Below, in pieces: positions 1 to 64,000 of a DNA stretch of 64,000 bases. Location: the NCBI GenBank assembly GCA_963706445.1, contig OY970160.1, forward strand, positions 928,001-992,000, written 5' to 3'. The position numbers and the translations under genes are program-made. Every line of letters starts with the position of its first letter. Position 1 is the stretch's first letter. The DNA comes from an uncultured Nitrososphaerales archaeon (GTDB lineage: Archaea > Thermoproteota > Nitrososphaeria > Nitrososphaerales > Gagatemarchaeaceae). The notes beneath the pieces are model-generated. The model was not told the DNA's origin. It searched no databases and saw only the letters and a program-made list of their open reading frames with translations.

Positions 1-258
1 CCTCCTCAACCCAAAGTTCTGGCTGCCCACGGCCCGGTCTGCGCAGAGGTCGTGCCTTATGCTTTGGCGGTGTAGTGGAATTCAGTTCCCTGCCTAGGGG
101 AGTCCGCATCCCACAGAGAATCTCTATTTGACATGTCGGCGCTTAAACATACAAAGCAGTCGACTATGATAATTGCAAACTAGGGAAAGGAGGGGCCTGG
201 CCACTCCCATCCCTTCGCGATTTCCATTTTAACGAAGGTCTATATCGCAATAATACCG

Positions 259-1047
259 TTACGATGACTCGGCTCGGGCGATGGTCTTTCGGCCGAAGGT
301 GAGGTAAGCCGTGTGCCCCACCATGATGTTGGAGGGCCGCGTCATCCCGACCCTGGCTTCGAGGTGGCGGAGGAGTATCTCCACCGTCTCCAAGGCGACG
401 AACCCTTCTTCTTTCATCTTGGCCACGAGCCTTTCGGCCTGATTGGTCGTCGGGGTGATGGCAGCCATGGGCGCCGAAGGCTTGAGGCTCGCCTTCATGC
501 TTGGTATGACCTCCCAAGGGTCTCCGACGTCGAGGATCCCCGCGTCCATGTCAGCCTCCGCAAAGCCCAGCTTGGAGTCCCCCTCTTTGAACGTGACATA
601 ATTCGACAGCCCCAGCCTTTCGATGTTCTTCTTCGCGACGGCCTGGAATTCGGGGTTCAGATCGTAGGTGAAGACCATGCCTTCGGGCTGGACAAGATGG
701 GCCAATAGTGCGGTGGTGGCTCCGCTCCCGGTCCCCGTCTCGATTACTCGCGATCCGGAGTGGAAACCGAGCTTCACAACGATCAGGCCCAGGTCCTTGG
801 GGTAGATGACCTGGGTCTTGCGGGCGAACTTCATCACAAGGTCCTCGATGGTGGGCTTCAGGATCGTCAGCTCGTCCCCCAGGGTGGTGGTCGCGGTTAC
901 CCCGTACTCGCCCCCGACTAGTGCAGATACGTCAAGGATTCCTAGGTGGGTGTGCAACTTGGGAGTCTCTCGGGGCCTGACGAGCCAACGTCGCCTCCTG
1001 TCGCGATATACCAGGACGAATGAGTCTGCCTCTATCCTTTCTGCCAA
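259..1047 (-). CDS. trmI: tRNA (adenine-N1)-methyltransferase (GCD14/TrmI family)
   Basis: TQVIYPKD, ETGTGSG SAM motif, LDVGDPW, VGHTAYL; TTG start. Confidence 0.93.
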   Translation of the reverse strand: MAERIEADSFVLVYRDRRRRWLVRPRETPKLHTHLGILDVSALVGGEYGVTATTTLGDELTILKPTIEDLVMKFARKTQVIYPKDLGLIVVKLGFHSGSRVIETGTGSGATTALLAHLVQPEGMVFTYDLNPEFQAVAKKNIERLGLSNYVTFKEGDSKLGFAEADMDAGILDVGDPWEVIPSMKASLKPSAPMAAITPTTNQAERLVAKMKEEGFVALETVEILLRHLEARVGMTRPSNIMVGHTAYLTFGRKTIARAESS

Positions 1048-1050
1048 CGG

Positions 1051-1875
1051 CTAGGCCTCCGTCCAGGTAACATCACCGCCGCTGAGCTTGACCCTGCCAG
1101 CCGGCATGTGGCCCGAGAAGATCAGGGCCGACTCCATCGAAGCACGTTCAAGGAACTCCTTCCGTACCCTCAACAGTTGCGGCGCGTCGGTCCAAACAGC
1201 GGCCATCTCTGGTCTTACGACTTCCTCCCTCATGTGAAACAGGTCTCCGACGATGTACCCCCTGTCGTCCTTGGGGCCGATGGAGACGATCTGATGCCCG
1301 GGACTCTCACCGGGGGCAGGCTCCACGACGACGTCCCTCGCGACATCGACTCTGCCATCCACAAGTTCCATCAGACCTGCCTTGTAAACGAGACCGAGTG
1401 TCTCCGCGAAGTCTTTGTCCCCTTTCGCCCTCGCCTCCGCGATGTCAGCCATTTCCCAATCCTTTGCTGGGATTAGGTGTCTAGCGTTCGGGAAGGTGGG
1501 GACCATTTTGCCTCCGTCGGAAAGGGTCACCCCGATGAAGTGGTCGTAGTGGAGGTGGGTCACCACCACATGCGTCACCTCTTCGCGCTTGATCCCAGCC
1601 TCCGCCAGCTGTGTGGGCAGGGGCACCGGATTCGGCATGGCACCCTTCTCTTCCCCGGAGGAGGCTGTCAGCCTCGCATGGTCCCCGGGGTCTACTAGGA
1701 TCTTTGCCTTCCCCGAAGTCACGAAGAACGAATTGCTTGCGTAATAGACTGGCGCCGCAAGCGCGTCCTGCTTGAAATAGTCAGAGGTCTTGTCTCCGAA
1801 GATCTCAATCAGCTTGATGGGGAAGTCCCCGTTGTTGAAGACTGAGACTTCGGCGCTTCCGAACCTGAGGGTCAG
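1051..1875 (-). CDS. MBL-fold metallo-hydrolase
   Basis: THLHYDH and GESPGH motifs. Frame stays open upstream of the track's GTG (1722) to a CTG at 1875 directly after the endA stop, giving the N-terminus LTLRFGSAEVSVFNNG. Confidence 0.85.
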   Translation of the reverse strand: MTLRFGSAEVSVFNNGDFPIKLIEIFGDKTSDYFKQDALAAPVYYASNSFFVTSGKAKILVDPGDHARLTASSGEEKGAMPNPVPLPTQLAEAGIKREEVTHVVVTHLHYDHFIGVTLSDGGKMVPTFPNARHLIPAKDWEMADIAEARAKGDKDFAETLGLVYKAGLMELVDGRVDVARDVVVEPAPGESPGHQIVSIGPKDDRGYIVGDLFHMREEVVRPEMAAVWTDAPQLLRVRKEFLERASMESALIFSGHMPAGRVKLSGGDVTWTEA

Positions 1876-2433
1876 CTAGGCCCGCCACCAGTCGTACCTG
1901 AGGAAGTCTATGGACCTGTTCTCTTTGTCTGATATCGCAATAATGAACTGCTTCCTCACGGTGGTGGCCAGGCGCCCCGACCTTACCATTGAAGTGGCGG
2001 TCATCTTGGACTCCGGGGAGACCACCTGGACGATGTAGGGGGCGTGGTCGATCCCCGGCCCATGCTCGTATACCGCGAAGTCCGAGCCGAACTTTATCCC
2101 AGGCGTGACCACAAAGCCGTCCTCCCTGAGCTTCCTATAGACGAGGAACTTCTCCTCGAAGTCGTTGTAGGAAGACTTGCATATCTCGTGTAACTGCTTC
2201 AGGGAAAGTTCCCTGCCATCCTGGTCCTCAACGTCCACCACCTTCTTGGTGACCAGGTAGTACCCCTCCATCAGGTCAAGGATCAGGGGGGCGTCGAACT
2301 CGAAATCTCTCGGCTTCGGGATGCCGAGGGGCTTGCCGTAGTACCCCTCCTTGAAAAGCCGCCGGGAGGCTTCCTTGTCCCAGACAACTATTCGGTTCTC
2401 GAAGAGCTTTCCCTTGGCCTTGTGCTTCGGCAT
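1876..2433 (-). CDS. endA: tRNA-intron endonuclease, catalytic subunit
   Basis: PGIKFGSDFAVY..GPGIDHAPY..RLATTVRK with the Tyr/His/Lys triad. Confidence 0.93.
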   Translation of the reverse strand: MPKHKAKGKLFENRIVVWDKEASRRLFKEGYYGKPLGIPKPRDFEFDAPLILDLMEGYYLVTKKVVDVEDQDGRELSLKQLHEICKSSYNDFEEKFLVYRKLREDGFVVTPGIKFGSDFAVYEHGPGIDHAPYIVQVVSPESKMTATSMVRSGRLATTVRKQFIIAISDKENRSIDFLRYDWWRA

Positions 2434-2435
2434 GA

Positions 2436-3107
2436 CTACATGCCCAGGGCGAGGATGGTACCTGCATCGGACGCGTCGAGCATCGCATCTGCGCAGTCTT
2501 CGATGGACTCGACTACTTCCTTAACGGTGATGAGCTCCTTCACGTTGGTCGCCGTCTTCATCACCATGGCCACGGCCTCGCGATAATTATTGTCAATGGA
2601 ACTTTCGATACGCTGAACCTGGGCCGCCATCTGGATCGACTGGTCGGGGTTGATGGAAAGGGCGCGGATGCTTTCGTTCAGCTTCGAGATCCCGTCAATG
2701 AGCAGACCCAGTAGCGATGTGATGGCGTCCTTGTACTTCCTATTCCTGACTGAAGACTTTGTCAGCTGAGACATCTTGAAGGCGACCCCGTTGATGTGCC
2801 CGAAGATGTCCTCGACGGCGAACGCCGCCCTTAGAAGGTCTTCCCTGTTGACCAGTAGCGTCCCGACCTGACCTAATTCGCGTATGAGCGCGGTCCTTAG
2901 GGTCATGACGTCCTCCTCGGCACGCTTGACCCTCTCGAGGGCAGCCCCCACCTCGTTCTTATCTCCCTTGTTGAGCCCATTGAACTCGTCGAGCAGGACC
3001 CTCGTAGCATCTAGGACCCTCCGCATTTCGTCCTGGAGGACTACAATCGTACGCCTTCTTGCCTGCGTTTCCCCTTCTTGTCCCGACACTCTGAGCGCTC
3101 GCTCCAA
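2436..3107 (-). CDS. DUF47 / PhoU-like helical protein
   Basis: All-helical; NREDLLR and ESIEDCAD patterns. Confidence 0.75.
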   Translation of the reverse strand: MERALRVSGQEGETQARRRTIVVLQDEMRRVLDATRVLLDEFNGLNKGDKNEVGAALERVKRAEEDVMTLRTALIRELGQVGTLLVNREDLLRAAFAVEDIFGHINGVAFKMSQLTKSSVRNRKYKDAITSLLGLLIDGISKLNESIRALSINPDQSIQMAAQVQRIESSIDNNYREAVAMVMKTATNVKELITVKEVVESIEDCADAMLDASDAGTILALGM

Positions 3108-3189
3108 CCCATGAAATGGATTGGATTTAAAACAGTGGGACTAATCGGCGAAGTTCATGGAAGAAGTGGGGGCTTTCGACCCCGTTCTT

Positions 3190-4095
3190 CTATTTCTTCT
3201 CGCTTTCCTTGGCGTAGTCTCTCAGTGGGGCGAGGAGGTTGGTGAACTCCATCGGGAAGATGTACTTCGTCGATGGGGAAGCGCCCAGCGCCTTCAGGGT
3301 GTCCAGATACTGGAGCGTCATGGTCTTGGAGTCGATCCCCTTGGCCGCGGAGAATATCTGGTTGAGCGCGCCCGCATATCCTTCAGCCCTGAGCACCGCT
3401 GCCTGCTTGTCTCCTTCGGCTCTCAGGATGTTGGACTTCTTCTCTCCTTCAGCCACGAGAATCGAGGCCTCTCTCTTGCCGTCCGCCTCGGTGACCGTCG
3501 CCCTTCTGGTCCTCTCCGCCGACATCTGGCGGACCATCGCCTCCTGAACGTCCTGAGGCGGCCTGATCTCCCTGATCTCGACGTTCGTCACCTTGATGCC
3601 CCACCGCTCCGTAACTTCGTCGAGCTTCGTCCTGAGCACCTGGTTGATCTGTTCCCTCTTCGCGAGAAGTTCGTCGAGGGGGATGTCACCCACGACTGCC
3701 CTGAGGGTCGTTGTGGCGATTCCTATGGACGCACCCTCGAAGTTCTGTACCTGGACGATGCTCTGCGTCGCTTCGGTCACCTTGTAATAGATCAAGAAGT
3801 CGATGTCGGTCGGAGCGTTGTCCTTTGTGATGCAGGTCTGGTGAGGGACCTCAAGGTACCGCTCTCTGAGGTCGACCTTGTTGATACGGTTGACGAGGGG
3901 TATGATGAATACGACGCCTGGACCGGCGGCTCCCTTCAGGCGTCCGAGTCTGAATACCACGAGCCTTTCGTATTCCCTGATTATCTTGATCGTCGCCGCG
4001 ATGAAGCCGATGACGATGATCGCCACAATCCCGTATATGGCATAGCTGATTAGATCTGCCGTGGTTTGGAGGGCGATCGGACCTAGGAGGCTCAT
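3190..4095 (-). CDS. SPFH/stomatin (band 7) membrane protein
   Basis: N-terminal TM, EYERLVVFRLG, ITKDN, WGIKV; paired with NfeD. Confidence 0.93.
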   Translation of the reverse strand: MSLLGPIALQTTADLISYAIYGIVAIIVIGFIAATIKIIREYERLVVFRLGRLKGAAGPGVVFIIPLVNRINKVDLRERYLEVPHQTCITKDNAPTDIDFLIYYKVTEATQSIVQVQNFEGASIGIATTTLRAVVGDIPLDELLAKREQINQVLRTKLDEVTERWGIKVTNVEIREIRPPQDVQEAMVRQMSAERTRRATVTEADGKREASILVAEGEKKSNILRAEGDKQAAVLRAEGYAGALNQIFSAAKGIDSKTMTLQYLDTLKALGASPSTKYIFPMEFTNLLAPLRDYAKESEKK

Positions 4096-5438
4096 TTCTC
4101 TAGCTTCTCTACCGCGAGTGTCTGCCCGTGTACTTCTTTAACTATTACCGGGTCCCCGCGCTGAAGATTTTGGGAAGAAGTCACGGTCCATTCCTCCGAG
4201 GATATCATGGCTACGCCTTTGCCCCCTGGGGTAAGGTCGGATTCCATGCGGCCTTCTCGGCCGATTAGCACCGCAGGGTCGTTGACCTTCGGTATCTTCT
4301 TCAGGGCCTCGCGGATGGACCTGAGGTACACGCTGCCTATGATAATGGTGGCGCCTAGCGCGACGAGGAGGGCGTAGGTGATGTCGGGGATGCCCGAGAA
4401 GCTCGCGGGCTGCTGCGGGATGGGGTTGGTCGGGGAGGGAGCAGATGAGGTGGCTGGCGGGAACTGGAAGATTAGCAGGAACCCCACCACAAAGATGACC
4501 ACGCCGACTGTGGCGCTTATGCCGTGGGCTGTTTTCACCTCCAGGAAGATGAAAGCGACTCCTATGATCATGAGTATCACCGCGAGAGGAGAAGCGCCGA
4601 AGGCCCCGAGGCCGAAGAGAGCCGCCGCGATTACGGCCACCCCTACCACCGACAGGATGATTGTGGGGTGGAATATGTCAGCAAAGACGAAGAAAATCCC
4701 CAAAAGGAACAGGAGGCTGGAGACGTTGGGGTTGCTCAGGATCGAGATAAGTGAAGACCCAATGCCCGGGGCGTTGATCGGAGTGTTCGCCGGGACCCCC
4801 AGATAGATCAACGCGCCCTGAACGGATGACGAATTGATGATTCCGTTGATGACGTGATACTTCAACGCAACGTCAGAAGTATAGGATACTCCGCCGGTCA
4901 CCATGAGTCCGGTGGCAGTGAAGTTCCTACCGTTCGACTGGGTCAAGGACATCATGTACTGCGAGAAGGCGTTGATGTCCTTCGTCATCGTGGAATTCTC
5001 CTCTCCGGTGGGGATGCCTGACACTATGGGGGTGGCGGACCCTATGGTCGTGCCGGGCTCCATGTAGATCTGGTTGGACGACTCGGCGATGTATGACCCT
5101 GCGGAGAATGCGTAGGACCCCGTCGGCGCCACGACCGTCGAGAAGTTCCCTCCCCACTGCTGGTAGCTCGTGATGGAGGAGATCATCGACTCCATGCTCG
5201 CGCCATCTCCGCCGTTTGTTACGAGGATGAATACGATGTTGGTGGCACAGACTGACTCTGCGTTGCTGACTGTGGTAGCCATGAAGTCGGCGGTGCCCGG
5301 GTCGATGTCGGCGTTCAGCGAAGCCACATAGAAGCCCCCTTTCGTCGCACAGCTTGTAGACTGGGCATGGGCGGGGGCGAGCTGGGCAGCGAAGACGAGC
5401 AGCAGGGCAACTGCGAGGACCAGCCTGAGACTCTTCAA
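4092..5438 (-). CDS. nfeD: NfeD-family membrane-bound ClpP-class serine protease
   Basis: Signal peptide, AFSAGSYI/TIGSATP, TM bundle, C-terminal OB-like domain; upstream of stomatin. Confidence 0.88.
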   Translation of the reverse strand: MKSLRLVLAVALLLVFAAQLAPAHAQSTSCATKGGFYVASLNADIDPGTADFMATTVSNAESVCATNIVFILVTNGGDGASMESMISSITSYQQWGGNFSTVVAPTGSYAFSAGSYIAESSNQIYMEPGTTIGSATPIVSGIPTGEENSTMTKDINAFSQYMMSLTQSNGRNFTATGLMVTGGVSYTSDVALKYHVINGIINSSSVQGALIYLGVPANTPINAPGIGSSLISILSNPNVSSLLFLLGIFFVFADIFHPTIILSVVGVAVIAAALFGLGAFGASPLAVILMIIGVAFIFLEVKTAHGISATVGVVIFVVGFLLIFQFPPATSSAPSPTNPIPQQPASFSGIPDITYALLVALGATIIIGSVYLRSIREALKKIPKVNDPAVLIGREGRMESDLTPGGKGVAMISSEEWTVTSSQNLQRGDPVIVKEVHGQTLAVEKLEK

Positions 5439-5584
5439 GAGGTTGCTGAGAACCTACCACCGTATCATAAATACTATCTCCCTGACCAATGGAACCGTAA
5501 TCTCAAACCGTCGCCAGTTCGTTTTTCATGACTGCCTAATACCCTTACATACTTACCGAGAGCGCCCCAATCCAAGCAGGCAAG

Positions 5585-6229
5585 ATGAAGCCCAAGGTCC
5601 TTGTGATGAACCATCCGATGGTGATGGAACAGCTCGCTCTGGTCAGAGACAAGCGCACCAACCAGGTGGCTTTCAGGAAGGCGATCTACAGGCTCGGGAG
5701 GTTCATGGCATACGAATTCCTTAGGACCATGGACACCCAGATGTTCGAGGTTGAGACCCCGCTAGGCCCCTCCAAGGGGTGGCGCATAAAGGGGAACGAC
5801 AAGATAGTGATAATCCTCGTCCTAAGGGCTGCGATACCATTTGTCGAGGGGATGTACAAGAACTTCCCCATGGCCAGGACAGGGGTCATCAGCGCCTGGC
5901 GGGGGAAGGCGCCAGACTTCCCAATAGAGGTAAACTACACGAAGATACCCAAGATTGGCAGCGACGACGTGGTCGTAATAGCTGATCCCATGCTTGCGAC
6001 GGGTCACACGCTCCGCGAGGTCGCCAAGAAGGTGGTCAAGGAAGGCAGGCCCAAACGCCTAGCCTTTTTCTCGGTCATCTCGACGAAGCAGGGGATTGAG
6101 TACGTGGCTAAGAGCTTCCCCCGTGCCGAATTCTATACCTGCGCCATAGACCCGATTCTCAATGACCATGGGTACATCGTGCCTGGGCTCGGAGACGCGG
6201 GAGACAGGTCTTTCGGCGCCCCTAACTGA
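5585..6229 (+). CDS. upp: Uracil phosphoribosyltransferase
   Basis: VLRAA, DPMLATG, YIVPGLGDAGDR. Confidence 0.96.
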   Translation: MKPKVLVMNHPMVMEQLALVRDKRTNQVAFRKAIYRLGRFMAYEFLRTMDTQMFEVETPLGPSKGWRIKGNDKIVIILVLRAAIPFVEGMYKNFPMARTGVISAWRGKAPDFPIEVNYTKIPKIGSDDVVVIADPMLATGHTLREVAKKVVKEGRPKRLAFFSVISTKQGIEYVAKSFPRAEFYTCAIDPILNDHGYIVPGLGDAGDRSFGAPN

Positions 6230-6326
6230 GAGAGCCCCGACATCTTCGTCTTTCGGCGCAGTCCGCTTCGAGAGGATAAACCCTGTCTATTGTGGTTACA
6301 CGGACAGTAAGGAAGTTTTGAAGCGG

Positions 6327-7286
6327 TTAGGCGACGGTCATCGACACGAGCTGGAAGGTGTCTTCGAAACTGCCCGAGCTGTCTGTGCCCGCGATGTGCA
6401 GATACGTAATGAATTGGAGGGTGGTGCCCGGAGGAGTCCCGACTCCAAGTGTGTACGCATTGAGGGTGGTACTCACGCCACATTCGTTGATTGTCTCAGG
6501 AATGGTGTTCGCTTCGTATGTCGTGACTGAGAAGGTGGTCGTCCCAAACGTCGCGGGGGCAGTCCCCGTAGCGTGGAAGAAGCTTGAGCTTGTGTACAGA
6601 TTGAGTGCGCCCCCGTACGTGTATTCTAGTCCGAACAACGCGAAGATGTCGTCGAATTCAGTTTTTGCCTGGCTTCCGGTGATTGTGTATCCAGTGATGG
6701 TGGCGGACAGGACAGTGTCGTTGTTGGTGTCAACCTGGAAGGAAAAGCTGACGCTCTGACTTGCCGACCCACTGGTGATGCTGACATTGTATATTCCGCC
6801 GGCCGTGCTTGTAACCATATAACTAAACGACTCGCTGGAAGCGGTTCCGTTATATGATCCAGTGATATTGAAATTCATCGCACTGAACTGCTGGATTGTC
6901 GCGATGTACTGAGGAGTGTAATCTACAGCGACCCCGGTGGTCGTTGTGGAGGTCGAGGAGCACGAAAAGGTCGTCTGTGTTGTTCCAGTGCTTGATTGAC
7001 TGCTCGTTGTAGTACCGGTCGGAGAACTCGTGGTCGTTGGAATCGAGCTGGTTGTCTGTTCAGTTGTGGGCGTGGTAGTCGGCGTGGTGGTCGAACTGGA
7101 TAGTGTTGAAGTTTGCGAAGATGTAGGGGACGACTGCTGCGTTGAAGTCGAAGTCTGGCTCGAGGCTGACGAGCCTGAGGAGCCGCTGGTAGCGACGTAA
7201 TAGACCCCGACGCCGGCCACTACGATTATGATAACAATTACGGCGAGAATGACAGGAGCTACTGCGGTCCTGCTCTGAAGCTTCAT
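6327..7286 (-). CDS. Secreted/cell-surface protein with Ser/Thr-rich linker
   Basis: RTA-VAPVILAV class III-like signal and TM, long S/T/Q low-complexity stalk, beta-rich C-terminal domain. Confidence 0.75.
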   Translation of the reverse strand: MKLQSRTAVAPVILAVIVIIIVVAGVGVYYVATSGSSGSSASSQTSTSTQQSSPTSSQTSTLSSSTTTPTTTPTTEQTTSSIPTTTSSPTGTTTSSQSSTGTTQTTFSCSSTSTTTTGVAVDYTPQYIATIQQFSAMNFNITGSYNGTASSESFSYMVTSTAGGIYNVSITSGSASQSVSFSFQVDTNNDTVLSATITGYTITGSQAKTEFDDIFALFGLEYTYGGALNLYTSSSFFHATGTAPATFGTTTFSVTTYEANTIPETINECGVSTTLNAYTLGVGTPPGTTLQFITYLHIAGTDSSGSFEDTFQLVSMTVA

Positions 7287-7367
7287 AAGAAACCCAACCT
7301 GTTAGGCTACTTAAGCGTTGAAGGAGACAGGCCCGTTGCCCTTACCGTCTGGGTGATCATGTGGCCG

Positions 7368-9131
7368 TCAGCTGGTGGCTTCGACCTTCTTCAGCTGCCT
7401 GTTGTACATGCTCACAATCTCCTCGACAGCGGTTGAGTCCTCGGGCCCTTTGTCGTCCCTTATCTTGCCCGTGAACTTTGGGAACCTAAGCGAGATCCCT
7501 GCGCCAGGTCTGATTATCCCCATGGCTGCGGTGTGGATGGGGGAAAGGGTAAGCTCCGCCGCTATGGTCTCGATCACCATGTGCGGCCTAAACCAGACGT
7601 CGGGGACCATGTTCGACTCGACCCCTGGCGGCTTGACGTGGCTCTCGAAGGGTTTCAGGAGCCTAGGGATCTTCTGGAGGTCCTCGTCTGAGAAGCCCGT
7701 CCCTATCTTTGCGATGCTCGTGAAGACGTTCCTCTTGTTGTCGTAGGTCGCAAGGAGATACGTCCCATAGGTCCCGGCCCTGCGGCCCTTGCCGTGGAAG
7801 GCACCGATGATGACGAAGTCTATGGTGTCGGTCAGCTCGCTCCTGTATTCGCGCTTGAGCTTGATCCAAGCGAACTCCCTCGCGCCTGCGCGGTATGTCG
7901 AGGCCGGGTCCTTGACGACGAGCCCTTCGCACCCGTTCCCTATCGCCTCTTCCATGAACTTCTCGATCTCGCCGGGGTCAGAGGTGGAGAGCGCAGGGAC
8001 GAGCTTGGTCCTCTCCGTCGCCTCGACCGTATCAATGAGTTTTTTCCGCCTAGCGGTGTACGGCTTCTCCGTCAGGTCTGTGGTCCCCGTCCGAAGGATT
8101 TCGAAGAAGTTCAGTGCCACGGGATAGTCGACCATGGCCTGCTCGACACCGTGCTTCCTCCTCCGATGCATCAGCTCCTGGAAGGGGAGATACTCCCCGG
8201 TGTCCTCGTTGATGGCGACAACCTCAGCTTCCAGGATGGCCACCTTTGTCTTGACATTTTTCCTGACCAGGTCAAGCACATCCGGATAGTGGCCGGTGAT
8301 GACCTCGAGCCTCCTCGAAAACAGCTTGACGTCGTTTCCGTTCTTATGGATCTGCAGGCGCTCCCCGTCGAGCTTGTACTCCGCCGTGACTACCTTGTCC
8401 CCCATCTTCTTCACGATGGCCTCTGCCGAGTTCAACCGCTCAGCGAGCATAGGGCGGATCGGCACGCCCACTTCCGCCCCGACCTTCTCAATCCCCTTCA
8501 TACCCTTTGCCGCAACACTGCTTACGATGAAGCCAAGGTCTGGGTGGACGTTGTACGCCCTTTCTATTGTGGACCTGGCCTCCTTCCCGCCGAGGAACGC
8601 CGTCGCCGCGGCATCGAGGACGGTATAATCGGCCACACCAAGGCGCAGCTCTCCTGTCACGCTCCGCATGATGAACTTGGCCTCCAGAGGGGTCGCGTCG
8701 TTGAGTAGCGACGCCAGCTCCTTCAGCTTCAATTCGATGGACCCCGACCCGCTCTGCCGTGCGATCTTGAGGAGCGTGTCGTACACCCTCTTGACCGTGA
8801 GACCCTCGCTGAACAAGGCCCCCTGGCTTTTCGTCTTCAGCAGCTCTTCAGCCACTGTCCCGATGTCGCCCAACTTGACGTAGGTCGAGTAGACCTTGTC
8901 CGCGTTGGCGCCCGTCGCCGTCGAGACGGCTCGCAGGGCGAGCTTCTCGGCGAGGCCCAACTCCACCCCTTCATAGTCGGGCCTGAGCTTGCCCTGGGTC
9001 ATGTAGACGAGGAGAGGAAGGTCAGCCTTCGGAGTGTCCCTAAGGAGTTCCGCCAGGACCTTCGTAATTTCGTTGCGCCCTGAGATGCGCTCGAGTTGGG
9101 CATATTTCTCGGCGACCACCGAATAATCCAA
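7368..9131 (-). CDS. lig: ATP-dependent DNA ligase
   Basis: EYKLDGER, EGLVVK, WIKLK, SLRFP; likely TTG start at 9131. Confidence 0.96.
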   Translation of the reverse strand: MDYSVVAEKYAQLERISGRNEITKVLAELLRDTPKADLPLLVYMTQGKLRPDYEGVELGLAEKLALRAVSTATGANADKVYSTYVKLGDIGTVAEELLKTKSQGALFSEGLTVKRVYDTLLKIARQSGSGSIELKLKELASLLNDATPLEAKFIMRSVTGELRLGVADYTVLDAAATAFLGGKEARSTIERAYNVHPDLGFIVSSVAAKGMKGIEKVGAEVGVPIRPMLAERLNSAEAIVKKMGDKVVTAEYKLDGERLQIHKNGNDVKLFSRRLEVITGHYPDVLDLVRKNVKTKVAILEAEVVAINEDTGEYLPFQELMHRRRKHGVEQAMVDYPVALNFFEILRTGTTDLTEKPYTARRKKLIDTVEATERTKLVPALSTSDPGEIEKFMEEAIGNGCEGLVVKDPASTYRAGAREFAWIKLKREYRSELTDTIDFVIIGAFHGKGRRAGTYGTYLLATYDNKRNVFTSIAKIGTGFSDEDLQKIPRLLKPFESHVKPPGVESNMVPDVWFRPHMVIETIAAELTLSPIHTAAMGIIRPGAGISLRFPKFTGKIRDDKGPEDSTAVEEIVSMYNRQLKKVEATS

Positions 9132-9230
9132 CGGCCGAAGGTCGAGCCTCCAGTTAATCTCCTTTTGCGGGAGTGGGTCCCTACGCCCCAAGATTTTTTA
9201 GCTTAGGGCGCCCCACGCAGGCCAGAGTTC

Positions 9231-9923
9231 TTGTCCGAACGGCATCCAAGTTATTCCGTTTGCATGACCACGAAGAATGACCGGTCTACGGTGAGGGCCG
9301 CCCTAGATGCGCTCCTGGCCAATACTAGCAGGAGCGACACCGAAATCGTTATCGTCGACGCTGAGAGCACGGACGGACAGCTTCCAATCCTAAAGGAGTA
9401 CGCGGACAATGGTCTCGTGAAGCTGATTGTCAAGCAGTGCAACAGGGGGGAAGGGAGGCAAATCGCTTTTCTCGAGTCATCGGGGGACTACGTCATCTCC
9501 GGGGTCGACACGGACGACGTCATAGGTCCGGAGCTTGGGAAGCTCCTTGAACTATACCATAGGGAATATGAAGGCTCGGTCCTCAAAGCCGCTGGAGTCA
9601 CAATCGCTCCAAGGAAGGCGGTCGATTCTCTTGGAGGTTGGAGACCCCTTTGGGGTGGAGAGGACTTCGACTTCTGGAAGAGGGCAGAAGCAGCGGGGCT
9701 ACTTCGCGAGTCGTCCATTAACCCGTATTCGTCCAGAGTGAGGCGCCGCCACAGCGTCACGCATACTCTGCGGCTGCTTTGGAGATACGCCGACCAGGGG
9801 AGGGCCCCCAAACTCTCCTGGAAGTGGGAGCCGGCCTGGGCCCTTATCCGAGCCGCGCACTTCGTCGCCGCTCTTGGGAGGCAGAAACGGAGCACAACCA
9901 GAGAATCCCCGAGAAACCCTTAA
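9231..9923 (+). CDS. Glycosyltransferase family 2
   Basis: IVIVDAESTDG, DTDD, GEDFD motifs. Confidence 0.85.
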   Translation: MSERHPSYSVCMTTKNDRSTVRAALDALLANTSRSDTEIVIVDAESTDGQLPILKEYADNGLVKLIVKQCNRGEGRQIAFLESSGDYVISGVDTDDVIGPELGKLLELYHREYEGSVLKAAGVTIAPRKAVDSLGGWRPLWGGEDFDFWKRAEAAGLLRESSINPYSSRVRRRHSVTHTLRLLWRYADQGRAPKLSWKWEPAWALIRAAHFVAALGRQKRSTTRESPRNP

Positions 9924-9955
9924 TTGCGCCGCCCGATGGGACAAGTTGGAAACGC

Positions 9956-10297
9956 ATGGGCGGAGTCAAGAAGAAATCGATGGCGTCGATGGAGAAGTCA
10001 CAGGATTCTCAGGATACAGCTCAGGAGCAGGCGGGACCTACAAAGGGCAAGAAGACGAAAGAGAAGGCGGCTCCTCAGCAGAAGAGGCAGCTGGCCTTTC
10101 TACTACCGAAGCTGAGCGACGCCGACCTCCTGAAGAGCCTCGCCCCATTGAAGGCGATAACAGTCACCGCCGCTTCCAGGGCTCTCGGCGTGAATGCTTC
10201 CATCGCTTCGGGGGTTTTGAATGACCTCGAAGGAAAATCCATGCTGGTTCGCGCTGGGGGCTTCAGCGGCCACGGCGTCTGGACAGTAAGGTCGTAG
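9956..10297 (+). CDS. rps25e: 30S ribosomal protein S25e
   Basis: MGGVKKKS N-terminus and wHTH AITVTAASRALGVNASIA; ATG at 9956. Confidence 0.85.
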   Translation: MGGVKKKSMASMEKSQDSQDTAQEQAGPTKGKKTKEKAAPQQKRQLAFLLPKLSDADLLKSLAPLKAITVTAASRALGVNASIASGVLNDLEGKSMLVRAGGFSGHGVWTVRS

Positions 10298-10299
10298 TC

Positions 10300-10710
10300 C
10301 TAGACAGACGGCATCTCGTTAGCTGTCAACTTTACGACGTCTCCTCTGGTTATCGAGTCGAACGCATCCATCCCCGACTCCACCTTGCCTACCGGGTTGA
10401 GCGGGCGGTCGCTTTTCGCATCTCCAAGGAACACACACAACAGACTCCCCGACGGGAGGAAAGCGACGTCCCCCCTTGCGAACAGGGTCCTGGGTTTTTC
10501 CACACCCACCCTGAGTTCAGTGAGGAGGCAGACCATGGCCGGCTGGAGGTTCACACGGCTGTTGAACGGGAGGCTCCTGAGGATCGCGCTTACCGTCAGA
10601 GGTGCGAGATGGCGGTAGAGGGAGACGACTCCTTGGCCTTTGCCGCCCACCGTTGCCGTGCAGTCCACCTTGGAGACTGAGCCTGCCGAAGGGGCGGCCT
10701 GGGTTGACAT
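10300..10710 (-). CDS. Cyclophilin-like fold protein
   Basis: HLAPLTV..LP, GDVAF..LCVF, PLNPVG. Confidence 0.75.
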   Translation of the reverse strand: MSTQAAPSAGSVSKVDCTATVGGKGQGVVSLYRHLAPLTVSAILRSLPFNSRVNLQPAMVCLLTELRVGVEKPRTLFARGDVAFLPSGSLLCVFLGDAKSDRPLNPVGKVESGMDAFDSITRGDVVKLTANEMPSV

Positions 10711-10903
10711 CTGCGTCCCCTCCGACGGCGACCCTTAATCTGCTTTGGGGCTTGGAATCCGACGGAGAGGCCCCTCCGGGCGACGCGAGGCTGAAAAAAT
10801 CCCGTCCTAGACAAAATCACCCTCCGGCGGTTCCTAAAATGGCCTGATTCGAGGAAAAAGACTTAACTCCCGAGACCCGTGGGCGAAGCATCTCCGAGGC
10901 CCT

Positions 10904-11197
10904 TTGATGTCCCCTGCAAAGACAGTGAGAAAAGCGAAGCTTCCGTCCCTGTCCGACTTCGTGATCAAGATAGGTCCTCCGAAGCTCACCCGCTTCGAAA
11001 GGGCGCGCATCGTAGGCGCGAGGTCGCTTCAGATTGCCATGGGCGCACCTGCCTTCATCCCCATGGAAGGGCCGTACCGGGGACCCATTGAGACAGCAAT
11101 GCTCGAGATGGAGGCCGACGCGCTTCCCATATCCATCAGAAGGTCCCTCCCGAACGGGATAACCCAGGACATCCCCATCAAGGCACTCTCAAAATAG
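10904..11197 (+). CDS. rpoK: RNA polymerase subunit K (Rpo6)
   Basis: LTRFERARIVGARSLQIAMGAP. Confidence 0.95.
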   Translation: MMSPAKTVRKAKLPSLSDFVIKIGPPKLTRFERARIVGARSLQIAMGAPAFIPMEGPYRGPIETAMLEMEADALPISIRRSLPNGITQDIPIKALSK

Positions 11198-11210
11198 CAG
11201 CGTCTAGGTC

Positions 11211-12125
11211 TTGGCCCGCGTCAGGGTGTTTGTGACAGATTCCCTCCCCCCGGAGGCGACGTCCGTCTTGGCCGGCTACGATGTAATCGAGAAAGAAGCG
11301 GACGATGCTACCCTCTCCGCTTGCGACGCTCTGATCTGTTGGCCGAGAAGGGCTGACGCCTACCTGCTCAAGAAAATGAAAGGGCTCCGTATGGTGCAGA
11401 CTATGTCAGCCGGGGTGGACGCCCTCGATTTCAGAGTGGTTCCTCCAGGGGTGCCGGTCTTCTCGAACGCGGGAGCGTATACCCCCGCGGTGGCAGAGCA
11501 CGCCTGGGGGTTGCTCCTCGGAGCGGCGAAGGGCATCCATCTCAGGAACCAAAAGTCGACCCCGCGGGCCTTTAGGGGAAAGACGCTCTTGATCGTCGGA
11601 GGAGGGTCAATCGGCTCCGAAGTGGCGAGGCTGTCGAAGTCCCTCGAGATGAAGACCATCGGGCTGTCGAGGACATTCAGATCCCCGGAGTTCTACGACG
11701 AGATGCACCCGCTGTCAGCGTTGCCGGGATACATGGCGAGGGCTGACGCGGTCGTGATTGCGCTCCCCTTGACAAAGGCCACGAATGGCATCGTCGCCTA
11801 TGATGCGCTGTCGAAAGCAAGAGAGAAGGTGGTTATTGCCAACGTCGGGAGGGGAGAGACAGTGAACGAAGAGGACCTGATCAGGTGGCTGAAGGAAAGG
11901 CCCGAGAGCCGCTTCGCCACCGATGTCTTCTGGAAAGTGGACGGGAAGGAGTCGTTTTCGACGAAGGCATGGGATCTCCCGAACTTCACAGGGACCCTTC
12001 ACATCTCCGGGGTCCCGGTCGGGGAAGAGCTTGTGGGAGCCAAGGTGGCCGCGGCCTGGAATGTCAAGAGGTACTTCGAGTCGGGCGCTGCACTCAACAG
12101 GGTCGACGTCGCAGAGTACGTCTGA
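11211..12125 (+). CDS. D-isomer-specific 2-hydroxyacid dehydrogenase
   Basis: SAGVD, VAEHA, GxGxIG, NVGRG, TLHISG. Confidence 0.9.
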   Translation: MARVRVFVTDSLPPEATSVLAGYDVIEKEADDATLSACDALICWPRRADAYLLKKMKGLRMVQTMSAGVDALDFRVVPPGVPVFSNAGAYTPAVAEHAWGLLLGAAKGIHLRNQKSTPRAFRGKTLLIVGGGSIGSEVARLSKSLEMKTIGLSRTFRSPEFYDEMHPLSALPGYMARADAVVIALPLTKATNGIVAYDALSKAREKVVIANVGRGETVNEEDLIRWLKERPESRFATDVFWKVDGKESFSTKAWDLPNFTGTLHISGVPVGEELVGAKVAAAWNVKRYFESGAALNRVDVAEYV

Positions 12126-12208
12126 GACACCTGCCTCGATAGAACTCGCATCTCCCCCACAGCGGTTAAATACGCGTCTAAGCGGCGATGCCGAATAAGG
12201 TCAGACAT

Positions 12209-12577
12209 ATGCCAAGAACAAAGAAATCCGACACAAACGCATCAGAGGAGCCAAAGGCTGCAGAACAGGCCACAGCACCAGCACCACAGAGCCAGCCTCA
12301 GCAGAGGTCAGCGCCTTACAACCACATCTTCGTCGGCCAGAAGCCAGTGATGAACTACGCGATGAGCGCACTCATCCAGCTTACCCAGGCCGGTGAAGTG
12401 ACCGTGAAGGCGAGAGGGATGGCAATCAGCAGAGCTGTCGACGTCGCAGAAATCGTCACAAAGCGGCTGGGCAACGGCGTGTTCAAGGTCAAGGACATCG
12501 GCATAAGCACCGAGGTCGTTGGCGAAGGCTCAGAGCAAAGGAACATCTCCTCGATCGAAATAGTCGTCGGGAAATAG
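12209..12577 (+). CDS. albA: DNA/RNA-binding protein Alba with N-terminal low-complexity extension
   Basis: IFVGQKPVMNY, KARGMAISRAVDVAE, ISSIEI. Confidence 0.93.
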   Translation: MPRTKKSDTNASEEPKAAEQATAPAPQSQPQQRSAPYNHIFVGQKPVMNYAMSALIQLTQAGEVTVKARGMAISRAVDVAEIVTKRLGNGVFKVKDIGISTEVVGEGSEQRNISSIEIVVGK

Positions 12578-12615
12578 AACAAACCCACCTATAGAAATCA
12601 GTTGGTTGCACGAGG

Positions 12616-12891
12616 CTAGCGAGAGCTGAGCCTCGCTCTCAGCGGAGAGGCCGAGCAGAGAAGGAGCTTCTGGCTCCTGCTCATCTTTTTGATCTCCCAC
12701 TCGCGTCGCAGGGCGCTCCCTCGGTCATGCGCCTTTTCGGCGAATTTCAGTTCGACAGGAAGCCTCGAACGTGTGTATTTCGATCCCTTCCCTGCGTTAT
12801 GTTCGGACAGCCTGCGGATCAGATTGTCGGTCGCGCCCGTGTACAGGGAACCGTCGGAACATTTCAGGATGTATACCAGGTAGCCGCCCAC
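12616..12891 (-). CDS. GIY-YIG nuclease family protein (UPF0213)
   Basis: VYILKCSDGSLYTG..RRLSEHNAGKGSKYTR; likely GTG start at 12891. Confidence 0.88.
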   Translation of the reverse strand: MGGYLVYILKCSDGSLYTGATDNLIRRLSEHNAGKGSKYTRSRLPVELKFAEKAHDRGSALRREWEIKKMSRSQKLLLCSASPLRARLSSR

Positions 12892-13050
12892 GTCGGACCA
12901 TCGGTCGTCGCTGCTTAGAATGATTCCGCAAGAAGGCGACAGACTCTTGATGATCGATGGGGCGGACACATTCACATTTTTGTCCAAGAATTTTTTTCTC
13001 TCGGGGATAATCTTATAAGAGAAATTCCTCGGCGTTCAATTAACAAAAAG

Positions 13051-14370
13051 TTGGTCGACACTCGCACACAGCCCGCATCAAGAGCGGGTGTTGTGGCGCC
13101 GAGGTTTTCAGAAGCAGATCTATACAGCCTAGCAGAAAAGTACGGCACGCCGTACTTCCTGGTAGATGAAGCGACGCTGAGGAGGAAGGTCACGGACATG
13201 GAGCAGGCCTTCTCCGAATTCAAGGGCGTCTACAGGGTTGCATATTCAGTCAAAGCGAATTTCAACCCGTCTGTCATCAGGACCTTCGCCACCGAAGGGA
13301 TACTGTTCGACCTTACCGCTCCGAGCGAGCTCTACTTCATACTGAAATCGGGGGGCTCGGCCGAGAACGTGATGTACACCAGCATCACAGAGACGACCTC
13401 CGAATACGAAGAGATCCTGAAGATGGGGGTCCGGAAGGTAGTGGTGGCAAGTTACAACGGGCTCCTCAACCTGGCAGAAGCAGCGGGACGAGCCAACGTC
13501 ATGGTGGAGACGATGATCAGGGTGAACCCCGAGGTCCATGTACACGCGGAGCTGCGTGGGTCCATGGGGCACGGCAAGTTCGGGCTTCAGTTCAATGGTG
13601 GAAGCCAGGACAGCGCCTTCTACGTGCTCAAGAAGCTCCTCGGCACCCCCGGCCTGAAGTTCGAAGGGTTCCACTTCCATCTGGGGAGCCAGATCGAGGA
13701 CCCATCCTGCTACGGCGAGGCGATCGAGAAGTTGGAAGCATTCATCCTAGACGCCAGGAGGCAGCTCGGGGACTTCCCTGTCAGGACCCTTGACATGGGG
13801 GGCGGACTGCCGGCACCCTATGGCCGGAAGGTGCCGACGCCCAAGGACCTGGCATCGAAGATCGTCGGGCAGCTGAACAGCCTGGTAGAAAGCATCGGAG
13901 AGAAGTTCACACTGGTTTCCGAGAGCGGGAGGTATCTTACGGCGGAGTCGACTGTCCTGGTCTGCAGGGTGGTGAACACGAAGAGCTTCGGGGAGAGCAA
14001 GTATGTCTACGTGGACGCGGGGTATCACGTGCTCCTCGACTCGGCTCTTCTGCGTCACGAGTACCCGGTAGAAGTTGTCCCCGGAGGGAAGCAGTCTCCC
14101 CAGAAGGTGGTCCTCGTCGGGAGGCTCTGCGACCCCTTGGACGTCTTTCCCACCTCAAGCAGGTCGAAGCTCGGAGGCGCGGAGTCCGGCAAGCTGGTCA
14201 TGTTCAGAGATGTGGGCGCTTACTCGATCGTCATGAACATGCCATTCCACAGCCAGCCCAAGCCGTACGTTATCATGAGGAACGGCCAAGGGAACTACTC
14301 GGTGGCCCGCAAGGGGCAGACAGTCGACCGCCTATTCATGGATGAGGGCGGGGACTCGCTGGCAGCCTAG
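13051..14370 (+). CDS. lysA: PLP-dependent decarboxylase, diaminopimelate decarboxylase-like
   Basis: YGTP, YSVKAN (PLP Lys), KFG, HFHLGSQ, ESGR, GRLCD, GAY; substrate uncertain. Confidence 0.75.
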   Translation: MVDTRTQPASRAGVVAPRFSEADLYSLAEKYGTPYFLVDEATLRRKVTDMEQAFSEFKGVYRVAYSVKANFNPSVIRTFATEGILFDLTAPSELYFILKSGGSAENVMYTSITETTSEYEEILKMGVRKVVVASYNGLLNLAEAAGRANVMVETMIRVNPEVHVHAELRGSMGHGKFGLQFNGGSQDSAFYVLKKLLGTPGLKFEGFHFHLGSQIEDPSCYGEAIEKLEAFILDARRQLGDFPVRTLDMGGGLPAPYGRKVPTPKDLASKIVGQLNSLVESIGEKFTLVSESGRYLTAESTVLVCRVVNTKSFGESKYVYVDAGYHVLLDSALLRHEYPVEVVPGGKQSPQKVVLVGRLCDPLDVFPTSSRSKLGGAESGKLVMFRDVGAYSIVMNMPFHSQPKPYVIMRNGQGNYSVARKGQTVDRLFMDEGGDSLAA

Positions 14371-14407
14371 AAAACGTTCAAAGGAGGTTTAGCCATGGGA
14401 ACGACCG

Positions 14408-15016
14408 TTGAAGCCTGGTGCTACGATGGGCGAGTTCAGGGCCAAAGACGGTAGGCGCTTTACTCTACGGTCGATGAGGACATCCGACCTGGACCCGATG
14501 CTGTCATTCGCCAACACCCTAGTCAAGGAGAAAAGGCACAACCGGGAGCTGGGGGTGTCGTCATTCGACAAGAGAATTTCCCGGCAGTTCGAACAGGACT
14601 TCGTCCGAAAGATGATCCATGCAATGCGGAAAAGGGAGTCGATGGCTCTGCTGGTATGGTCCGACGGAGATCTAATCGGGCTCTGCTCGATTTCCAGGGG
14701 CAAGCAGTCTGATCTTCATCACACGGGCACTTTGGGGATAGTCATCAGCGAGGGGTTTAGGGGAGTCGGCGTGGGCGAGCGACTCATGTCCGAGGTCCTT
14801 CGGGAAGCAAAACGCATGGGGATCTGGCTTGTGGAGCTGGAGGTGCTCGCCATCAACGATAGGGCGAAGCGGCTCTACGAAAAGGTCGGCTTCAAGACGG
14901 TCGGGGTTGTGCCCAACAAGATACTGAGGGATGGGAAGAGCATTGACATCGTCGCGATGTACGCTGACCTCAGGGGAACCGATAAATCCGGCCCGCCACG
15001 GCGCCGGCGAAGTTGA
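14408..15016 (+). CDS. GNAT family N-acetyltransferase
   Basis: FRGVGVG, N..AKRLYEKVGF. Confidence 0.9.
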   Translation: MKPGATMGEFRAKDGRRFTLRSMRTSDLDPMLSFANTLVKEKRHNRELGVSSFDKRISRQFEQDFVRKMIHAMRKRESMALLVWSDGDLIGLCSISRGKQSDLHHTGTLGIVISEGFRGVGVGERLMSEVLREAKRMGIWLVELEVLAINDRAKRLYEKVGFKTVGVVPNKILRDGKSIDIVAMYADLRGTDKSGPPRRRRS

Positions 15017-15579
15017 CCCTCGAAGTCATCATCGGACCGATGTTCTCCGGCAAGACTTCTGAGCTTATCCGCCTCGTGGAGAGGGAAGTATATGCGAAGA
15101 GGAAGGGCGCCATCTTCAAGATAGCGTTCGACAAGCGGTACAGCGCACGTCAGGTGGTGACGCACAACGGTCTGCATTACGACGCATACACAGTCGCATC
15201 GTCAGCGGAAGGCCTCAGGAAGATCGAGGAACTGGCTTCGAAGGGAGGACTGGACGCCATTGGGATCGACGAAGTCAATTTCTTCCCGGATGAACTGGTG
15301 GGCGTGCTCGACAGGCTCGCCGACACGAAGAAGGTGATCGCTTGCGGGCTCAATCTCAACTTCAGAGCGGAGCCCTTCAAGACGACAATGGAACTGGCTG
15401 CCCGGGCGGACCGAGTCCAGTACCTCAGTGCCGTCTGTGTCGTCTGCGGCCGGGAGGCGACGAGGACCCAGCGTCTCATCGGAGGGAAGCCTGCGCCGAA
15501 GGACTCCCCGACCATCGTTGTCGGTGGCAAGGAAATGTACGAGCCGAGGTGCAGAAACTGCTATGCTCCCCCCGAATAG
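15013..15579 (+). CDS. tdk: Thymidine kinase
   Basis: GPMFSGKT, IDEVNF, CxxC..YEPRCRNC. Confidence 0.96.
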   Translation: MTLEVIIGPMFSGKTSELIRLVEREVYAKRKGAIFKIAFDKRYSARQVVTHNGLHYDAYTVASSAEGLRKIEELASKGGLDAIGIDEVNFFPDELVGVLDRLADTKKVIACGLNLNFRAEPFKTTMELAARADRVQYLSAVCVVCGREATRTQRLIGGKPAPKDSPTIVVGGKEMYEPRCRNCYAPPE

Positions 15580-15640
15580 CGGGCCATGGGAATTATTGAT
15601 ATCCGCCAGAGTAGGGCGTGGGTGGAGGGGAGTCATCAAG

Positions 15641-16411
15641 TTGGCCCTTGAACCGAAGGACGAGTCAGGCAGGCCGTATCATATCCGGCTTTCGAAGAGA
15701 GACGTGGGCAGGGTAGCGTTCCTACCTGGAGACCCGGGGAGGGTCCCCAGGATTGCCGAGAGGTTCCAGGGAGCGAAGGACTTGGGTTCGCACCGGGAGT
15801 ACAGGGCGTTCGGAGGTAGGATAGGGTCTGAGAAGGTGGTCGCTGTCAGCACGGGGATTGGGGGCCCTGCGGCTGCCATCGCCATCGAAGAGCTGGCGAG
15901 GCTGGGCGTGGAGGTGATGATCCGGGTCGGGACATGCGGGGCCATAACCCCCTCAGTAGGGGTGGGCTCGATAATAATCGCCGACGCAGCGGTTAGGATG
16001 GATGGGACGAGCACCCAGTACGTGCCTTTGGGGTACCCGGCGGCGGCAACCCCCGGAGTTGTCATGGCCCTCAGCGAGTCGGCGAAGTCTCTTCGCGTGA
16101 AGTCCGCCATCGGGATCACCGCGTCCACGGACGCGTTCTACGTCGGCCAGGGGCGGAAGTCTTTCGGCGGGTTCCTCCCTTCCGACAAGGCGCACCTTGT
16201 GGACGAGATGCTCGCGGCGAAGGTCCTATGCTTCGAGATGGAGTCTGCGACACTCTTTACCCTCGGCAGGGTCTTCGGGCTGAAGACGGGAGCAGTCTTC
16301 GCAGTCGTGGGGAACAGGGCGACGGACAAGTTCAAGCTCGAGGCGGGAGTGGACGACGCCATTGACGTCGCAGTGGAAGCCGTCAGGCGCCTGAAGAAGC
16401 ATTCCGTCTGA
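15641..16411 (+). CDS. udp: Uridine/nucleoside phosphorylase
   Basis: PGDPGRV, STGIGGP, RVGTCG, FEMESA; TTG start at 15641. Confidence 0.9.
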   Translation: MALEPKDESGRPYHIRLSKRDVGRVAFLPGDPGRVPRIAERFQGAKDLGSHREYRAFGGRIGSEKVVAVSTGIGGPAAAIAIEELARLGVEVMIRVGTCGAITPSVGVGSIIIADAAVRMDGTSTQYVPLGYPAAATPGVVMALSESAKSLRVKSAIGITASTDAFYVGQGRKSFGGFLPSDKAHLVDEMLAAKVLCFEMESATLFTLGRVFGLKTGAVFAVVGNRATDKFKLEAGVDDAIDVAVEAVRRLKKHSV

Positions 16412-17639
16412 GAGGGCCCCGGATGACCGTTCCGAGGACGTCCCTTCCCTTGAGATGCCCAAGCGATCCTCGCAGGGAGTTCGCCTCGCTAAACCTCATC
16501 CCATCCCCCTTCGATTCAGATGATATCAACAGCGGCACCGGGTCGGCCGAGTGCCTCTTCAAAGTGCAGGGTGTGGCATGGTCGCACGAGACCCCGAGCC
16601 GAACCTCCCCTATCCTAGGGGCCACGGTCGAGAAGAACTCCTTGTCGATTGCCTCGATGTTCTTCCTCTTTCCCTTCGCGTCCCCGTCGTGCCCGAACTC
16701 GTCGGGACCTTTGATGTGCACATAGACCACCGTCCCCTCCTTGAGTTCGGATGAAAAGAGGGACGCCTTCTCTCTGTTGTCCTTCCTGTCCTTGATCTTG
16801 ACCATCTTCATCTTCAGAAGCTTCGCGATTCCCACCTCCGCGGGCATCTCCACAAGGGCAGTCCCCGGCATCCCGTACTTCTCCTCGAAAGACGGGAGCT
16901 TTGGCAGGTGGTCCCCGGCGTCCCGGAGGAGGACGAGGTTGGCGGGGAGCTTCCCAGCCCTCACACGCTCCTCGTTGACCTCGCTCGAACTCAGTGCCCT
17001 CTGCGCCTTGGCCGTGAATTCGTTCACCAACCTGGCGGCTCTTTTGGCGGATTCTTCCTGCGATTCTGGCACAGATTTCATCACCTTCTCTGGGCCCTCG
17101 GATTCCTTGGCTGCACCGAATCCTCCGACGCGGGCATAGGCTGGGTCGGTGTTGGTGATGGCGGCAGAAAGAGGGGAATCGGCCCTGATGAGGAGGACCC
17201 CCCTGTAGGAAATCGTTGCCTTGAATTCGAACTCGGCGCCGGTCAACTCTACCTTGTTCAGATCCTCGGCTAGCTCTTCTGCCTCCTCCTGGGTGAGGTT
17301 CCTCCCTGCGCGTCTATCGACTATCCTGTCCCCCGCCCCGGAAGCCAGGTTCGCCCTCAGTGCAAGGTCCCCGTCGCGGACCTGGAACCCGGCGCCCACA
17401 GCCTCGACAACCCCTCTACCGGGGTAGCCCTTCTCGAAGGCGTACCCCAGCATGTTAAAGACGGCGATGTCGGATTCGGGCGCGACTCCCTCTCCCACCG
17501 TCGTGACGTTCCCTAGGACCGACTTTGCGGCTATCCTGTCAAGACACGGGGTGTAAGCTGACTCGAGAGGGGTGGTGTAGTTCAGAGAAGGGACAGGCCT
17601 GTCCCCGCACCCGTCAAGCAGAACGTACCCGATCTTCAT
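16383..17639 (-). CDS. apgM: 2,3-bisphosphoglycerate-independent phosphoglycerate mutase (archaeal type)
   Basis: LLDGCGDRP, PESD, GRG..EA, HIKGPDEFGHDG, DHATP, HSADPVP. Confidence 0.92.
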   Translation of the reverse strand: MKIGYVLLDGCGDRPVPSLNYTTPLESAYTPCLDRIAAKSVLGNVTTVGEGVAPESDIAVFNMLGYAFEKGYPGRGVVEAVGAGFQVRDGDLALRANLASGAGDRIVDRRAGRNLTQEEAEELAEDLNKVELTGAEFEFKATISYRGVLLIRADSPLSAAITNTDPAYARVGGFGAAKESEGPEKVMKSVPESQEESAKRAARLVNEFTAKAQRALSSSEVNEERVRAGKLPANLVLLRDAGDHLPKLPSFEEKYGMPGTALVEMPAEVGIAKLLKMKMVKIKDRKDNREKASLFSSELKEGTVVYVHIKGPDEFGHDGDAKGKRKNIEAIDKEFFSTVAPRIGEVRLGVSCDHATPCTLKRHSADPVPLLISSESKGDGMRFSEANSLRGSLGHLKGRDVLGTVIRGPLRRNASSGA

Positions 17640-17734
17640 TTTCCGCGCAGGTGTCGAAGGACGACTGCATTTCTCCCTTTCGCGGCCTCCAAGTTGCAAA
17701 GCTAATATCCTGACCCAGTCTCGATGGCGCGCCC

Positions 17735-18769
17735 ATGGTCGAGATGCGGAAGGACTACTTCACCGAGAAGATCTCGATCATATTACCGGACCGAGGCCTG
17801 AAGCCGGGCCAGGTGCTACCGCAAAAGCAGGAGAAGTGCAACTACTGCGCTGGGAACGAAGAGCTCACACCCCCCGCCGACCTTGTGCTCGTAAAGCGCG
17901 GAGACACATTGCTGAAGCAGACCGACTCGGAGGGGGACATCGTCAAGAACTGGTCTGTGAGGATATTCCCTGCCAAGAACCCGGTGGTCACCCCGAACGC
18001 CCCTCCATCATACGGGGATTCCCCCCACTTCAGCGAGCCTGCGGTCGGCTATCATTACGTCCTCGTCGCCACCCCCAAGCACGACCAGCCTTTCTCGAAG
18101 ATAGATGTGGAGCAGTGGACGAACATCCTCGCCTCGCTCCAGGACAAGGTGAGGTGGCTCTACTCACAGAAAGGAGTGAGCTACGTTCTGGTCTATGTGA
18201 ACAGCGAAAGGGAAGGGACCCCGACGGCCGTCCACCCCAACATCCAGATGGTGACCACCCCCAGGGTCCCCCCCGCCGTCGAGGAAGAGGCGGATACAGT
18301 GCAGACCTCGCTCAACGACCTGGGGGTCTGTCCGATGTGCCAGGTCGTCGGGACGGAGACTGGGGGACCGAGGCAGATTCTTGCTACGGACTTCTTCCTT
18401 GCCTTCGCGCCCTGGGTGTCGACGCACCCGTTCGAGTTCTGGGTCTACCCGAAGAGGCACATGACCAGCATACTCAAGCTCTCGCAGAAGGAGATGATGG
18501 ACCTAGCTCTCATGCTGAGGTCGACCCTAGGTGGGATGGCCAAGGCCCTCGACTCCCCCAGCTTCACATTGGTCTTCCACAGCTCTTCGGAGAAGAAGAC
18601 GACGAAGCAGATACACTGGCACATCGAGGTGTACCCGAAGCGGAAACAGTGGACCGGGCTGGAGCTAGGTGGAGGGATCTATGTCAGCGAGGTTTCCCCG
18701 GAGGGTGCCGCCCAAGTATTGGGCGCGAGCTCGAGGAAGGAGCTGGCCCAGCTCGTGGGCATACGATAG
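17735..18769 (+). CDS. galT: Galactose-1-phosphate uridylyltransferase-like (GalT/HIT) protein
   Basis: CxxCxGNE, CPMC, HWHIEVYP, GLELGGG; active-site HPH reads HPN. Confidence 0.75.
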   Translation: MVEMRKDYFTEKISIILPDRGLKPGQVLPQKQEKCNYCAGNEELTPPADLVLVKRGDTLLKQTDSEGDIVKNWSVRIFPAKNPVVTPNAPPSYGDSPHFSEPAVGYHYVLVATPKHDQPFSKIDVEQWTNILASLQDKVRWLYSQKGVSYVLVYVNSEREGTPTAVHPNIQMVTTPRVPPAVEEEADTVQTSLNDLGVCPMCQVVGTETGGPRQILATDFFLAFAPWVSTHPFEFWVYPKRHMTSILKLSQKEMMDLALMLRSTLGGMAKALDSPSFTLVFHSSSEKKTTKQIHWHIEVYPKRKQWTGLELGGGIYVSEVSPEGAAQVLGASSRKELAQLVGIR

Positions 18770-19795
18770 TCAGCTTCCTTTCTTCAGGGTGTCTATCAGC
18801 TTGGTCGGGAAGGGGTCCCTTCCCAGGCCGATTGCTGTGTAGTATGACGTGACGTCCAGGCGGTAGGCCATCGTAGCGAGCCTGGCTAGACTCGTGCCTC
18901 CCCGGCCGCTCACCTGAATGGGTCTCTTTCCTCCCTTACGCAGTATGCTGACCATCTTGTCAGCTCGAGTCCTGTCCCGGTCGCTCTCCGAGGGGTGCCT
19001 GAGGAAAATCGGGAGGAACGCGACGCTCGGGTCCTCCCACGATTCTATTTCGTTGTGGAAGGCGTCGGGTATCCCGTCGAAGTGCGCGTGCTTCTTGGAA
19101 TTCTCGTTAAGGACATTCTTGAACCTGATACCGACCCCCCGGGTCACCCTGGCCCCATAGATGCTCGGCGTCTTGTGCAGGAGCGCGAGGGCGAGGCGCT
19201 TGGAGCCGTTCCTCGAGAGCGGGACGGACCTTACTATCTTCTTCCTCTCGACCTCCATGGCGGAGAAAGCGTCCTCTGCCTCATCCTCGCACCCCAGCCC
19301 GAGCCCCCTGTTGATCACAGCGAGAGTCGAGAAGGCAATGAACGGGAGCATGTACCTTGGGGCGACGACCTTCGGCATGTCGATGTGGGGGACCCCCAGT
19401 TTCGCCGCCTCCTCCTTCACCATCCCCCCTCCGGAGATTGCGAGTACCCTGGCCCCGCGCTGGACCGCCGCCCTGAGCATTTCGATGGTCTCCATGGTCT
19501 GCCCGGAAGCGCTACAAGCGACGGCCACGGAATCGTGCATGTCAGCAACGAGTATCTTTCCCTTGAACACGGCGATCTCAATCCCTGACCTGTCCGAGGC
19601 CCACCCGGCGATGATATCCCCACCCGACGCCGACCCGCCCATGCCGAGGACGAACGCTTTCTTCGCCGCGCCCGCTGGGAGCTCTACTTTTGCCTCGAAG
19701 CCTTCCCTCGCTAGTGATGGCCACCCATCGTAGATCTCATAGACACTGGAACGGTCAATCCTATCAACTCGGGAGTCTGAGAATGGGTCATTCAA
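18770..19795 (-). CDS. Bifunctional phosphoglucose/phosphomannose isomerase (SIS domains)
   Basis: GMGGSA, SASGQT.ET, NENSK, HNEIE. Confidence 0.88.
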   Translation of the reverse strand: MNDPFSDSRVDRIDRSSVYEIYDGWPSLAREGFEAKVELPAGAAKKAFVLGMGGSASGGDIIAGWASDRSGIEIAVFKGKILVADMHDSVAVACSASGQTMETIEMLRAAVQRGARVLAISGGGMVKEEAAKLGVPHIDMPKVVAPRYMLPFIAFSTLAVINRGLGLGCEDEAEDAFSAMEVERKKIVRSVPLSRNGSKRLALALLHKTPSIYGARVTRGVGIRFKNVLNENSKKHAHFDGIPDAFHNEIESWEDPSVAFLPIFLRHPSESDRDRTRADKMVSILRKGGKRPIQVSGRGGTSLARLATMAYRLDVTSYYTAIGLGRDPFPTKLIDTLKKGS

Positions 19796-19882
19796 TTGAT
19801 GCTACGGCCGCGTTATGGATCCCCTCAGCCGTTCTGCTTTAAGTTCGACGCTAGGGACGCGCCAGGCTGCACCACCGGAACT

Positions 19883-21127
19883 TCACTGGATGCGGCCCTT
19901 CTTGACCCCGGCCTTCCGCCGCTCCTTCGAGGTCGATGCGAAGGTCCGCCTTATGAGCCCTTCCTCGTTGCGTCCTAGGGTCATCCCCCGCCTCTCCATC
20001 ATTCTACGCTGGGTCTCGATCACAGATTCCAGCAGGAGCTCGACCGATTTTCTTCGACCGGTGTCAATGAACGCGTAGCTGGGGACGTCGGCTACCGCGA
20101 GACCTGAGAGATGAGACCCTGCGCCAACCGTCTTCCCCGCGTAGACCATCGAGCCGATGGATAGCTTGGCCATGTCCCCCACTGCCGGGCCGAGCTTCAG
20201 CATCCCAGTGTCGACCTTCTTGTCCCCTGCTTTCACCCTGACGTTCCCGTAGGTGTTCTTGAGGTTGCTGAAGGTGCACCCGGCGCCAAGATTCACCCAC
20301 GACCCGACGTACGAGTCCCCCACGTACCCGTGGTGGGCCTTGTTGGCGTATGGGAGAATGACCGAGTTCTCGACCTGCCCTCCTATCTTGCAACCTTCGA
20401 AGATCGACGTCCCTCCCCCGATAAGGGCGGAGTAGACCTTCGTCTTTGAACCGATATAGCATGGCCCCATGATCCTGCTGAAGCTCTCGACCGAGGCACC
20501 TCTGCCGATGATTATCGGTCCTAGCCTCGCGTCCAGCGTTACGTGCCCCTCCACCTCGGCCCCACCCTCGACCATGATGTTCGAGGCGGGCCCTCTTACT
20601 TCGACCGACCCAAGCATCGGGAGAGAGTCTTCGAAGTGCCTGGCCTGCTCCGCAATTGCCAGGCCATTTGTTGCCACCAGGTCCCAGTATCCCCTGAACA
20701 GGGAGTCCGGCGGGGGGTTGACCCTCTTCACCTTCTTTGCGATACCGGCTGCCTCCCGCCTGGTGATGACCCCTGGCTTCAACTGCACGGACTCAATCCG
20801 TGCCGCCACCAATTCGCCGTCGGAGACTGCGGCGAACGGCTCAGAGCGAGACGCTGGCAAGAGGAGGCTTTCGTTCGGCCGTGCCCTGGCGTTGACGAGG
20901 AAGGCCGGGCCGTAGACCTTCTGGTTGTAGCCACACTGGGTCTGTTCATTCGTCACCCCCAACAGCTCTGGGCGCCCCCAGAGTTCCACGTCTGTCGCGT
21001 CTGGGATGGCTTCGACCAGCGAATCGAGGAGCCGCTTGGTCCCCCATCGTAGGAGGCTGGTGTGCCTGAGGAGGGTGAGGGGGCCGAACCCAGCCAATCC
21101 ATCGTCTTCGAATACGATGATTTTCAT
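19883..21127 (-). CDS. Putative sugar nucleotidyltransferase with hexapeptide (GlmU-like) domain
   Basis: IIVFED..FGPLT, left-handed beta-helix repeats, HHGYVGDSYVG.WVNLGAG. Confidence 0.8.
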   Translation of the reverse strand: MKIIVFEDDGLAGFGPLTLLRHTSLLRWGTKRLLDSLVEAIPDATDVELWGRPELLGVTNEQTQCGYNQKVYGPAFLVNARARPNESLLLPASRSEPFAAVSDGELVAARIESVQLKPGVITRREAAGIAKKVKRVNPPPDSLFRGYWDLVATNGLAIAEQARHFEDSLPMLGSVEVRGPASNIMVEGGAEVEGHVTLDARLGPIIIGRGASVESFSRIMGPCYIGSKTKVYSALIGGGTSIFEGCKIGGQVENSVILPYANKAHHGYVGDSYVGSWVNLGAGCTFSNLKNTYGNVRVKAGDKKVDTGMLKLGPAVGDMAKLSIGSMVYAGKTVGAGSHLSGLAVADVPSYAFIDTGRRKSVELLLESVIETQRRMMERRGMTLGRNEEGLIRRTFASTSKERRKAGVKKGRIQ

Positions 21128-21207
21128 CCCGGCCGCGTCATCTCCTTCCGTGGTTCACTTGCTGCTGGCCTGAGCCTACCACCAGGCTTGGATAGAAACC
21201 TGCCAAC

Positions 21208-21927
21208 CTAGAGCAGCCTGCCCATCTTCTTGGTGAATTCCTCGTTTGCCTCCCGGTAGGACTTCGTGTCTCCGATGTCGGTGAAGTGTCCTGCCATCCG
21301 CACGCCATAGACCCTGCCGCACTTGATGGCTTTATCGAACGCCTCTCTCATTCCATACATCTGATTCCCAGGGATATTGCGGAGGAACTCCTTCTCCATC
21401 ACGTAACATCCCACATTGATGTATCCGGAGATGGGGGGTTTTTCCTTCCATGCGGTGATGACCCCGGCCTTGTCAGTCTCCAGAAAGCCGTACTTCAGGT
21501 TGGTGCTGTATTTCATGAGGGCGATGGTCGCGAGCGCCTCATGGCTGTCGTGGAACTTGATCAGCTTCTTCAGGTCCATCTCCAAAATGGCGTCTCCGTA
21601 GACGCAGACGAAACTCCCCCTTAGCTTGCTTTCGGCTGTTTTCAGCTGCCCGGCGATGCCCAGCGGATGAGGGGACTTCGCATACTGTATCTTCACTCCC
21701 CAGTCCTTCCCAACCCCGAAGTATTCCTGAATCGTCTTGCCGAGGTACCCCGTCGATATTATGATGTCGGTGACTCCGTTCTCCTTCAGCCAGTCGATGA
21801 TGTGCTCGAGTATGGGCCTTGGACCGACAGGGAGCATGGGCTTCGGGAGGAGGAGCGTGTAGGGGCGGAGACGGGTGCCGAGGCCCCCCGCGAGAATGAC
21901 GGCCTGTATCCTATGATTCTTCTTCAA
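21208..21927 (-). CDS. Sugar-phosphate nucleotidyltransferase
   Basis: ILAGGLGTRLRP..PKPMLP, EKP, DIG. Confidence 0.92.
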   Translation of the reverse strand: MKKNHRIQAVILAGGLGTRLRPYTLLLPKPMLPVGPRPILEHIIDWLKENGVTDIIISTGYLGKTIQEYFGVGKDWGVKIQYAKSPHPLGIAGQLKTAESKLRGSFVCVYGDAILEMDLKKLIKFHDSHEALATIALMKYSTNLKYGFLETDKAGVITAWKEKPPISGYINVGCYVMEKEFLRNIPGNQMYGMREAFDKAIKCGRVYGVRMAGHFTDIGDTKSYREANEEFTKKMGRLL

Positions 21928-22630
21928 GCCCCGCCAGCGGGCTAAAGGATGTTATTTCTTCTTTATACGCCTCATCTGTTCCGGATAGTACGCACGGGTC
22001 GACGATCAGGCCCTTTACCCCGAGCTGGAGGATGCTGGCTATGTCCCCCCTTGTGAGCTTCTTTTGGGTCCTGAGGAGCACCGGCTTTGCGGAAAGCTTG
22101 GCGATCACCCCTAGCGTGGCGTAATCCAGGACGCTGAAGGGCGCCCCCCTGTGCTGGTGCGGGACTGTCGCGACGTCTACGGCCTCGACACCATCCATCT
22201 CTGAAAGCTGCTTGACCTGCTCAAGGATGTACCCCGAGGCTATGGCGGACACCTTCTTGATGCGCCTGTCGGAGAGGATGAACGTGGGCATCTGGTGGGC
22301 GTACATCTCGACGAAGCTGAAGGCGCTTGACATTATCCGCTCCCAATAGTCTTCGGTCACGAGCCTTGCCCCGCCGATGAACAGCCCGCAGGGGATCGAC
22401 ACCGTGGATATGACGTCGTTGATGTAGGCGTCGTGGAGGTCGTAGCTCCCGAAGTGGCTCGGGGAAGAGCTCTCGTCTCCGTCTACGTTGAGCATTACCG
22501 CGTCGGCGCCCCCCTCGACTGCCTGGACCGCCAGAGAGGTGCTGTTCTTCGGCAAGCTCGCTATGACTGTGTATTTCCTCCCGTCCGACATGACTTCCAG
22601 TGGCCGTCGCAGCTGACTTGCGGACTCCAT
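21911..22630 (-). CDS. Hypothetical protein, probable TIM barrel
   Basis: Long ORF overlapping the downstream gene; SLPKN..GGADAV, alternating beta/alpha pattern. Confidence 0.6.
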   Translation of the reverse strand: MESASQLRRPLEVMSDGRKYTVIASLPKNSTSLAVQAVEGGADAVMLNVDGDESSSPSHFGSYDLHDAYINDVISTVSIPCGLFIGGARLVTEDYWERIMSSAFSFVEMYAHQMPTFILSDRRIKKVSAIASGYILEQVKQLSEMDGVEAVDVATVPHQHRGAPFSVLDYATLGVIAKLSAKPVLLRTQKKLTRGDIASILQLGVKGLIVDPCVLSGTDEAYKEEITSFSPLAGLEEES

Positions 22631-22720
22631 TCTCCCTTTTTTGATAGAGCCTCGAAGACCTTAGAAAAGAACGGCTCAATTGTGGTTAATGATGTGATAA
22701 ACTCGTTTACATCTTTGGTG

Positions 22721-23608
22721 TCAGGCAGTGACCCAGACGGTCAGGCCCAGTACCAAGAAGATGATCGTTAGGTAGGGGCTGGTCAGCTTGAAGAGGGTCC
22801 AGGCGGTCTTGTTGCTCTGGGTCAGGGCGAGCTTTGCGCTGTAGGCGAGGACGATGCCTCCGAGGACTACGGCCGTCAGCACGTAGAAGATGCTGACCAC
22901 CGGGGTGAAGAGGAAGATGGCGACCGAGAAAACTGTAAGGAGTGCGCTGGTCCCTGCCACACATATTGATGCGACCCTATCACCGAAAACTATCGGGAGC
23001 ATGGGGACCTTGGCCGCTTCGTAGTCGCTCCTGTTGAATATGGCTAGGCTCCAGATATGGGTGGGTATCCATACTATGACGAGTGCAGACATGTAGATCG
23101 CGATGGGAGTTACAGTGTCGGCGACGGCCGTGTATCCCACCAGGACAGGCATGCCGCCGGAGATTCCTCCAAGGATAATGTTGAGCCAGCTCCTGCGCTT
23201 CAGGAGGAGCGAATAGATCACGATGTTGTCGATGAGGCCAATGATCATGAATGACGCGGAAATCGCGTTAATCAGGAAGAGCGGGACGAGGATGGAGAGG
23301 GCCGCCATGGCTAGGCCGAAGGCGAGGGCTGATCGGGGGTTGACCCTCCCCGAAGGGAGCGCGCGCTTCATTGTGCGCTTCATCATTCCGTCGATGTCCC
23401 TGTCGTGGTAGTTCGTCAACACCTCAGCCGAGGCGCTCCCGATGATCAGTGCGATGACACCGGTTGCGAACAGCCCCAGAGACAGAGACGCACCAGGCGT
23501 CTCTTTGAAAGCGACGAGCATGGCGATGGCCCCAGTGAAGACCAGGAGGCCCCAGATCCTCGGCTTGGTGAGACGCCAATAATCCTCGATGGTCTGTCTC
23601 ATAGGCAT
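22721..23608 (-). CDS. cyoE: Protoheme IX farnesyltransferase (heme O synthase)
   Basis: LTKPR, DRDIDGMMKRT..R.LPSG, WIPTH, DY...VPMLP. Confidence 0.95.
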   Translation of the reverse strand: MPMRQTIEDYWRLTKPRIWGLLVFTGAIAMLVAFKETPGASLSLGLFATGVIALIIGSASAEVLTNYHDRDIDGMMKRTMKRALPSGRVNPRSALAFGLAMAALSILVPLFLINAISASFMIIGLIDNIVIYSLLLKRRSWLNIILGGISGGMPVLVGYTAVADTVTPIAIYMSALVIVWIPTHIWSLAIFNRSDYEAAKVPMLPIVFGDRVASICVAGTSALLTVFSVAIFLFTPVVSIFYVLTAVVLGGIVLAYSAKLALTQSNKTAWTLFKLTSPYLTIIFLVLGLTVWVTA

Positions 23609-23659
23609 TTGATTCGACGCCTCCTCTCCGCAGTTAAAACGTTAGCGGACTCTGGAGGA

Positions 23660-24616
23660 CTAGGGCCCTACCACTTCGAGCGGATGGTCCTCCGCCATCT
23701 CTTCTTCTGACACGACTCCAGTGAACAGGGTCAGATCGGCGGGAAACTGGCGCGGGGTGAAGTGCACCTGATAGAAGTGGAAGACCCCGAGGAACAGAAC
23801 GGCCAGGAGAGCCTCCTTGACATGGAAAATGAATGCCAGTCCTCCCTCAGCGTTGAGGCCTCCGGACCAGATGAGAAGCCCCGGGAGCCCGAGGATGACC
23901 ATCCCCCAGTAAATCCCCCAGTAGTCGAACTTCTGGGCGTAGGAGTATTTCCCGAACTTCGGCTTCGGACCCCTTCCCAAATAGAACTTTAGGCTCGCGA
24001 AGAGGTCTGAGATGTCCTTCCTGTGGAAGTTGATGTCGAACCTAGCCGGCTGCTTGAGGAGCCTGTTCGTGAGGTACTTCGCAGAGTAATAGCCGAAATG
24101 ATAGGCGACGAGGACCCCCATGACTATGGCGGACCCGTAGTGTATGTCCAACGTCTGGGAAAGGCCGCCGAGGTAGCCCGCCACAGAGCTCCCCCATGAC
24201 AAATAGAACATCAGCGTGAAGCCCGTAAGGGCGGATATCCCTGTCGAAGCGATAAGGGTCAGGTGCTGGAAGGTCTCGTTCAGAGAGAACCTCTTCACCT
24301 TTGGGACCGACTTGTCCATCTTCGGTTTCTTGACTCTGTAGGCCGCGGTGGTCATCAAGTCGAGGGAATTGTGGACCAAGGCTATGAGGATCAGGATGGT
24401 GATGAGCAGGTCGAAGCCGAAACCTATGACTCCGTTCGCAGTGAACTGCACTGTGGTCGTGACCATGGGCTCGATGACCAGCGTCACAAGCCAGATTAGG
24501 CAGATCGAGGAAATCAGAGAAAATGTCACGATGCTTCCAATGACGCGGCCGGTGAACAGCCTGTCCCCTGGGGAGACGGAGGAGTTGGGACCCGAGTTAA
24601 CTTGGCCTGATTTCAT
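23660..24616 (-). CDS. Di-heme cytochrome b subunit (FdnI / Ni-hydrogenase cyt b-like) with extra N-terminal TMs
   Basis: RFS....QH....LTGF, IH, YH, KYSYAQKFDYW, FH...HFY, and C-terminal EEM..DHP. Confidence 0.82.
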   Translation of the reverse strand: MKSGQVNSGPNSSVSPGDRLFTGRVIGSIVTFSLISSICLIWLVTLVIEPMVTTTVQFTANGVIGFGFDLLITILILIALVHNSLDLMTTAAYRVKKPKMDKSVPKVKRFSLNETFQHLTLIASTGISALTGFTLMFYLSWGSSVAGYLGGLSQTLDIHYGSAIVMGVLVAYHFGYYSAKYLTNRLLKQPARFDINFHRKDISDLFASLKFYLGRGPKPKFGKYSYAQKFDYWGIYWGMVILGLPGLLIWSGGLNAEGGLAFIFHVKEALLAVLFLGVFHFYQVHFTPRQFPADLTLFTGVVSEEEMAEDHPLEVVGP

Positions 24617-25527
24617 TTGCGAACGACCAGCTTCCTTGCCCTCAGGGCGACGCCGATGCCGAGCAGGATTCCGATCGCGAGCGCCACCCCCGCGAATATG
24701 TAGAGGGTGACCAGATTCAGCCCTGGGAATCCGGCCAGCAGGTCACTCCCGCTTCCGCTCTGAGTGTTGGTGTTGCTGGGTTGCGACGTTGTGGTCACCC
24801 CTGTAGTGGGATTGCTGGACTGTGTGGTCGTGGTGGTGCTTGAAGCCCCCGAGTAAGTCTGGTTCGACAGAATGAGGCTGTACGTGGCCATGTCGGTCGC
24901 CAGATGTTGACCAGGCGAAGAGAACTCCCCCACGGCAAATGCGATTTCCAGTGGTGTCCCGGAGGCAAAGGCTGTGAACGGGTCGTTCGCCGATGCGTTC
25001 GTCAGGTGGAACGGCCGGTAGCATTCCCCGGTGTAGGTCCCGTTGGAGACCACCAAGGAGCAGACCGATTGGGTGGCGTATCCGCTCTGTTCAACTGATG
25101 CGGGGGTGGTGTCCCCCGTCGAGATGAACTCGTCGTAGCCGCTCTGGAACGCAGTACTTAGGAGGATCATGATCGTCGGGGTGGAGGCGCTTCCCATCTC
25201 GCCGTAGTTGCTCGAATTCGCTATCTCGATCCCTCCGAAGCACCACTTGTCGTAGCAGTAGGACGAGGATTGCTGCCACTCCAGCAGGAAGAGCAGACCC
25301 GTACCGTTCTGTTTGAAGGCTACGTTCATCCCTGAAGTGCTTTCGGCTATCAGAGGTGTGTCGCTCCATTCGCCTTGCGACACGACTCCGTCAATGGAAA
25401 CAGGCGTCTGTGCTTTGTAGGCGGTGATGGTGGTCAAAGCGCTGACGGGTTGTGCCGCTCCTAGCGACACCGCGAGCAGGCCTGACAGAAGAGCCGCGAG
25501 CAGGATCAGACGCCGCTTCTGAGACAT
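24613..25527 (-). CDS. Membrane-anchored extracellular DOMON/CBM9-like protein
   Basis: Sec signal, IDG....EW, candidate heme ligands EMG and GQH, S/T linker, C-terminal TM plus basic tail; overlaps the cyt b start. Confidence 0.6.
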   Translation of the reverse strand: MSQKRRLILLAALLSGLLAVSLGAAQPVSALTTITAYKAQTPVSIDGVVSQGEWSDTPLIAESTSGMNVAFKQNGTGLLFLLEWQQSSSYCYDKWCFGGIEIANSSNYGEMGSASTPTIMILLSTAFQSGYDEFISTGDTTPASVEQSGYATQSVCSLVVSNGTYTGECYRPFHLTNASANDPFTAFASGTPLEIAFAVGEFSSPGQHLATDMATYSLILSNQTYSGASSTTTTTQSSNPTTGVTTTSQPSNTNTQSGSGSDLLAGFPGLNLVTLYIFAGVALAIGILLGIGVALRARKLVVRK

Positions 25528-25581
25528 GTTAATTTCGTTCCTCTAGGCGTTTCGGAAGGGCGGGATTATACAGCCATCCGG

Positions 25582-25649
25582 GCAAATGTGAGCAAATGCA
25601 CGGATTGGCCTTTAACCGACATGTGCCCTCTTTCACACCCGAAGAAGAT
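25582..25649 (+). promoter_or_regulatory. Promoter of Tat flavoprotein 1 (GCAAATG x2, TTTAAC box)
   Basis: GCAAATG at 25582 and 25592, TTTAAC at 25611; same layout as upstream of flavoprotein 2. Confidence 0.6.
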
Positions 25650-27332
25650 ATGTCGAAAGAAAAGGAAGAAAAAAAGACACAACCAACAAAAGGCATCTCT
25701 AGACGTCAATTCCTCATAGGCACAGTAGGCGGCCTTGCGATTGGTGCGGCAGCGGGAGCTGCGGCCGGTTCGCTTGGGTTCCCGAAAACTCTCACTGCAC
25801 AGCCCTGGATACCCGCGAGTTGGGACGAGACCGCTGACGTCGTGGTCGTCGGGTTCGGATTCGCCGGTCAGGCGGCAGCCATCACGGCCCACGACGCGGG
25901 CGCAAAGGTCATCGTTCTGGAGAAAACGAGCGAAGCACTCTCCGGTGGGAACAGCAGGGTCTGCGGCCAGTGCACCTGGGTGCCTGGTACGAAGAACGAT
26001 GGGTCCGTGGACACCTCTCTAGTGGGCGGGCAGCTCGACTACTTCAAGGCAATGAGCGACGGCCAAGGCTTCCCAGTCCCAGACGACTATCTCGAGATGG
26101 CGGTGAACGAAAGCTCCAAGAACAAGACGTGGCTCGAAGGACTCGGCGCCACGACCACCTGGAGCATGTTCCCTCAACCATTCTACCCACAGCTCAATGG
26201 AGCGGCGGCAGTCAACGGCCCCAATGGAGGGTCATGGAGCGTCAAGGGGACCGAACCCTACGGGAACAACTGGTTCTTCCTCAAGCAACAGGTCGTGAAC
26301 AGGGGAATCAACGTGATGTACGGGACCCCGGCAAAGCAACTCATTCAGAACCCCCAAACCAAGGAAATACTCGGAGTAGTGGCGACAACGAATGGCGGAG
26401 ACATCAACGTGAAGGCAAGCAAGGGAGTGATTCTTGCCACAGGAGGCTACGAATATGCGCCTCAAATGGTAAGGGACTTCCTCAACATCCCCGAAATACA
26501 TTCGCTTGGCTCTCCTTCAAACACGGGAGACGGTCAGATGATGGCCATAGGCGCTGGAGCCGATCTCTGGCACATGGACGTGTTCGCCGCTCCGACGGGA
26601 TGGGCAATCAACCCACCCAACTACCAGTCAGCAATCAACGTATCCACCCCGACAAAGGGAGGCTTCATCTTCGTGGGCGCCGACAGCATGAGGTTCGATG
26701 ACGAGCTATACCCCGTAAGCCCCAATGCGACCCCCGGACTATCCCTGGTGGCCGGCAAGTATTACAAACATGGAGTCTACGTCACTCCACCATACCCGCT
26801 CCCGGTCCACATGGTATTCGACCAAACCGCCATGTCAAGTACGGCCCTGTTCGCTGGAATGGCAGGCCTCGGTTGGGCCCTGAACGTGGAAGGCTTCAAG
26901 GCAAGCCAGGACAACAGCACAGAGCTGGCCAACGGATGGATCGTCAAGGCGGACACAATTCAAGAATTAGCAACATCAATAGGCAAAGACCCCACCATCA
27001 TGTCCAACGAAGTGACCAACTGGAACGCTATGGTTGCGGCGGGCAAAGACAACGAATATGGAAGGACAGCTCAACTCGTCCCAATCTCCACACCTCCGTA
27101 CTACGCCATCGAAATCAAGCCGATGATCCTCAATACCCAAGGCGGTCCAGTCCGCAACTCCAAGGGTCAGATTCTAGACACCAACGGGAATGTCATCCCC
27201 AGGCTCTACGCGGCGGGTGAGAACGGGGAGATATTCAGCTACCTCTACCAGTGTTGCAGGAACGTCTCCCTGTGCTACTCCGTAGGTCGCCTAGCGGCTA
27301 CTGACGCTGCTGGGCTCACTGCTTGGCAGTAG
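25650..27332 (+). CDS. Tat-exported FAD-dependent oxidoreductase (fumarate reductase/flavocytochrome c flavin-subunit family)
   Basis: SRRQFL twin-Arg signal, VVVVGFGFAG, LATGGY, NTGDG, NTQGG, LYAAGE; ATG at 25650. Confidence 0.9.
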   Translation: MSKEKEEKKTQPTKGISRRQFLIGTVGGLAIGAAAGAAAGSLGFPKTLTAQPWIPASWDETADVVVVGFGFAGQAAAITAHDAGAKVIVLEKTSEALSGGNSRVCGQCTWVPGTKNDGSVDTSLVGGQLDYFKAMSDGQGFPVPDDYLEMAVNESSKNKTWLEGLGATTTWSMFPQPFYPQLNGAAAVNGPNGGSWSVKGTEPYGNNWFFLKQQVVNRGINVMYGTPAKQLIQNPQTKEILGVVATTNGGDINVKASKGVILATGGYEYAPQMVRDFLNIPEIHSLGSPSNTGDGQMMAIGAGADLWHMDVFAAPTGWAINPPNYQSAINVSTPTKGGFIFVGADSMRFDDELYPVSPNATPGLSLVAGKYYKHGVYVTPPYPLPVHMVFDQTAMSSTALFAGMAGLGWALNVEGFKASQDNSTELANGWIVKADTIQELATSIGKDPTIMSNEVTNWNAMVAAGKDNEYGRTAQLVPISTPPYYAIEIKPMILNTQGGPVRNSKGQILDTNGNVIPRLYAAGENGEIFSYLYQCCRNVSLCYSVGRLAATDAAGLTAWQ

Positions 27333-27344
27333 GCCACAGGAAGA

Positions 27345-27360
27345 CTCCCCCTTTTTTAAT
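27345..27360 (+). terminator. Putative oligo-T archaeal terminator
   Basis: C run followed by six T just after the stop codon. Confidence 0.45.
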
Positions 27361-27429
27361 CTGAACCAGTGGAATTCCTAGAAGAGCGCTCTGCGGCGTC
27401 GCACTCTCTTGGTCGTTTGTCGGCCGCCG

Positions 27430-28065
27430 CTAGGTGGAATCTGGGCAATACTTGCACGGGGAAGGGACAAGCTCGACGCTCTGCTCTACATCATTATCCA
27501 CATTCACTGTCGTTCGAAACATCTTGTGGTCCCGCTTCCACACCACCAGCTCTTGGCTGCCCTTCGGCACAGATACGACCGACCTGCCTGAGCCATCGGT
27601 GAACTGGGTCTTGCCTCCGATCCTGACGTAGGCGTTCGGGAGCAAGGCCTTGGTCGCACCCTCGGCGACTGCCACTGAGAACCGGCAAGAGGTCTTGATT
27701 ATGACCTGAGTTCCGAACTTGTACCTGGCTTCTAGGTGAGCGTGCTGGCCAGCAAGCTCGGGAAAGTGTGCTGTCCATTCGTGATATCCGAGGCTTTCGA
27801 GGATTCTAAGCTCGAGTTGAGCCCAGTATAGCGCCTTCGTGCCTTCGGCCGGAATCTCGCCGACTACTCCACTAGAGACTTGCCTCCCATCAGAGTCCAG
27901 GACCTCGATAAGAGCACCCGCGAGATTGCAATCCTCTTTGCACTTGACCCCGACCTTGACATGGACACCGGCGCCTTCCTCGATGGGGGTGGGCACATCC
28001 CAGACAGCTAAGCTGGTCTGGTGGAACTTGGCAACCGCGGTAGCTGTCGGCTCATGGTCCATCAT
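27430..28065 (-). CDS. Hypothetical protein with carboxypeptidase-regulatory/Ig-like domain and C-terminal CxxC
   Basis: LPNAYVRIG..TDGSG..VPKG pattern; ends in CKYCPDST. Confidence 0.6.
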   Translation of the reverse strand: MMDHEPTATAVAKFHQTSLAVWDVPTPIEEGAGVHVKVGVKCKEDCNLAGALIEVLDSDGRQVSSGVVGEIPAEGTKALYWAQLELRILESLGYHEWTAHFPELAGQHAHLEARYKFGTQVIIKTSCRFSVAVAEGATKALLPNAYVRIGGKTQFTDGSGRSVVSVPKGSQELVVWKRDHKMFRTTVNVDNDVEQSVELVPSPCKYCPDST

Positions 28066-28234
28066 TTTCGCCTGTCCTCCCCTTGAAAGCAAGATGCCTC
28101 AACTGTACTGCCTACCTCGGAGATTCTTTAATCGCATCTTCGATTCTCTGTTTTGAGAACGAGTTTGTCGAAGGCCCTTACTGTGCTTCTGCCGATTGAA
28201 AAAAGGGAAAAGAGCGGATAGATTCAGTATCCGC

Positions 28235-29848
28235 TCACGAGCTTGCTGCTGCTTTGCCGGCTATCCAACCGAAGACGGTTCCTTGACCTACCGTAGCGCC
28301 GCCGCCGGGGTAGGCGGCACCGGATGGCGCCGCAATGTCGTTCCCTGCCCCGTATAGCCCTGGGATGGGATTGCCGCTCTGGTCGAGAACCTGGCCCGAG
28401 GTGTTTATCCTCGGCCCGCCAGATGTTCCGCAGGTTCCCGGAGAAATAGCCGCTGCGTAGAATGGTGGACTGGTCAAAGGTGCGAGGCAGTCGTTCTTCA
28501 AGTCTTTGCGTGTAGGATCTCCGGCTGTGACCGTGTCGAAGCTGAAAACCCCGCGGTTGAAGTCCGGGTCGACTCCGTTGATGGCATTGGCGTTGAACGC
28601 GGTTATGGTTGCCTGCAGCGCGACTGGGTCTATGTTAAGAGCAGACGCGAGGTCTTGAATCGAGTTCGCCTTGGTGACGTACGACGGTAATGCCGTAGCA
28701 GCCGCGGCTCCCGCCAAGCCGTACTTGTTGAAGGCCGTCGAATCCATGATGGTGTATGCCGGAATGTTCGGGTATCCGTAAATCTTTGTGTCCCACGACA
28801 AGAATGCCCTATTGGAGACTGGGTAGGACGAAGACTCGTTGACGAATCTCTTGCCGGCGGAGTTCACTATGATTGCGCCTGGCTTCGTCCTCCATATGGC
28901 CCAGTCGAGGACCGGACCGTTAGGAGTCACGTACAGGGGGACACCCCAATTGTTGTTCATGTTTCCGAGGCTGGCTCCGACTGCCATTGCCATCTTGATC
29001 CCGTCGCCGGTGTTGGTTTTTGCTGCGCCTGACCCGCCCAACGGGCCTCTCGGGTAGTTCAAGAACATGTCTGGGTCAAAGTCATATCCACCGGCGGCTA
29101 GGATGACTCCTTTGTTTGCGCCTATGTTGACGTTGGTCCCGTTGGATGTCGCCAGAAGTCCCACAATTTTCTTCGTCGAATCTTGGTACAGACTAACCGC
29201 CGCCGTGCTGAGCATCGTCGTGCCTCCCAGCTTGTCGACGTAGGCTTTCATTGCCTTAATGAGGCCTGGACCCGCCTCCTTGTACTCGACGAGGTGCCCG
29301 AAGCTCCTAGTAGCCCCGAGGTTGTAGTAGTCGTTGTACTGTGGGGAAAGATATGGCGTGAGGGCTCCGTTTGTCACATTGACGAGATGGTCAATCCATG
29401 TCGGCCCCACGGTCAAGTATGTGTTGAGGAGGTCAGTGTCCTCCTGGCCGCCGCCCACCGCATGCAGATAAGTCATGAGCGTGTCTGTCGAGTCGGTCAG
29501 TCCCTGTGCGACTGCCAGGCTGCTGTTTGGAACCCACATTCCGCCTCCGGATACCCCCGTGGTGCCTCCGACGCTCGCCGCCTTCTCGAGCACTATCACG
29601 GATGCCCCCGATTCGAGGGCTCCCATGGCCGCAGCTAGGCCGGATCCTCCGGACCCAACGACGACTACGTCCGCCTGATGGTCCCATGATGAAGGTATGT
29701 TGATGATGTCTGACTGCGAAGTCTTGGGGGACAGCAGATATCCTCCCGCAACGCCAGCCGCAGCCCCAACGGCAAGGCCTCCGACTGTCCCAATGAGGAA
29801 TTGTCTTCGAGAGATGCCTTTCTTAGTTTCTTTCTTTTCTTCAGCCAT
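28235..29848 (-). CDS. Tat-exported FAD-dependent oxidoreductase, 3-ketosteroid-delta1-dehydrogenase-like
   Basis: SRRQFL signal, GSGGSG, GGTTGVSGGGMWVPN, RFVNE...Y, YPGGGATVG; ATG at 29848. Confidence 0.88.
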   Translation of the reverse strand: MAEEKKETKKGISRRQFLIGTVGGLAVGAAAGVAGGYLLSPKTSQSDIINIPSSWDHQADVVVVGSGGSGLAAAMGALESGASVIVLEKAASVGGTTGVSGGGMWVPNSSLAVAQGLTDSTDTLMTYLHAVGGGQEDTDLLNTYLTVGPTWIDHLVNVTNGALTPYLSPQYNDYYNLGATRSFGHLVEYKEAGPGLIKAMKAYVDKLGGTTMLSTAAVSLYQDSTKKIVGLLATSNGTNVNIGANKGVILAAGGYDFDPDMFLNYPRGPLGGSGAAKTNTGDGIKMAMAVGASLGNMNNNWGVPLYVTPNGPVLDWAIWRTKPGAIIVNSAGKRFVNESSSYPVSNRAFLSWDTKIYGYPNIPAYTIMDSTAFNKYGLAGAAAATALPSYVTKANSIQDLASALNIDPVALQATITAFNANAINGVDPDFNRGVFSFDTVTAGDPTRKDLKNDCLAPLTSPPFYAAAISPGTCGTSGGPRINTSGQVLDQSGNPIPGLYGAGNDIAAPSGAAYPGGGATVGQGTVFGWIAGKAAASS

Positions 29849-29916
29849 TTGCTTCTTCGTTATGAGATGTTGCCTACAGGCGTTAAAACGGCATCCATGG
29901 AAGTGCATGCATTTGC
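29849..29916 (-). promoter_or_regulatory. Promoter of Tat flavoprotein 2 (GCAAATG, TTTAAC box)
   Basis: On the minus strand GCAAATG starts at 29916 and TTTAAC at 29887; spacing equals that of flavoprotein 1. Confidence 0.6.
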
Positions 29917-29981
29917 GAACATCCCTCCGCAAGCTGTCATCGCGTTGCGGAGCCGGTTTGACACGATTCCCCTAAGTTTGA

Positions 29982-30371
29982 ATGGTATCGCCGGCTAGAC
30001 CTTATATACACACCCAGACGTTTCTCAGATTCGAGAATAACTCGAAGGGCTCACTCTCTTCCATAAGCTTCCTCGTCTGTTCGGCGCTGTGGATTTCCGA
30101 TGGGCTGACTTCGATAATCGGTCTTTCCGAGGGCTTGCAGGAAACAGAAGCGTTCGCAGGATTCCTGCTTGCCAACTTCGGGGAGCCGGGGTTCCTCGTC
30201 TTCAAGTTCTCGATTGCCCTGCTGATTACAGCGACGGCGATCCTATATGGCGAGAGGCTTGAGAAGCACAGCGAGTTCTCTCGCCTGTTCTACTTCTGCG
30301 TATCGGTGTCCCTGCTTTTTGCCGCCGCGCTTCCTGTTATCAACAACATGATACTGCTAGGTTGGTTGTAG
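29982..30371 (+). CDS. Small membrane protein (DUF5658-like)
   Basis: D.LTS.IG...G..E, K in TM2, NN at C-terminus; three TMs. Confidence 0.6.
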   Translation: MVSPARPYIHTQTFLRFENNSKGSLSSISFLVCSALWISDGLTSIIGLSEGLQETEAFAGFLLANFGEPGFLVFKFSIALLITATAILYGERLEKHSEFSRLFYFCVSVSLLFAAALPVINNMILLGWL

Positions 30372-30459
30372 TCCTCAAAACGGCCTGACTCTCATTGCCG
30401 ATAATGAGAATTGTCCCAAGTCTTAAATAAAGTGCGGTGAGCGCTGGCTTCGAGGAAAA

Positions 30460-30816
30460 ATGGCATTCGGAGACCCACTCCAGTGGATAATCATCGGCGT
30501 AATCGTCGTCGTGATATTCCTATGGGGTCCGCAGAAGATTCCTGAACTAGCGAGGGGCCTCGGAAGGGCCAAGGGTGAATTCGAGAAAGCGTCGAAGGAA
30601 TTCGACGCGGCGTCGAAGCAGGTCACCGCCGGCGTCCTTACCGCGGGCACCACTGCTGCCACAGGGACTGCTCCCCAGGCGGCACCGGCGTTCGTGGAAA
30701 AGTCGGGTGACCAGATTCTCGTGGAGACTGCAAAGGCCCTTGGTGTGACTACCGAAGGCAAGTCCAGGGAGCAGATCTCACAGGAAATCATCGCGAGAAC
30801 GAAGTCTCAACCGTAG
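30460..30816 (+). CDS. tatA: Twin-arginine translocase TatA
   Basis: LWGPQKIPELARGLGRAKGEF. Confidence 0.93.
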   Translation: MAFGDPLQWIIIGVIVVVIFLWGPQKIPELARGLGRAKGEFEKASKEFDAASKQVTAGVLTAGTTAATGTAPQAAPAFVEKSGDQILVETAKALGVTTEGKSREQISQEIIARTKSQP

Positions 30817-30843
30817 CCTCGGCAAGGGGCCTGACGAAGACGG

Positions 30844-31752
30844 TTGTCTGAGCTACTCGCCTCCATATATGTTCACCTGAACGAGCTGAGGTCCCGGCTC
30901 AAGGTCGTCTTCCTCAGCTTCCTTATCATACTGATAATCCTCGTCTTCTTCCCCTCAAACCCTGTCTACTCCTTCCAGCACCTCGATCAGTACTTTACTC
31001 TCGCGTTCCTGGAGCATACGGTAATTTCGACTTTCCTCCAGAACATTGTTGCCTACATTCTGCCCTCGAACTGGACCCTCATCGGAGCCACAGGCATCGG
31101 GGAGGGAATGGAGATCTACTTCGTAGCCGCTCTGCTTCTCGCCGTTGTCCTTGACATGCCTGTAATTGCCTACGAGACATACAAGTTTGTCGACCCGGCC
31201 CTGAAAGAAAACGAAAGGGGAATGATTTACCCCTTCATTGCCGCGACGTCGATTCTGTTCGCGGTCGGAATCCTATTCGGATTCTTCATCCTTGCCAAAT
31301 TCCTCGTAATCGCCCTGTCTCCGTTCTACGTAGCCACTGGTATCTCGTTCCAAGTCGATGCAGCCGCATTCTACTATGTAGTACTTCTAATCATTGGTGC
31401 CACGGGGGTGTCATTCACGGCGCCAGTTTTCATCTACTCGTTGATTCGGCTGAGAGTGATCAACGCAGACTTCTTCTCGAAGAACAGGGTCATGGTTTGG
31501 TTCGTCCTTTGGATTATCACCGGGCTGTTTCTGACTCCTGACGGCGGGCCACTGCTTGACATGGTGCTTTTCGTCCCCATAGTCACCATGGTGGAAATCG
31601 CAGTGTGGCTTGGCAGGAGAAGCGTCAGAGGAAAGGGACCGCCATCCCCTCCTCCTGAGAAACCGAAATGGGACGTGAAGTGCCCATCATGCGGAAGGCA
31701 ACAGAAGAGGCCGACTCTGTTCTGCGAGTACTGCGGCAAAGGGATAGCTTGA
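30844..31752 (+). CDS. tatC: Twin-arginine translocase TatC with C-terminal zinc ribbon
   Basis: HLNELRSRL, FVDPAL..NE, LTPD; CPSC..CEYC tail. Confidence 0.92.
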   Translation: MSELLASIYVHLNELRSRLKVVFLSFLIILIILVFFPSNPVYSFQHLDQYFTLAFLEHTVISTFLQNIVAYILPSNWTLIGATGIGEGMEIYFVAALLLAVVLDMPVIAYETYKFVDPALKENERGMIYPFIAATSILFAVGILFGFFILAKFLVIALSPFYVATGISFQVDAAAFYYVVLLIIGATGVSFTAPVFIYSLIRLRVINADFFSKNRVMVWFVLWIITGLFLTPDGGPLLDMVLFVPIVTMVEIAVWLGRRSVRGKGPPSPPPEKPKWDVKCPSCGRQQKRPTLFCEYCGKGIA

Positions 31753-31758
31753 CGGAGT

Positions 31759-31932
31759 CTAGCCCTTGGACATCTTGTCTTTGGCTTTCCTGATCGTCAC
31801 TTCGCCCTCCGACACGTAGAGGATTATTTCGTCCCCCTCCTTCCACTCGAAACCTTCGACTATGGGCCGCGGGAGAGTTATCCTGAGGCTGTTTCCCGTC
31901 TTCCCGAGGATCACGCGGAAGACTACTGGCAC
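31759..31932 (-). CDS. AbrB/MazE/SpoVT-family DNA-binding protein (57 aa, not in ORF track)
   Basis: Manual translation MPVVFRVILGKTGNSLRITLPRPIVEGFEWKEGDEIILYVSEGEVTIRK...; TTAAAT box about 25 nt upstream. Confidence 0.85.
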   Translation of the reverse strand: MPVVFRVILGKTGNSLRITLPRPIVEGFEWKEGDEIILYVSEGEVTIRKAKDKMSKG

Positions 31933-32050
31933 TGGGCCGGCCAGTTATTACGCAGATTTAAGCCTAGGTTTGTCAACTTTCGAGACAGCCCAAGTCAACT
32001 TGCTTCTTGCGCTGTCGATATATCTTCTAGGTAATTACATAGGTGATAAC

Positions 32051-32158
32051 GTGGCTTCCCAAGCTCAAATCGAACCGCCGAGGACGCGGCCGTTCCGGTG
32101 GGCGGAGCTTGGAATCGATCTTTTGGACCTCGAAGCGCTAGCCGAACGGGAGACCTGA
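32051..32158 (+). CDS. Putative 35-aa small protein
   Basis: AGGTGA Shine-Dalgarno 4 nt before GTG; MASQAQIEPPRTRPFRWAELGIDLLDLEALAERET. Confidence 0.5.
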   Translation: MASQAQIEPPRTRPFRWAELGIDLLDLEALAERET

Positions 32159-32214
32159 ATCCGGGCAACGTATCTTCAGCGTGATTTAATTACAGGTCGG
32201 GCAGCATCGATCGC

Positions 32215-32709
32215 GTGACACTTACAGACAACAAACGAGCGCTGTCCTCGGCCGAGGGCTTCGATTCGATATTTGAGATGGTGAAGGTGGCTGCGGAGAA
32301 GACCCTCGGGAGGCACCGGGCCGGGCTGACCCTCGTCCTCGGGGACATCCCCAACAACGTAGGGGCCTACCATGAGATGGGTTCCAACGCAATCGTGATG
32401 AACAGAAACCTCTTGAGGATAGTGGAGAAGCTCGCAAAATCCAGGCCCAAGCGCAACTCATACGTGTTCATGATCCTCCTGCACGAGTACCTTCACAGCC
32501 TGGGGTACACAAGCGACCGGCAGGTCAGGGCCCTCGGGAGACAGATTTCCGACGAGTTCCTCGGTCAGAAGCACTTGGCCGGTGAGATGGCGGTCCGGCC
32601 CCTGGACCAGTTCTTCCCAGACCTCGAGAAGTTCTTCGCCTTCAGAGACAAGGGGGAGTACCAGACGGTCAGAAGATTCGACTCGTCGAGTACCCCTTAC
32701 ATCGGCTGA
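32215..32709 (+). CDS. Putative zincin metallopeptidase
   Basis: LLHEYLHSLG (HExxH). Confidence 0.7.
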   Translation: MTLTDNKRALSSAEGFDSIFEMVKVAAEKTLGRHRAGLTLVLGDIPNNVGAYHEMGSNAIVMNRNLLRIVEKLAKSRPKRNSYVFMILLHEYLHSLGYTSDRQVRALGRQISDEFLGQKHLAGEMAVRPLDQFFPDLEKFFAFRDKGEYQTVRRFDSSSTPYIG

Positions 32710-32759
32710 GCCGACAGTTGTAAATACGCCAGACAGTCGCACCGACCTTTGACGTCCTA

Positions 32760-34352
32760 GTGCTTCAGTTCGGCCTTGTGGCCCTAGACATCATATCATC
32801 CTGGATAAGGATGATTCTTGCCCTCGGGCTGAGCATTGTTTTCGCCCTGGCGATAGGGATCTGGGCCGCCCGGAGCCGGAGGGCAGAGGGGGTGTTGCTC
32901 CCGCTCCTCGACATATTCCAGTCCATCCCTATACTCGGATTCTTCCCCTTCGTGATCGCGGGAATCTACGGGGCCATTCCGAACTTCGTCGGGGCCAACC
33001 TCGCCGTGATAGTCCTGATTTTCACCAGCATGTCTTGGAACATCGCCTTCGGGGTATACGAGGCGGTGAAGGCGATACCGCAGGACTACCTCGACCTGCT
33101 CAGTGTGAGCCAGGCGACCCCGTGGCAGAGGATCAGAACACTCTACATCCCAGCCTCGATGAGTAGGATCGCTTACAACACGCAGATTTCATGGGCTGTA
33201 GGCCTTTTCTTCCTGGTGGCCAGCGAGATCATATCAATCGGGCAAGGGAACTCACACCAAATCCCTATTCCTTACGGCATCGGCGTCGGTGCCACAAACT
33301 TTCCAGCCACCGGCGACTACGCGGACTACGCACTCCTGATCGTAGGAATAGTCGTCGCCGTAGTGATCTGGCGATACCTCTTCCTCAGGGCCTTCGCCCT
33401 GTGGTCTGAAAGGTTCAAGATGATGGAAGAGCCAAGGGAGAAGCACAGCGATCCCATCACCAGGTTCTACTCCTACGTGAACCATAGGGCGATCTCGAAG
33501 CTCTTCCTGATAGGCCACGACGTGGGGGTCAGCAAGTTCACCTCGACCATCTCCAGGTTCGGGAAAGGGCTGAAGTATGCAGTTCTAATCTTCCTTGCAC
33601 TGTTCGGGCTGCTGCTTTTCAGCTCAGTATTGCATTCTGGGGGGCTTAACCTAGGGAGCATGCCTTCCTTGTCTACAATAGGTTCGGACGAAGCGGGGGT
33701 GCTTTATGCGCTGGGGGTTTCCTTCATCAGAGTCTGGTACGTGTATGCGATCTGCGTCGCAATCGGCCTTCCAATGGGAATCATCATTTCGCTGAACTTC
33801 AAGTTGTACGACACCGTCTCGCCCATCCTCGAGGTGATATCCTCCATCCCTGCTCCGATCCTCTTGCCGGCAATAGTCCTCATCCCGATAATCGGGGGGC
33901 AGTCCGAGGCAGTGGCGGCCATAGTGATCATACTGGCAATCATCTGGTACATCATCTTCAACGTCATGGCCGGCGTTAGGACACTTCCCGCGGACCTCAA
34001 GGACCTACCTCACGTATACAACACTGGAAGGTGGGCGGCGTGGCGGAACGTCTACCTCCCAGGAGCCCTCACAGGATTCGTCACCGGCTCAATCACGGCC
34101 ATCGGAGGAGCCTGGAACGCCTTGATCATAGCCGAGTACTTCACCGAAACCACCTCCAAAGGAAACACCATACTCCTCACCCAGGTGGGGAGCGGCATTG
34201 GGAAGACCATCGTCATAGCGACGAACAACGCTGACTACCTCACCCTTACCTTGGCGGTCTTATCGATGACGGTGCTCATCGTCTCATTCAACCTTATTGT
34301 CTGGAGGAGGTTGTACCATCATGTTACGAAGCGTTATACGTATAATCGATAG
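32760..34352 (+). CDS. ABC transporter permease (NitT/TauT type, duplicated TM domain)
   Basis: LDIFQSIPILGF; two permease repeats; GGAWNA.IIAE. Confidence 0.9.
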   Translation: MLQFGLVALDIISSWIRMILALGLSIVFALAIGIWAARSRRAEGVLLPLLDIFQSIPILGFFPFVIAGIYGAIPNFVGANLAVIVLIFTSMSWNIAFGVYEAVKAIPQDYLDLLSVSQATPWQRIRTLYIPASMSRIAYNTQISWAVGLFFLVASEIISIGQGNSHQIPIPYGIGVGATNFPATGDYADYALLIVGIVVAVVIWRYLFLRAFALWSERFKMMEEPREKHSDPITRFYSYVNHRAISKLFLIGHDVGVSKFTSTISRFGKGLKYAVLIFLALFGLLLFSSVLHSGGLNLGSMPSLSTIGSDEAGVLYALGVSFIRVWYVYAICVAIGLPMGIIISLNFKLYDTVSPILEVISSIPAPILLPAIVLIPIIGGQSEAVAAIVIILAIIWYIIFNVMAGVRTLPADLKDLPHVYNTGRWAAWRNVYLPGALTGFVTGSITAIGGAWNALIIAEYFTETTSKGNTILLTQVGSGIGKTIVIATNNADYLTLTLAVLSMTVLIVSFNLIVWRRLYHHVTKRYTYNR

Positions 34353-34370
34353 GAGTCGCGGGGCATTAAA

Positions 34371-35153
34371 TTGTCGCAGAACCAGGTCCAGATCACCTCG
34401 GGGGCAATTGTCACGGTTGACCATGTCAGCCTGGACTACCACCAGGAGAAGGAGCCTTTTCCTGTGCTCGTGGACATCTCTCTCACGGCGTCTAAGAATG
34501 AACTCCTTGCGGTGACTGGACCTTCAGGTTGCGGAAAGTCGACCTTGCTCCGGATAATCTCCGGCCTCATCAAACCAACCACTGGGAGCGTGAAGGTCCT
34601 TGACTCGGAGGTCAAAGGCCCAAGAGACGACATATCGATTGTCTTCCAGAATTTTGTCCTGCTCCCCTGGCGGACGGCGCTGGAAAACGTCCTTTTTGGT
34701 CTAAGTTCCAGGAAGGACCTGAACGAAGCCCAGAAGAAGGCGAAGGCCGAGAGCGCCCTTGAGGTATCAGGACTGGCGGGGTTCGAGAGCGTCTATCCTG
34801 GAGAGTTATCAGGCGGAATGAAACAACGAGTGGGGGTCGCCCGGGCGCTGGCGACGGACCCGAGAGTGATGCTGCTGGATGAGCCCTTCAGCTCTCTTGA
34901 CGATCTGACTGCGGAGAGGCTCCGGAAGGAGATGCATGCCCTGCTCATTAACCCGCAGACTTCAGTCCAGTCAGTAATCCTAGTCAGCCACAATGTCGAG
35001 GAGATAATAGAACTAGCGGACAAAGTCGTCGTCCTGTCAGCCAGACCGGGGCATGTCGTCGGGGAGCTGAAGGTGGACTTGCCGAGGCCCAGGAACAAAA
35101 AGTCCGAGGAGTTCTTCCAATGGGTGGACAAGGTGTATTCCCTGCTATCTTGA
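34371..35153 (+). CDS. ABC transporter ATP-binding protein (NitT/TauT type)
   Basis: GPSGCGKS, LSGGMKQR, LLDEPF. Confidence 0.95.
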   Translation: MSQNQVQITSGAIVTVDHVSLDYHQEKEPFPVLVDISLTASKNELLAVTGPSGCGKSTLLRIISGLIKPTTGSVKVLDSEVKGPRDDISIVFQNFVLLPWRTALENVLFGLSSRKDLNEAQKKAKAESALEVSGLAGFESVYPGELSGGMKQRVGVARALATDPRVMLLDEPFSSLDDLTAERLRKEMHALLINPQTSVQSVILVSHNVEEIIELADKVVVLSARPGHVVGELKVDLPRPRNKKSEEFFQWVDKVYSLLS

Positions 35154-35206
35154 CTCCCCAGAGCTTGCTTAAATCAGCAAAGAAATCCGGCCCGAGGGAG
35201 AGCTAG

Positions 35207-35716
35207 TTGGCTGAACCTCGAAGGGCGCTTCCCACCGCACTCATGATGCCCGCCAATGTCCGCGGAGGCCAGGTCATCAGCCTAGTCGAAGTCACTGGGA
35301 GCATCGGGGGAAAGGTGGACGTATCGAAACTAGCCGACGAGCTGGGGGATGACATAGCCGTCCTCTTGCCTATTCTGGACGCGGCGGAAATGCTCGGGCT
35401 CGTCCGGAGCGAAAAAGGGGACGTGCGCCTCACTGAGCTCGGGTTGAAGTTTCAGAAAACTTCGAAGCAGAAGCTCCACATCCTCAAAGACAGGATAGCC
35501 ACCATCGAGCCCTTCCGGACCGCCCTCGAGATAGCCTCGAAGGGGAAGCCGGTCACCGCAGCCCAGGTCTCCGACGCCCTGGCCGAAATGGGGCTGAAAT
35601 GGCATTACAAGCCGGACATCAACGAGCCTCTCATCAAGGCACTCCTGATCCACTGGGGGATATACGCCGGGCTTCTGAACTACGACGGAAAGTCCGGGAA
35701 GTTCACAAGGGCTTAG
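35207..35716 (+). CDS. AAA-associated C-terminal domain protein (wHTH-like), stand-alone
   Basis: LLPILDAAEMLG, IHWGIYAGL..YD; follows the ABC ATPase. Confidence 0.75.
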   Translation: MAEPRRALPTALMMPANVRGGQVISLVEVTGSIGGKVDVSKLADELGDDIAVLLPILDAAEMLGLVRSEKGDVRLTELGLKFQKTSKQKLHILKDRIATIEPFRTALEIASKGKPVTAAQVSDALAEMGLKWHYKPDINEPLIKALLIHWGIYAGLLNYDGKSGKFTRA

Positions 35717-37242
35717 CTCTCGCCGTAGGAGTGGACAGCCGCACCCTCTACCACTGTCGCTAGCACCCCTACCTTCCTGAAGAGAGCCGGGTGCATCCCT
35801 TCGACGTCAGAATCCAACACAGTCAGGTTCGCCGGGTGCCCGACCTCCAGTGTGCCTGACAGGTCGTCGAATCCGTTCGAAGCCGCGTTCGCCGTGTAAA
35901 GTGAAAGGGCCTGGTTAAGGTTCAGGCACTCGTCGGGGTTCATCCCTCCCCTCGTCATCGCAGCCCACATTCCCAGCACTGGGCTCAGGGATTCCACCGG
36001 GGAGTCTGAGCTCCCAGATGCGACGATGCCGTCCTCAAGCATCGACGCGAGCGGATAGAGGTCGTTCGCCCTCTCCTCGCCTAGGCGGTCGACGGCCCAT
36101 GTGTCGGACGTTATGAAAAGCGGCTGGACAGTAGCGCGGATCCCGCACTTTGCCATCTTGCTCCTCAAATCCTTCGGGAGGAGGCTGGCGTGCTCTATCC
36201 TGTGCCTCTTTGGGTTCCCGGAACCCGTTACCTTCGACAGGGCTCCGATTGCCTGCTCGACGGCTCGGTCCCCGATTGCGTGGATTAACGCCTGGTACCC
36301 AATAGAATCCACCTTCTCCACGAGCTCCTCCAGTTCGGAGTCCTTGCGTCTGAGCATTCCGCTATTGGTCGGGTCGTCAGAGTACGGCTCCCGGAGGGCG
36401 GCGGTCCGCGCACCCAGAGAGCCGTCCGCGTATATCTTCACCCCATTGATTCGAGCCAGGTCGTCGTTGAGCTTGTCGCTGATGCCTTCCTTGAGATAGG
36501 GGATGGCCTCAGGGGGGACATAGACCCTGTACCTTAGCGAGAGCGCACCGAAGGCATGCAGGGAAGCCAGTGCCTGGAGCTCCTCGCGGTAGCCTTCGGG
36601 GGAAACGATGCAGTGGAGGGCGGTCAGCCCGAGCCTCCCCGCCTCAGCCTCGACAGATTGTATGTCGGCGGCGGATCTTTCGACGCTCCGGGGGATCCAG
36701 CTGTAGACCTCGGCGAGGGCCTCTTCCTTCACGATGCCTGTGAGGCTCCCGTCGGCGCCCCTCTCGTATTCTGGCCCATTCTTCCCCTCGAGCGCCAGCT
36801 GCTGTATCGCGACGCTGTTCAGCAAGGCGATATGGCCGCAGACTCTGCTCAGGGCGACGGGGTTGGTCCGCGACAGGTCGTCTATGTCCTCCCTCGTCGG
36901 CATGCCCCTGCCTGGGAAAGCTTCCTGGTCCCAACCCATACCGGTCACCCACTCCCCTGGGCGGGCCCTCTGCATCCCAGCGGACAGCCTAAGTCGGACA
37001 CCGGTGATGTTTGACGTACCTCTCAGGTCCACGCTCCGCTTCAACCACCCGAATTCGAACGGGTGGCAGTGGGTGTCGATGAATCCTGGGACCATGGTCC
37101 CGCCGTTGGCCTCAATTGCATTGCCTTCGAAAGAGGAAATGGACCCGTCGAGGGCGATCCTTGCGATCCTTCCACCCTCGCAGAGGACCGAGGTCCCTGA
37201 TTCCCCGTTCACCTTCGCGTTGCGGATTAGCAGGCCGCTCAT
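35713..37242 (-). CDS. Amidohydrolase (YtcJ-like)
   Basis: PGFIDTHCH, KIYADGSLG.RTA, HAIGD, RIEHA, SSDSP; ATG at 37242. Confidence 0.9.
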   Translation of the reverse strand: MSGLLIRNAKVNGESGTSVLCEGGRIARIALDGSISSFEGNAIEANGGTMVPGFIDTHCHPFEFGWLKRSVDLRGTSNITGVRLRLSAGMQRARPGEWVTGMGWDQEAFPGRGMPTREDIDDLSRTNPVALSRVCGHIALLNSVAIQQLALEGKNGPEYERGADGSLTGIVKEEALAEVYSWIPRSVERSAADIQSVEAEAGRLGLTALHCIVSPEGYREELQALASLHAFGALSLRYRVYVPPEAIPYLKEGISDKLNDDLARINGVKIYADGSLGARTAALREPYSDDPTNSGMLRRKDSELEELVEKVDSIGYQALIHAIGDRAVEQAIGALSKVTGSGNPKRHRIEHASLLPKDLRSKMAKCGIRATVQPLFITSDTWAVDRLGEERANDLYPLASMLEDGIVASGSSDSPVESLSPVLGMWAAMTRGGMNPDECLNLNQALSLYTANAASNGFDDLSGTLEVGHPANLTVLDSDVEGMHPALFRKVGVLATVVEGAAVHSYGES

Positions 37243-37865
37243 TTCAGCACCCTTCTTGCAAAAGCGGCCGATTGCCTCCCGAAGCGGGTCCTCGCCAGTT
37301 TCTTGAAGTCCTCGGGCGAATCGACGTCGAACATGATACCCAACTCTGAGGCCACACCGACAGAAAGACCTTTTCTGCCGCAGGACTCGATGTGGTTCCA
37401 AAAGCTGTCGTCGTCGTAGCTGAGGTCGGGGCTACGCTTGGTGGAGAAGGCGAGGGCGTTTGTGCCGTCGAAACCCATGGAGGGTGCGATGGAGACATCG
37501 AGTCCCGATTTCAATCGCAGCATCCGTCTGACCTCCGCTCCTTGGAGCAAAGGAAGGTCTGAGGGGAGGACGAGGACAGTGCCGGGGTTGAGCTTCCGGA
37601 TTCCCAGCAGGACGGCGGCATTGACCCCCTTGTCTGCGTCTTCTTTGATTGCCCCGACTCCCTCCTCGGCCGCCAGTTCCAGGGCTCTGACATCCGATGA
37701 CACGATGTATGTCCGTCTCAACAGCCCGGCTGATCGGAGTGCCCCCAGCACTTCTGCGATCAGTATTTCGGAGAACTCTCTACGTTCCCGCTTTGTCAGG
37801 ACCCCCGCCAACCTAGATTTCGTCCCAAGAGATTTGACAGGAATAAGCACTGCAAGCGGGATCAA
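37239..37865 (-). CDS. cofC: 2-phospho-L-lactate/PEP guanylyltransferase
   Basis: IPVK....KSRL, PSDLP, GTNAL, FDVDSPED; in cof operon. Confidence 0.92.
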   Translation of the reverse strand: MIPLAVLIPVKSLGTKSRLAGVLTKRERREFSEILIAEVLGALRSAGLLRRTYIVSSDVRALELAAEEGVGAIKEDADKGVNAAVLLGIRKLNPGTVLVLPSDLPLLQGAEVRRMLRLKSGLDVSIAPSMGFDGTNALAFSTKRSPDLSYDDDSFWNHIESCGRKGLSVGVASELGIMFDVDSPEDFKKLARTRFGRQSAAFARRVLK

Positions 37866-38776
37866 ACCTTGAGCAGCTCCTTGGCAAGCCGGAGCTGTGC
37901 TTTTGGACCGTCGAGCTGGATGTCAGTTGCCGTGAAATCGACTCCGAGCGACCTGATGTCTGGCCCCAATTCTCTGTCCTCTTCGGAAATAAAGATGCAA
38001 TCGAGGAACTTCGAGTAGAGCTCAGCGACCCCGAACGAATCGACCCTCGACCCCCGGGCTCGCAGGAACTCGCCCGCTGGGCCGCTGAAGGGGGCCTTCC
38101 CAACAATAGGCGACACGGCCACGACCTTCGCATAGGAGTCCGCAAGGAGCTTGGTGAATCCCGGGATCGCGAGAATGGGTCCGATGCTGGTGATCGGGTT
38201 CGCCGGGCAGACGACTATCCTGTCGGCTCTGGAAACTGCGTCCGAAACTTCTTTGGTCACCCTTGCCTTCCTCCCGCCCTTGTAGCGGATTCCCGTGACT
38301 TTGGGGAGACCGCGCTCCCTGACCCAGAACTCCTGGAGGTGGAGGTCACCCTCCTGTGTGAGGATTCTTGTTTCGACGGGGTCGTCGGTCGCAGGGAGTA
38401 TCCTGCACCTGATTCCAAGCTTTTTGCGGACCCGTTCTGTCGCCTCGGTCAGGCTTGCCCCATGCTGCAGCATCGAAGTCCGGACCAGGCAGTGTGCCAG
38501 GTCCCTGTCCCCGAGCCTGAACCAGGTCTCTTCCCCCAAAGCTGAGAGTTGGGAGAGAACAGAATAGGTGTCCCCGGAGATTCCCCAACCATGCGACTCG
38601 TCTGCGATCCCTGCCAGAGTGTAGGTGGCGACGTCCACGTCGGGGCAGACGTAGACACCGTAGGCCCAGAAGTTGTCACCGACATTTGTAACGACGGTGA
38701 GGTCCACGGGGAGTCTGTACAGGCCCCGGAGCAGCTTCGCTGACCCCGTCCCCCCGGCGAGAGCGACGACCCGCGT
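37862..38776 (-). CDS. cofD: 2-phospho-L-lactate transferase
   Basis: RVVALAGGTG, NVGD, CPDVD, LGDRD, ANP..SI.PIL, SGPA; apparent ACG start after GGTGA. Confidence 0.92.
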   Translation of the reverse strand, partial: TRVVALAGGTGSAKLLRGLYRLPVDLTVVTNVGDNFWAYGVYVCPDVDVATYTLAGIADESHGWGISGDTYSVLSQLSALGEETWFRLGDRDLAHCLVRTSMLQHGASLTEATERVRKKLGIRCRILPATDDPVETRILTQEGDLHLQEFWVRERGLPKVTGIRYKGGRKARVTKEVSDAVSRADRIVVCPANPITSIGPILAIPGFTKLLADSYAKVVAVSPIVGKAPFSGPAGEFLRARGSRVDSFGVAELYSKFLDCIFISEEDRELGPDIRSLGVDFTATDIQLDGPKAQLRLAKELLKV

Positions 38777-38780
38777 ACTC

Positions 38781-39530
38781 TCACCTGAATAGGTCCCGCT
38801 CGGGGGGCATGATCATCGACCCCACCCCCTCCTCTCCCCGGACGTATTCTGCACCCCGCACTACGGCCGCCGGAATCCCCTTCAGTTTCCCGATGGCGAG
38901 CTCCGCCGCTCCAGCGATCTCGTCGACCACCGAAGGCTCCGTCACCCTAAGCTCGTAACCGAACCTGTCCATCTTGCCCGCGTACTTGACTAATGGTACG
39001 ACCCCCGAGCACCCTATCGCCACGTCTGTCTGGCCCATCCTCCATGGCCTTCCGAAGGTGTCCGTCACGACCACGGCGACATTCCTGCGGGTCGCTTCCT
39101 CAAGCTTCTTCCTGATCTTCCGTGCGCTCCCGTCTGGGTCTATGGGGAGCAGGGCCACGTTCCCTCCGCCCACGTTTGACTGGTCGATGCCGGCATTCGC
39201 GCAGACGAAGCCGTGCCTGGTCTGGGTGATGATCACCCCGTTCCGTGCACGCACTACCCTCACAGACTCCTTCAGCATCAGTTCGACGAGCCTTGGGTCC
39301 TTGCCCTCCTTCTTGCCGAGGCTCTTTGCCCTACGCCCGGGGACGACTTCCTCGAGCCTGACTATACGCCCCTCCGCCTTCGACACGACCTTCTGCTTGA
39401 CCACCACGACGTCCCCTTCCTGCAGCCGGAGTCCCCCGCGAACCAGTGATGCCAGGATCAAGCCTGCGAGGTCGTCCCCTCCTCTTACCTCTGGAATCCC
39501 CCTGAGCGGGATGACCTCGATTCGACCCAC
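38781..39530 (-). CDS. cofE: Coenzyme F420-0:L-glutamate ligase
   Basis: KVVSKAEG, ANAGIDQSN, TDTFGRPWR.G, DLFR. Confidence 0.95.
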   Translation of the reverse strand: MGRIEVIPLRGIPEVRGGDDLAGLILASLVRGGLRLQEGDVVVVKQKVVSKAEGRIVRLEEVVPGRRAKSLGKKEGKDPRLVELMLKESVRVVRARNGVIITQTRHGFVCANAGIDQSNVGGGNVALLPIDPDGSARKIRKKLEEATRRNVAVVVTDTFGRPWRMGQTDVAIGCSGVVPLVKYAGKMDRFGYELRVTEPSVVDEIAGAAELAIGKLKGIPAAVVRGAEYVRGEEGVGSMIMPPERDLFR

Positions 39531-39620
39531 GTTGCTCGGCGCCTCACGGTTGAAGTCCGATAAAGACTCTGCTCGTCGGGGCTACCGTTTTAAGGGCCTG
39601 AGGGAGGCTTCGTTTCATCA

Positions 39621-40676
39621 TTGCCCACAGAGAAAGAAGTCCTGAACGCCCTGGCCTCGGTAAAGGACCCTGAGCTTGGAAAGGACGTCGTGACTCTCAA
39701 CATGATCGATGGTGTAAAGGTCGAGGGAGAAAAGGTGACGTTCACGCTCAACTTGACGACACCCGCCTGTCCGCTGAGGACACGGCTGGAGCAGTCGGCC
39801 AAGGAGGCGGTCGCTGCGGTCCCGGGGGTCAGGGAGGTCGAGATGAAGACGGGAGCGACAGTCGCCGCCACCAGGGATTACGCGAGCGCAGAGATGCTCA
39901 AGGGGGTCAGAAACATCATCGCCGTCGCCAGCGGGAAGGGAGGAGTGGGCAAGTCGACGGTGGCCGTGAACCTGGCGGTGGCCCTCGCCGCTTCCGGTGC
40001 CAAGGTTGGCATCCTGGACGCAGATGTCTATGGGCCGAACATCCCCCTGATGATGGGGGTGAGTAAGGCCCCCGAAGTGAAGGACGGCTTGATAATCCCG
40101 CCGAGAGCGCACGGGGTCAAGATCGCTTCTCTGGGTTTCTTCTATGACGAGAGGACCCCTGTGATCTGGAGGGGCCCTCTGGTTGCGGGCGCGGTCCGTC
40201 AACTGCTCACTCAGGTGGATTGGGGGGACCTCGACTACCTCGTGTGCGATCTCCCGCCAGGGACAGGGGACGCGTCACTGACTCTCGCTCAGACTGTGCC
40301 ACTGGGAGGGGTCATCATCGTCACGACCCCCCAAGAAGCGGCCCTCAACATTGCGGCCAAGGCTCTGGCCATGTTCAAGCGCCTGAACGTCCCAATCCTC
40401 GGCGTGGCAGAGAACATGAGTTACTTCATTTGCCCCCACTGTGGAGAAAGGGCTGACATCTTTTCCAGCGGGGGAGGGAAGAGAATCGCGGCCCAGCGTG
40501 GAGTTGAATTCCTTGGGGAAATCCCGCTTGCCCTGGCAGTCAGGGAGGGGTCGGACACTGGAGTGCCCGTTGTCTCGGCCAAGCCCAACGCCCCCGAGTC
40601 CGTCGTCTACAAGGAGCTGGCCTTCAGGGTCGCGGGGATGGTGAGCATCGTGGCGTTCAGCAAGACAGGGAAATGA
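39621..40676 (+). CDS. mrp: Mrp/NBP35 Fe-S cluster carrier ATPase
   Basis: DPEL, TTPACP, SGKGGVGKS, DLPPGTGD, CPHC. Confidence 0.95.
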   Translation: MPTEKEVLNALASVKDPELGKDVVTLNMIDGVKVEGEKVTFTLNLTTPACPLRTRLEQSAKEAVAAVPGVREVEMKTGATVAATRDYASAEMLKGVRNIIAVASGKGGVGKSTVAVNLAVALAASGAKVGILDADVYGPNIPLMMGVSKAPEVKDGLIIPPRAHGVKIASLGFFYDERTPVIWRGPLVAGAVRQLLTQVDWGDLDYLVCDLPPGTGDASLTLAQTVPLGGVIIVTTPQEAALNIAAKALAMFKRLNVPILGVAENMSYFICPHCGERADIFSSGGGKRIAAQRGVEFLGEIPLALAVREGSDTGVPVVSAKPNAPESVVYKELAFRVAGMVSIVAFSKTGK

Positions 40677-40768
40677 GCGAAGACAAACTGCTCAAGAAGG
40701 CGGAACGAAAAAAGAAGGCTAGAAAGCGGACGAGAGGTCCGTATAGGAAGGCCTGGTCACCGAATTAG
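40673..40768 (+). CDS. Small highly basic protein (31 aa, not in ORF track)
   Basis: ATGA overlap with mrp stop; MSEDKLLKKAERKKKARKRTRGPYRKAWSPN. Confidence 0.65.
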   Translation: MSEDKLLKKAERKKKARKRTRGPYRKAWSPN

Positions 40769-40770
40769 GG

Positions 40771-41142
40771 TCAGCGGACCGCCACGGCGTCGATCTCTAC
40801 CTTCGCCCCCCTCGGCAGAGCGGCAACCTGGACGGTAGACCGGGCAGGAAACGGAACCGCGAAATGCTTGGCATACTCTTCGTTCATGACTGGGAATTCC
40901 GAGAGATCGGTCATGAACACCGTGGACTTCACCACGTCCTTCAGGCCAAGCCCGGCCGCACCGAGGACCGCCTCTAGATTCGCTAGTGCACGCGCCGTCT
41001 GGGCAACTATCCCCTCGACTATGTTCCCGGTCTCGGGGTCGATTCCTATCTGGCCGGAGCAGTACACCGACCCCGCGTCTATCCCTTGAGAGTAGGGCCC
41101 TATGGGTGATGGGGCTGAATCTGTCCTGACGGCCTTCTTCAT
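40771..41142 (-). CDS. ridA: RidA/YjgF family reactive intermediate deaminase
   Basis: IGPYSQ, SGQI, PARS.V.V..LP, VEI. Confidence 0.95.
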   Translation of the reverse strand: MKKAVRTDSAPSPIGPYSQGIDAGSVYCSGQIGIDPETGNIVEGIVAQTARALANLEAVLGAAGLGLKDVVKSTVFMTDLSEFPVMNEEYAKHFAVPFPARSTVQVAALPRGAKVEIDAVAVR

Positions 41143-41169
41143 GGATGGTCTGGAGCCCTCCGACTACCA

Positions 41170-41598
41170 CTATTTCGGTTTGGCCTCGAACGCGTGAGGA
41201 TTATTCCTGGCCTCGAGGAGCTGCCTGAGCTTCCGATAGACGTCGTCATCTGTCTCATATTCGATGGTCTCCTTTTTGTCCATGTGCTGAAGCATCCTGG
41301 AGGTGACGTTTCCCTTCCTGACGAGGAGAATTATTCGCCGTCCCGCCTTGTAGGCAGCCATGATCTCCATGCCGACGCCGATGCTCGGCTCGCTGATGTC
41401 TGCCACGAGGATGTCGCAGTCCTCAGAGCTGGCCATGTCCCGTCGGAAGACGTTCACCATGGAATCTGACCTCTCTATGAGACCGAGTACCCATGGGGAC
41501 GTCACTTCATGCCCGGAGTCCTCGATCGCTTTCGCCATCAAATGCGCCCTGGATAGAGCCCTGTTGGTTATCATAGGCACCGAGAGGTAGACCTTCAA
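41170..41598 (-). CDS. Nucleoside 2-deoxyribosyltransferase-like protein
   Basis: KVYLS, VFRRD...DILVAD..PSIGVGME. Confidence 0.85.
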   Translation of the reverse strand: MKVYLSVPMITNRALSRAHLMAKAIEDSGHEVTSPWVLGLIERSDSMVNVFRRDMASSEDCDILVADISEPSIGVGMEIMAAYKAGRRIILLVRKGNVTSRMLQHMDKKETIEYETDDDVYRKLRQLLEARNNPHAFEAKPK

Positions 41599-41631
41599 GC
41601 TTGTCGGGACTCCGATAAGGGCGGTTTATGC

Positions 41632-41826
41632 TTATCTTACGAGAGGAGCTTTCTGACCAGAACTTCTTGCCTTGGTGTGAGGGCATTTCTGGGGACTATG
41701 GGCGTAGCAGTAGCTTGCCCCACAAACGTGGCATGAGTAGTAGAACCCTACACCGAGCCGTCGGCCGCAAACACCGCAGGTCCGGGCCATCGCCTGCTCA
41801 GTGCTGGTGTACATGTTTGATTCCAC
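41632..41826 (-). CDS. Small zinc-finger protein (AN1-like)
   Basis: CGVC..CHVC..YC..H..C.H. Confidence 0.7.
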   Translation of the reverse strand: MESNMYTSTEQAMARTCGVCGRRLGVGFYYSCHVCGASYCYAHSPQKCPHTKARSSGQKAPLVR

Positions 41827-41962
41827 CGAATAGGTAGATAGTGGCCTTGCTTTTAAGAGAACGGATTGTCAATCCATAGAATATGAGGGGGTATTGTAAA
41901 AGTGTTATTCACGTTTCCCCATTGGTCAAGTGAATGCTCTAGGGCTCGAATTCACAGGTCGG

Positions 41963-42445
41963 CTAGCGCTTGTATCCTATTTTTCGGAGGAAAGCCCGCC
42001 TTTCTTCTTTGTCCTTGTAGCTCTCTACCTCCCTGGGAGAGACCCCGTCTATCACCCCCAGGACCCCCCTCCCTTTCCCTGAGTCAGCTACCACCACTGT
42101 TACGGGGTTCGAAGTGGCGCAGAACACCTCGGTGACTTCGTCCACCACCTTGATCCTGTTGAGGACGTTGATCGGGAACGCCCCCTTGAGAACGATGACG
42201 AAGCAGTGACCTGCACCTAGCTTCAGTGCGAAGTCCTCGGCGAGTTCGGTTGAGCCCTTGTCAGTGCCGTCCGACCTCACCAGGGCCTTCCCGGAAGCTT
42301 CGCAGAAGGCGACCCCGAACTTGATGCCGGGCATCGAAGTTACAAGTGTCTCGTACAGATCTTCAACAGATTTGATGAAGTGAGCCTGGCCGATTATCAA
42401 CTGGGACCCTTCGGGTACTTCAAGGGGAACCTCGTCCGTATTCAT
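41963..42445 (-). CDS. Adenosine-specific kinase family protein (DUF355)
   Basis: IIGQAHFIKSVEDL, FCEASG, FPINVLN, GVIDG, IGYKR. Confidence 0.9.
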   Translation of the reverse strand: MNTDEVPLEVPEGSQLIIGQAHFIKSVEDLYETLVTSMPGIKFGVAFCEASGKALVRSDGTDKGSTELAEDFALKLGAGHCFVIVLKGAFPINVLNRIKVVDEVTEVFCATSNPVTVVVADSGKGRGVLGVIDGVSPREVESYKDKEERRAFLRKIGYKR

Positions 42446-42624
42446 GCGCAAGTACCAAATCCGCGGGAATGTTATCTTTTCCGTCCATAATCGACCGTGC
42501 CGCGAACAGCTTGACTCCTAGAGGAGGAGGTGTATCCTATCACAGTTGTCTTTAGGTCCCTAGCTGGACCCCTAGCCAGCATTTACCGTGTTCGTGATCA
42601 CCCCGTCTAGCCTGGGGCTGGGTA

Positions 42625-44091
42625 CTAGCCTCGGATTCTTGGCTCTAGGGTTTCTTCGAAGAACCTTCGCGTCATCCCGCTAGCAGGCGAGTCAAACGGA
42701 TCAATGCTCACCACGACGGGGAGGTTCCTAACCGCGTACCCGAGCAGGAGGCACATTCGGGGAGGAAGGGTCCTCACGATGGCCTTGACGGTGTCCGTGT
42801 CCGCCATCGAGGCCTGCGACACCAGCCCGAGGTCCGAGTCGCTGCTGAAGTTGTAGAGGAATATGTTGTCCACCTGGCGGTAGATCTTCTGGTCGATGGC
42901 GTCGGGCTGGTTTGTGACGAACACGGTGAAGACCCCGAAGTGCCTCATCCTCGTGATAAGGTCCTCCCAGTAGGTGTCGCGCAGGTACAGGTGGGCCTCC
43001 TCGGCGAAGAGGAAGACAGGCGGAATCTTGCGCCGCTCGAGGAGCTCCACCAGCTTGGAAAGCATGAGCTCGACGACCATCTTCCTGTTGAGGGGGGAGA
43101 CCCCGCTCAGGGACACCACCAGGGCCCCCCCGTCCCGGTTCATAGAGAAGAAGTCCTGCAGGTCGAACTGCTGTCGGGGGGAGTCGGTGAAGAGGCCGCA
43201 TGACGCCAAGGTGTGGTACCTGGCGAAGAGAGCGTCCCTCACGAACTCGTTGCACCTCCACTGCTGGATGCCAGATTCGAGGGTGGCCAGGGTCAGCTCG
43301 TCCCTGTTGTCGAGCTGCTCCCAAATCTTGACGAACTCCCTGAGCGACGTCCCGGGCATGTCGAGGGAGTGCGAAAGGAGGTTGGTGATCGCCCTGAGCC
43401 CCACCGACGCAAGTGAAAACTTCAGGTCCCGCCCTGGGCGGAGCACCTGCACCTTCCGGCTTTCAGAGGTCTCTGTGCCGTCCTTGCGCTGGCCCACGGA
43501 GCCGTATTCGTCGTTGAGGTCGAATACCACGGCGTAGGCGCCATTCTCGAGGAGGCCCCTGAGCAGGATTTTCGCTAGGTGAGACTTCCCCGACTCCTTC
43601 CTCCCAGTAATGACCGTGATCCTGCCGTCAAGGGTCTCCGCCGGGATGCTGAACGCCGACTCGGAGTCGACGGTCCCGAGTCGGATGTCCCTGACCCCCA
43701 ACGGCTCGACCGCCCCTGCCAGCTCTTCAACCATCAGACGGGTCACCGCGGAACTCGTCCTCGAGGGCATCCAGTTCGCGCGAGGGGTGAGCCGCCCGTC
43801 CGAAATCGTCCCCCGGGCCTTGCATAACAGTATCCGCATGTCCCTAATGAGGGTGGAGATAGTAGAAAGCCCCGTGGGGTCCGATGTCGTCCCCGGGGCG
43901 GATGCAGAGAGTATCTCCTCCCTGGCTATCTCTTCTTCTATCCCTTCGACGTCCAGGTACCTTTCGTCGTAGACCTGCATTACCAGGCTCCTCTGGGGCT
44001 CAGAAGCGACCAGGTAGTCCCCGACGCGGACCCGCTCCCTGGGGGAGGCGATGACGAGTATGTCGTCCGACTCTTTCTTGAGTATCTTCAG
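42625..44091 (-). CDS. HerA/FtsK-superfamily ATPase (DUF87)
   Basis: Walker A GRKESGKS, Walker B FAEEAH, RMRHFG, TNQP; N-terminal barrel-like segment starts at CTG 44091. Confidence 0.87.
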   Translation of the reverse strand: MKILKKESDDILVIASPRERVRVGDYLVASEPQRSLVMQVYDERYLDVEGIEEEIAREEILSASAPGTTSDPTGLSTISTLIRDMRILLCKARGTISDGRLTPRANWMPSRTSSAVTRLMVEELAGAVEPLGVRDIRLGTVDSESAFSIPAETLDGRITVITGRKESGKSHLAKILLRGLLENGAYAVVFDLNDEYGSVGQRKDGTETSESRKVQVLRPGRDLKFSLASVGLRAITNLLSHSLDMPGTSLREFVKIWEQLDNRDELTLATLESGIQQWRCNEFVRDALFARYHTLASCGLFTDSPRQQFDLQDFFSMNRDGGALVVSLSGVSPLNRKMVVELMLSKLVELLERRKIPPVFLFAEEAHLYLRDTYWEDLITRMRHFGVFTVFVTNQPDAIDQKIYRQVDNIFLYNFSSDSDLGLVSQASMADTDTVKAIVRTLPPRMCLLLGYAVRNLPVVVSIDPFDSPASGMTRRFFEETLEPRIRG

Positions 44092-44094
44092 GCG

Positions 44095-45087
44095 CTAGGC
44101 ACTCCCTTTGAATCCGCCCAGGGCGATCTTCCTCAGAGGGAACGTGTGTAGCTGGCGGACGCGAAACTTCTTTGTGACGAAGGCCTTCAGCGCCTGGTCA
44201 TCCGCCTTTGAAAAGATCGAGAGATGGTGTGCGACCTTCAGTGAATCGGGGTAGCCTGACGCGAAGGCGTCGTTCCAGAGCACCCTGCCCAAGGTGGTTT
44301 CCATCGGTTCGGGACCCGAAAGGTCAAGCCTGAACACCAGCCCGTCGTGGGTGAACTTCGCGAGGACCGTGCCGACGGCCCCCCGATCGATGACATAGTA
44401 GGAGGGCCCGGGGGTCCGCGACAAAGCACCGGCCATCTGTTCACTAAGTATCAGATTGCTCGACTTTGAGAACCCGACGAAGCACCTGCCGGCCCCAGGT
44501 CTGAGAAGGAAGCTGTTGGCAAGCTGGCCCATGGGGTGCTTGAGGGAACCGTCTGCCATGATTATGGTGTCGCCGTCTGAACCCGAGAGCGCCTCGATCA
44601 CCCGCCTCTCCACATTGTTTCTGATGTATCTCTCAGCAACCGCGTGGTCAGATAGAAGCAGGTCCATCTCCGAGGAGGGGAGGCGTGGAGTCAGCCCCGA
44701 CAGCCCGGACGAATTAGCAAAGACAAGTATCGGCCCGAGCCTGAAGAACCTGCGCAGGGAGCCTTCGAAGGAGATGCCTACGGCGGTCCGGGCAGCGTAT
44801 AGCGCGCCCTCCGCAGTCTCCCCCACGAGGACGCACGTCGAATCGACGGACGCGACCGGCCGCCCTTCTTTGATAGGAATTATGCACCCAGGGGCCAGTT
44901 GCGCGTCTGTCGACTCGAAGTACGGATAGAGCTCCTTCCCGTAGCTGCTGAAGACGAACGTCCTCCCAGCGAGCTGTCTCTCGGCGCTCTCCGAGAGCTC
45001 AACGAATGCCTCTTCGAACTCCCTGGCGAGAGAGTCCAAGACGGAGAGGCGCTCGTCTTCGGTATCTTGGAAGGTCTCGATGGCCAT
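44095..45087 (-). CDS. NurA-like nuclease
   Basis: SVDST, ADGSL, GFSKSS, FRLD, GYPDSL..AH. Confidence 0.8.
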   Translation of the reverse strand: MAIETFQDTEDERLSVLDSLAREFEEAFVELSESAERQLAGRTFVFSSYGKELYPYFESTDAQLAPGCIIPIKEGRPVASVDSTCVLVGETAEGALYAARTAVGISFEGSLRRFFRLGPILVFANSSGLSGLTPRLPSSEMDLLLSDHAVAERYIRNNVERRVIEALSGSDGDTIIMADGSLKHPMGQLANSFLLRPGAGRCFVGFSKSSNLILSEQMAGALSRTPGPSYYVIDRGAVGTVLAKFTHDGLVFRLDLSGPEPMETTLGRVLWNDAFASGYPDSLKVAHHLSIFSKADDQALKAFVTKKFRVRQLHTFPLRKIALGGFKGSA

Positions 45088-45103
45088 TTTGCGCGCATTA
45101 TGG

Positions 45104-45145
45104 GCATGTTGCGCACTATAAAACTATTGCGCATGAGCAACATGC
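45104..45145. promoter_or_regulatory. Inverted-repeat operator bracketing the NurA-like gene TATA box
   Basis: GCATGTTGC (45104-45112) / GCAACATGC (45137-45145); TGCGCA at 45110 and 45128 flanking TATAAAA (45117-45123). Confidence 0.6.
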
Positions 45146-45272
45146 ACAATAGATATAAACATCTGATGGCTGATACCTTGCAGGCATGGAAGAAGCGGTT
45201 ATACTTCAACGAACGACGGAAGTCTCCAGTTCAAATAATGGCATCTTGGACAACAGGCGCAACAAGATACAG

Positions 45273-45692
45273 TTGTCGGAAAACGAGAAACCTCCGAGCG
45301 TCACGGTCAGGCTTAAGCGGGGAGCATGGGAGATCGAGATAACCTCGCAGGAGGACCGGGTGCAGCAGGCGGTAGAGAGCGTTCTGGCAGGGATGGCGTC
45401 GAAGGAGCCGATGCTAGTGGAATCTCAAGAGGCTCTTCCTGGTGACAGGAAGGGCGAGACCTCCAGAGGGGTCATCACGACGATGTGGAAGGAGGGTTGG
45501 TTTGTTACACCCAAGGCATTGTCCGAAGTCCACGAGGAGATGAGTAGGCGGGGGTATCATTATGACAGGACAGCTGTGTCCCACACCCTTGTAGACCTCG
45601 TCAGGGAGGGGTCCTTGTTCAGAGACGGGAGCATGAGGAACTATCGGTACGTCCAGAAGTACCCCTTCAAGAGCCAGAACGGAGCTTCTTAG
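45273..45692 (+). CDS. Winged-helix protein with N-terminal beta-beta-alpha domain (paralogue 1)
   Basis: VTVRLKRGAWEIEI; EGWF.TPK.LSEV..EM.RRGY....VS..L..LV. Confidence 0.75.
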   Translation: MSENEKPPSVTVRLKRGAWEIEITSQEDRVQQAVESVLAGMASKEPMLVESQEALPGDRKGETSRGVITTMWKEGWFVTPKALSEVHEEMSRRGYHYDRTAVSHTLVDLVREGSLFRDGSMRNYRYVQKYPFKSQNGAS

Positions 45693-46179
45693 AGAGCTGC
45701 TCGCCGAGCCTGTTCGTCCCTACCGTTGTTATCCTGTACTTGCCCCCTTGGTCAGACTCGACCCTCTCGACATTGGCAGCCTTTGTCAACTCGCTGAGCC
45801 TCGAGCTTATCGTCTTCGGGTAGAGCCCCGTGGCCGACTCAATTTCGGCCACCCCCATGGCATCCATCGTCGTCTTCCCGCTCAGGCTTGCAATCCTGGC
45901 GGCGACCAGCTGGAGCATGATAACGTCCCTGTCACTTAGCTTCTTGTCCTGGGTCCAGACCCTTGGCCCTTCGGGGGTGACACGGACGTATTCCTTGAAC
46001 ATCTGGACGAGGTCGTTCAAGGAGTAGTTGACGCTGATCACCCTCGCTAGATCCATGTTGGGTATCATCTTCGAAACGAATTCGTGCAACGAGCGCATGA
46101 CTACTTCTGGTGAGCCCGAGAATTCGACCTTAGAGTCGCCGTAGCTTACCGATATTGAAAGGTCTCTTTCGCTTGACAG
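45667..46179 (-). CDS. Winged-helix protein with N-terminal beta-beta-alpha domain (paralogue 2)
   Basis: CTG start gives SISVSYGDSKVEFSGSPE; EIESATGLYPKTISSRLSEL..YRIT. Confidence 0.75.
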   Translation of the reverse strand: MSSERDLSISVSYGDSKVEFSGSPEVVMRSLHEFVSKMIPNMDLARVISVNYSLNDLVQMFKEYVRVTPEGPRVWTQDKKLSDRDVIMLQLVAARIASLSGKTTMDAMGVAEIESATGLYPKTISSRLSELTKAANVERVESDQGGKYRITTVGTNRLGEQLSKKLRSGS

Positions 46180-46256
46180 TTCCCCACGAGCTCCGCGGCG
46201 GTCAAGATTCTGATTCGCTTAAATTAGTATCGCGGGGATCCGCGACTTGGAAGGTC

Positions 46257-46763
46257 TCAATCGGGCTGGGGCGCCGTCAGTTCCCCGAAGACGCGGTCAT
46301 CTGGAGCCTGCGGAATATTTGACATGGTAAGAGCTGAGGTATACACATACTCTCCGTCCTCCGCCTTGAATCTCCTTAGCTTCGTGGTCTTGGCGAGCCT
46401 CAAGAGCGCGACCGCCACTGACTGCTTCGGATAATTCAGGCCGTATGATTGGAGTGCCTCCCTGACGTCGGAGAGCTTGCGTTTCTCCCTTCCCCAGGGG
46501 CCTGAGAAGAACTTCCCAATCACGTCCGCAAGAGAATCCCCCTTCTCAAGGGAGATGACCGGGGTCTGGGACGACAATGACTGATCAGGTGCCTCCTTCG
46601 AGGGGCCAAGGACGGTCTCCCCCCTTTCGGTCGCGGATTCCCTTGCCGGGACCCGGATCTTCGCGACAAGCTCTGGGATGAGATCTATTGCCTCCCTGAG
46701 GTGTTCGGGTTCCGCCTCCACCTCTGCTTCAGCCTGCCCGAGTCTGACCCTGATCTTGGTCAA
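46257..46763 (-). CDS. Winged-helix protein with N-terminal beta-beta-alpha domain (paralogue 3)
   Basis: KIRVRLGQAEAEVEA; LSDVREAL..GLNY....VAVAL.RL..LRR....YVY. Confidence 0.75.
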   Translation of the reverse strand: MTKIRVRLGQAEAEVEAEPEHLREAIDLIPELVAKIRVPARESATERGETVLGPSKEAPDQSLSSQTPVISLEKGDSLADVIGKFFSGPWGREKRKLSDVREALQSYGLNYPKQSVAVALLRLAKTTKLRRFKAEDGEYVYTSALTMSNIPQAPDDRVFGELTAPQPD

Positions 46764-46919
46764 GAATGAACTGGGGGCCTCGAGAGTTCTTTGCGCATTT
46801 AAGCGTAGACATTAGCTTGTCAAATATCCGATATAGCAAAAACAGACTCAACCTGTAATGGGAAAGTCTTCCACAATCATGTGGTTTGTCTTAATAGTTT
46901 GGGTATGAGAGGCCTGCGG

Positions 46920-48380
46920 TTGGTACTCAAGATCACAGAAGACGGCAAGTTCGTGAAGAGGACCTTCACCCCTTCCCAGGCACTCGACCTGCTTGACAAG
47001 GACGCAGTCAAATTCGTCGACCTTCAGTTCACCGACGTCCCAGGGAGGCTGAGGCATGTGACCATGCCCACGGAGATGATGAACGAGGAGATGTTCTCAG
47101 AAGGGGTCGCGAAACTCGACGGGTCTTCGGTCAGGGGGTTCGTTGACATCAACGAGTCAGATATGCTCCTGGTCCCCGACGCGTCGACCTACGGAGTGGT
47201 CCCCTGGATCGAAGACAGCGTCAAGACGGCGAGGCTGATCTGCGACGTCAGGGGGGGCTACGGCCGAGGAAGGTTCAGCAGGGACCCGAGATACGTCGCT
47301 CAGACGGCCGAGGCGGCGATTCGCCAAGCCGGTTTCACGGACTCGCTCTGGGGCCCCGAGGTGGAATTCTTCGTCTTCGACAGCGTGACCTGGGAGGCGA
47401 ACAACCCGTTCGCATCGGGGTTCAGCATCAAGTCGAAGGAGTCGGCCAACGAAGCCCGGGGGACTAACTTCCCCATCAGGTTCAAAGACGGCTACTACCC
47501 CGCTCAGCCCGTCGATACCCTGAGCGACTTTCGGGGGTACTGCGTGAACTACATGCGGGACGGGTTCGGGATCCTTTCCAACGCGCACCACCATGAGGTC
47601 GCGACGGCTGGGCAGTGCGAGATTGACGTCTACAGGGACGAGCTTGTCACCATGGCAGACAGCACCATGACGTATAAGTTCGTCACCAAGAACGTCGCGA
47701 CAAAGATGGGGATGATAGCCACCACCATGCCGAAGCCTATCTTCGGGGACAATGCGGTGGGGATGCACGTGCACTCGAGCCTCTGGAAGAGCGGGAAGAA
47801 CGCGTTCTTTGACACAACGGACTCCTATGCCGAGCTCAGCCAGGCCGCCCGCTATTACATCGGTGGGATAATGAGCCACAGCAGGGCGCTTTGCGCCATA
47901 GTCGACCCGACCACAAACTCCTACCACAGGCTTGTCCCAGGCTACGAGGCGCCGGTGTACATCGCCTGGAGCAAGATGAACAGGTCGGCCAACGTAAGGA
48001 TACCAGCCTACGAGAAGGGCTCGGAGGGGGCGAAGAGGGTGGAGTTCAGGACTCCGGACCCTTCATGCAACCCATACCTCGCCTTCGCCGCCATCACGGC
48101 CGCCGGACTCGATGGCATGAAGAGGAACCTGGACCCCGGAAATCCAGTCGACCAGGACATCTACAAGCTGACCCCTGAGAAGAGGAAGGAGCTCAGGGTG
48201 GGAGAGCTCCCAGGGAGCCTCAAGGAGGCGGTGGAGAGCCTCCAGAGCGATTCGACGTTCCTGGAGGGGATATTCCCCAAGGACCTTGTTGAAGTGATGA
48301 TGGAGCTCGAGATGGACGCCTACAGATCGGTGGCTGCAAGGCCCCACCCTTACGAGTTCTACCTGTACTTCGATTTGTAA
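46920..48380 (+). CDS. glnA: Glutamine synthetase type I
   Basis: DGSS, GPEVEFF, HHHEVA, MPKP, HVHSS, RLVPGYEAP, EFRTPDP. Confidence 0.97.
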   Translation: MVLKITEDGKFVKRTFTPSQALDLLDKDAVKFVDLQFTDVPGRLRHVTMPTEMMNEEMFSEGVAKLDGSSVRGFVDINESDMLLVPDASTYGVVPWIEDSVKTARLICDVRGGYGRGRFSRDPRYVAQTAEAAIRQAGFTDSLWGPEVEFFVFDSVTWEANNPFASGFSIKSKESANEARGTNFPIRFKDGYYPAQPVDTLSDFRGYCVNYMRDGFGILSNAHHHEVATAGQCEIDVYRDELVTMADSTMTYKFVTKNVATKMGMIATTMPKPIFGDNAVGMHVHSSLWKSGKNAFFDTTDSYAELSQAARYYIGGIMSHSRALCAIVDPTTNSYHRLVPGYEAPVYIAWSKMNRSANVRIPAYEKGSEGAKRVEFRTPDPSCNPYLAFAAITAAGLDGMKRNLDPGNPVDQDIYKLTPEKRKELRVGELPGSLKEAVESLQSDSTFLEGIFPKDLVEVMMELEMDAYRSVAARPHPYEFYLYFDL

Positions 48381-48433
48381 CGACAGCACCATTTCTTGGT
48401 TAGACTGCTTGCCAGTAGTCCAAAAGGGGGTAC

Positions 48434-48449
48434 GGGCCCTGAGGGGCCC
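48434..48449. terminator. GC hairpin between convergent genes
   Basis: GGGCCC-TGAG-GGGCCC inverted repeat downstream of glnA. Confidence 0.35.
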
Positions 48450-48463
48450 AATGCAGATGGTGT

Positions 48464-48667
48464 TTAGACCTGCTTTAGAAGGGCACCTAACACTTCGTGG
48501 GCACTGTTGTAGTTACCCTCTGGGAGGTTCTTCGCGAACCATTCTGCGTTCCCAGGGAGCTGGTCAGACATGTTGTTGCATGCTGCAACGACTTGTGCCC
48601 TGTTCGCTGGGTACTTCACGTGGTTCTTCAGGTGTCCCAGCTCGACCGCGAGGGATGGATTTTCCAT
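48464..48667 (-). CDS. Small hypothetical protein (DUF2795-like)
   Basis: V.YPA.R..VV, LPEG.Y.S..EV pattern. Confidence 0.6.
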   Translation of the reverse strand: MENPSLAVELGHLKNHVKYPANRAQVVAACNNMSDQLPGNAEWFAKNLPEGNYNSAHEVLGALLKQV

Positions 48668-48777
48668 GTTTTAGAGTGAAGCCATCGCCAATTTAAGGCT
48701 GTCTGGCCCCACATCTGTCAGCATCTCAATGCCATTGCTACAAACTCTTCGACGCGTAACTCTAAGCCTGCCCGAAC

Positions 48778-49248
48778 TTACATCACATACAGGTATATCG
48801 AATGAGGCTCCTTCCAACCCGCGGGTGTGACCTCTGTTCGACTCGCAGGCGTCCAATCTGGAATCTCATAGTGAAAATTCACGATTCTGGCGCCAGGTCT
48901 CAGTTCTTTCGCGAACTTCGGCGCCAGTAGGTTAAGGGTGTAGTCCGAGAGATACATGGCAAGGACATCGGCCTTGCGCAAGCTTACCTCCTTGAAGTTG
49001 GAACACCTTATCGTGACCCGATGGGAAAGCCCCATCTCCCTCACCTTTCTGCGGCACTCCGTCACGAGGCGCCTCCGAATCTCCACCCCGACCACCCTGG
49101 CATGGAAGTCTCTTGCCGCTGTTATCACCGTCCTGCCGTCGCCTGAGCCGAGGTCGAACAGCGTCTCGTTTGGTTTTACGGAAGCCAAGGTGAGCATTCT
49201 GGGTATGATGTCTTCCGGCGTCGGGATGTATGGTTCCGAGTAATTCAT
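48778..49248 (-). CDS. Class I SAM-dependent methyltransferase
   Basis: PYIPTP, DLGSGDGR, ELRPGARIV; ATG at 49248. Confidence 0.9.
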   Translation of the reverse strand: MNYSEPYIPTPEDIIPRMLTLASVKPNETLFDLGSGDGRTVITAARDFHARVVGVEIRRRLVTECRRKVREMGLSHRVTIRCSNFKEVSLRKADVLAMYLSDYTLNLLAPKFAKELRPGARIVNFHYEIPDWTPASRTEVTPAGWKEPHSIYLYVM

Positions 49249-49448
49249 GCGTTCCAAGCGGCTTCTCGCCTTAGATAAGCATCGAGACGGCAGAGGTCGC
49301 GGCGACCCAGTTCCCAACTACTGATTTGTCAGAAACATTCATCGCCCCTCAAAGTGCTACTACAAACACTTCGATATCTAGCGATGGAGGGCCCCACACT
49401 TGTCATAGGGAACCTGACTCGACTGACTTCTACAGGCTGTAGACGCCG

Positions 49449-50327
49449 CTACCTTTCCCCGCATCTAAGTTCGCAAAATGGGTCGCCAGCCGAGACGCAC
49501 TTTGTCTCCTGGCATACAACGGCCTTTTCCAGAAGCGCCTGGCCGAGTCCTTCCACATGCCCCCGGATGAATTCGCTTTTGGGGGCCCCAGTCCTTGGCC
49601 CCGTGCATTCAAAGCTGTCGTACAGAAACAGCCTTCCCCTGAACGGCTTGAGGGAGAAATCGGTCAGTTCCACTCTCCCCCAGCCCATGGCGGCATAAAG
49701 AGAGAGAGCTTCAGGGAACCTCTTCTCAAGTCCTTCCCGTCCGAGGATTCGGAGAAGATTCCTAGAGGTCTCCTTTCCGCTGGCGACTCCCATCTGGTGA
49801 ATCATGACCCTCCCTCCTGACCCGAAGACGGTCAACAGATTCTGGAACATCTCTGCGAAGGTGTTCCTGTTCACCACCATCGCTGGCTCGCCTGTGTTCA
49901 GGCGGAGAGGGTAGTGGAGGGTGTCCACCACCATTCCTTCCCTCCCTTCCCTGAAGGCGCAACTGACGACATGAGGGGCACTTCCAACAGCCTGTTCTAT
50001 TCGATCTATCCCTTTCCATTCTGCGCCCGCTTCAGCGAAGAATCCCCACTCTGCGAGACCGGTGCTATTGATGTTCCAGGACGCTGTCGCCACAAGGTTG
50101 ACCCCTGACCGGGCCAGCTCTGCCGAGACTCCAGCCAGAGCGCCTGGGACATTCTTCAGTTCCACGGAACCTTGGAAGACTTGCCGATCGGTCGCGTGAT
50201 AATAGACCATGATCTCCTTCGCTCGGATCAAATCATCGGATTTCGACTTCTCCCAGATGTCGTTCAACCTCTTCCAACTTCCGTCAGGATTGGATTTCCG
50301 GCCTCCACCGCTACTCATGATTCTCAT
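49449..50327 (-). CDS. ACT + V4R domain protein
   Basis: KNVPGALAGV..L..GVNL (ACT); GWG, SFEC, ETKC...GDPFCE (V4R). Confidence 0.82.
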   Translation of the reverse strand: MRIMSSGGGRKSNPDGSWKRLNDIWEKSKSDDLIRAKEIMVYYHATDRQVFQGSVELKNVPGALAGVSAELARSGVNLVATASWNINSTGLAEWGFFAEAGAEWKGIDRIEQAVGSAPHVVSCAFREGREGMVVDTLHYPLRLNTGEPAMVVNRNTFAEMFQNLLTVFGSGGRVMIHQMGVASGKETSRNLLRILGREGLEKRFPEALSLYAAMGWGRVELTDFSLKPFRGRLFLYDSFECTGPRTGAPKSEFIRGHVEGLGQALLEKAVVCQETKCVSAGDPFCELRCGER

Positions 50328-50445
50328 TCGCCCTTGAAATAGATGAGCAGGGGGGTGCCCTAATGTATACTACGTTTACAAGTGAACATTTGGGGCCAAT
50401 TCGAACACAGACGAAACTTATTATCAAACCTCCTTGCACAGCGTC

Positions 50446-50970
50446 ATGAGCGGCGTGAGTGTCACCAGGACGTTGCGCCTCGACAAGGAACTTGACGAGG
50501 TTCTCCAGAAGATAGCGTTGTAAGAGAAGGTCTCGGTCAACACATTGGTCAACCGGCTGCTGAGGAAGTTTACGGACTGGGATGTCCACGCACGGAGGTT
50601 TGGGATGGTAGCGTTGACACCGGCGATGATGGTAAAGCTGATGGAGCGGCAGTTGGACGATGAAGCACGGGAGCTGGGAAGGACGACCGTCCGAGACTCC
50701 GCGAGAGGAGCGGTGGAATCAATCTTTGTCGATTTCACTCCCAGCTACGCCATGGAGTTTCTGCGAAGGTTCGGGCAATATGCGGGCCGATTCGAGTTTG
50801 AGCACAGCGAGGAGGGAAGGAAGCATGTAATCTTGATCAGGCATGGGACAGGCATGAAGTGGTCCATGTACTACGAGGGCGTCATCAGGGGGATCTTCGA
50901 AGATGGTCTAGCCATGAAGGTCCAGGTACGGGCGACACCGGACGCATGCATAGCGAGATTGGAGCTGTAG
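50446..50970 (+). pseudogene. Ribbon-helix-helix protein with C-terminal ligand-binding-like domain, interrupted by in-frame TAA
   Basis: MSGVSVTRTLRLDKELDEVLQKIAL*EKVSVNTLVNRLLRKF...; TAA at 50521-50523 inside the RHH. Confidence 0.75.
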
Positions 50971-51000
50971 TCCAGCTGAGGGTCGGTGGCCCGCCAGCTA

Positions 51001-51417
51001 TCAGATTGTGAATCTGAGGAAGTTGGAGAAGGCGAACGCGGGGACTGCTAGGTAGATCAGCTCGTGGTGGATGAAGCCCCACCCGCCGCTGTCCTTGGCG
51101 CGGTCCACCGCGAGGTCGAGCAGAAGGCACGCGGTTGCTATGGCGATTGTGCTGACCATTCCCGTCCAGAAGTCGTTCCAGACTATCTGGATGTACCCAA
51201 GGAGTATCAGGAAGGACAGCGCGACGTAGCCCAAGGGGAGGAAGATGAAGAGGAAACTCCGGTGGTGCAGGCGATGCTTCCCGAAGAAGAACGGCCTGGC
51301 CACACCCCTCTTGAACATCTCATCCCCGAACTCGTTGAGAGCGGAAGCTATCGCAAGGGTGGCTACGAACCCTACCAGCAGACCGAAGTGCAGGTTCCCT
51401 ACAAATGGCAAAGTCAT
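51001..51417 (-). CDS. Hypothetical membrane protein with His pairs
   Basis: Three to four TMs; RLHH and IHHE motifs. Confidence 0.65.
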   Translation of the reverse strand: MTLPFVGNLHFGLLVGFVATLAIASALNEFGDEMFKRGVARPFFFGKHRLHHRSFLFIFLPLGYVALSFLILLGYIQIVWNDFWTGMVSTIAIATACLLLDLAVDRAKDSGGWGFIHHELIYLAVPAFAFSNFLRFTI

Positions 51418-51620
51418 TGTGTTCGCTTCTATGGACTATCTCCCCCTACTCCAGGGTCAGATAAAAAGGCATGACAACGATGTACTCTCACGGAGGATGA
51501 CACTGCGGGATAGCTCGACTTCGTCGAGATCTTGGGACATCCTCGGAATGCTGCCGCGGAATTCAACGAAGATGTTAGATGTTGATTCACGTCAGAATTA
51601 TCGGGGGGACCTTTTCGCCT

Positions 51621-53510
51621 CTATGTGAGCCTGCTTCGGATGGCATCCCTCAGAACCCGCGCCACGACGGCTCCGTCCGCCTTTCCACGCAGTTCCTTCA
51701 TCACTTCTCCCATCATCGGAGAGAACGCAGATTCCCCCTTCTCCGCCAAAAGCCCCCTGTTCTTCTCGACCAACGACTCGACCACCTCCCTAATCCGCGA
51801 CTCCCCCGCAGTCTCGAGACCCAGCGACATCACAGCTGCCTCCAGGGAGACGCCACTAGTCCCAGCGAACTTCAAGATGTCCGGGATCGCCTCCTTGGCC
51901 GCTTTTCCAACTGATACAAGCCGGAGAGCATCCGAAAGAATCGGGAGGGTTAGCGCCTCTTCCGGGACCCCTTCCCTACTCAGCCTGGCAGGCACGTCCA
52001 CCAGGACCGAAGCGATTATCGACGGTTCGACCTTGAGCCGTTTCGTCAGCTCCTCGAAGTCCTCGTCGAGTTCGGCGTCGTAGATCTTCAGAGCCAGGTC
52101 TCTGCTCAGAGAATGGGACTCGGCGAGCCGAGAGACCCTCGCCTCCCAGTTTTCAGGGACCGACTTCGAGGCCGCTTCCAGCCTTACGCTCGTAATAGGA
52201 ATGTTAGGGATGTCGGTCTCCGGATACATCCTCTGCGAGCCGGGCCTCGGCCGCATGTATCTCGTCTCGCCTGACTCCGTCGCGGCCCGGGTCTCAGCCG
52301 GGACCCCGAGAGGGGCGAGCTCGAGCCTTGCGATAAGTTTAGGGACACACCCGTCTACCAAAGATTGAGGCCCGGTCAAAAGCAGGATGGCATCCTGGTC
52401 CCCGGCGCCCGTCAACTCTCGGATCTTCGACCCTTCTTCTCTTGTGATCCCCTGCTTCTCGAATTCGTCTGAGTGCATGATCCCTCCCAACGAGCCCGCT
52501 CTCGCGACCTCCGCGAGCTCTTTCCCGAGCCTGACCCCGGGGAAAGGTTCCCACCCCAGCATGCCATGCATGCCTGTGGCAACGATGGCCACAAGCTTTC
52601 CGCCTGCGGCTACTTTTTGCCTGATCAGTTTGGAGGACGTGCCAGGCATCGCCTTCGTCAGATCCATCCTACGGCACCGAACCTTCCGGATGCCCCTCTC
52701 ACGAAGGCGGGAGGCCACCGCGCTGAGCGCCATCTGTCGGGCGCGCTCATACTCCACGACCCTTGGAAGGAGGTTCAGCTTTTGGACTCCCTTCACTTCC
52801 ACAACGGCTCCACCGTCCAGCGAGACGTTGAGGTCCTGACGAATCGTACCCAGCCCTCGGGCGACGCGTCCCGTCGAACGCAGGACCCGTCCGAGGTAAA
52901 GGGCCACCCTTCCGACAACCTCGGGGTCCCCTTTCACAGGCTCAAGGGCGACCTCCACGAGTGCGACTCCCAGCCTGTCTAGTGCGAAGCGGCGGGAGCC
53001 GCCGTCTTCTCCGAGGATCCTTGCGGCGTCCTCCTCCAAGGTGACAGACTGAACACCAACCTTTGTCCCCCCCACGTTAATCTGCCCTCCGAGGCCAACC
53101 ACGGTGGTCCTCTGGAAGCCCGCGGTGTTGGACCCGTCGATGACAATCTTCCTCATCACGTGCACTTCGTCGACGAGGTTGGACCCGAGGGTCTTGGCCA
53201 CAAGGATCGCCGAATCGAGTTCCTCTTCGCTCAGTGGGTGGGGGGGTTCCTCGTCAGCTTCCACTAGACAGGACGACTCGGGACTCCAATAGTAGCTGTT
53301 CGACTTCCCCTTCGAGTATTCGAAAATCGCCGCAGGGTCGACGCCCCCTGTCTCGCTCTGGGCGGGCCTCAGTCGTCTCTCGAACCGGTACGGGAGCTCC
53401 TCGGACTTCAAAGGAGGGCAGGAGCAGAAGAGCTTGGTGCTACAAGAGAGCTGCTGGTGGACTTCGAGGCCTACAAGCAGCCCGTCCCTGGAGCCGGAGG
53501 GCTTGCTCAT
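51621..53510 (-). CDS. gatE: Glu-tRNA(Gln) amidotransferase subunit E
   Basis: GLEVHQQL, DEEPP, RK.VIDGSNT.GFQRT, RMYPETD. Confidence 0.97.
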   Translation of the reverse strand: MSKPSGSRDGLLVGLEVHQQLSCSTKLFCSCPPLKSEELPYRFERRLRPAQSETGGVDPAAIFEYSKGKSNSYYWSPESSCLVEADEEPPHPLSEEELDSAILVAKTLGSNLVDEVHVMRKIVIDGSNTAGFQRTTVVGLGGQINVGGTKVGVQSVTLEEDAARILGEDGGSRRFALDRLGVALVEVALEPVKGDPEVVGRVALYLGRVLRSTGRVARGLGTIRQDLNVSLDGGAVVEVKGVQKLNLLPRVVEYERARQMALSAVASRLRERGIRKVRCRRMDLTKAMPGTSSKLIRQKVAAGGKLVAIVATGMHGMLGWEPFPGVRLGKELAEVARAGSLGGIMHSDEFEKQGITREEGSKIRELTGAGDQDAILLLTGPQSLVDGCVPKLIARLELAPLGVPAETRAATESGETRYMRPRPGSQRMYPETDIPNIPITSVRLEAASKSVPENWEARVSRLAESHSLSRDLALKIYDAELDEDFEELTKRLKVEPSIIASVLVDVPARLSREGVPEEALTLPILSDALRLVSVGKAAKEAIPDILKFAGTSGVSLEAAVMSLGLETAGESRIREVVESLVEKNRGLLAEKGESAFSPMMGEVMKELRGKADGAVVARVLRDAIRSRLT

Positions 53511-54823
53511 TTCTTCTCTGGAAACGTCCTGGTCGTCGTCTCCCCGGTTATGTCGCTAATGATGAGCTCCTTCGCCTTGTCGATGCTCGTGCTGTTGCCG
53601 AGGGCCCACATCGCCTTCACCAACGCCGTTTCGCTAAGCATGTCCTCGAGTGGGATCACTCCCGCTTCCAAGAGGTCTCTCCCCGTCGCGTACACGTTGA
53701 GGTCCACCCTCCCCTCGATGCATTGGGAGGTCATGAAGACAAGCCGCCCTCCCTTGACGAACGCCCTGAGTTCCTGCATCACTTCCTTGTCCACATGGCC
53801 AAGGCCGGTGCCCTCTACTATGAGCGCTTTGGCACCCCCCTTTTTGGCCGCCGCCACCAGAGAACCCGCCATCGATGGATAGAACTTGAGCAGCGCGACC
53901 CCTTCGTCGAACCTGACACGGGGCTTGAAAGGTCCTCCCCTCTTCGGGAGGCCTTCCCCGACGAACTCCAAACCTGACCTTCCCCATACGGCGGCGAAGG
54001 GGACTCCGACGGAGACGAAGGCATCCCGCCTGCTTGTGTGGTTCTTCCTGACCCTATTTCCCCGGTGGAATACCACCTTGTCGTCGTCCTCCCCCAGGTG
54101 CATCGCCACGTAGACCCCGGAAAACTCAGCCCGTCCGGCGACATAGGTCGAAGCCAGCAGGTTCAGGGGGGCGTCTGAGGACGGCCGGTCGGACGACCTC
54201 TGGGCCCCGACAAGGATCACGGGGATCGGAACACCGGCGAGGGCGAAGCTGAGGGCGGCCGCTGTATATCCGAGGGTGTCGGTGCCGTGGGTTATGACCA
54301 CCCCATCGACTCCGTCGTCGACCGCCTTCTTGACCCGCTGGGCGAGCTTAGTCCAGTGCTTCGGGGTGATGTTCTCGCTCAATATGTCGAACATTATCTC
54401 CGGCTCGACCCTTGCGATTTCGGACAGCTCCGGCACGAGAGAGTGGAGCTCTGCCGAGGACACCGCAGGGTGGACCGCCCCAGTCTTGTAGTCGATCCTG
54501 CTCGCGATGGTCCCACCTGTGCCAAGTATGAGGACTCGGGGGAGTCCCTTGGCGGGCTTTGGAGGCAGTGGGGCGGTGAAGGAAGGCTTCTCCCCTTTCT
54601 CCTTCACCTTCGCGCTTTTCAGTCCGGAGAGGCTGAGTCCGACGTTGTATCCCGACTTTAATTTCAGTACGATGTAGTCCCCGACACCATACGCGTAGCG
54701 TGGCACAAGGGTCCCCGTGACCGTACCCCAGTCAGTTTGGACCTCAAGGACGTCCCCGATGGACGCCCCTGCCTGATTGAGGAAACGCACGGCGTCCTCC
54801 CTGTAACCCGAGAGGTCCCCCAT
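53507..54823 (-). CDS. gatD: Glu-tRNA(Gln) amidotransferase subunit D
   Basis: KLKSGYNVG, TGGTIAS, HGTDT, QRSSDRPSSD. Confidence 0.97.
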   Translation of the reverse strand: MGDLSGYREDAVRFLNQAGASIGDVLEVQTDWGTVTGTLVPRYAYGVGDYIVLKLKSGYNVGLSLSGLKSAKVKEKGEKPSFTAPLPPKPAKGLPRVLILGTGGTIASRIDYKTGAVHPAVSSAELHSLVPELSEIARVEPEIMFDILSENITPKHWTKLAQRVKKAVDDGVDGVVITHGTDTLGYTAAALSFALAGVPIPVILVGAQRSSDRPSSDAPLNLLASTYVAGRAEFSGVYVAMHLGEDDDKVVFHRGNRVRKNHTSRRDAFVSVGVPFAAVWGRSGLEFVGEGLPKRGGPFKPRVRFDEGVALLKFYPSMAGSLVAAAKKGGAKALIVEGTGLGHVDKEVMQELRAFVKGGRLVFMTSQCIEGRVDLNVYATGRDLLEAGVIPLEDMLSETALVKAMWALGNSTSIDKAKELIISDITGETTTRTFPEKK

Positions 54824-54875
54824 GCGAAGGGAGCCGACCCGGTTCTGTCTTAAAGTATTGTTGGGGAATGCGGCT

Positions 54876-56471
54876 CTAGTCCAGTGGTCTGGCCATGTAC
54901 GGTCCTTCCCGTTCGTACCCCCGCCTTCGGTAGTAGTTCCGGGTCCCGACAGCGCTGGTGACGAGGAGCTTCTTCGCGCCGAATGTTTCCCTGGCCTGTT
55001 TCTCCATTTTTTCCATAAGAGATGTCCCGAGCCCTCTGTGCTGCCACGCGGCCTCCTCCCTTTCCCCGAGCTTGACGACTTGGCCGTAGACCCTCAGCTC
55101 TCTTATGATTGCCGCGTTGTCCACCTCACGCCTGTGGGCCGATGGGGAGGGGACCCGCATCCGCACGAAGGCGGAGATTACCCCCGAGTCCCTGAACTCG
55201 AAAGACCCAAAAACTTCCTCTCCCTCCGACGCCCTGTACCTCGTTTCCTTGTACTGCAGGGTGTCTTCCCCGGCGAACGAATCTGGAGCTCTGAGGGCGA
55301 CTTCCCGGCATCTGATGCATCTGCAGTCAATCCCTTTCTGCCTGGCCCTTTCTAGGACGAGCTGCCGCAGGTTGCCGCAGGGGACTCCTCCCTGTATCTC
55401 GCTGGCAGGGATCTCCCTCTGGATCCTCATTATCCTGTGCCAGGGCGGGACGAACCTCTTCATCTCGCTCAACAGCTCCACCACGGTCTCCACGGGGTAT
55501 GGCTCGAAGAGCCCCACTTCGAACTGGCGAGCCAGGGAGGTTCCAGGGATTACCAGGGTGGGATAGAGCTTCGACATGTCGGGCCTGAAGGCTACGTCTT
55601 CGAATAGCCGCTTGAGGTCCTCGAGGTCTTCCTGCGGAGTGGCGCTAGGGAGCCCGGGCATCATGTGGGCCGTGACCTTCAGGCCGGCGTCTCTGGCGAC
55701 CTTGAAGGCCTGCGCGGTGTCGTCCACGCTGTGCCCTCGGTTGCTCCTCGTGAGCACGTTGTCACGGAGGCTTTGGACACCTATCTCCAAACGAGTTATC
55801 CCGTAGGCGAGCATCAGATCGATATCCTGGGGCCGGCACCAGTCGGGCTTCGACTCGAGGGTGAGCCCCACGCAGCGGCTGGCGGCTGACTCGTTGAACA
55901 CCTGTGCCTCCTCGAGCGAAGATGACTTCACGCCGTTGAGGCCTTCGTAGACTCCCTTGACGAAGTCAGTCTGGTAGTCCTTGGGGACGGCGATGAACGT
56001 CCCGCCCTCTATTATCGTCTCCACTTTGGAGATTTCGTGGCCGTTAGCGGTGTATTTGGCGAGAGATCGCTTGACCTGGAGGCAGGGGTCGAACTTGGCG
56101 TCGAGGGCGGTTTTCATTCCGGGGCTCTGCGGGAGGTACGACTGCGGCGTTCCCACTGAGGGCCCGCCGGGACAGAAGACGCAGGTACCGTGGGGGCAGA
56201 GGAAAGGGGCGGAGAAGGCTGTCACGACCACGATTCCGGAGGCGCTCCGCCGGGGGTGAACCCTGAGGATTTCGACAAACTCTGGCTTGGCTCCAGGTCC
56301 AAGGTGGACGAGGATTTCGGAATTGGAGGGATACCGGTCCAGCGAATAATCCGAAGCGGCCTTCTTCTTCAGCTTCTCGAGCTGAAGGCGGGAGCCTATC
56401 TTGCCCTGGGAGACCTGTTCGGCGATGTAAGCGGCGGCTGCTTTCAGTTCTTCAGAGGCCTGTTCGGTCAC
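54876..56471 (-). CDS. elp3: Elp3 tRNA uridine(34) acetyltransferase (radical SAM + GNAT)
   Basis: [32 protein letters not shown]. Confidence 0.95.
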
Positions 56472-56635
56472 CGGCGCATCCAGTTCTGACCTGGCTTGCG
56501 CTTCAGAGTAAAGCGTTTCTCGTAGGTCCGCTTGTTCCGGACCTTGGGGATTTTACTCGCCTTGGGCTTTCCTTCTAGCTTGGGAGTCTGACTCCGAACT
56601 TTTCCAGCCTTTGTAAGGGATCCGTGAGTTGGAAC
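56468..56635 (-). CDS. rps30e: 30S ribosomal protein S30e (55 aa, not in ORF track)
   Basis: Manual translation (M)[18 protein letters not shown]...; first codon GTT with in-frame TAG three codons upstream; stop overlaps the elp3 GTG. Confidence 0.93.
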
Positions 56636-56713
56636 GGCTTTCTACCTCTTTTATCTCCAACCGCCGAAGTTGGTATTTATCTGTAGCCCTCGCATTGTTG
56701 GGTCATCTCGGCG

Positions 56714-57057
56714 TTGATACGCATCGAAAAGTCCGTTTACTCTCCTATCAATCCTTCCGACGGCAGACGAGTCCTCGTCATGACCCTCTGGCCAAGAGGG
56801 GTATCGAAGGCCAAGGTCGACGCCTGGATGAAGAGCTCGGGACCCCGAGGGATCTGATCAAGCGGTACAAGGCGGGGAAGGTAACGTGGAGGGAGTTTAC
56901 CGCCGAGTACAAGCGGTCACTGAAGGGAAAGGAGGAACTACTGAAGGGCATAGCCCGAGAGTCAAAGCGTGGGACGATAACGCTCCTGTGCGTCGAAAAA
57001 GACAGTGCCCGATGCCACAGGTCCATCCTCAAGGAACAAATCGAAAAGTACCTCTGA
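56714..57057 (+). pseudogene. DUF488/YeaO-family gene with a 1-nt frameshift
   Basis: MIRIEKSVYSPINPSDGRRVLVMTLWPRGVSKAKVDAWMK in one frame; ELGTPRDL...TLLCVE...CHR in the -1 frame; junction near 56833. Confidence 0.8.
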
Positions 57058-57098
57058 AACCCTTTAATGGTAAGTGGCGGGAGCGGAGCTGAACTCTG

Positions 57099-58010
57099 TT
57101 GGATGAAAGCACGCCCGGAAGCGCTGATTTTGAGGCCCTGAGGCAGAAGAGCATAGCAGCCGCCGAGGCGACAATTCGCGAGGCCTCGTCCAGGCCCGAC
57201 CTGCATCTCGTCCAGGCGATTCAGGCGCTGGATGACACAGACAAGTACCTGAACATCACCGCAACGAGGGCATCCGAGTGGTACGGGCTCCACTTCCCGG
57301 AGCTCACTCAGATGATTCAGGACAACAACGCACTTTGCAAGATCATTTCTGAAATCGGAGGCAGAGATGGGTTCTCCAAGGAGAAGCTGGCGGGGAGGGG
57401 TTTCACCGACAAGAAGATGGAGGCGATCATTGAAGCGAGGGACAGGTCGAAGGGCGGGACCATCTCCGATGGTGACCTGGGTAGGGTCAAGGCATTGGCA
57501 ACCCTGGCAATCCAGCTCGGGTCCATTAGGGACGGTCTGAACGGCTATATTGAGAATCAGATGAAGAAGGTCGCCCCCAACGTCTCCGAGGTGGCAGGCT
57601 CCACCATCGGGGCGAGGCTCATGGCGAAGGCGGGGGGCCTTGACAGGCTCGCGGTCCTCCCGGCCAGCACCATCCAGATACTGGGAGCTGAAAAGGCGCT
57701 CTTCCGCTCTCTGAGGACAGGGGCGAGGCCCCCGAAGCACGGCATCCTATTCCAGCACCAGGCGGTCCACATGGCCCCGAAGTGGCAGAGGGGGAAGATC
57801 GCGAGGACACTGGCCAACAAGATAGCAATAGCGGCCCGGGTCGACTATTATCGTGGGTCCGAAGAAGCTTCGATTAAGGTGGCCTTGGACAAGAGATTGG
57901 AGAGCATCAAGGAGAGGTACAAGGAGCCGCCTCAGCGCAAGCCCGATGGGAAAGGGGCGCCTCGCCGAGAACGGAGGCCCTTCAGGCGCGACAAGCCGCG
58001 CCGAAGATGA
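57099..58010 (+). CDS. nop5: C/D box sRNP protein Nop5 (Nop56/58), short N-terminus
   Basis: EWYGLHFPEL, PASTIQILGAEKALF, PPKHG, RGKIAR. Confidence 0.93.
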   Translation: MDESTPGSADFEALRQKSIAAAEATIREASSRPDLHLVQAIQALDDTDKYLNITATRASEWYGLHFPELTQMIQDNNALCKIISEIGGRDGFSKEKLAGRGFTDKKMEAIIEARDRSKGGTISDGDLGRVKALATLAIQLGSIRDGLNGYIENQMKKVAPNVSEVAGSTIGARLMAKAGGLDRLAVLPASTIQILGAEKALFRSLRTGARPPKHGILFQHQAVHMAPKWQRGKIARTLANKIAIAARVDYYRGSEEASIKVALDKRLESIKERYKEPPQRKPDGKGAPRRERRPFRRDKPRRR

Positions 58011-58660
58011 CATTCCTGCTGCGGGAAGAAAAAAGGGGGAGGACTGCCCTCCTGACGAAGAATCTCACTCCAGGTAAGAGAGTCTACAACGAGGACCTGG
58101 TGATCCGGGACGGCCAGGAGTTTAGGACCTGGGACCCCTTCAGGAGCAAGCTCGCGTCAGCGATCATCAAGGGACTCCCGGCCGATGTTGTCCGAGAGGG
58201 TGCAAATGTGCTCTATCTTGGGGCGTCGACGGGGACAACGGCTTCCCACGTCTCTGACCTCGTCGGGCCAACAGGTTTGGTGATAGGAGTGGAATTCGCC
58301 CCAAGGGTTGCGAGGGAGTTCGTGGAGCACGTGGCTAGAGAGAGGAAGAACGTCATCCCCTTCGTCTCCGACGCAAGGGACCCTTCCAAGTATGCCATAG
58401 CCAAGGTGGACGTGGTGTACTGCGATATCGCACAACCAGACCAGACTGAAATCGCCGTAGAGAACTGCACTAAGATGCTGAAGCCCGGCGGTGCCCTCCT
58501 CCTGGTGGTGAAGGCGAGAAGCATCGACGTCCTGAAAGACCCAGGGAGGGTCTATACGGAGGAGAAGGCCAAGCTCGAAGGCGCGGGGTTCAAAGTGCTG
58601 AAGGTCGTCGAGCTCAGCCCCTTCGAGAAAGACCACGCACTAATCCATGCTTCACGCTAG
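58007..58660 (+). CDS. flpA: Fibrillarin-like 2'-O-methyltransferase
   Basis: WDPFRSKL, LYLGASTGTT.SH, DIAQPDQ, KARSID. Confidence 0.95.
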   Translation: MTFLLREEKRGRTALLTKNLTPGKRVYNEDLVIRDGQEFRTWDPFRSKLASAIIKGLPADVVREGANVLYLGASTGTTASHVSDLVGPTGLVIGVEFAPRVAREFVEHVARERKNVIPFVSDARDPSKYAIAKVDVVYCDIAQPDQTEIAVENCTKMLKPGGALLLVVKARSIDVLKDPGRVYTEEKAKLEGAGFKVLKVVELSPFEKDHALIHASR

Positions 58661-59307
58661 AACGAATCGAGAAGGCTCTGTTCGAGGTTCAGCCAGGTCT
58701 TCCAGCTCTTCCTCACATAGCTCGGGAGCGTCTCACCGACCTTCATCCTGTTCACAAAGAAGGCCCTGGTCTGGGGGTCGGACGGGTACCCCGAGCCGAA
58801 GTCTCCGTGTTCGTCCCTGAGCATCTCCACGGCCCTGTCCCTCTGGACTTTGGCTACGATGGAGGCCGCAGATACCGCGGGGTAATCCCTGTCCGCTTTG
58901 TGATGGGCGGCGACCCTGCACCCCCTTCCTAGATTGGCCAGTATATCGTCCCGGAACCGCTTCGGCAGAATGTCAGAGGCGTCAACCGTCACCTTCTGGG
59001 CCCCCAGGTTGTCTATAACCCTGGCGAAATAGACCGCCTCGAGGTAGTTGAGCTTACGGAGCCTCCGCCCCTTGGTGACCACTTCGTCTATCTCCTGCGG
59101 TGGTATCCCCTCCCAGTGGACTTGTTTGGAGATTCGAAGAATCTCTGGGTGCATCGCCTCCCGCTGTGAGGGGGTGAGCTTCTTGGAGTCCCTTACTCCA
59201 ATTTCCTTCAGCTCCTTGAGCCCGGCTGAATCGACCGACACTCCTGCGACGACCAACGGCCCCAGGAGGCAACCCCTACCGGCTTCGTCGACCCCACCGA
59301 TAATCAG
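58657..59307 (-). CDS. rnhB: Ribonuclease HII
   Basis: (M)IIGGVDEAGRG..LGP, DSKKL, KAD, AASIVAK, GSGYPSD; CTG start at 59307 (alternative CTG at 59322). Confidence 0.95.
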   Translation of the reverse strand: MIIGGVDEAGRGCLLGPLVVAGVSVDSAGLKELKEIGVRDSKKLTPSQREAMHPEILRISKQVHWEGIPPQEIDEVVTKGRRLRKLNYLEAVYFARVIDNLGAQKVTVDASDILPKRFRDDILANLGRGCRVAAHHKADRDYPAVSAASIVAKVQRDRAVEMLRDEHGDFGSGYPSDPQTRAFFVNRMKVGETLPSYVRKSWKTWLNLEQSLLDSF

Positions 59308-59318
59308 GCCGCCGCGGT

Positions 59319-59867
59319 TCAGACCTTGGGCCCCCCGACTGCCTTGAGGAGCAGCTCACCGACCTGTTCGGCGACCTCTTCCCTCGTCTCTACGGTCAGA
59401 GGGAAGGTAGTGTCAGCTTTGGCCCAGAGCTCGTTCAGAAGGTCGTCGTCCAGGCGCTCGTGGACCACGGCGAGGAGCGGCTTTCCCGAGTCGATGCATT
59501 TCCTGATCCCCCTCCTGAACTCTGGGCTGATGAGCTCCATGGGCCCGACCTCGTCGATGACGATGAGCTCCGATGAATTGGCAGCCGCTTCAAGGCCCGC
59601 CGCCCCTATGCCTGCGAGGTCGGTGAGGTTGACCCTGTACCTCCCCACCCTCGGTCCGACCCTGTTCGCGGCTGACGCGAGCTCTCCGGTCCTCCCAGAC
59701 GTGAGGTCGCGTATCACGAACCCGACCCTGGCCCCGCCCTCCTTCTTTTCCGAAGTGGTGCACCCCCCTACTATTACCCCGGCGCTCTTCAGCTTCATCA
59801 CGACCCTCGAAACGGCAGTCGACTTCCCTACCCCCGGCGGGCCGGTGACGAGCCAGATTGCAGTCAA
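59319..59867 (-). CDS. Nucleoside-triphosphatase (THEP1 family)
   Basis: TGPPGVGKST, R.GF, VGRY.V, IDEVGPME; TTG at 59867. Confidence 0.92.
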   Translation of the reverse strand: MTAIWLVTGPPGVGKSTAVSRVVMKLKSAGVIVGGCTTSEKKEGGARVGFVIRDLTSGRTGELASAANRVGPRVGRYRVNLTDLAGIGAAGLEAAANSSELIVIDEVGPMELISPEFRRGIRKCIDSGKPLLAVVHERLDDDLLNELWAKADTTFPLTVETREEVAEQVGELLLKAVGGPKV

Positions 59868-59895
59868 GTCGGGGCCCGCTCGGCTCGCCGAGTAG

Positions 59896-61140
59896 ATGAA
59901 GGTAGCACCGGGGGAGAATCGTTTAACAGCGGAACCCCTGCGCCGCGAACTGACCGTGGTACCAGCCAAGCACATGGAGGGAATGACGCGCCTCCTCGTC
60001 CCAAGGGTGAGCCTGACGAAGGACCCCCCTCCGACCTCTCCTGTTTTCTTCAATCCAGCTGCCTCACTGAACAGGGATGTCAGCGTCGCCATGGCGTCTG
60101 CCCTGGGGACGAAGACCTTCTGCGACTCGATGGCAGGGGTAGGGGCCAGAGGACTCCGCCTGGCCAACGAGGTGGAGAAAGTGGAGAGGGTGAGCCTGGT
60201 GGATTTCAACTCGGCCGCCATGAAGCTCGGCCGGAAGGCCGCCTCTCTGAACCACGTCGTCCGAAAATGCGAGTTTGCAGTCTCTGAAACCTCCTCCTAC
60301 CTCTACTCCAGGTTCGGCAGGGACGCCAGGTTCGCCGGAGTGGATGTGGACCCGTTCGGGAGCCCGGTCCGTCAGATCCCGGGGGCGCTGTGCGCAACCG
60401 CGGACGGAGGGGTGTTGTCTATCACCGCTACCGACTCCGCTGTCCTCTGCGGCTTGTACCCGAAGGTGTCTGTCCGCAGGTACGGCGGGATGCCGCTGAA
60501 CAACCACTTCCGCCACGAAACCGCGATAAGGGTCCTAGCCGGCTCGGTGGCAAGAAGCGCGGGGGCAAACGACATCGGAGTTGAGCCCATCGCGTCCCAT
60601 TCAACCAGGCACTACCTGAGGCTCTACTTCAGGGTCAGAGCGGGGGCGAGCAAGGCGGACGAATCCCTCGGGAAACTTGGGTACCTGTTGTGGTGCCCGG
60701 CCTGCGGACACACTTCGACTGCGCTCGGCGCGGTCCCTGTGTGTGCCAGCTGCGGGAAGAAGGCAAAGTTTGCCGGCCCTCTTTGGACAGGCCCACTGAC
60801 GGACTCGATGGTCCTGGGGGCGGCGCGGAAGGCGGCGGTCGGACGGGGTCTGATGAATGCTGCTGATATCTTCGGTGGACTGGAGGGCTTCGATAATTAT
60901 CCTCCATGGAGCTACAGTATCGAAGGGATCTGCTCCGCCTTGGGGATGGCCACCGTCCCCGAATCGTCCGTCTACAGAAGCCTCAGGGAAGCGGGTTTCT
61001 CGGCGATGCGGACCCCGTTTGAGAAGACAGGGCTCAAGACAGTTGCCAGTCAGGAGGAAGTGGTATCCGCTGTGAAAGACAGCGTTGGGCGGAAGGACGA
61101 GGCGGAGACTGCACTCCCTAGGGCACGGGCTGCACCTTGA
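59896..61140 (+). CDS. trm1: tRNA (guanine-26-N2)-dimethyltransferase
   Basis: PVFFNP...NRD, DVDPFGSP, TATD..L.G, Zn ribbon, GPLW.G; true start may be 59950 or 59956. Confidence 0.93.
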   Translation: MKVAPGENRLTAEPLRRELTVVPAKHMEGMTRLLVPRVSLTKDPPPTSPVFFNPAASLNRDVSVAMASALGTKTFCDSMAGVGARGLRLANEVEKVERVSLVDFNSAAMKLGRKAASLNHVVRKCEFAVSETSSYLYSRFGRDARFAGVDVDPFGSPVRQIPGALCATADGGVLSITATDSAVLCGLYPKVSVRRYGGMPLNNHFRHETAIRVLAGSVARSAGANDIGVEPIASHSTRHYLRLYFRVRAGASKADESLGKLGYLLWCPACGHTSTALGAVPVCASCGKKAKFAGPLWTGPLTDSMVLGAARKAAVGRGLMNAADIFGGLEGFDNYPPWSYSIEGICSALGMATVPESSVYRSLREAGFSAMRTPFEKTGLKTVASQEEVVSAVKDSVGRKDEAETALPRARAAP

Positions 61141-61726
61141 TGCCCTCACAGTAGTAATACAACTCGGAGCTTGCGTTCCTGCTGGCCGCCGGCTTCACTG
61201 TCCTGACTGATGCGAACGTGTTCCTGAAACGGTCCCTCACCTCCTGAGACCGATCCCCCTCGAAGAGTTTGCAGAAGACCCCCCCGGTGGGCTTCAAGAG
61301 CTCTGGGGCCAGGTCGAGGACGTGCAGAGTGAGCTCGACCTGTCTTGTCTGGTCGAGTTCCCAGACCCCCGAAACCGTGGGGGATAGGTCGGACAAGATG
61401 ACGTCAGCCTCTCCACCCATCACCTTCCTGAGCATGACGGGGAGACCTGAATCGTAGACGTCGAGCTTCAACGCCACCACATTTGGGAGCTTGAGCCTAA
61501 TGGGGCTGAGGTCGACCCCTACCACGATACCACTCGGACCGGCCAACTCCGACGCGACCTGGAGCCACCCCCCGGGAGCCGCACCCAGGTCGATGACCCT
61601 GTCCCCATCCTTTACGATGTGGTATCGCTCGTCGGCTTCTATGAGCTTGAAGGCAGCCCTGCTCTTGTAACCCTGTTCCCTCGCCAGGCGCCTGTAGAGG
61701 TCGTGCCTCGCCTCATTGAGCCTCAT
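61118..61726 (-). CDS. rlmE: 23S rRNA Um2552 methyltransferase (RlmE/FtsJ)
   Basis: YKSRAAFKL, DLGAAPGGW, SD, K, KP.ASR..S.E; ATG at 61726. Confidence 0.95.
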   Translation of the reverse strand: MRLNEARHDLYRRLAREQGYKSRAAFKLIEADERYHIVKDGDRVIDLGAAPGGWLQVASELAGPSGIVVGVDLSPIRLKLPNVVALKLDVYDSGLPVMLRKVMGGEADVILSDLSPTVSGVWELDQTRQVELTLHVLDLAPELLKPTGGVFCKLFEGDRSQEVRDRFRNTFASVRTVKPAASRNASSELYYYCEGIKVQPVP

Positions 61727-62130
61727 CTCTTCGCGAGCCCGGGGGGGTTGAAGTGCTCGGGGAGCAGAGATGAAGCAGTCCCGTCTTCGGAGAACCCGTC
61801 CAGACCCCGCCTCAGGACCTTCATATTCGGATTGAACTCCACCATGACCTGCCTGCAGGCGCCGCAGGGCTTCGTGAAGTCCTCTGACTTGCCTACCACG
61901 GCGATCGCGAGTATCCTCTTCGCACCCTCGGAGACGGCCTTGAAGATGGCTGTCCGCTCGGCGCAGCATGCCAGCCCATAGGAGGCGTTCTCGATGTTGG
62001 CCCCGGTGTAGATTGAGCCGTCAGCAGTGAGGACGGCGGCTCCTATCTTGACGCGCGAGTATGGCGAGTACGCCCTAAGCCTTGCCGCCTTGGCTGCCTC
62101 CACTAGGGAATCGAGCTTCTTCGGGGCCAA
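61723..62130 (-). CDS. cdd: Cytidine deaminase
   Basis: YSPYS, GANIENASY, CAER, PCGACRQ. Confidence 0.96.
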   Translation of the reverse strand: MAPKKLDSLVEAAKAARLRAYSPYSRVKIGAAVLTADGSIYTGANIENASYGLACCAERTAIFKAVSEGAKRILAIAVVGKSEDFTKPCGACRQVMVEFNPNMKVLRRGLDGFSEDGTASSLLPEHFNPPGLAKR

Positions 62131-62141
62131 TGGCTACGACC

Positions 62142-62654
62142 TTAGCGGACAGAAACCGGGGCTGCCTGGGGGACCTGGGTCCTGTCCGCCCTCATCTCTT
62201 CGATGACCCACGGGCCGATCCACGGACAGACGTAGGGGCTCACCTCGCCGTCAATCGAGCACTTCGACTCGTACTGGCAGATTATGCACGGAGCCTTTTC
62301 GATGGAGGCCATGTTGGTGGGGAAGCGCAACGGTGTCAGTTTGTAGGTCCACCTGCCCTCCTCCAGAACCTTCACCCTGCCGATCAGGCCCCTGCGTTCG
62401 AGCCTTATGGCGAGCCGGGAGCCGTCCCTGCTTGTCAACCCCAGCTCCTTCCAGATCTCGCTCTGCAGGACCCCGTCCCGACCCCGCTCTACAACGAGCT
62501 TGTAAACGCGCGAGGTAAGGTCGACGAGCTCCTCTTCTGTCCGCTCAACGGGTTCCTGAGGAACCTCCTTCTTCGGGGCCCTAGGCTTCGACTGCTTCGG
62601 CTGCGTCTTGGCTGGCTTCGGATTCTGCTTGGACCCCTTCGGTTTCTGCTTCAT
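62142..62654 (-). CDS. tfeB: Transcription factor TFE beta (RPC34/RPC39 homologue, wHTH + Fe-S)
   Basis: GVLQSEIWK.L wHTH; C-x2-C-x5-C-x10-C; downstream of tfb and gar1. Confidence 0.8.
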   Translation of the reverse strand: MKQKPKGSKQNPKPAKTQPKQSKPRAPKKEVPQEPVERTEEELVDLTSRVYKLVVERGRDGVLQSEIWKELGLTSRDGSRLAIRLERRGLIGRVKVLEEGRWTYKLTPLRFPTNMASIEKAPCIICQYESKCSIDGEVSPYVCPWIGPWVIEEMRADRTQVPQAAPVSVR

Positions 62655-63598
62655 TTGGTTGGCAGGAACTCCTGTCGGATGACGAAATTGTCGAGTATTT
62701 CACGACATCTGTTCCTGACGGTGACTTCCGTCACTTCGGCGACCTCGGCCACCTCCCTCTGAGGCAGGTGCTCTCCCACCATGACCGATGAGAGGTAGAC
62801 GTAAGCAGCTGCAAGTCCTGCCGGCGCCTTGCCGCTGGAGATCTTCGAGTCGCTCGTCTTGCGCGACAGGTTGAGGGCGAGGTGCTCGACCCTCGGATCG
62901 ATCTTCGCCATGTTGATCAGCTTGGAGATGTACTTCTCCACCGACGGGGGAGGGATGTACTCCTTTTCCACTTCCTTCAGCACGAGCCTGAAGTATCGGG
63001 CGACGCTCCCCTTCTCCATCCCCGCTGCCCTGGCGACTTCCTTGAGCGTCCGGGACACGCCGCACTTCCTGCAGGCGAGGTAGACCGTTGCCGCCGTCAT
63101 CCCGATGATGGACTTGCTCTTGGCGACCTTCATCTTGGCCGAGGTTCGGTAGATCTGAGCCGCAGTCTCCGCGACATTGTCGGGGAGGTTCAGCGCCTCG
63201 CAGAGCTCGCTTATTTTCGAGAGGACGTTTGATAGCCCCCTTTCTTCGCTGTTGATGGTCCTCGTCCTGCTCTGCCACTTCCGCATCTTCTCCACGGTTG
63301 CCCGCATTGCAGGGTCGAGGTACTTCCCATGGGAGTCCCTCATGGTCCGGCTTATCTCTGTAGAGAGACCGAAGTCGTGAAGCGCAAGCGTCGTCGGTGA
63401 GCCGACCCTCACCCTCTTGTTCTTCTCCTCGAGGTCCATCGCCTTCCATTCTGGGCCCGAGTCGGCCGGGGCCGAGGATACGTAACCGCAGGTAGGGCAG
63501 ACCTGTTCTCCTTTCTCAGAGTCCCCGATCAGCCTATTGCCGCAGACCGGGCAGGAGGTCCTGAAGCCGTCGTCCCTGCTGGTGTTCCAAAGGCTCAA
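62651..63598 (-). CDS. tfb: Transcription initiation factor IIB
   Basis: Zn ribbon, GPEW, two cyclin repeats, VTEVTVRNR. Confidence 0.96.
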   Translation of the reverse strand: MSLWNTSRDDGFRTSCPVCGNRLIGDSEKGEQVCPTCGYVSSAPADSGPEWKAMDLEEKNKRVRVGSPTTLALHDFGLSTEISRTMRDSHGKYLDPAMRATVEKMRKWQSRTRTINSEERGLSNVLSKISELCEALNLPDNVAETAAQIYRTSAKMKVAKSKSIIGMTAATVYLACRKCGVSRTLKEVARAAGMEKGSVARYFRLVLKEVEKEYIPPPSVEKYISKLINMAKIDPRVEHLALNLSRKTSDSKISSGKAPAGLAAAYVYLSSVMVGEHLPQREVAEVAEVTEVTVRNRCREILDNFVIRQEFLPTK

Positions 63599-63602
63599 GG
63601 CA

Positions 63603-63824
63603 CTACCCCTCCAGGAACGCCGGGTCCCCCGGCTTCCCGAACCTGCTGCTTACAACCGCGACAGAAGCATAGGGGGCCCTCACTGGTCCTATCAGTTCCA
63701 CGACCCGGCCCAGCTTCCTTTTTTCTCCGTCGTAGAGGAACACCCCGGGTCTGATTTCCTTCGAAAGCTTGATGATGAGTCGGCCACTCTTGGCCTGGTG
63801 AGTGAGGATGCCGACTTGAAACAA
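63603..63824 (-). CDS. gar1: H/ACA RNP protein Gar1/Naf1
   Basis: G...H...SGRLI, G.V..LIGPV..PY. Confidence 0.85.
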   Translation of the reverse strand: MFQVGILTHQAKSGRLIIKLSKEIRPGVFLYDGEKRKLGRVVELIGPVRAPYASVAVVSSRFGKPGDPAFLEG

Positions 63825-63872
63825 GAGAGTCGAAGGCGGCCTACGTTGGCTTTAAACCTTCTCGGAATTCTG

Positions 63873-64000
63873 TCATCTTTTCCGTCCCGGCTGGGCCTGG
63901 GGCTGCCGCTTCTGCGCCATCCCCCGGACAACGGAAAGCTCTCGAGCGATTTTCATCAGGAGAATCTGTTTCGGGCTCGCTTTGATCACCGAGACGTAGC
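63873..64000 (-). CDS. srp19: SRP19, 3' part (truncated by window edge)
   Basis: Manual translation YVSVIKASPKQILLMKIAREL...*; position upstream of gar1-tfb. Confidence 0.6.
   Translation of the reverse strand, partial: YVSVIKASPKQILLMKIARELSVVRGMAQKRQPQAQPGRKR

Follow-up and report, generated by a model that had tools for sequence, protein, structure and literature searches.

The DNA analysed here, a stretch of 64,000 nucleotides that we call the window, belongs to the genome of a group I.1c thaumarchaeon of the family UBA183/Ca. Gagatemarchaeaceae, uncultured archaea of acid soils. Six of its ~65 genes, encoding the ribosomal protein eS30 (rps30e), CofD, RNase HII (rnhB), a HerA-like ATPase, a winged-helix (wHTH) paralogue and an MBL-fold hydrolase, were assigned CTG, ACG or GTT start codons in a preliminary description. 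These codons are present at the positions claimed, all on the minus strand (Table 1). In each gene an in-frame stop lies 1–14 codons upstream, no ATG, GTG or TTG precedes the conserved N-terminus, and the nearest downstream canonical codon is at least 22 codons away, well within the conserved part. The trait had been described as window-wide, which is too strong for six genes and a genome-wide frequency of ~3–4%; the window is a hotspot.

Table 1 Genes and initiation signals discussed in the text, with window coordinates
Feature	Coordinates	Strand	Remarks
MBL-fold hydrolase (metallo-beta-lactamase)	1051..1875	-	PF00753; proposed start CTG 1875-1873
EndA (tRNA splicing endonuclease)	1876..2433	-	PF01974 + PF02778; stop abuts the MBL CTG
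cofD	37862..38776	-	PF01933 from residue 3; proposed start ACG 38776-38774
SD-like AGGTGA	38781..38786	-	Includes cofE stop, 4 nt before cofD ACG; duplex -8.4 kcal/mol
HerA-like ATPase	42625..44091	-	PF01935; proposed start CTG 44091-44089, 3 nt past the nurA-like TAG
SD-like GGGAG	44102..44106	-	Within 3' end of nurA-like gene; duplex -7.2 kcal/mol
Winged-helix (wHTH) paralogue	45667..46179	-	Proposed start CTG 46179-46177
rps30e (eS30)	56468..56635	-	PF04758; proposed start GTT 56635-56633; intron-less 'type I' 5' cassette
SD-like AGAGGT	56644..56649	-	8 nt before GTT; duplex -7.9 kcal/mol
TATA-like box, rps30e type I promoter	56674..56681	-	Putative, from sequence comparison with relatives
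rnhB (RNase HII)	58657..59322	-	PF01351 from residue 10; proposed start CTG 59322-59320
G-rich SD-like site before rnhB CTG	59331..59336	-	Within NTPase 3' end; duplex -9.4 kcal/mol

Orthologous start columns

Alignment of orthologues on the Met1 column placed canonical starts opposite five of the six sites (HerA, wHTH, cofD, rps30e and rnhB), so that codon-level support from orthologues covers all but MBL. The HerA column holds CTG 19, GTG 11, TTG 9, ATG 7, ACG 5, GCG 2 and ATA 2 in the family, compared with ATG 18, GTG 3 and TTG 1 in the outgroup; near-cognate codons start about half of the HerA orthologues. Every non-TTG Leu codon in this column is CTG (19/19) and every Thr codon ACG (5/5), counts that come from kin and are not independent; genome-wide, CTG makes up 36% of that Leu codon set and ACG 28% of the Thr set. 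The G-rich motif before the HerA start is retained in relatives. A nurA-herA read-through fusion was ruled out since the frame between the two genes differs among relatives. The nurA-like gene itself has a shifted start, with GCG in the old column and ATG three codons later; GCG was rejected as its start, given the ATG at +3.

Among wHTH orthologues the start column reads ATG 16, TTG 11, CTG 6, GTG 5 and ACG 1, and among those of cofD TTG 6, ATG 2 and ACG 1, the next canonical codon in cofD lying at +23. For rnhB two CTGs, at 59307 and 59322, had been offered. The latter stands: it shares the letters CTGA with the NTPase stop, an overlap at which relatives carry TTG or CTG, and the former is unneeded. 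The MBL start at CTG 1875 is assigned by exclusion only: the N-terminal strand is conserved in relatives, which start 2–8 codons farther upstream, and here the in-frame endA TAG abuts the CTG. The endA and MBL genes share a frame here and in several relatives, and are in different frames in others.

The expectation that standard gene callers would truncate or miss such genes is borne out for all six. Public calls are shorter than the extended frames for RNase HII (199 vs 221 aa, dropping the catalytic motif region), CofD (281 vs 304 aa), MBL (223 aa, from a GTG, vs 274 aa) and wHTH (143 vs 170 aa), HerA is called from an internal ATG, and rps30e is absent. The same behaviour of callers where a canonical start is missing would explain why three other assemblies have CofD at 281 aa behind the same 73-nt gap after cofE, and why JGI 3300032160 has no gene called in an identical 226-nt gap holding rps30e.

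Frequency of near-cognate starts in the genome and the family

A free EM model over 61 codons collapsed onto codon periodicity and was not used, and a constrained reference-free model gave decoys a background of several percent, at which near-cognates were not separable from them. We therefore replaced these models with a masking test. Of 19 genes with coding signal well before the first canonical codon, 16 have CTG or ACG within 5 codons of the boundary (chance 0.22, p=1e-8), an excess not seen with decoy codon pairs. The estimate of near-cognate starts is 3.1–3.9% of genes genome-wide. Canonical usage is ATG 49–50%, TTG 34–36% and GTG 14–17%; TTG is not the commonest start, and the earlier figure of about a third TTG agrees with its count in the window (20 of the 57 genes modelled) and in the whole genome (153 of the 425 genes with an unambiguous start).

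Blind coding-potential predictions made outside the window held in four of four cases, with CTG of rtcB, wecB, asparaginase and scpA in the orthologous start column, as is the near-cognate start of IPK. In the family, 60 of 1502 gene instances (~50 without alignment artefacts; 26 of them HerA) have no canonical start before the conserved block, compared with 2 of 453, both artefacts, in other Nitrososphaerales families. Orthologue start columns contain canonical codons plus CTG and ACG and almost nothing else, and the N-termini downstream stay conserved. Within the limits given, sequence comparison thus confirms that CTG, ACG and, once, GTT stand where relatives start canonically, at ~3–4% of family genes, core genes included.

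The distribution is uneven. The spc operon is almost entirely canonical, with 0 of 22 genes near-cognate in this genome; ACG/AAG candidates there (rpl6, rps8, rpl24, rpl18) were rejected as a canonical codon lies 1–2 codons away. Other candidates set aside were UPRT at 5540 (a normal ATG), an ACG start of a SucD-like gene (one distant orthologue only and no validation) and a CTG start of ELP3, which overlaps rps30e and has GTG at +4.

Two 5' cassettes of rps30e

The rps30e start column of the family contains ATG 34, ACG 27, TTG 7, GTT 1 and TCG 1. The window's GTT is a singleton, two mismatches from ATG, and the exact DNA pattern of this rps30e had no match in the metagenome contigs searched; no alternative start is plausible in the 55-codon eS30 frame. 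The same SD motif and spacing precede the ACG or ATG of relatives' rps30e. Farther upstream, the TATA-like box suggests that the rps30e mRNA is short and leadered. Other archaea start rps30e with ACG, ATA, CTG or ATC, so the trait is not unique to this lineage.

In relatives, rps30e carries introns after codons 6 and 11. We describe here two mutually exclusive 5' cassettes: ACG, GTT or TCG without intron A (29/30), and ATG or TTG with a tRNA-type intron (40/40). In 40 of 40 intron-A alleles, excision according to the bulge-helix-bulge (BHB) rule brings back the conserved frame. By contrast, neither a BHB nor a matching upstream half-codon was found before the ACG and GTT alleles, and the window's copy is intron-less, which rules out a canonical start supplied by an upstream intron or an intron within the start codon. 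We also rejected a scenario in which start codon and intron A co-evolved independently, since the changes number 14 on the ELP3 tree but 3 on the upstream-DNA tree; rps30e exon trees were unreliable since intron B had been left in the sequences. The reading we favour from these comparisons is that start codon and intron A form two linked haplotypes.

Shine–Dalgarno sites, initiator tRNA and initiation factors

At all six sites an SD lies at normal spacing, with anti-SD duplex energies between -6.6 and -9.4 kcal/mol. Near-cognate starts have stronger pairing than canonical ones (median -7.6 vs -4.8 kcal/mol; strong sites 75% vs 40%; p=0.0008), and about a quarter of the candidate near-cognate starts have no SD. 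Coupling to an upstream stop was not enriched (42% vs 35%, p=0.5).

The initiator tRNA (G000:130547-130676) has A1-U72, a CAU anticodon and, after removal of three introns, the three G-C pairs. Inspection of the initiator tRNA and the initiation factors for substitutions had been suggested. The tRNA, aIF1A, aIF2beta and the anti-SD look normal, and aIF1 is remodelled. Comparison of aIF1A, aIF2beta, aIF2gamma and the 16S motifs gave no decisive substitution; aIF2gamma has 19 family-specific substitutions, and aIF2alpha was read in this genome alone. At all aIF1 loci read, which comprise 30 from the genus and those of this genome and of one Gagatemarchaeum-clade genome, the N-terminal zinc knuckle is missing, Thr replaces the conserved Cys and the start is GTG, whereas nine of nine other sampled Nitrososphaerales families keep the knuckle and Cys. 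Of 55 genomes of the genus, 46 yielded the gene, its basic, ribosome-binding loop 1 intact, and aIF1 is thus neither lost nor damaged in that loop. The association of its remodelling with near-cognate starts is a correlation only.

Near-cognate codons as probable weak translation starts

From the position, conservation and frequency of these codons, their SD association, their effect on annotation and the canonical initiator tRNA, we consider it likely that the six are true but weak translation starts read by normal Met-tRNAi (anticodon CAU). An SD, often located where the upstream gene ends or where stop and start overlap, would park the small subunit; the near-cognate codon (CUG or ACG, rarely GUU, GCG or UCG) would then occupy the P site and be accepted by the initiation complex at reduced efficiency. 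Protein made from these codons would carry Met first and be of low output. Near-cognate codons would be tolerated alleles that interchange with ATG, GTG and TTG at ~3–4% of genes, mostly those needing modest output, and at the few genes where they are widely kept (herA, rps30e) they probably act as an expression brake. More speculatively, the family's remodelled aIF1 may lower the proofreading threshold.

The preliminary description had gone further and proposed a lineage with relaxed initiation stringency. Family-wide use of genuine near-cognate start positions is supported; relaxed fidelity machinery may lie behind it, but these starts are a minority, uneven among genes and associated with strong SD sites, no factor is missing and only aIF1 is visibly remodelled. 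A family-wide loss of fidelity through changed factors, Sui-minus-like, is possible rather than probable. Here the remodelled aIF1 would reject mismatched P-site codons less, and its invariant GTG would close a feedback loop like that of the AUU start of bacterial infC. Such a role fits the guarding of start choice by aIF1 in Sulfolobus, where it discriminates against non-canonical starts (PMC6237735), and both the knuckle and Cys loss and the excess of instances lacking a canonical start set this family apart from others in the order. This is, however, one lineage-level coincidence and not a test: ~36% of archaeal aIF1s have no zinc knuckle (PMC6237735), loop 1 is intact, family f19 also starts rps30e with ACG although its aIF1 keeps the knuckle, ATA, ACG and CTG starts occur in unrelated archaea, and the spc operon is spared almost entirely.

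An extension of the weak-start reading, which we regard as doubtful, makes start-codon quality a regulatory layer. The GTG-fixed, remodelled aIF1 would set a threshold gating ~50–60 CTG/ACG genes, and rps30e would need a brake of either of two kinds, each able to replace the other: its start is near-cognate, or the start is canonical and a tRNA-type intron ties eS30 to the splicing endonuclease. Cassettes from promoter to codon 6 would be swapped between species by recombination.

It is quite unlikely that translation begins at downstream canonical codons or that the genes are decaying, the upstream codons being relics and MBL an endA TAG read-through fusion. Many HerA orthologues do carry a GTG 12–27 codons downstream, but it shifts or is missing between species; starts can shift, as in nurA, yet the segments skipped here are conserved: in RNase HII they hold the catalytic motif, in CofD the first motif, and in eS30 they make up the whole protein. 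Both rps30e and rnhB are single-copy, and their N-termini cannot be lost. Read-through would suit the endA-MBL frame of this genome and several relatives, not that of the others.

Still less probable is C-to-U mRNA editing, which would turn CUG, ACG, GCG and UCG into UUG, AUG, GUG and UUG. Nearly all recurrent variants are indeed one C-to-U step from a canonical codon, a spectrum that a genome of 58% GC would equally acquire through T-to-C transitions, and GTT, ATA and ATC are not repairable in this way. Over 7330 conserved columns, C>T-fixable deviations (73) do not exceed T>C-fixable ones (70), and CAA, CAG and CGA account for 0 of 630 stop-column codons. General editing is not supported; editing confined to start codons is compatible with the DNA alone. 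Assembly or base-calling error has a negligible chance, notwithstanding the singleton GTT, as the CTGs of rnhB, HerA and wHTH recur in Logan SRR6195974 and that of MBL in JGI 3300001356 (independent same-species assemblies, each 100% identical to the window), cofD and rps30e are backed by the identical truncated or missing calls, and the same codons occur in dozens of other species.

Comparison with known systems

An archaeal review gives only AUG, GUG and UUG as starts (PMC7531240), and in the literature searched, which covered few subscription papers, we found no report of CTG or ACG as main archaeal starts. Family-wide use at 3–4% of genes would widen the three-codon rule of the published accounts searched. 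The natural alleles, with at least five start codons across species for one gene, offer material for testing aIF1/aIF2 against SD in start choice. Public protein sets of these abundant acid-soil archaea contain truncated RNase HII, CofD, HerA and MBL and no eS30 where its start is near-cognate, which can skew analyses of markers, pathways and gene loss.

Conserved non-canonical starts are known in bacteria, a precedent with proteomic proof: infC (ATT/ATA), E. coli pcnB (ATT), repA (CTG), Deinococcus-Thermus rpsL (CTG) and dnaA (ATC) (PMC2830850). As in the infC/rpsL type, the near-cognate codon here sits at the orthologous Met1, a ribosomal protein gene is included, databases mis-annotate the genes and a limiting or regulatory effect on output is proposed. 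The bacterial cases, however, amount to a few genes whose codon does not vary, initiated with IF3 and fMet, whereas here ~3–4% of genes are involved, species differ in the codon used, ACG is common and the factors are aIF1 and aIF2. Aeropyrum pernix, an archaeon that likewise has SD-led genes and heavy TTG use, is quoted at 52% TTG, 28% ATG and 20% GTG (Yamazaki 2006, cited in PMC5911459); by contrast, ATG leads here (~50/35/15) and codons beyond the accepted three are used.

Eukaryotes initiate at near-cognate CUG and ACG, and yeast Sui-minus mutants affect eIF1 and eIF2 (PMC4705826). The preferred codons are the same and the factors homologous (aIF1/eIF1, aIF2/eIF2); no Sui-type lesion was identified in the family's initiation factors examined. 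Unlike in eukaryotes, there is no scanning, the ribosome being positioned by an SD or upstream gene end, and the codon serves as the gene's main start rather than that of a minor isoform.

In rps30e, the alternation of weak start and intron joins two archaeal expression oddities in one easily assayed 170-nt gene. The window's own copy, having no intron, differs from the crenarchaeal cbf5 type, whose pre-mRNA carries a BHB intron (PMC2738675). The intron of relatives' rps30e is, like that of cbf5, a short insert with bulge-helix-bulge ends; unlike in cbf5, the interrupted gene encodes a ribosomal protein, there are two insertion sites, and intron A excludes the non-canonical start.

Six non-canonical start sites and their gene calls

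All six codons named in the preliminary description (see table) are present, each near an in-frame stop and with no ATG, GTG or TTG ahead of the conserved N-terminus. Pfam profiles confirm the metallo-beta-lactamase-fold hydrolase (MBL), CofD, the HerA-like ATPase, eS30 (the rps30e product) and RNase HII, each profile match starting ahead of the first canonical codon, and at four of the six sites the window is matched at 100% by independent assemblies of the same species. The feature is real. NCBI table 11 includes CTG and ATH among its permitted starts; to our knowledge, ACG and GTT are not among them. The prediction that gene callers would cut short or miss such genes is borne out in gene calls of the independent same-species assemblies: public calls give RNase HII 199 aa, CofD 281 aa, MBL 223 aa and the winged-helix paralogue (wHTH) 143 aa, begin HerA at an internal ATG and lack rps30e.

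Because relatives carry TTG or CTG where the rnhB start overlaps the NTPase stop, we place the rnhB start at this CTG. MBL orthologues in relatives begin a few codons earlier; the endA stop blocks that start in the host genome (G000), and the MBL start is thus assigned to CTG by exclusion.

Coordinates of the start sites and associated features (window positions, or G000 for the host genome)
Feature	Reference	Position	Strand	Remark
rps30e start, GTT	window	56635	-	
cofD start, ACG	window	38776	-	
rnhB start, CTG	window	59322	-	
HerA-like ATPase start, CTG	window	44091	-	
MBL start, CTG	window	1875	-	
wHTH start, CTG	window	46179	-	
EndA, tRNA splicing endonuclease	window	1876-2433		abuts MBL CTG; endA-MBL adjacent in many relatives
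DUF488 gene	window	56698-57057	+	divergent from rps30e; 62 nt between both starts
Initiator tRNA gene (L474)	G000	130547-130676	-	missed by ARAGORN and the Rfam tRNA model
aIF1	G000	1389237-1389533	-	basic loop kept
Candidate CTG start	G000	1268913	-	
Candidate CTG start	G000	1372327	-	
Candidate CTG start	G000	1601743	-	

Start codons in orthologues

The aligned Met1 column of 55 family HerA genes holds CTG 19, GTG 11, TTG 9, ATG 7, ACG 5, GCG 2 and ATA 2, and the same conserved N-terminus always follows, whichever codon is used; the 22 outgroup genes have ATG 18, GTG 3 and TTG 1. In most CTG and ACG cases a stop lies close upstream, and the following canonical codon is at least 10 codons further in. 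CTG is the sole one of the five non-TTG leucine codons in this column (genome share 36%) and ACG the sole one of the four threonine codons (genome share 28%), the relatives not being independent. The wHTH column reads ATG 16, TTG 11, CTG 6, GTG 5 and ACG 1, and the cofD column TTG 6, ATG 2 and ACG 1.

G000 is a single contig of 1.82 Mb and 58% GC, with the window at G000:928001-992000. The HerA-like protein of G000 shares 83-90% identity with those of MAGs including REEA69, SubAcS15-57 and SPRUCE bins, and 65% with that of Ca. Gagatemarchaeum stordalenia bog_1369, which places the genome in group I.1c Thaumarchaeota (GTDB f_UBA183, Gagatemarchaeaceae; PMC10640624), most likely on the Subgagatemarchaeum side. 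The group I.1c paper makes no mention of start codons or introns (PMC10640624).

Genome-wide frequency

A self-trained gene model on G000 yielded 1545 well-scored genes. In 19, the coding signal starts at least 15 codons ahead of the first canonical codon, and CTG or ACG lies within five codons of the coding boundary in 16 of these (chance 0.22, p=1e-8); decoy codon pairs at coding boundaries showed no comparable excess. Dividing detections by the detection rate on masked canonical starts puts non-canonical starts at 3.1-3.9% of genes, roughly 50-60. Four blind predictions (rtcB, wecB, asparaginase and scpA) were checked in orthologues and all held, the rtcB column having CTG 3, ACG 1 and otherwise GTG, ATG and TTG; the IPK start is likewise supported by its column. 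As the window contributes 4 of 24 detections versus its 3.5% genome share (p=0.009), it is a hotspot. The spc operon has none among 22 genes in G000 and only about 4 in some 440 instances across the family. An alignment-light test found no canonical start in 60 of 1502 family instances (about 50 real; 26 HerA) and in 2 of 453 from other families, both artefacts. Canonical use is about ATG 50%, TTG 35% and GTG 15%, in line with the earlier estimate of TTG starts in about a third of the window's other genes.

Two rps30e cassettes

Across 70 family genomes rps30e (loci L036-L060 and L282-L321 in the relatives) occurs with or without an insert after codon 6. This insert, intron A (31-46 nt; 40/70 genomes), has bulge-helix-bulge (BHB) ends and a compensatory change in its central helix, and excising it under the BHB rule gives back the conserved frame in 40/40. 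Genes with intron A start at ATG (33) or TTG (7), and the 30 without it at ACG (27), GTT (1, G000), TCG (1) or ATG (1); intron A and a non-canonical start are mutually exclusive. A second BHB insert, intron B, is 19-20 nt long, lies behind codon 11 and can occur with either form; the window's gene has neither intron.

Start class changes 14 times on the tree of the neighbouring ELP3 protein, at least 11 of them forced by strong branches, versus only 3 times on that of the rps30e upstream 66 nt. The two forms are thus a pair of old cassettes, each running from the promoter to codon 6, that have been shuffled between species, rather than the product of many independent events. There is exactly one apparent brake in either cassette, a pattern that may be under selection. 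Among 80 intron-less metagenomic rps30e genes (L339-L418), 27 start at ATA (13), ACG (11), CTG (2) or ATC (1), each behind a Shine-Dalgarno (SD)-like motif; the gene thus attracts weak starts across archaea.

Initiation signals and machinery

An SD-like element precedes all six window sites. Median anti-SD pairing is -7.6 kcal/mol for the 24 best non-canonical starts versus -4.8 for 425 unambiguous canonical starts (p=0.0008); the same sets show no enrichment for closeness to an upstream stop. The 16S anti-SD and decoding motifs checked are normal, and the initiator tRNA is canonical once its three introns are removed. The best reading, which we consider probable, is that the SD would position the ribosome and ordinary Met-tRNAi would initiate on the near-cognate codon at reduced efficiency.

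An altered aIF1 could be the enabling change, a proposal compatible with SD-positioned initiation and, in our view, doubtful. Both the zinc knuckle and the conserved Cys are missing from aIF1 throughout the family; the N-terminus of the protein is acidic and its gene invariably starts at GTG (L141-L170, L232-L241), whereas nine other Nitrososphaerales families keep knuckle and Cys. However, the knuckle is absent from about 36% of archaeal aIF1s (PMC6237735), and another family, f19, combines a knuckle-bearing aIF1 with an ACG rps30e; the aIF1 change is therefore a lead, not a cause. The earlier interpretation is supported in part, for the start positions and the gene-call damage; relaxed initiation stringency is a putative explanation. 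Nothing family-specific was seen in aIF1A or aIF2beta; aIF2gamma has family-specific substitutions. General C-to-U editing is not supported.

Relation to known starts

Proteomics has proven bacterial starts in Deinococcus at CTG (rpsL) and ATC (dnaA), with further cases in infC and pcnB (PMC2830850). Aeropyrum is TTG-dominant (PMC5911459), and archaeal reviews give AUG, GUG and UUG as sole starts (PMC7531240; PMC4705826); our literature search found no report of archaeal CTG or ACG starts. New here are the genome-wide rate with controls and the family contrast, the confirmation of non-canonical sites by independent assemblies, and the aIF1 correlate and rps30e either/or pattern.

Other observations

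At the three candidate CTG starts of G000 ORFs (see table) an SD is absent and a TATA-like box lies about 25 nt ahead of the codon; initiation there is possibly leaderless. A second invariant weaker start besides that of aIF1 is the TTG of rpl19e (L171-L190; 21/21 family genomes examined), and ATA stands at the Met1 position of an aIF1A gene in each of two further Nitrososphaerales families (f2, f8; L553, L559). Four aIF2gamma genes of relatives (L243, L244, L250, L253) contain an intein-like insertion of about 640 aa that begins with Cys directly after the P-loop Lys, and genomes G142 and G159 have long open frames that point to a similar insertion. At the rtcB loci of G052, G060, G043, G021 and G003, the RtcB match begins only at residue 70-98 of open frames of about 1000 aa, which suggests putative inteins in this RNA ligase of several relatives.
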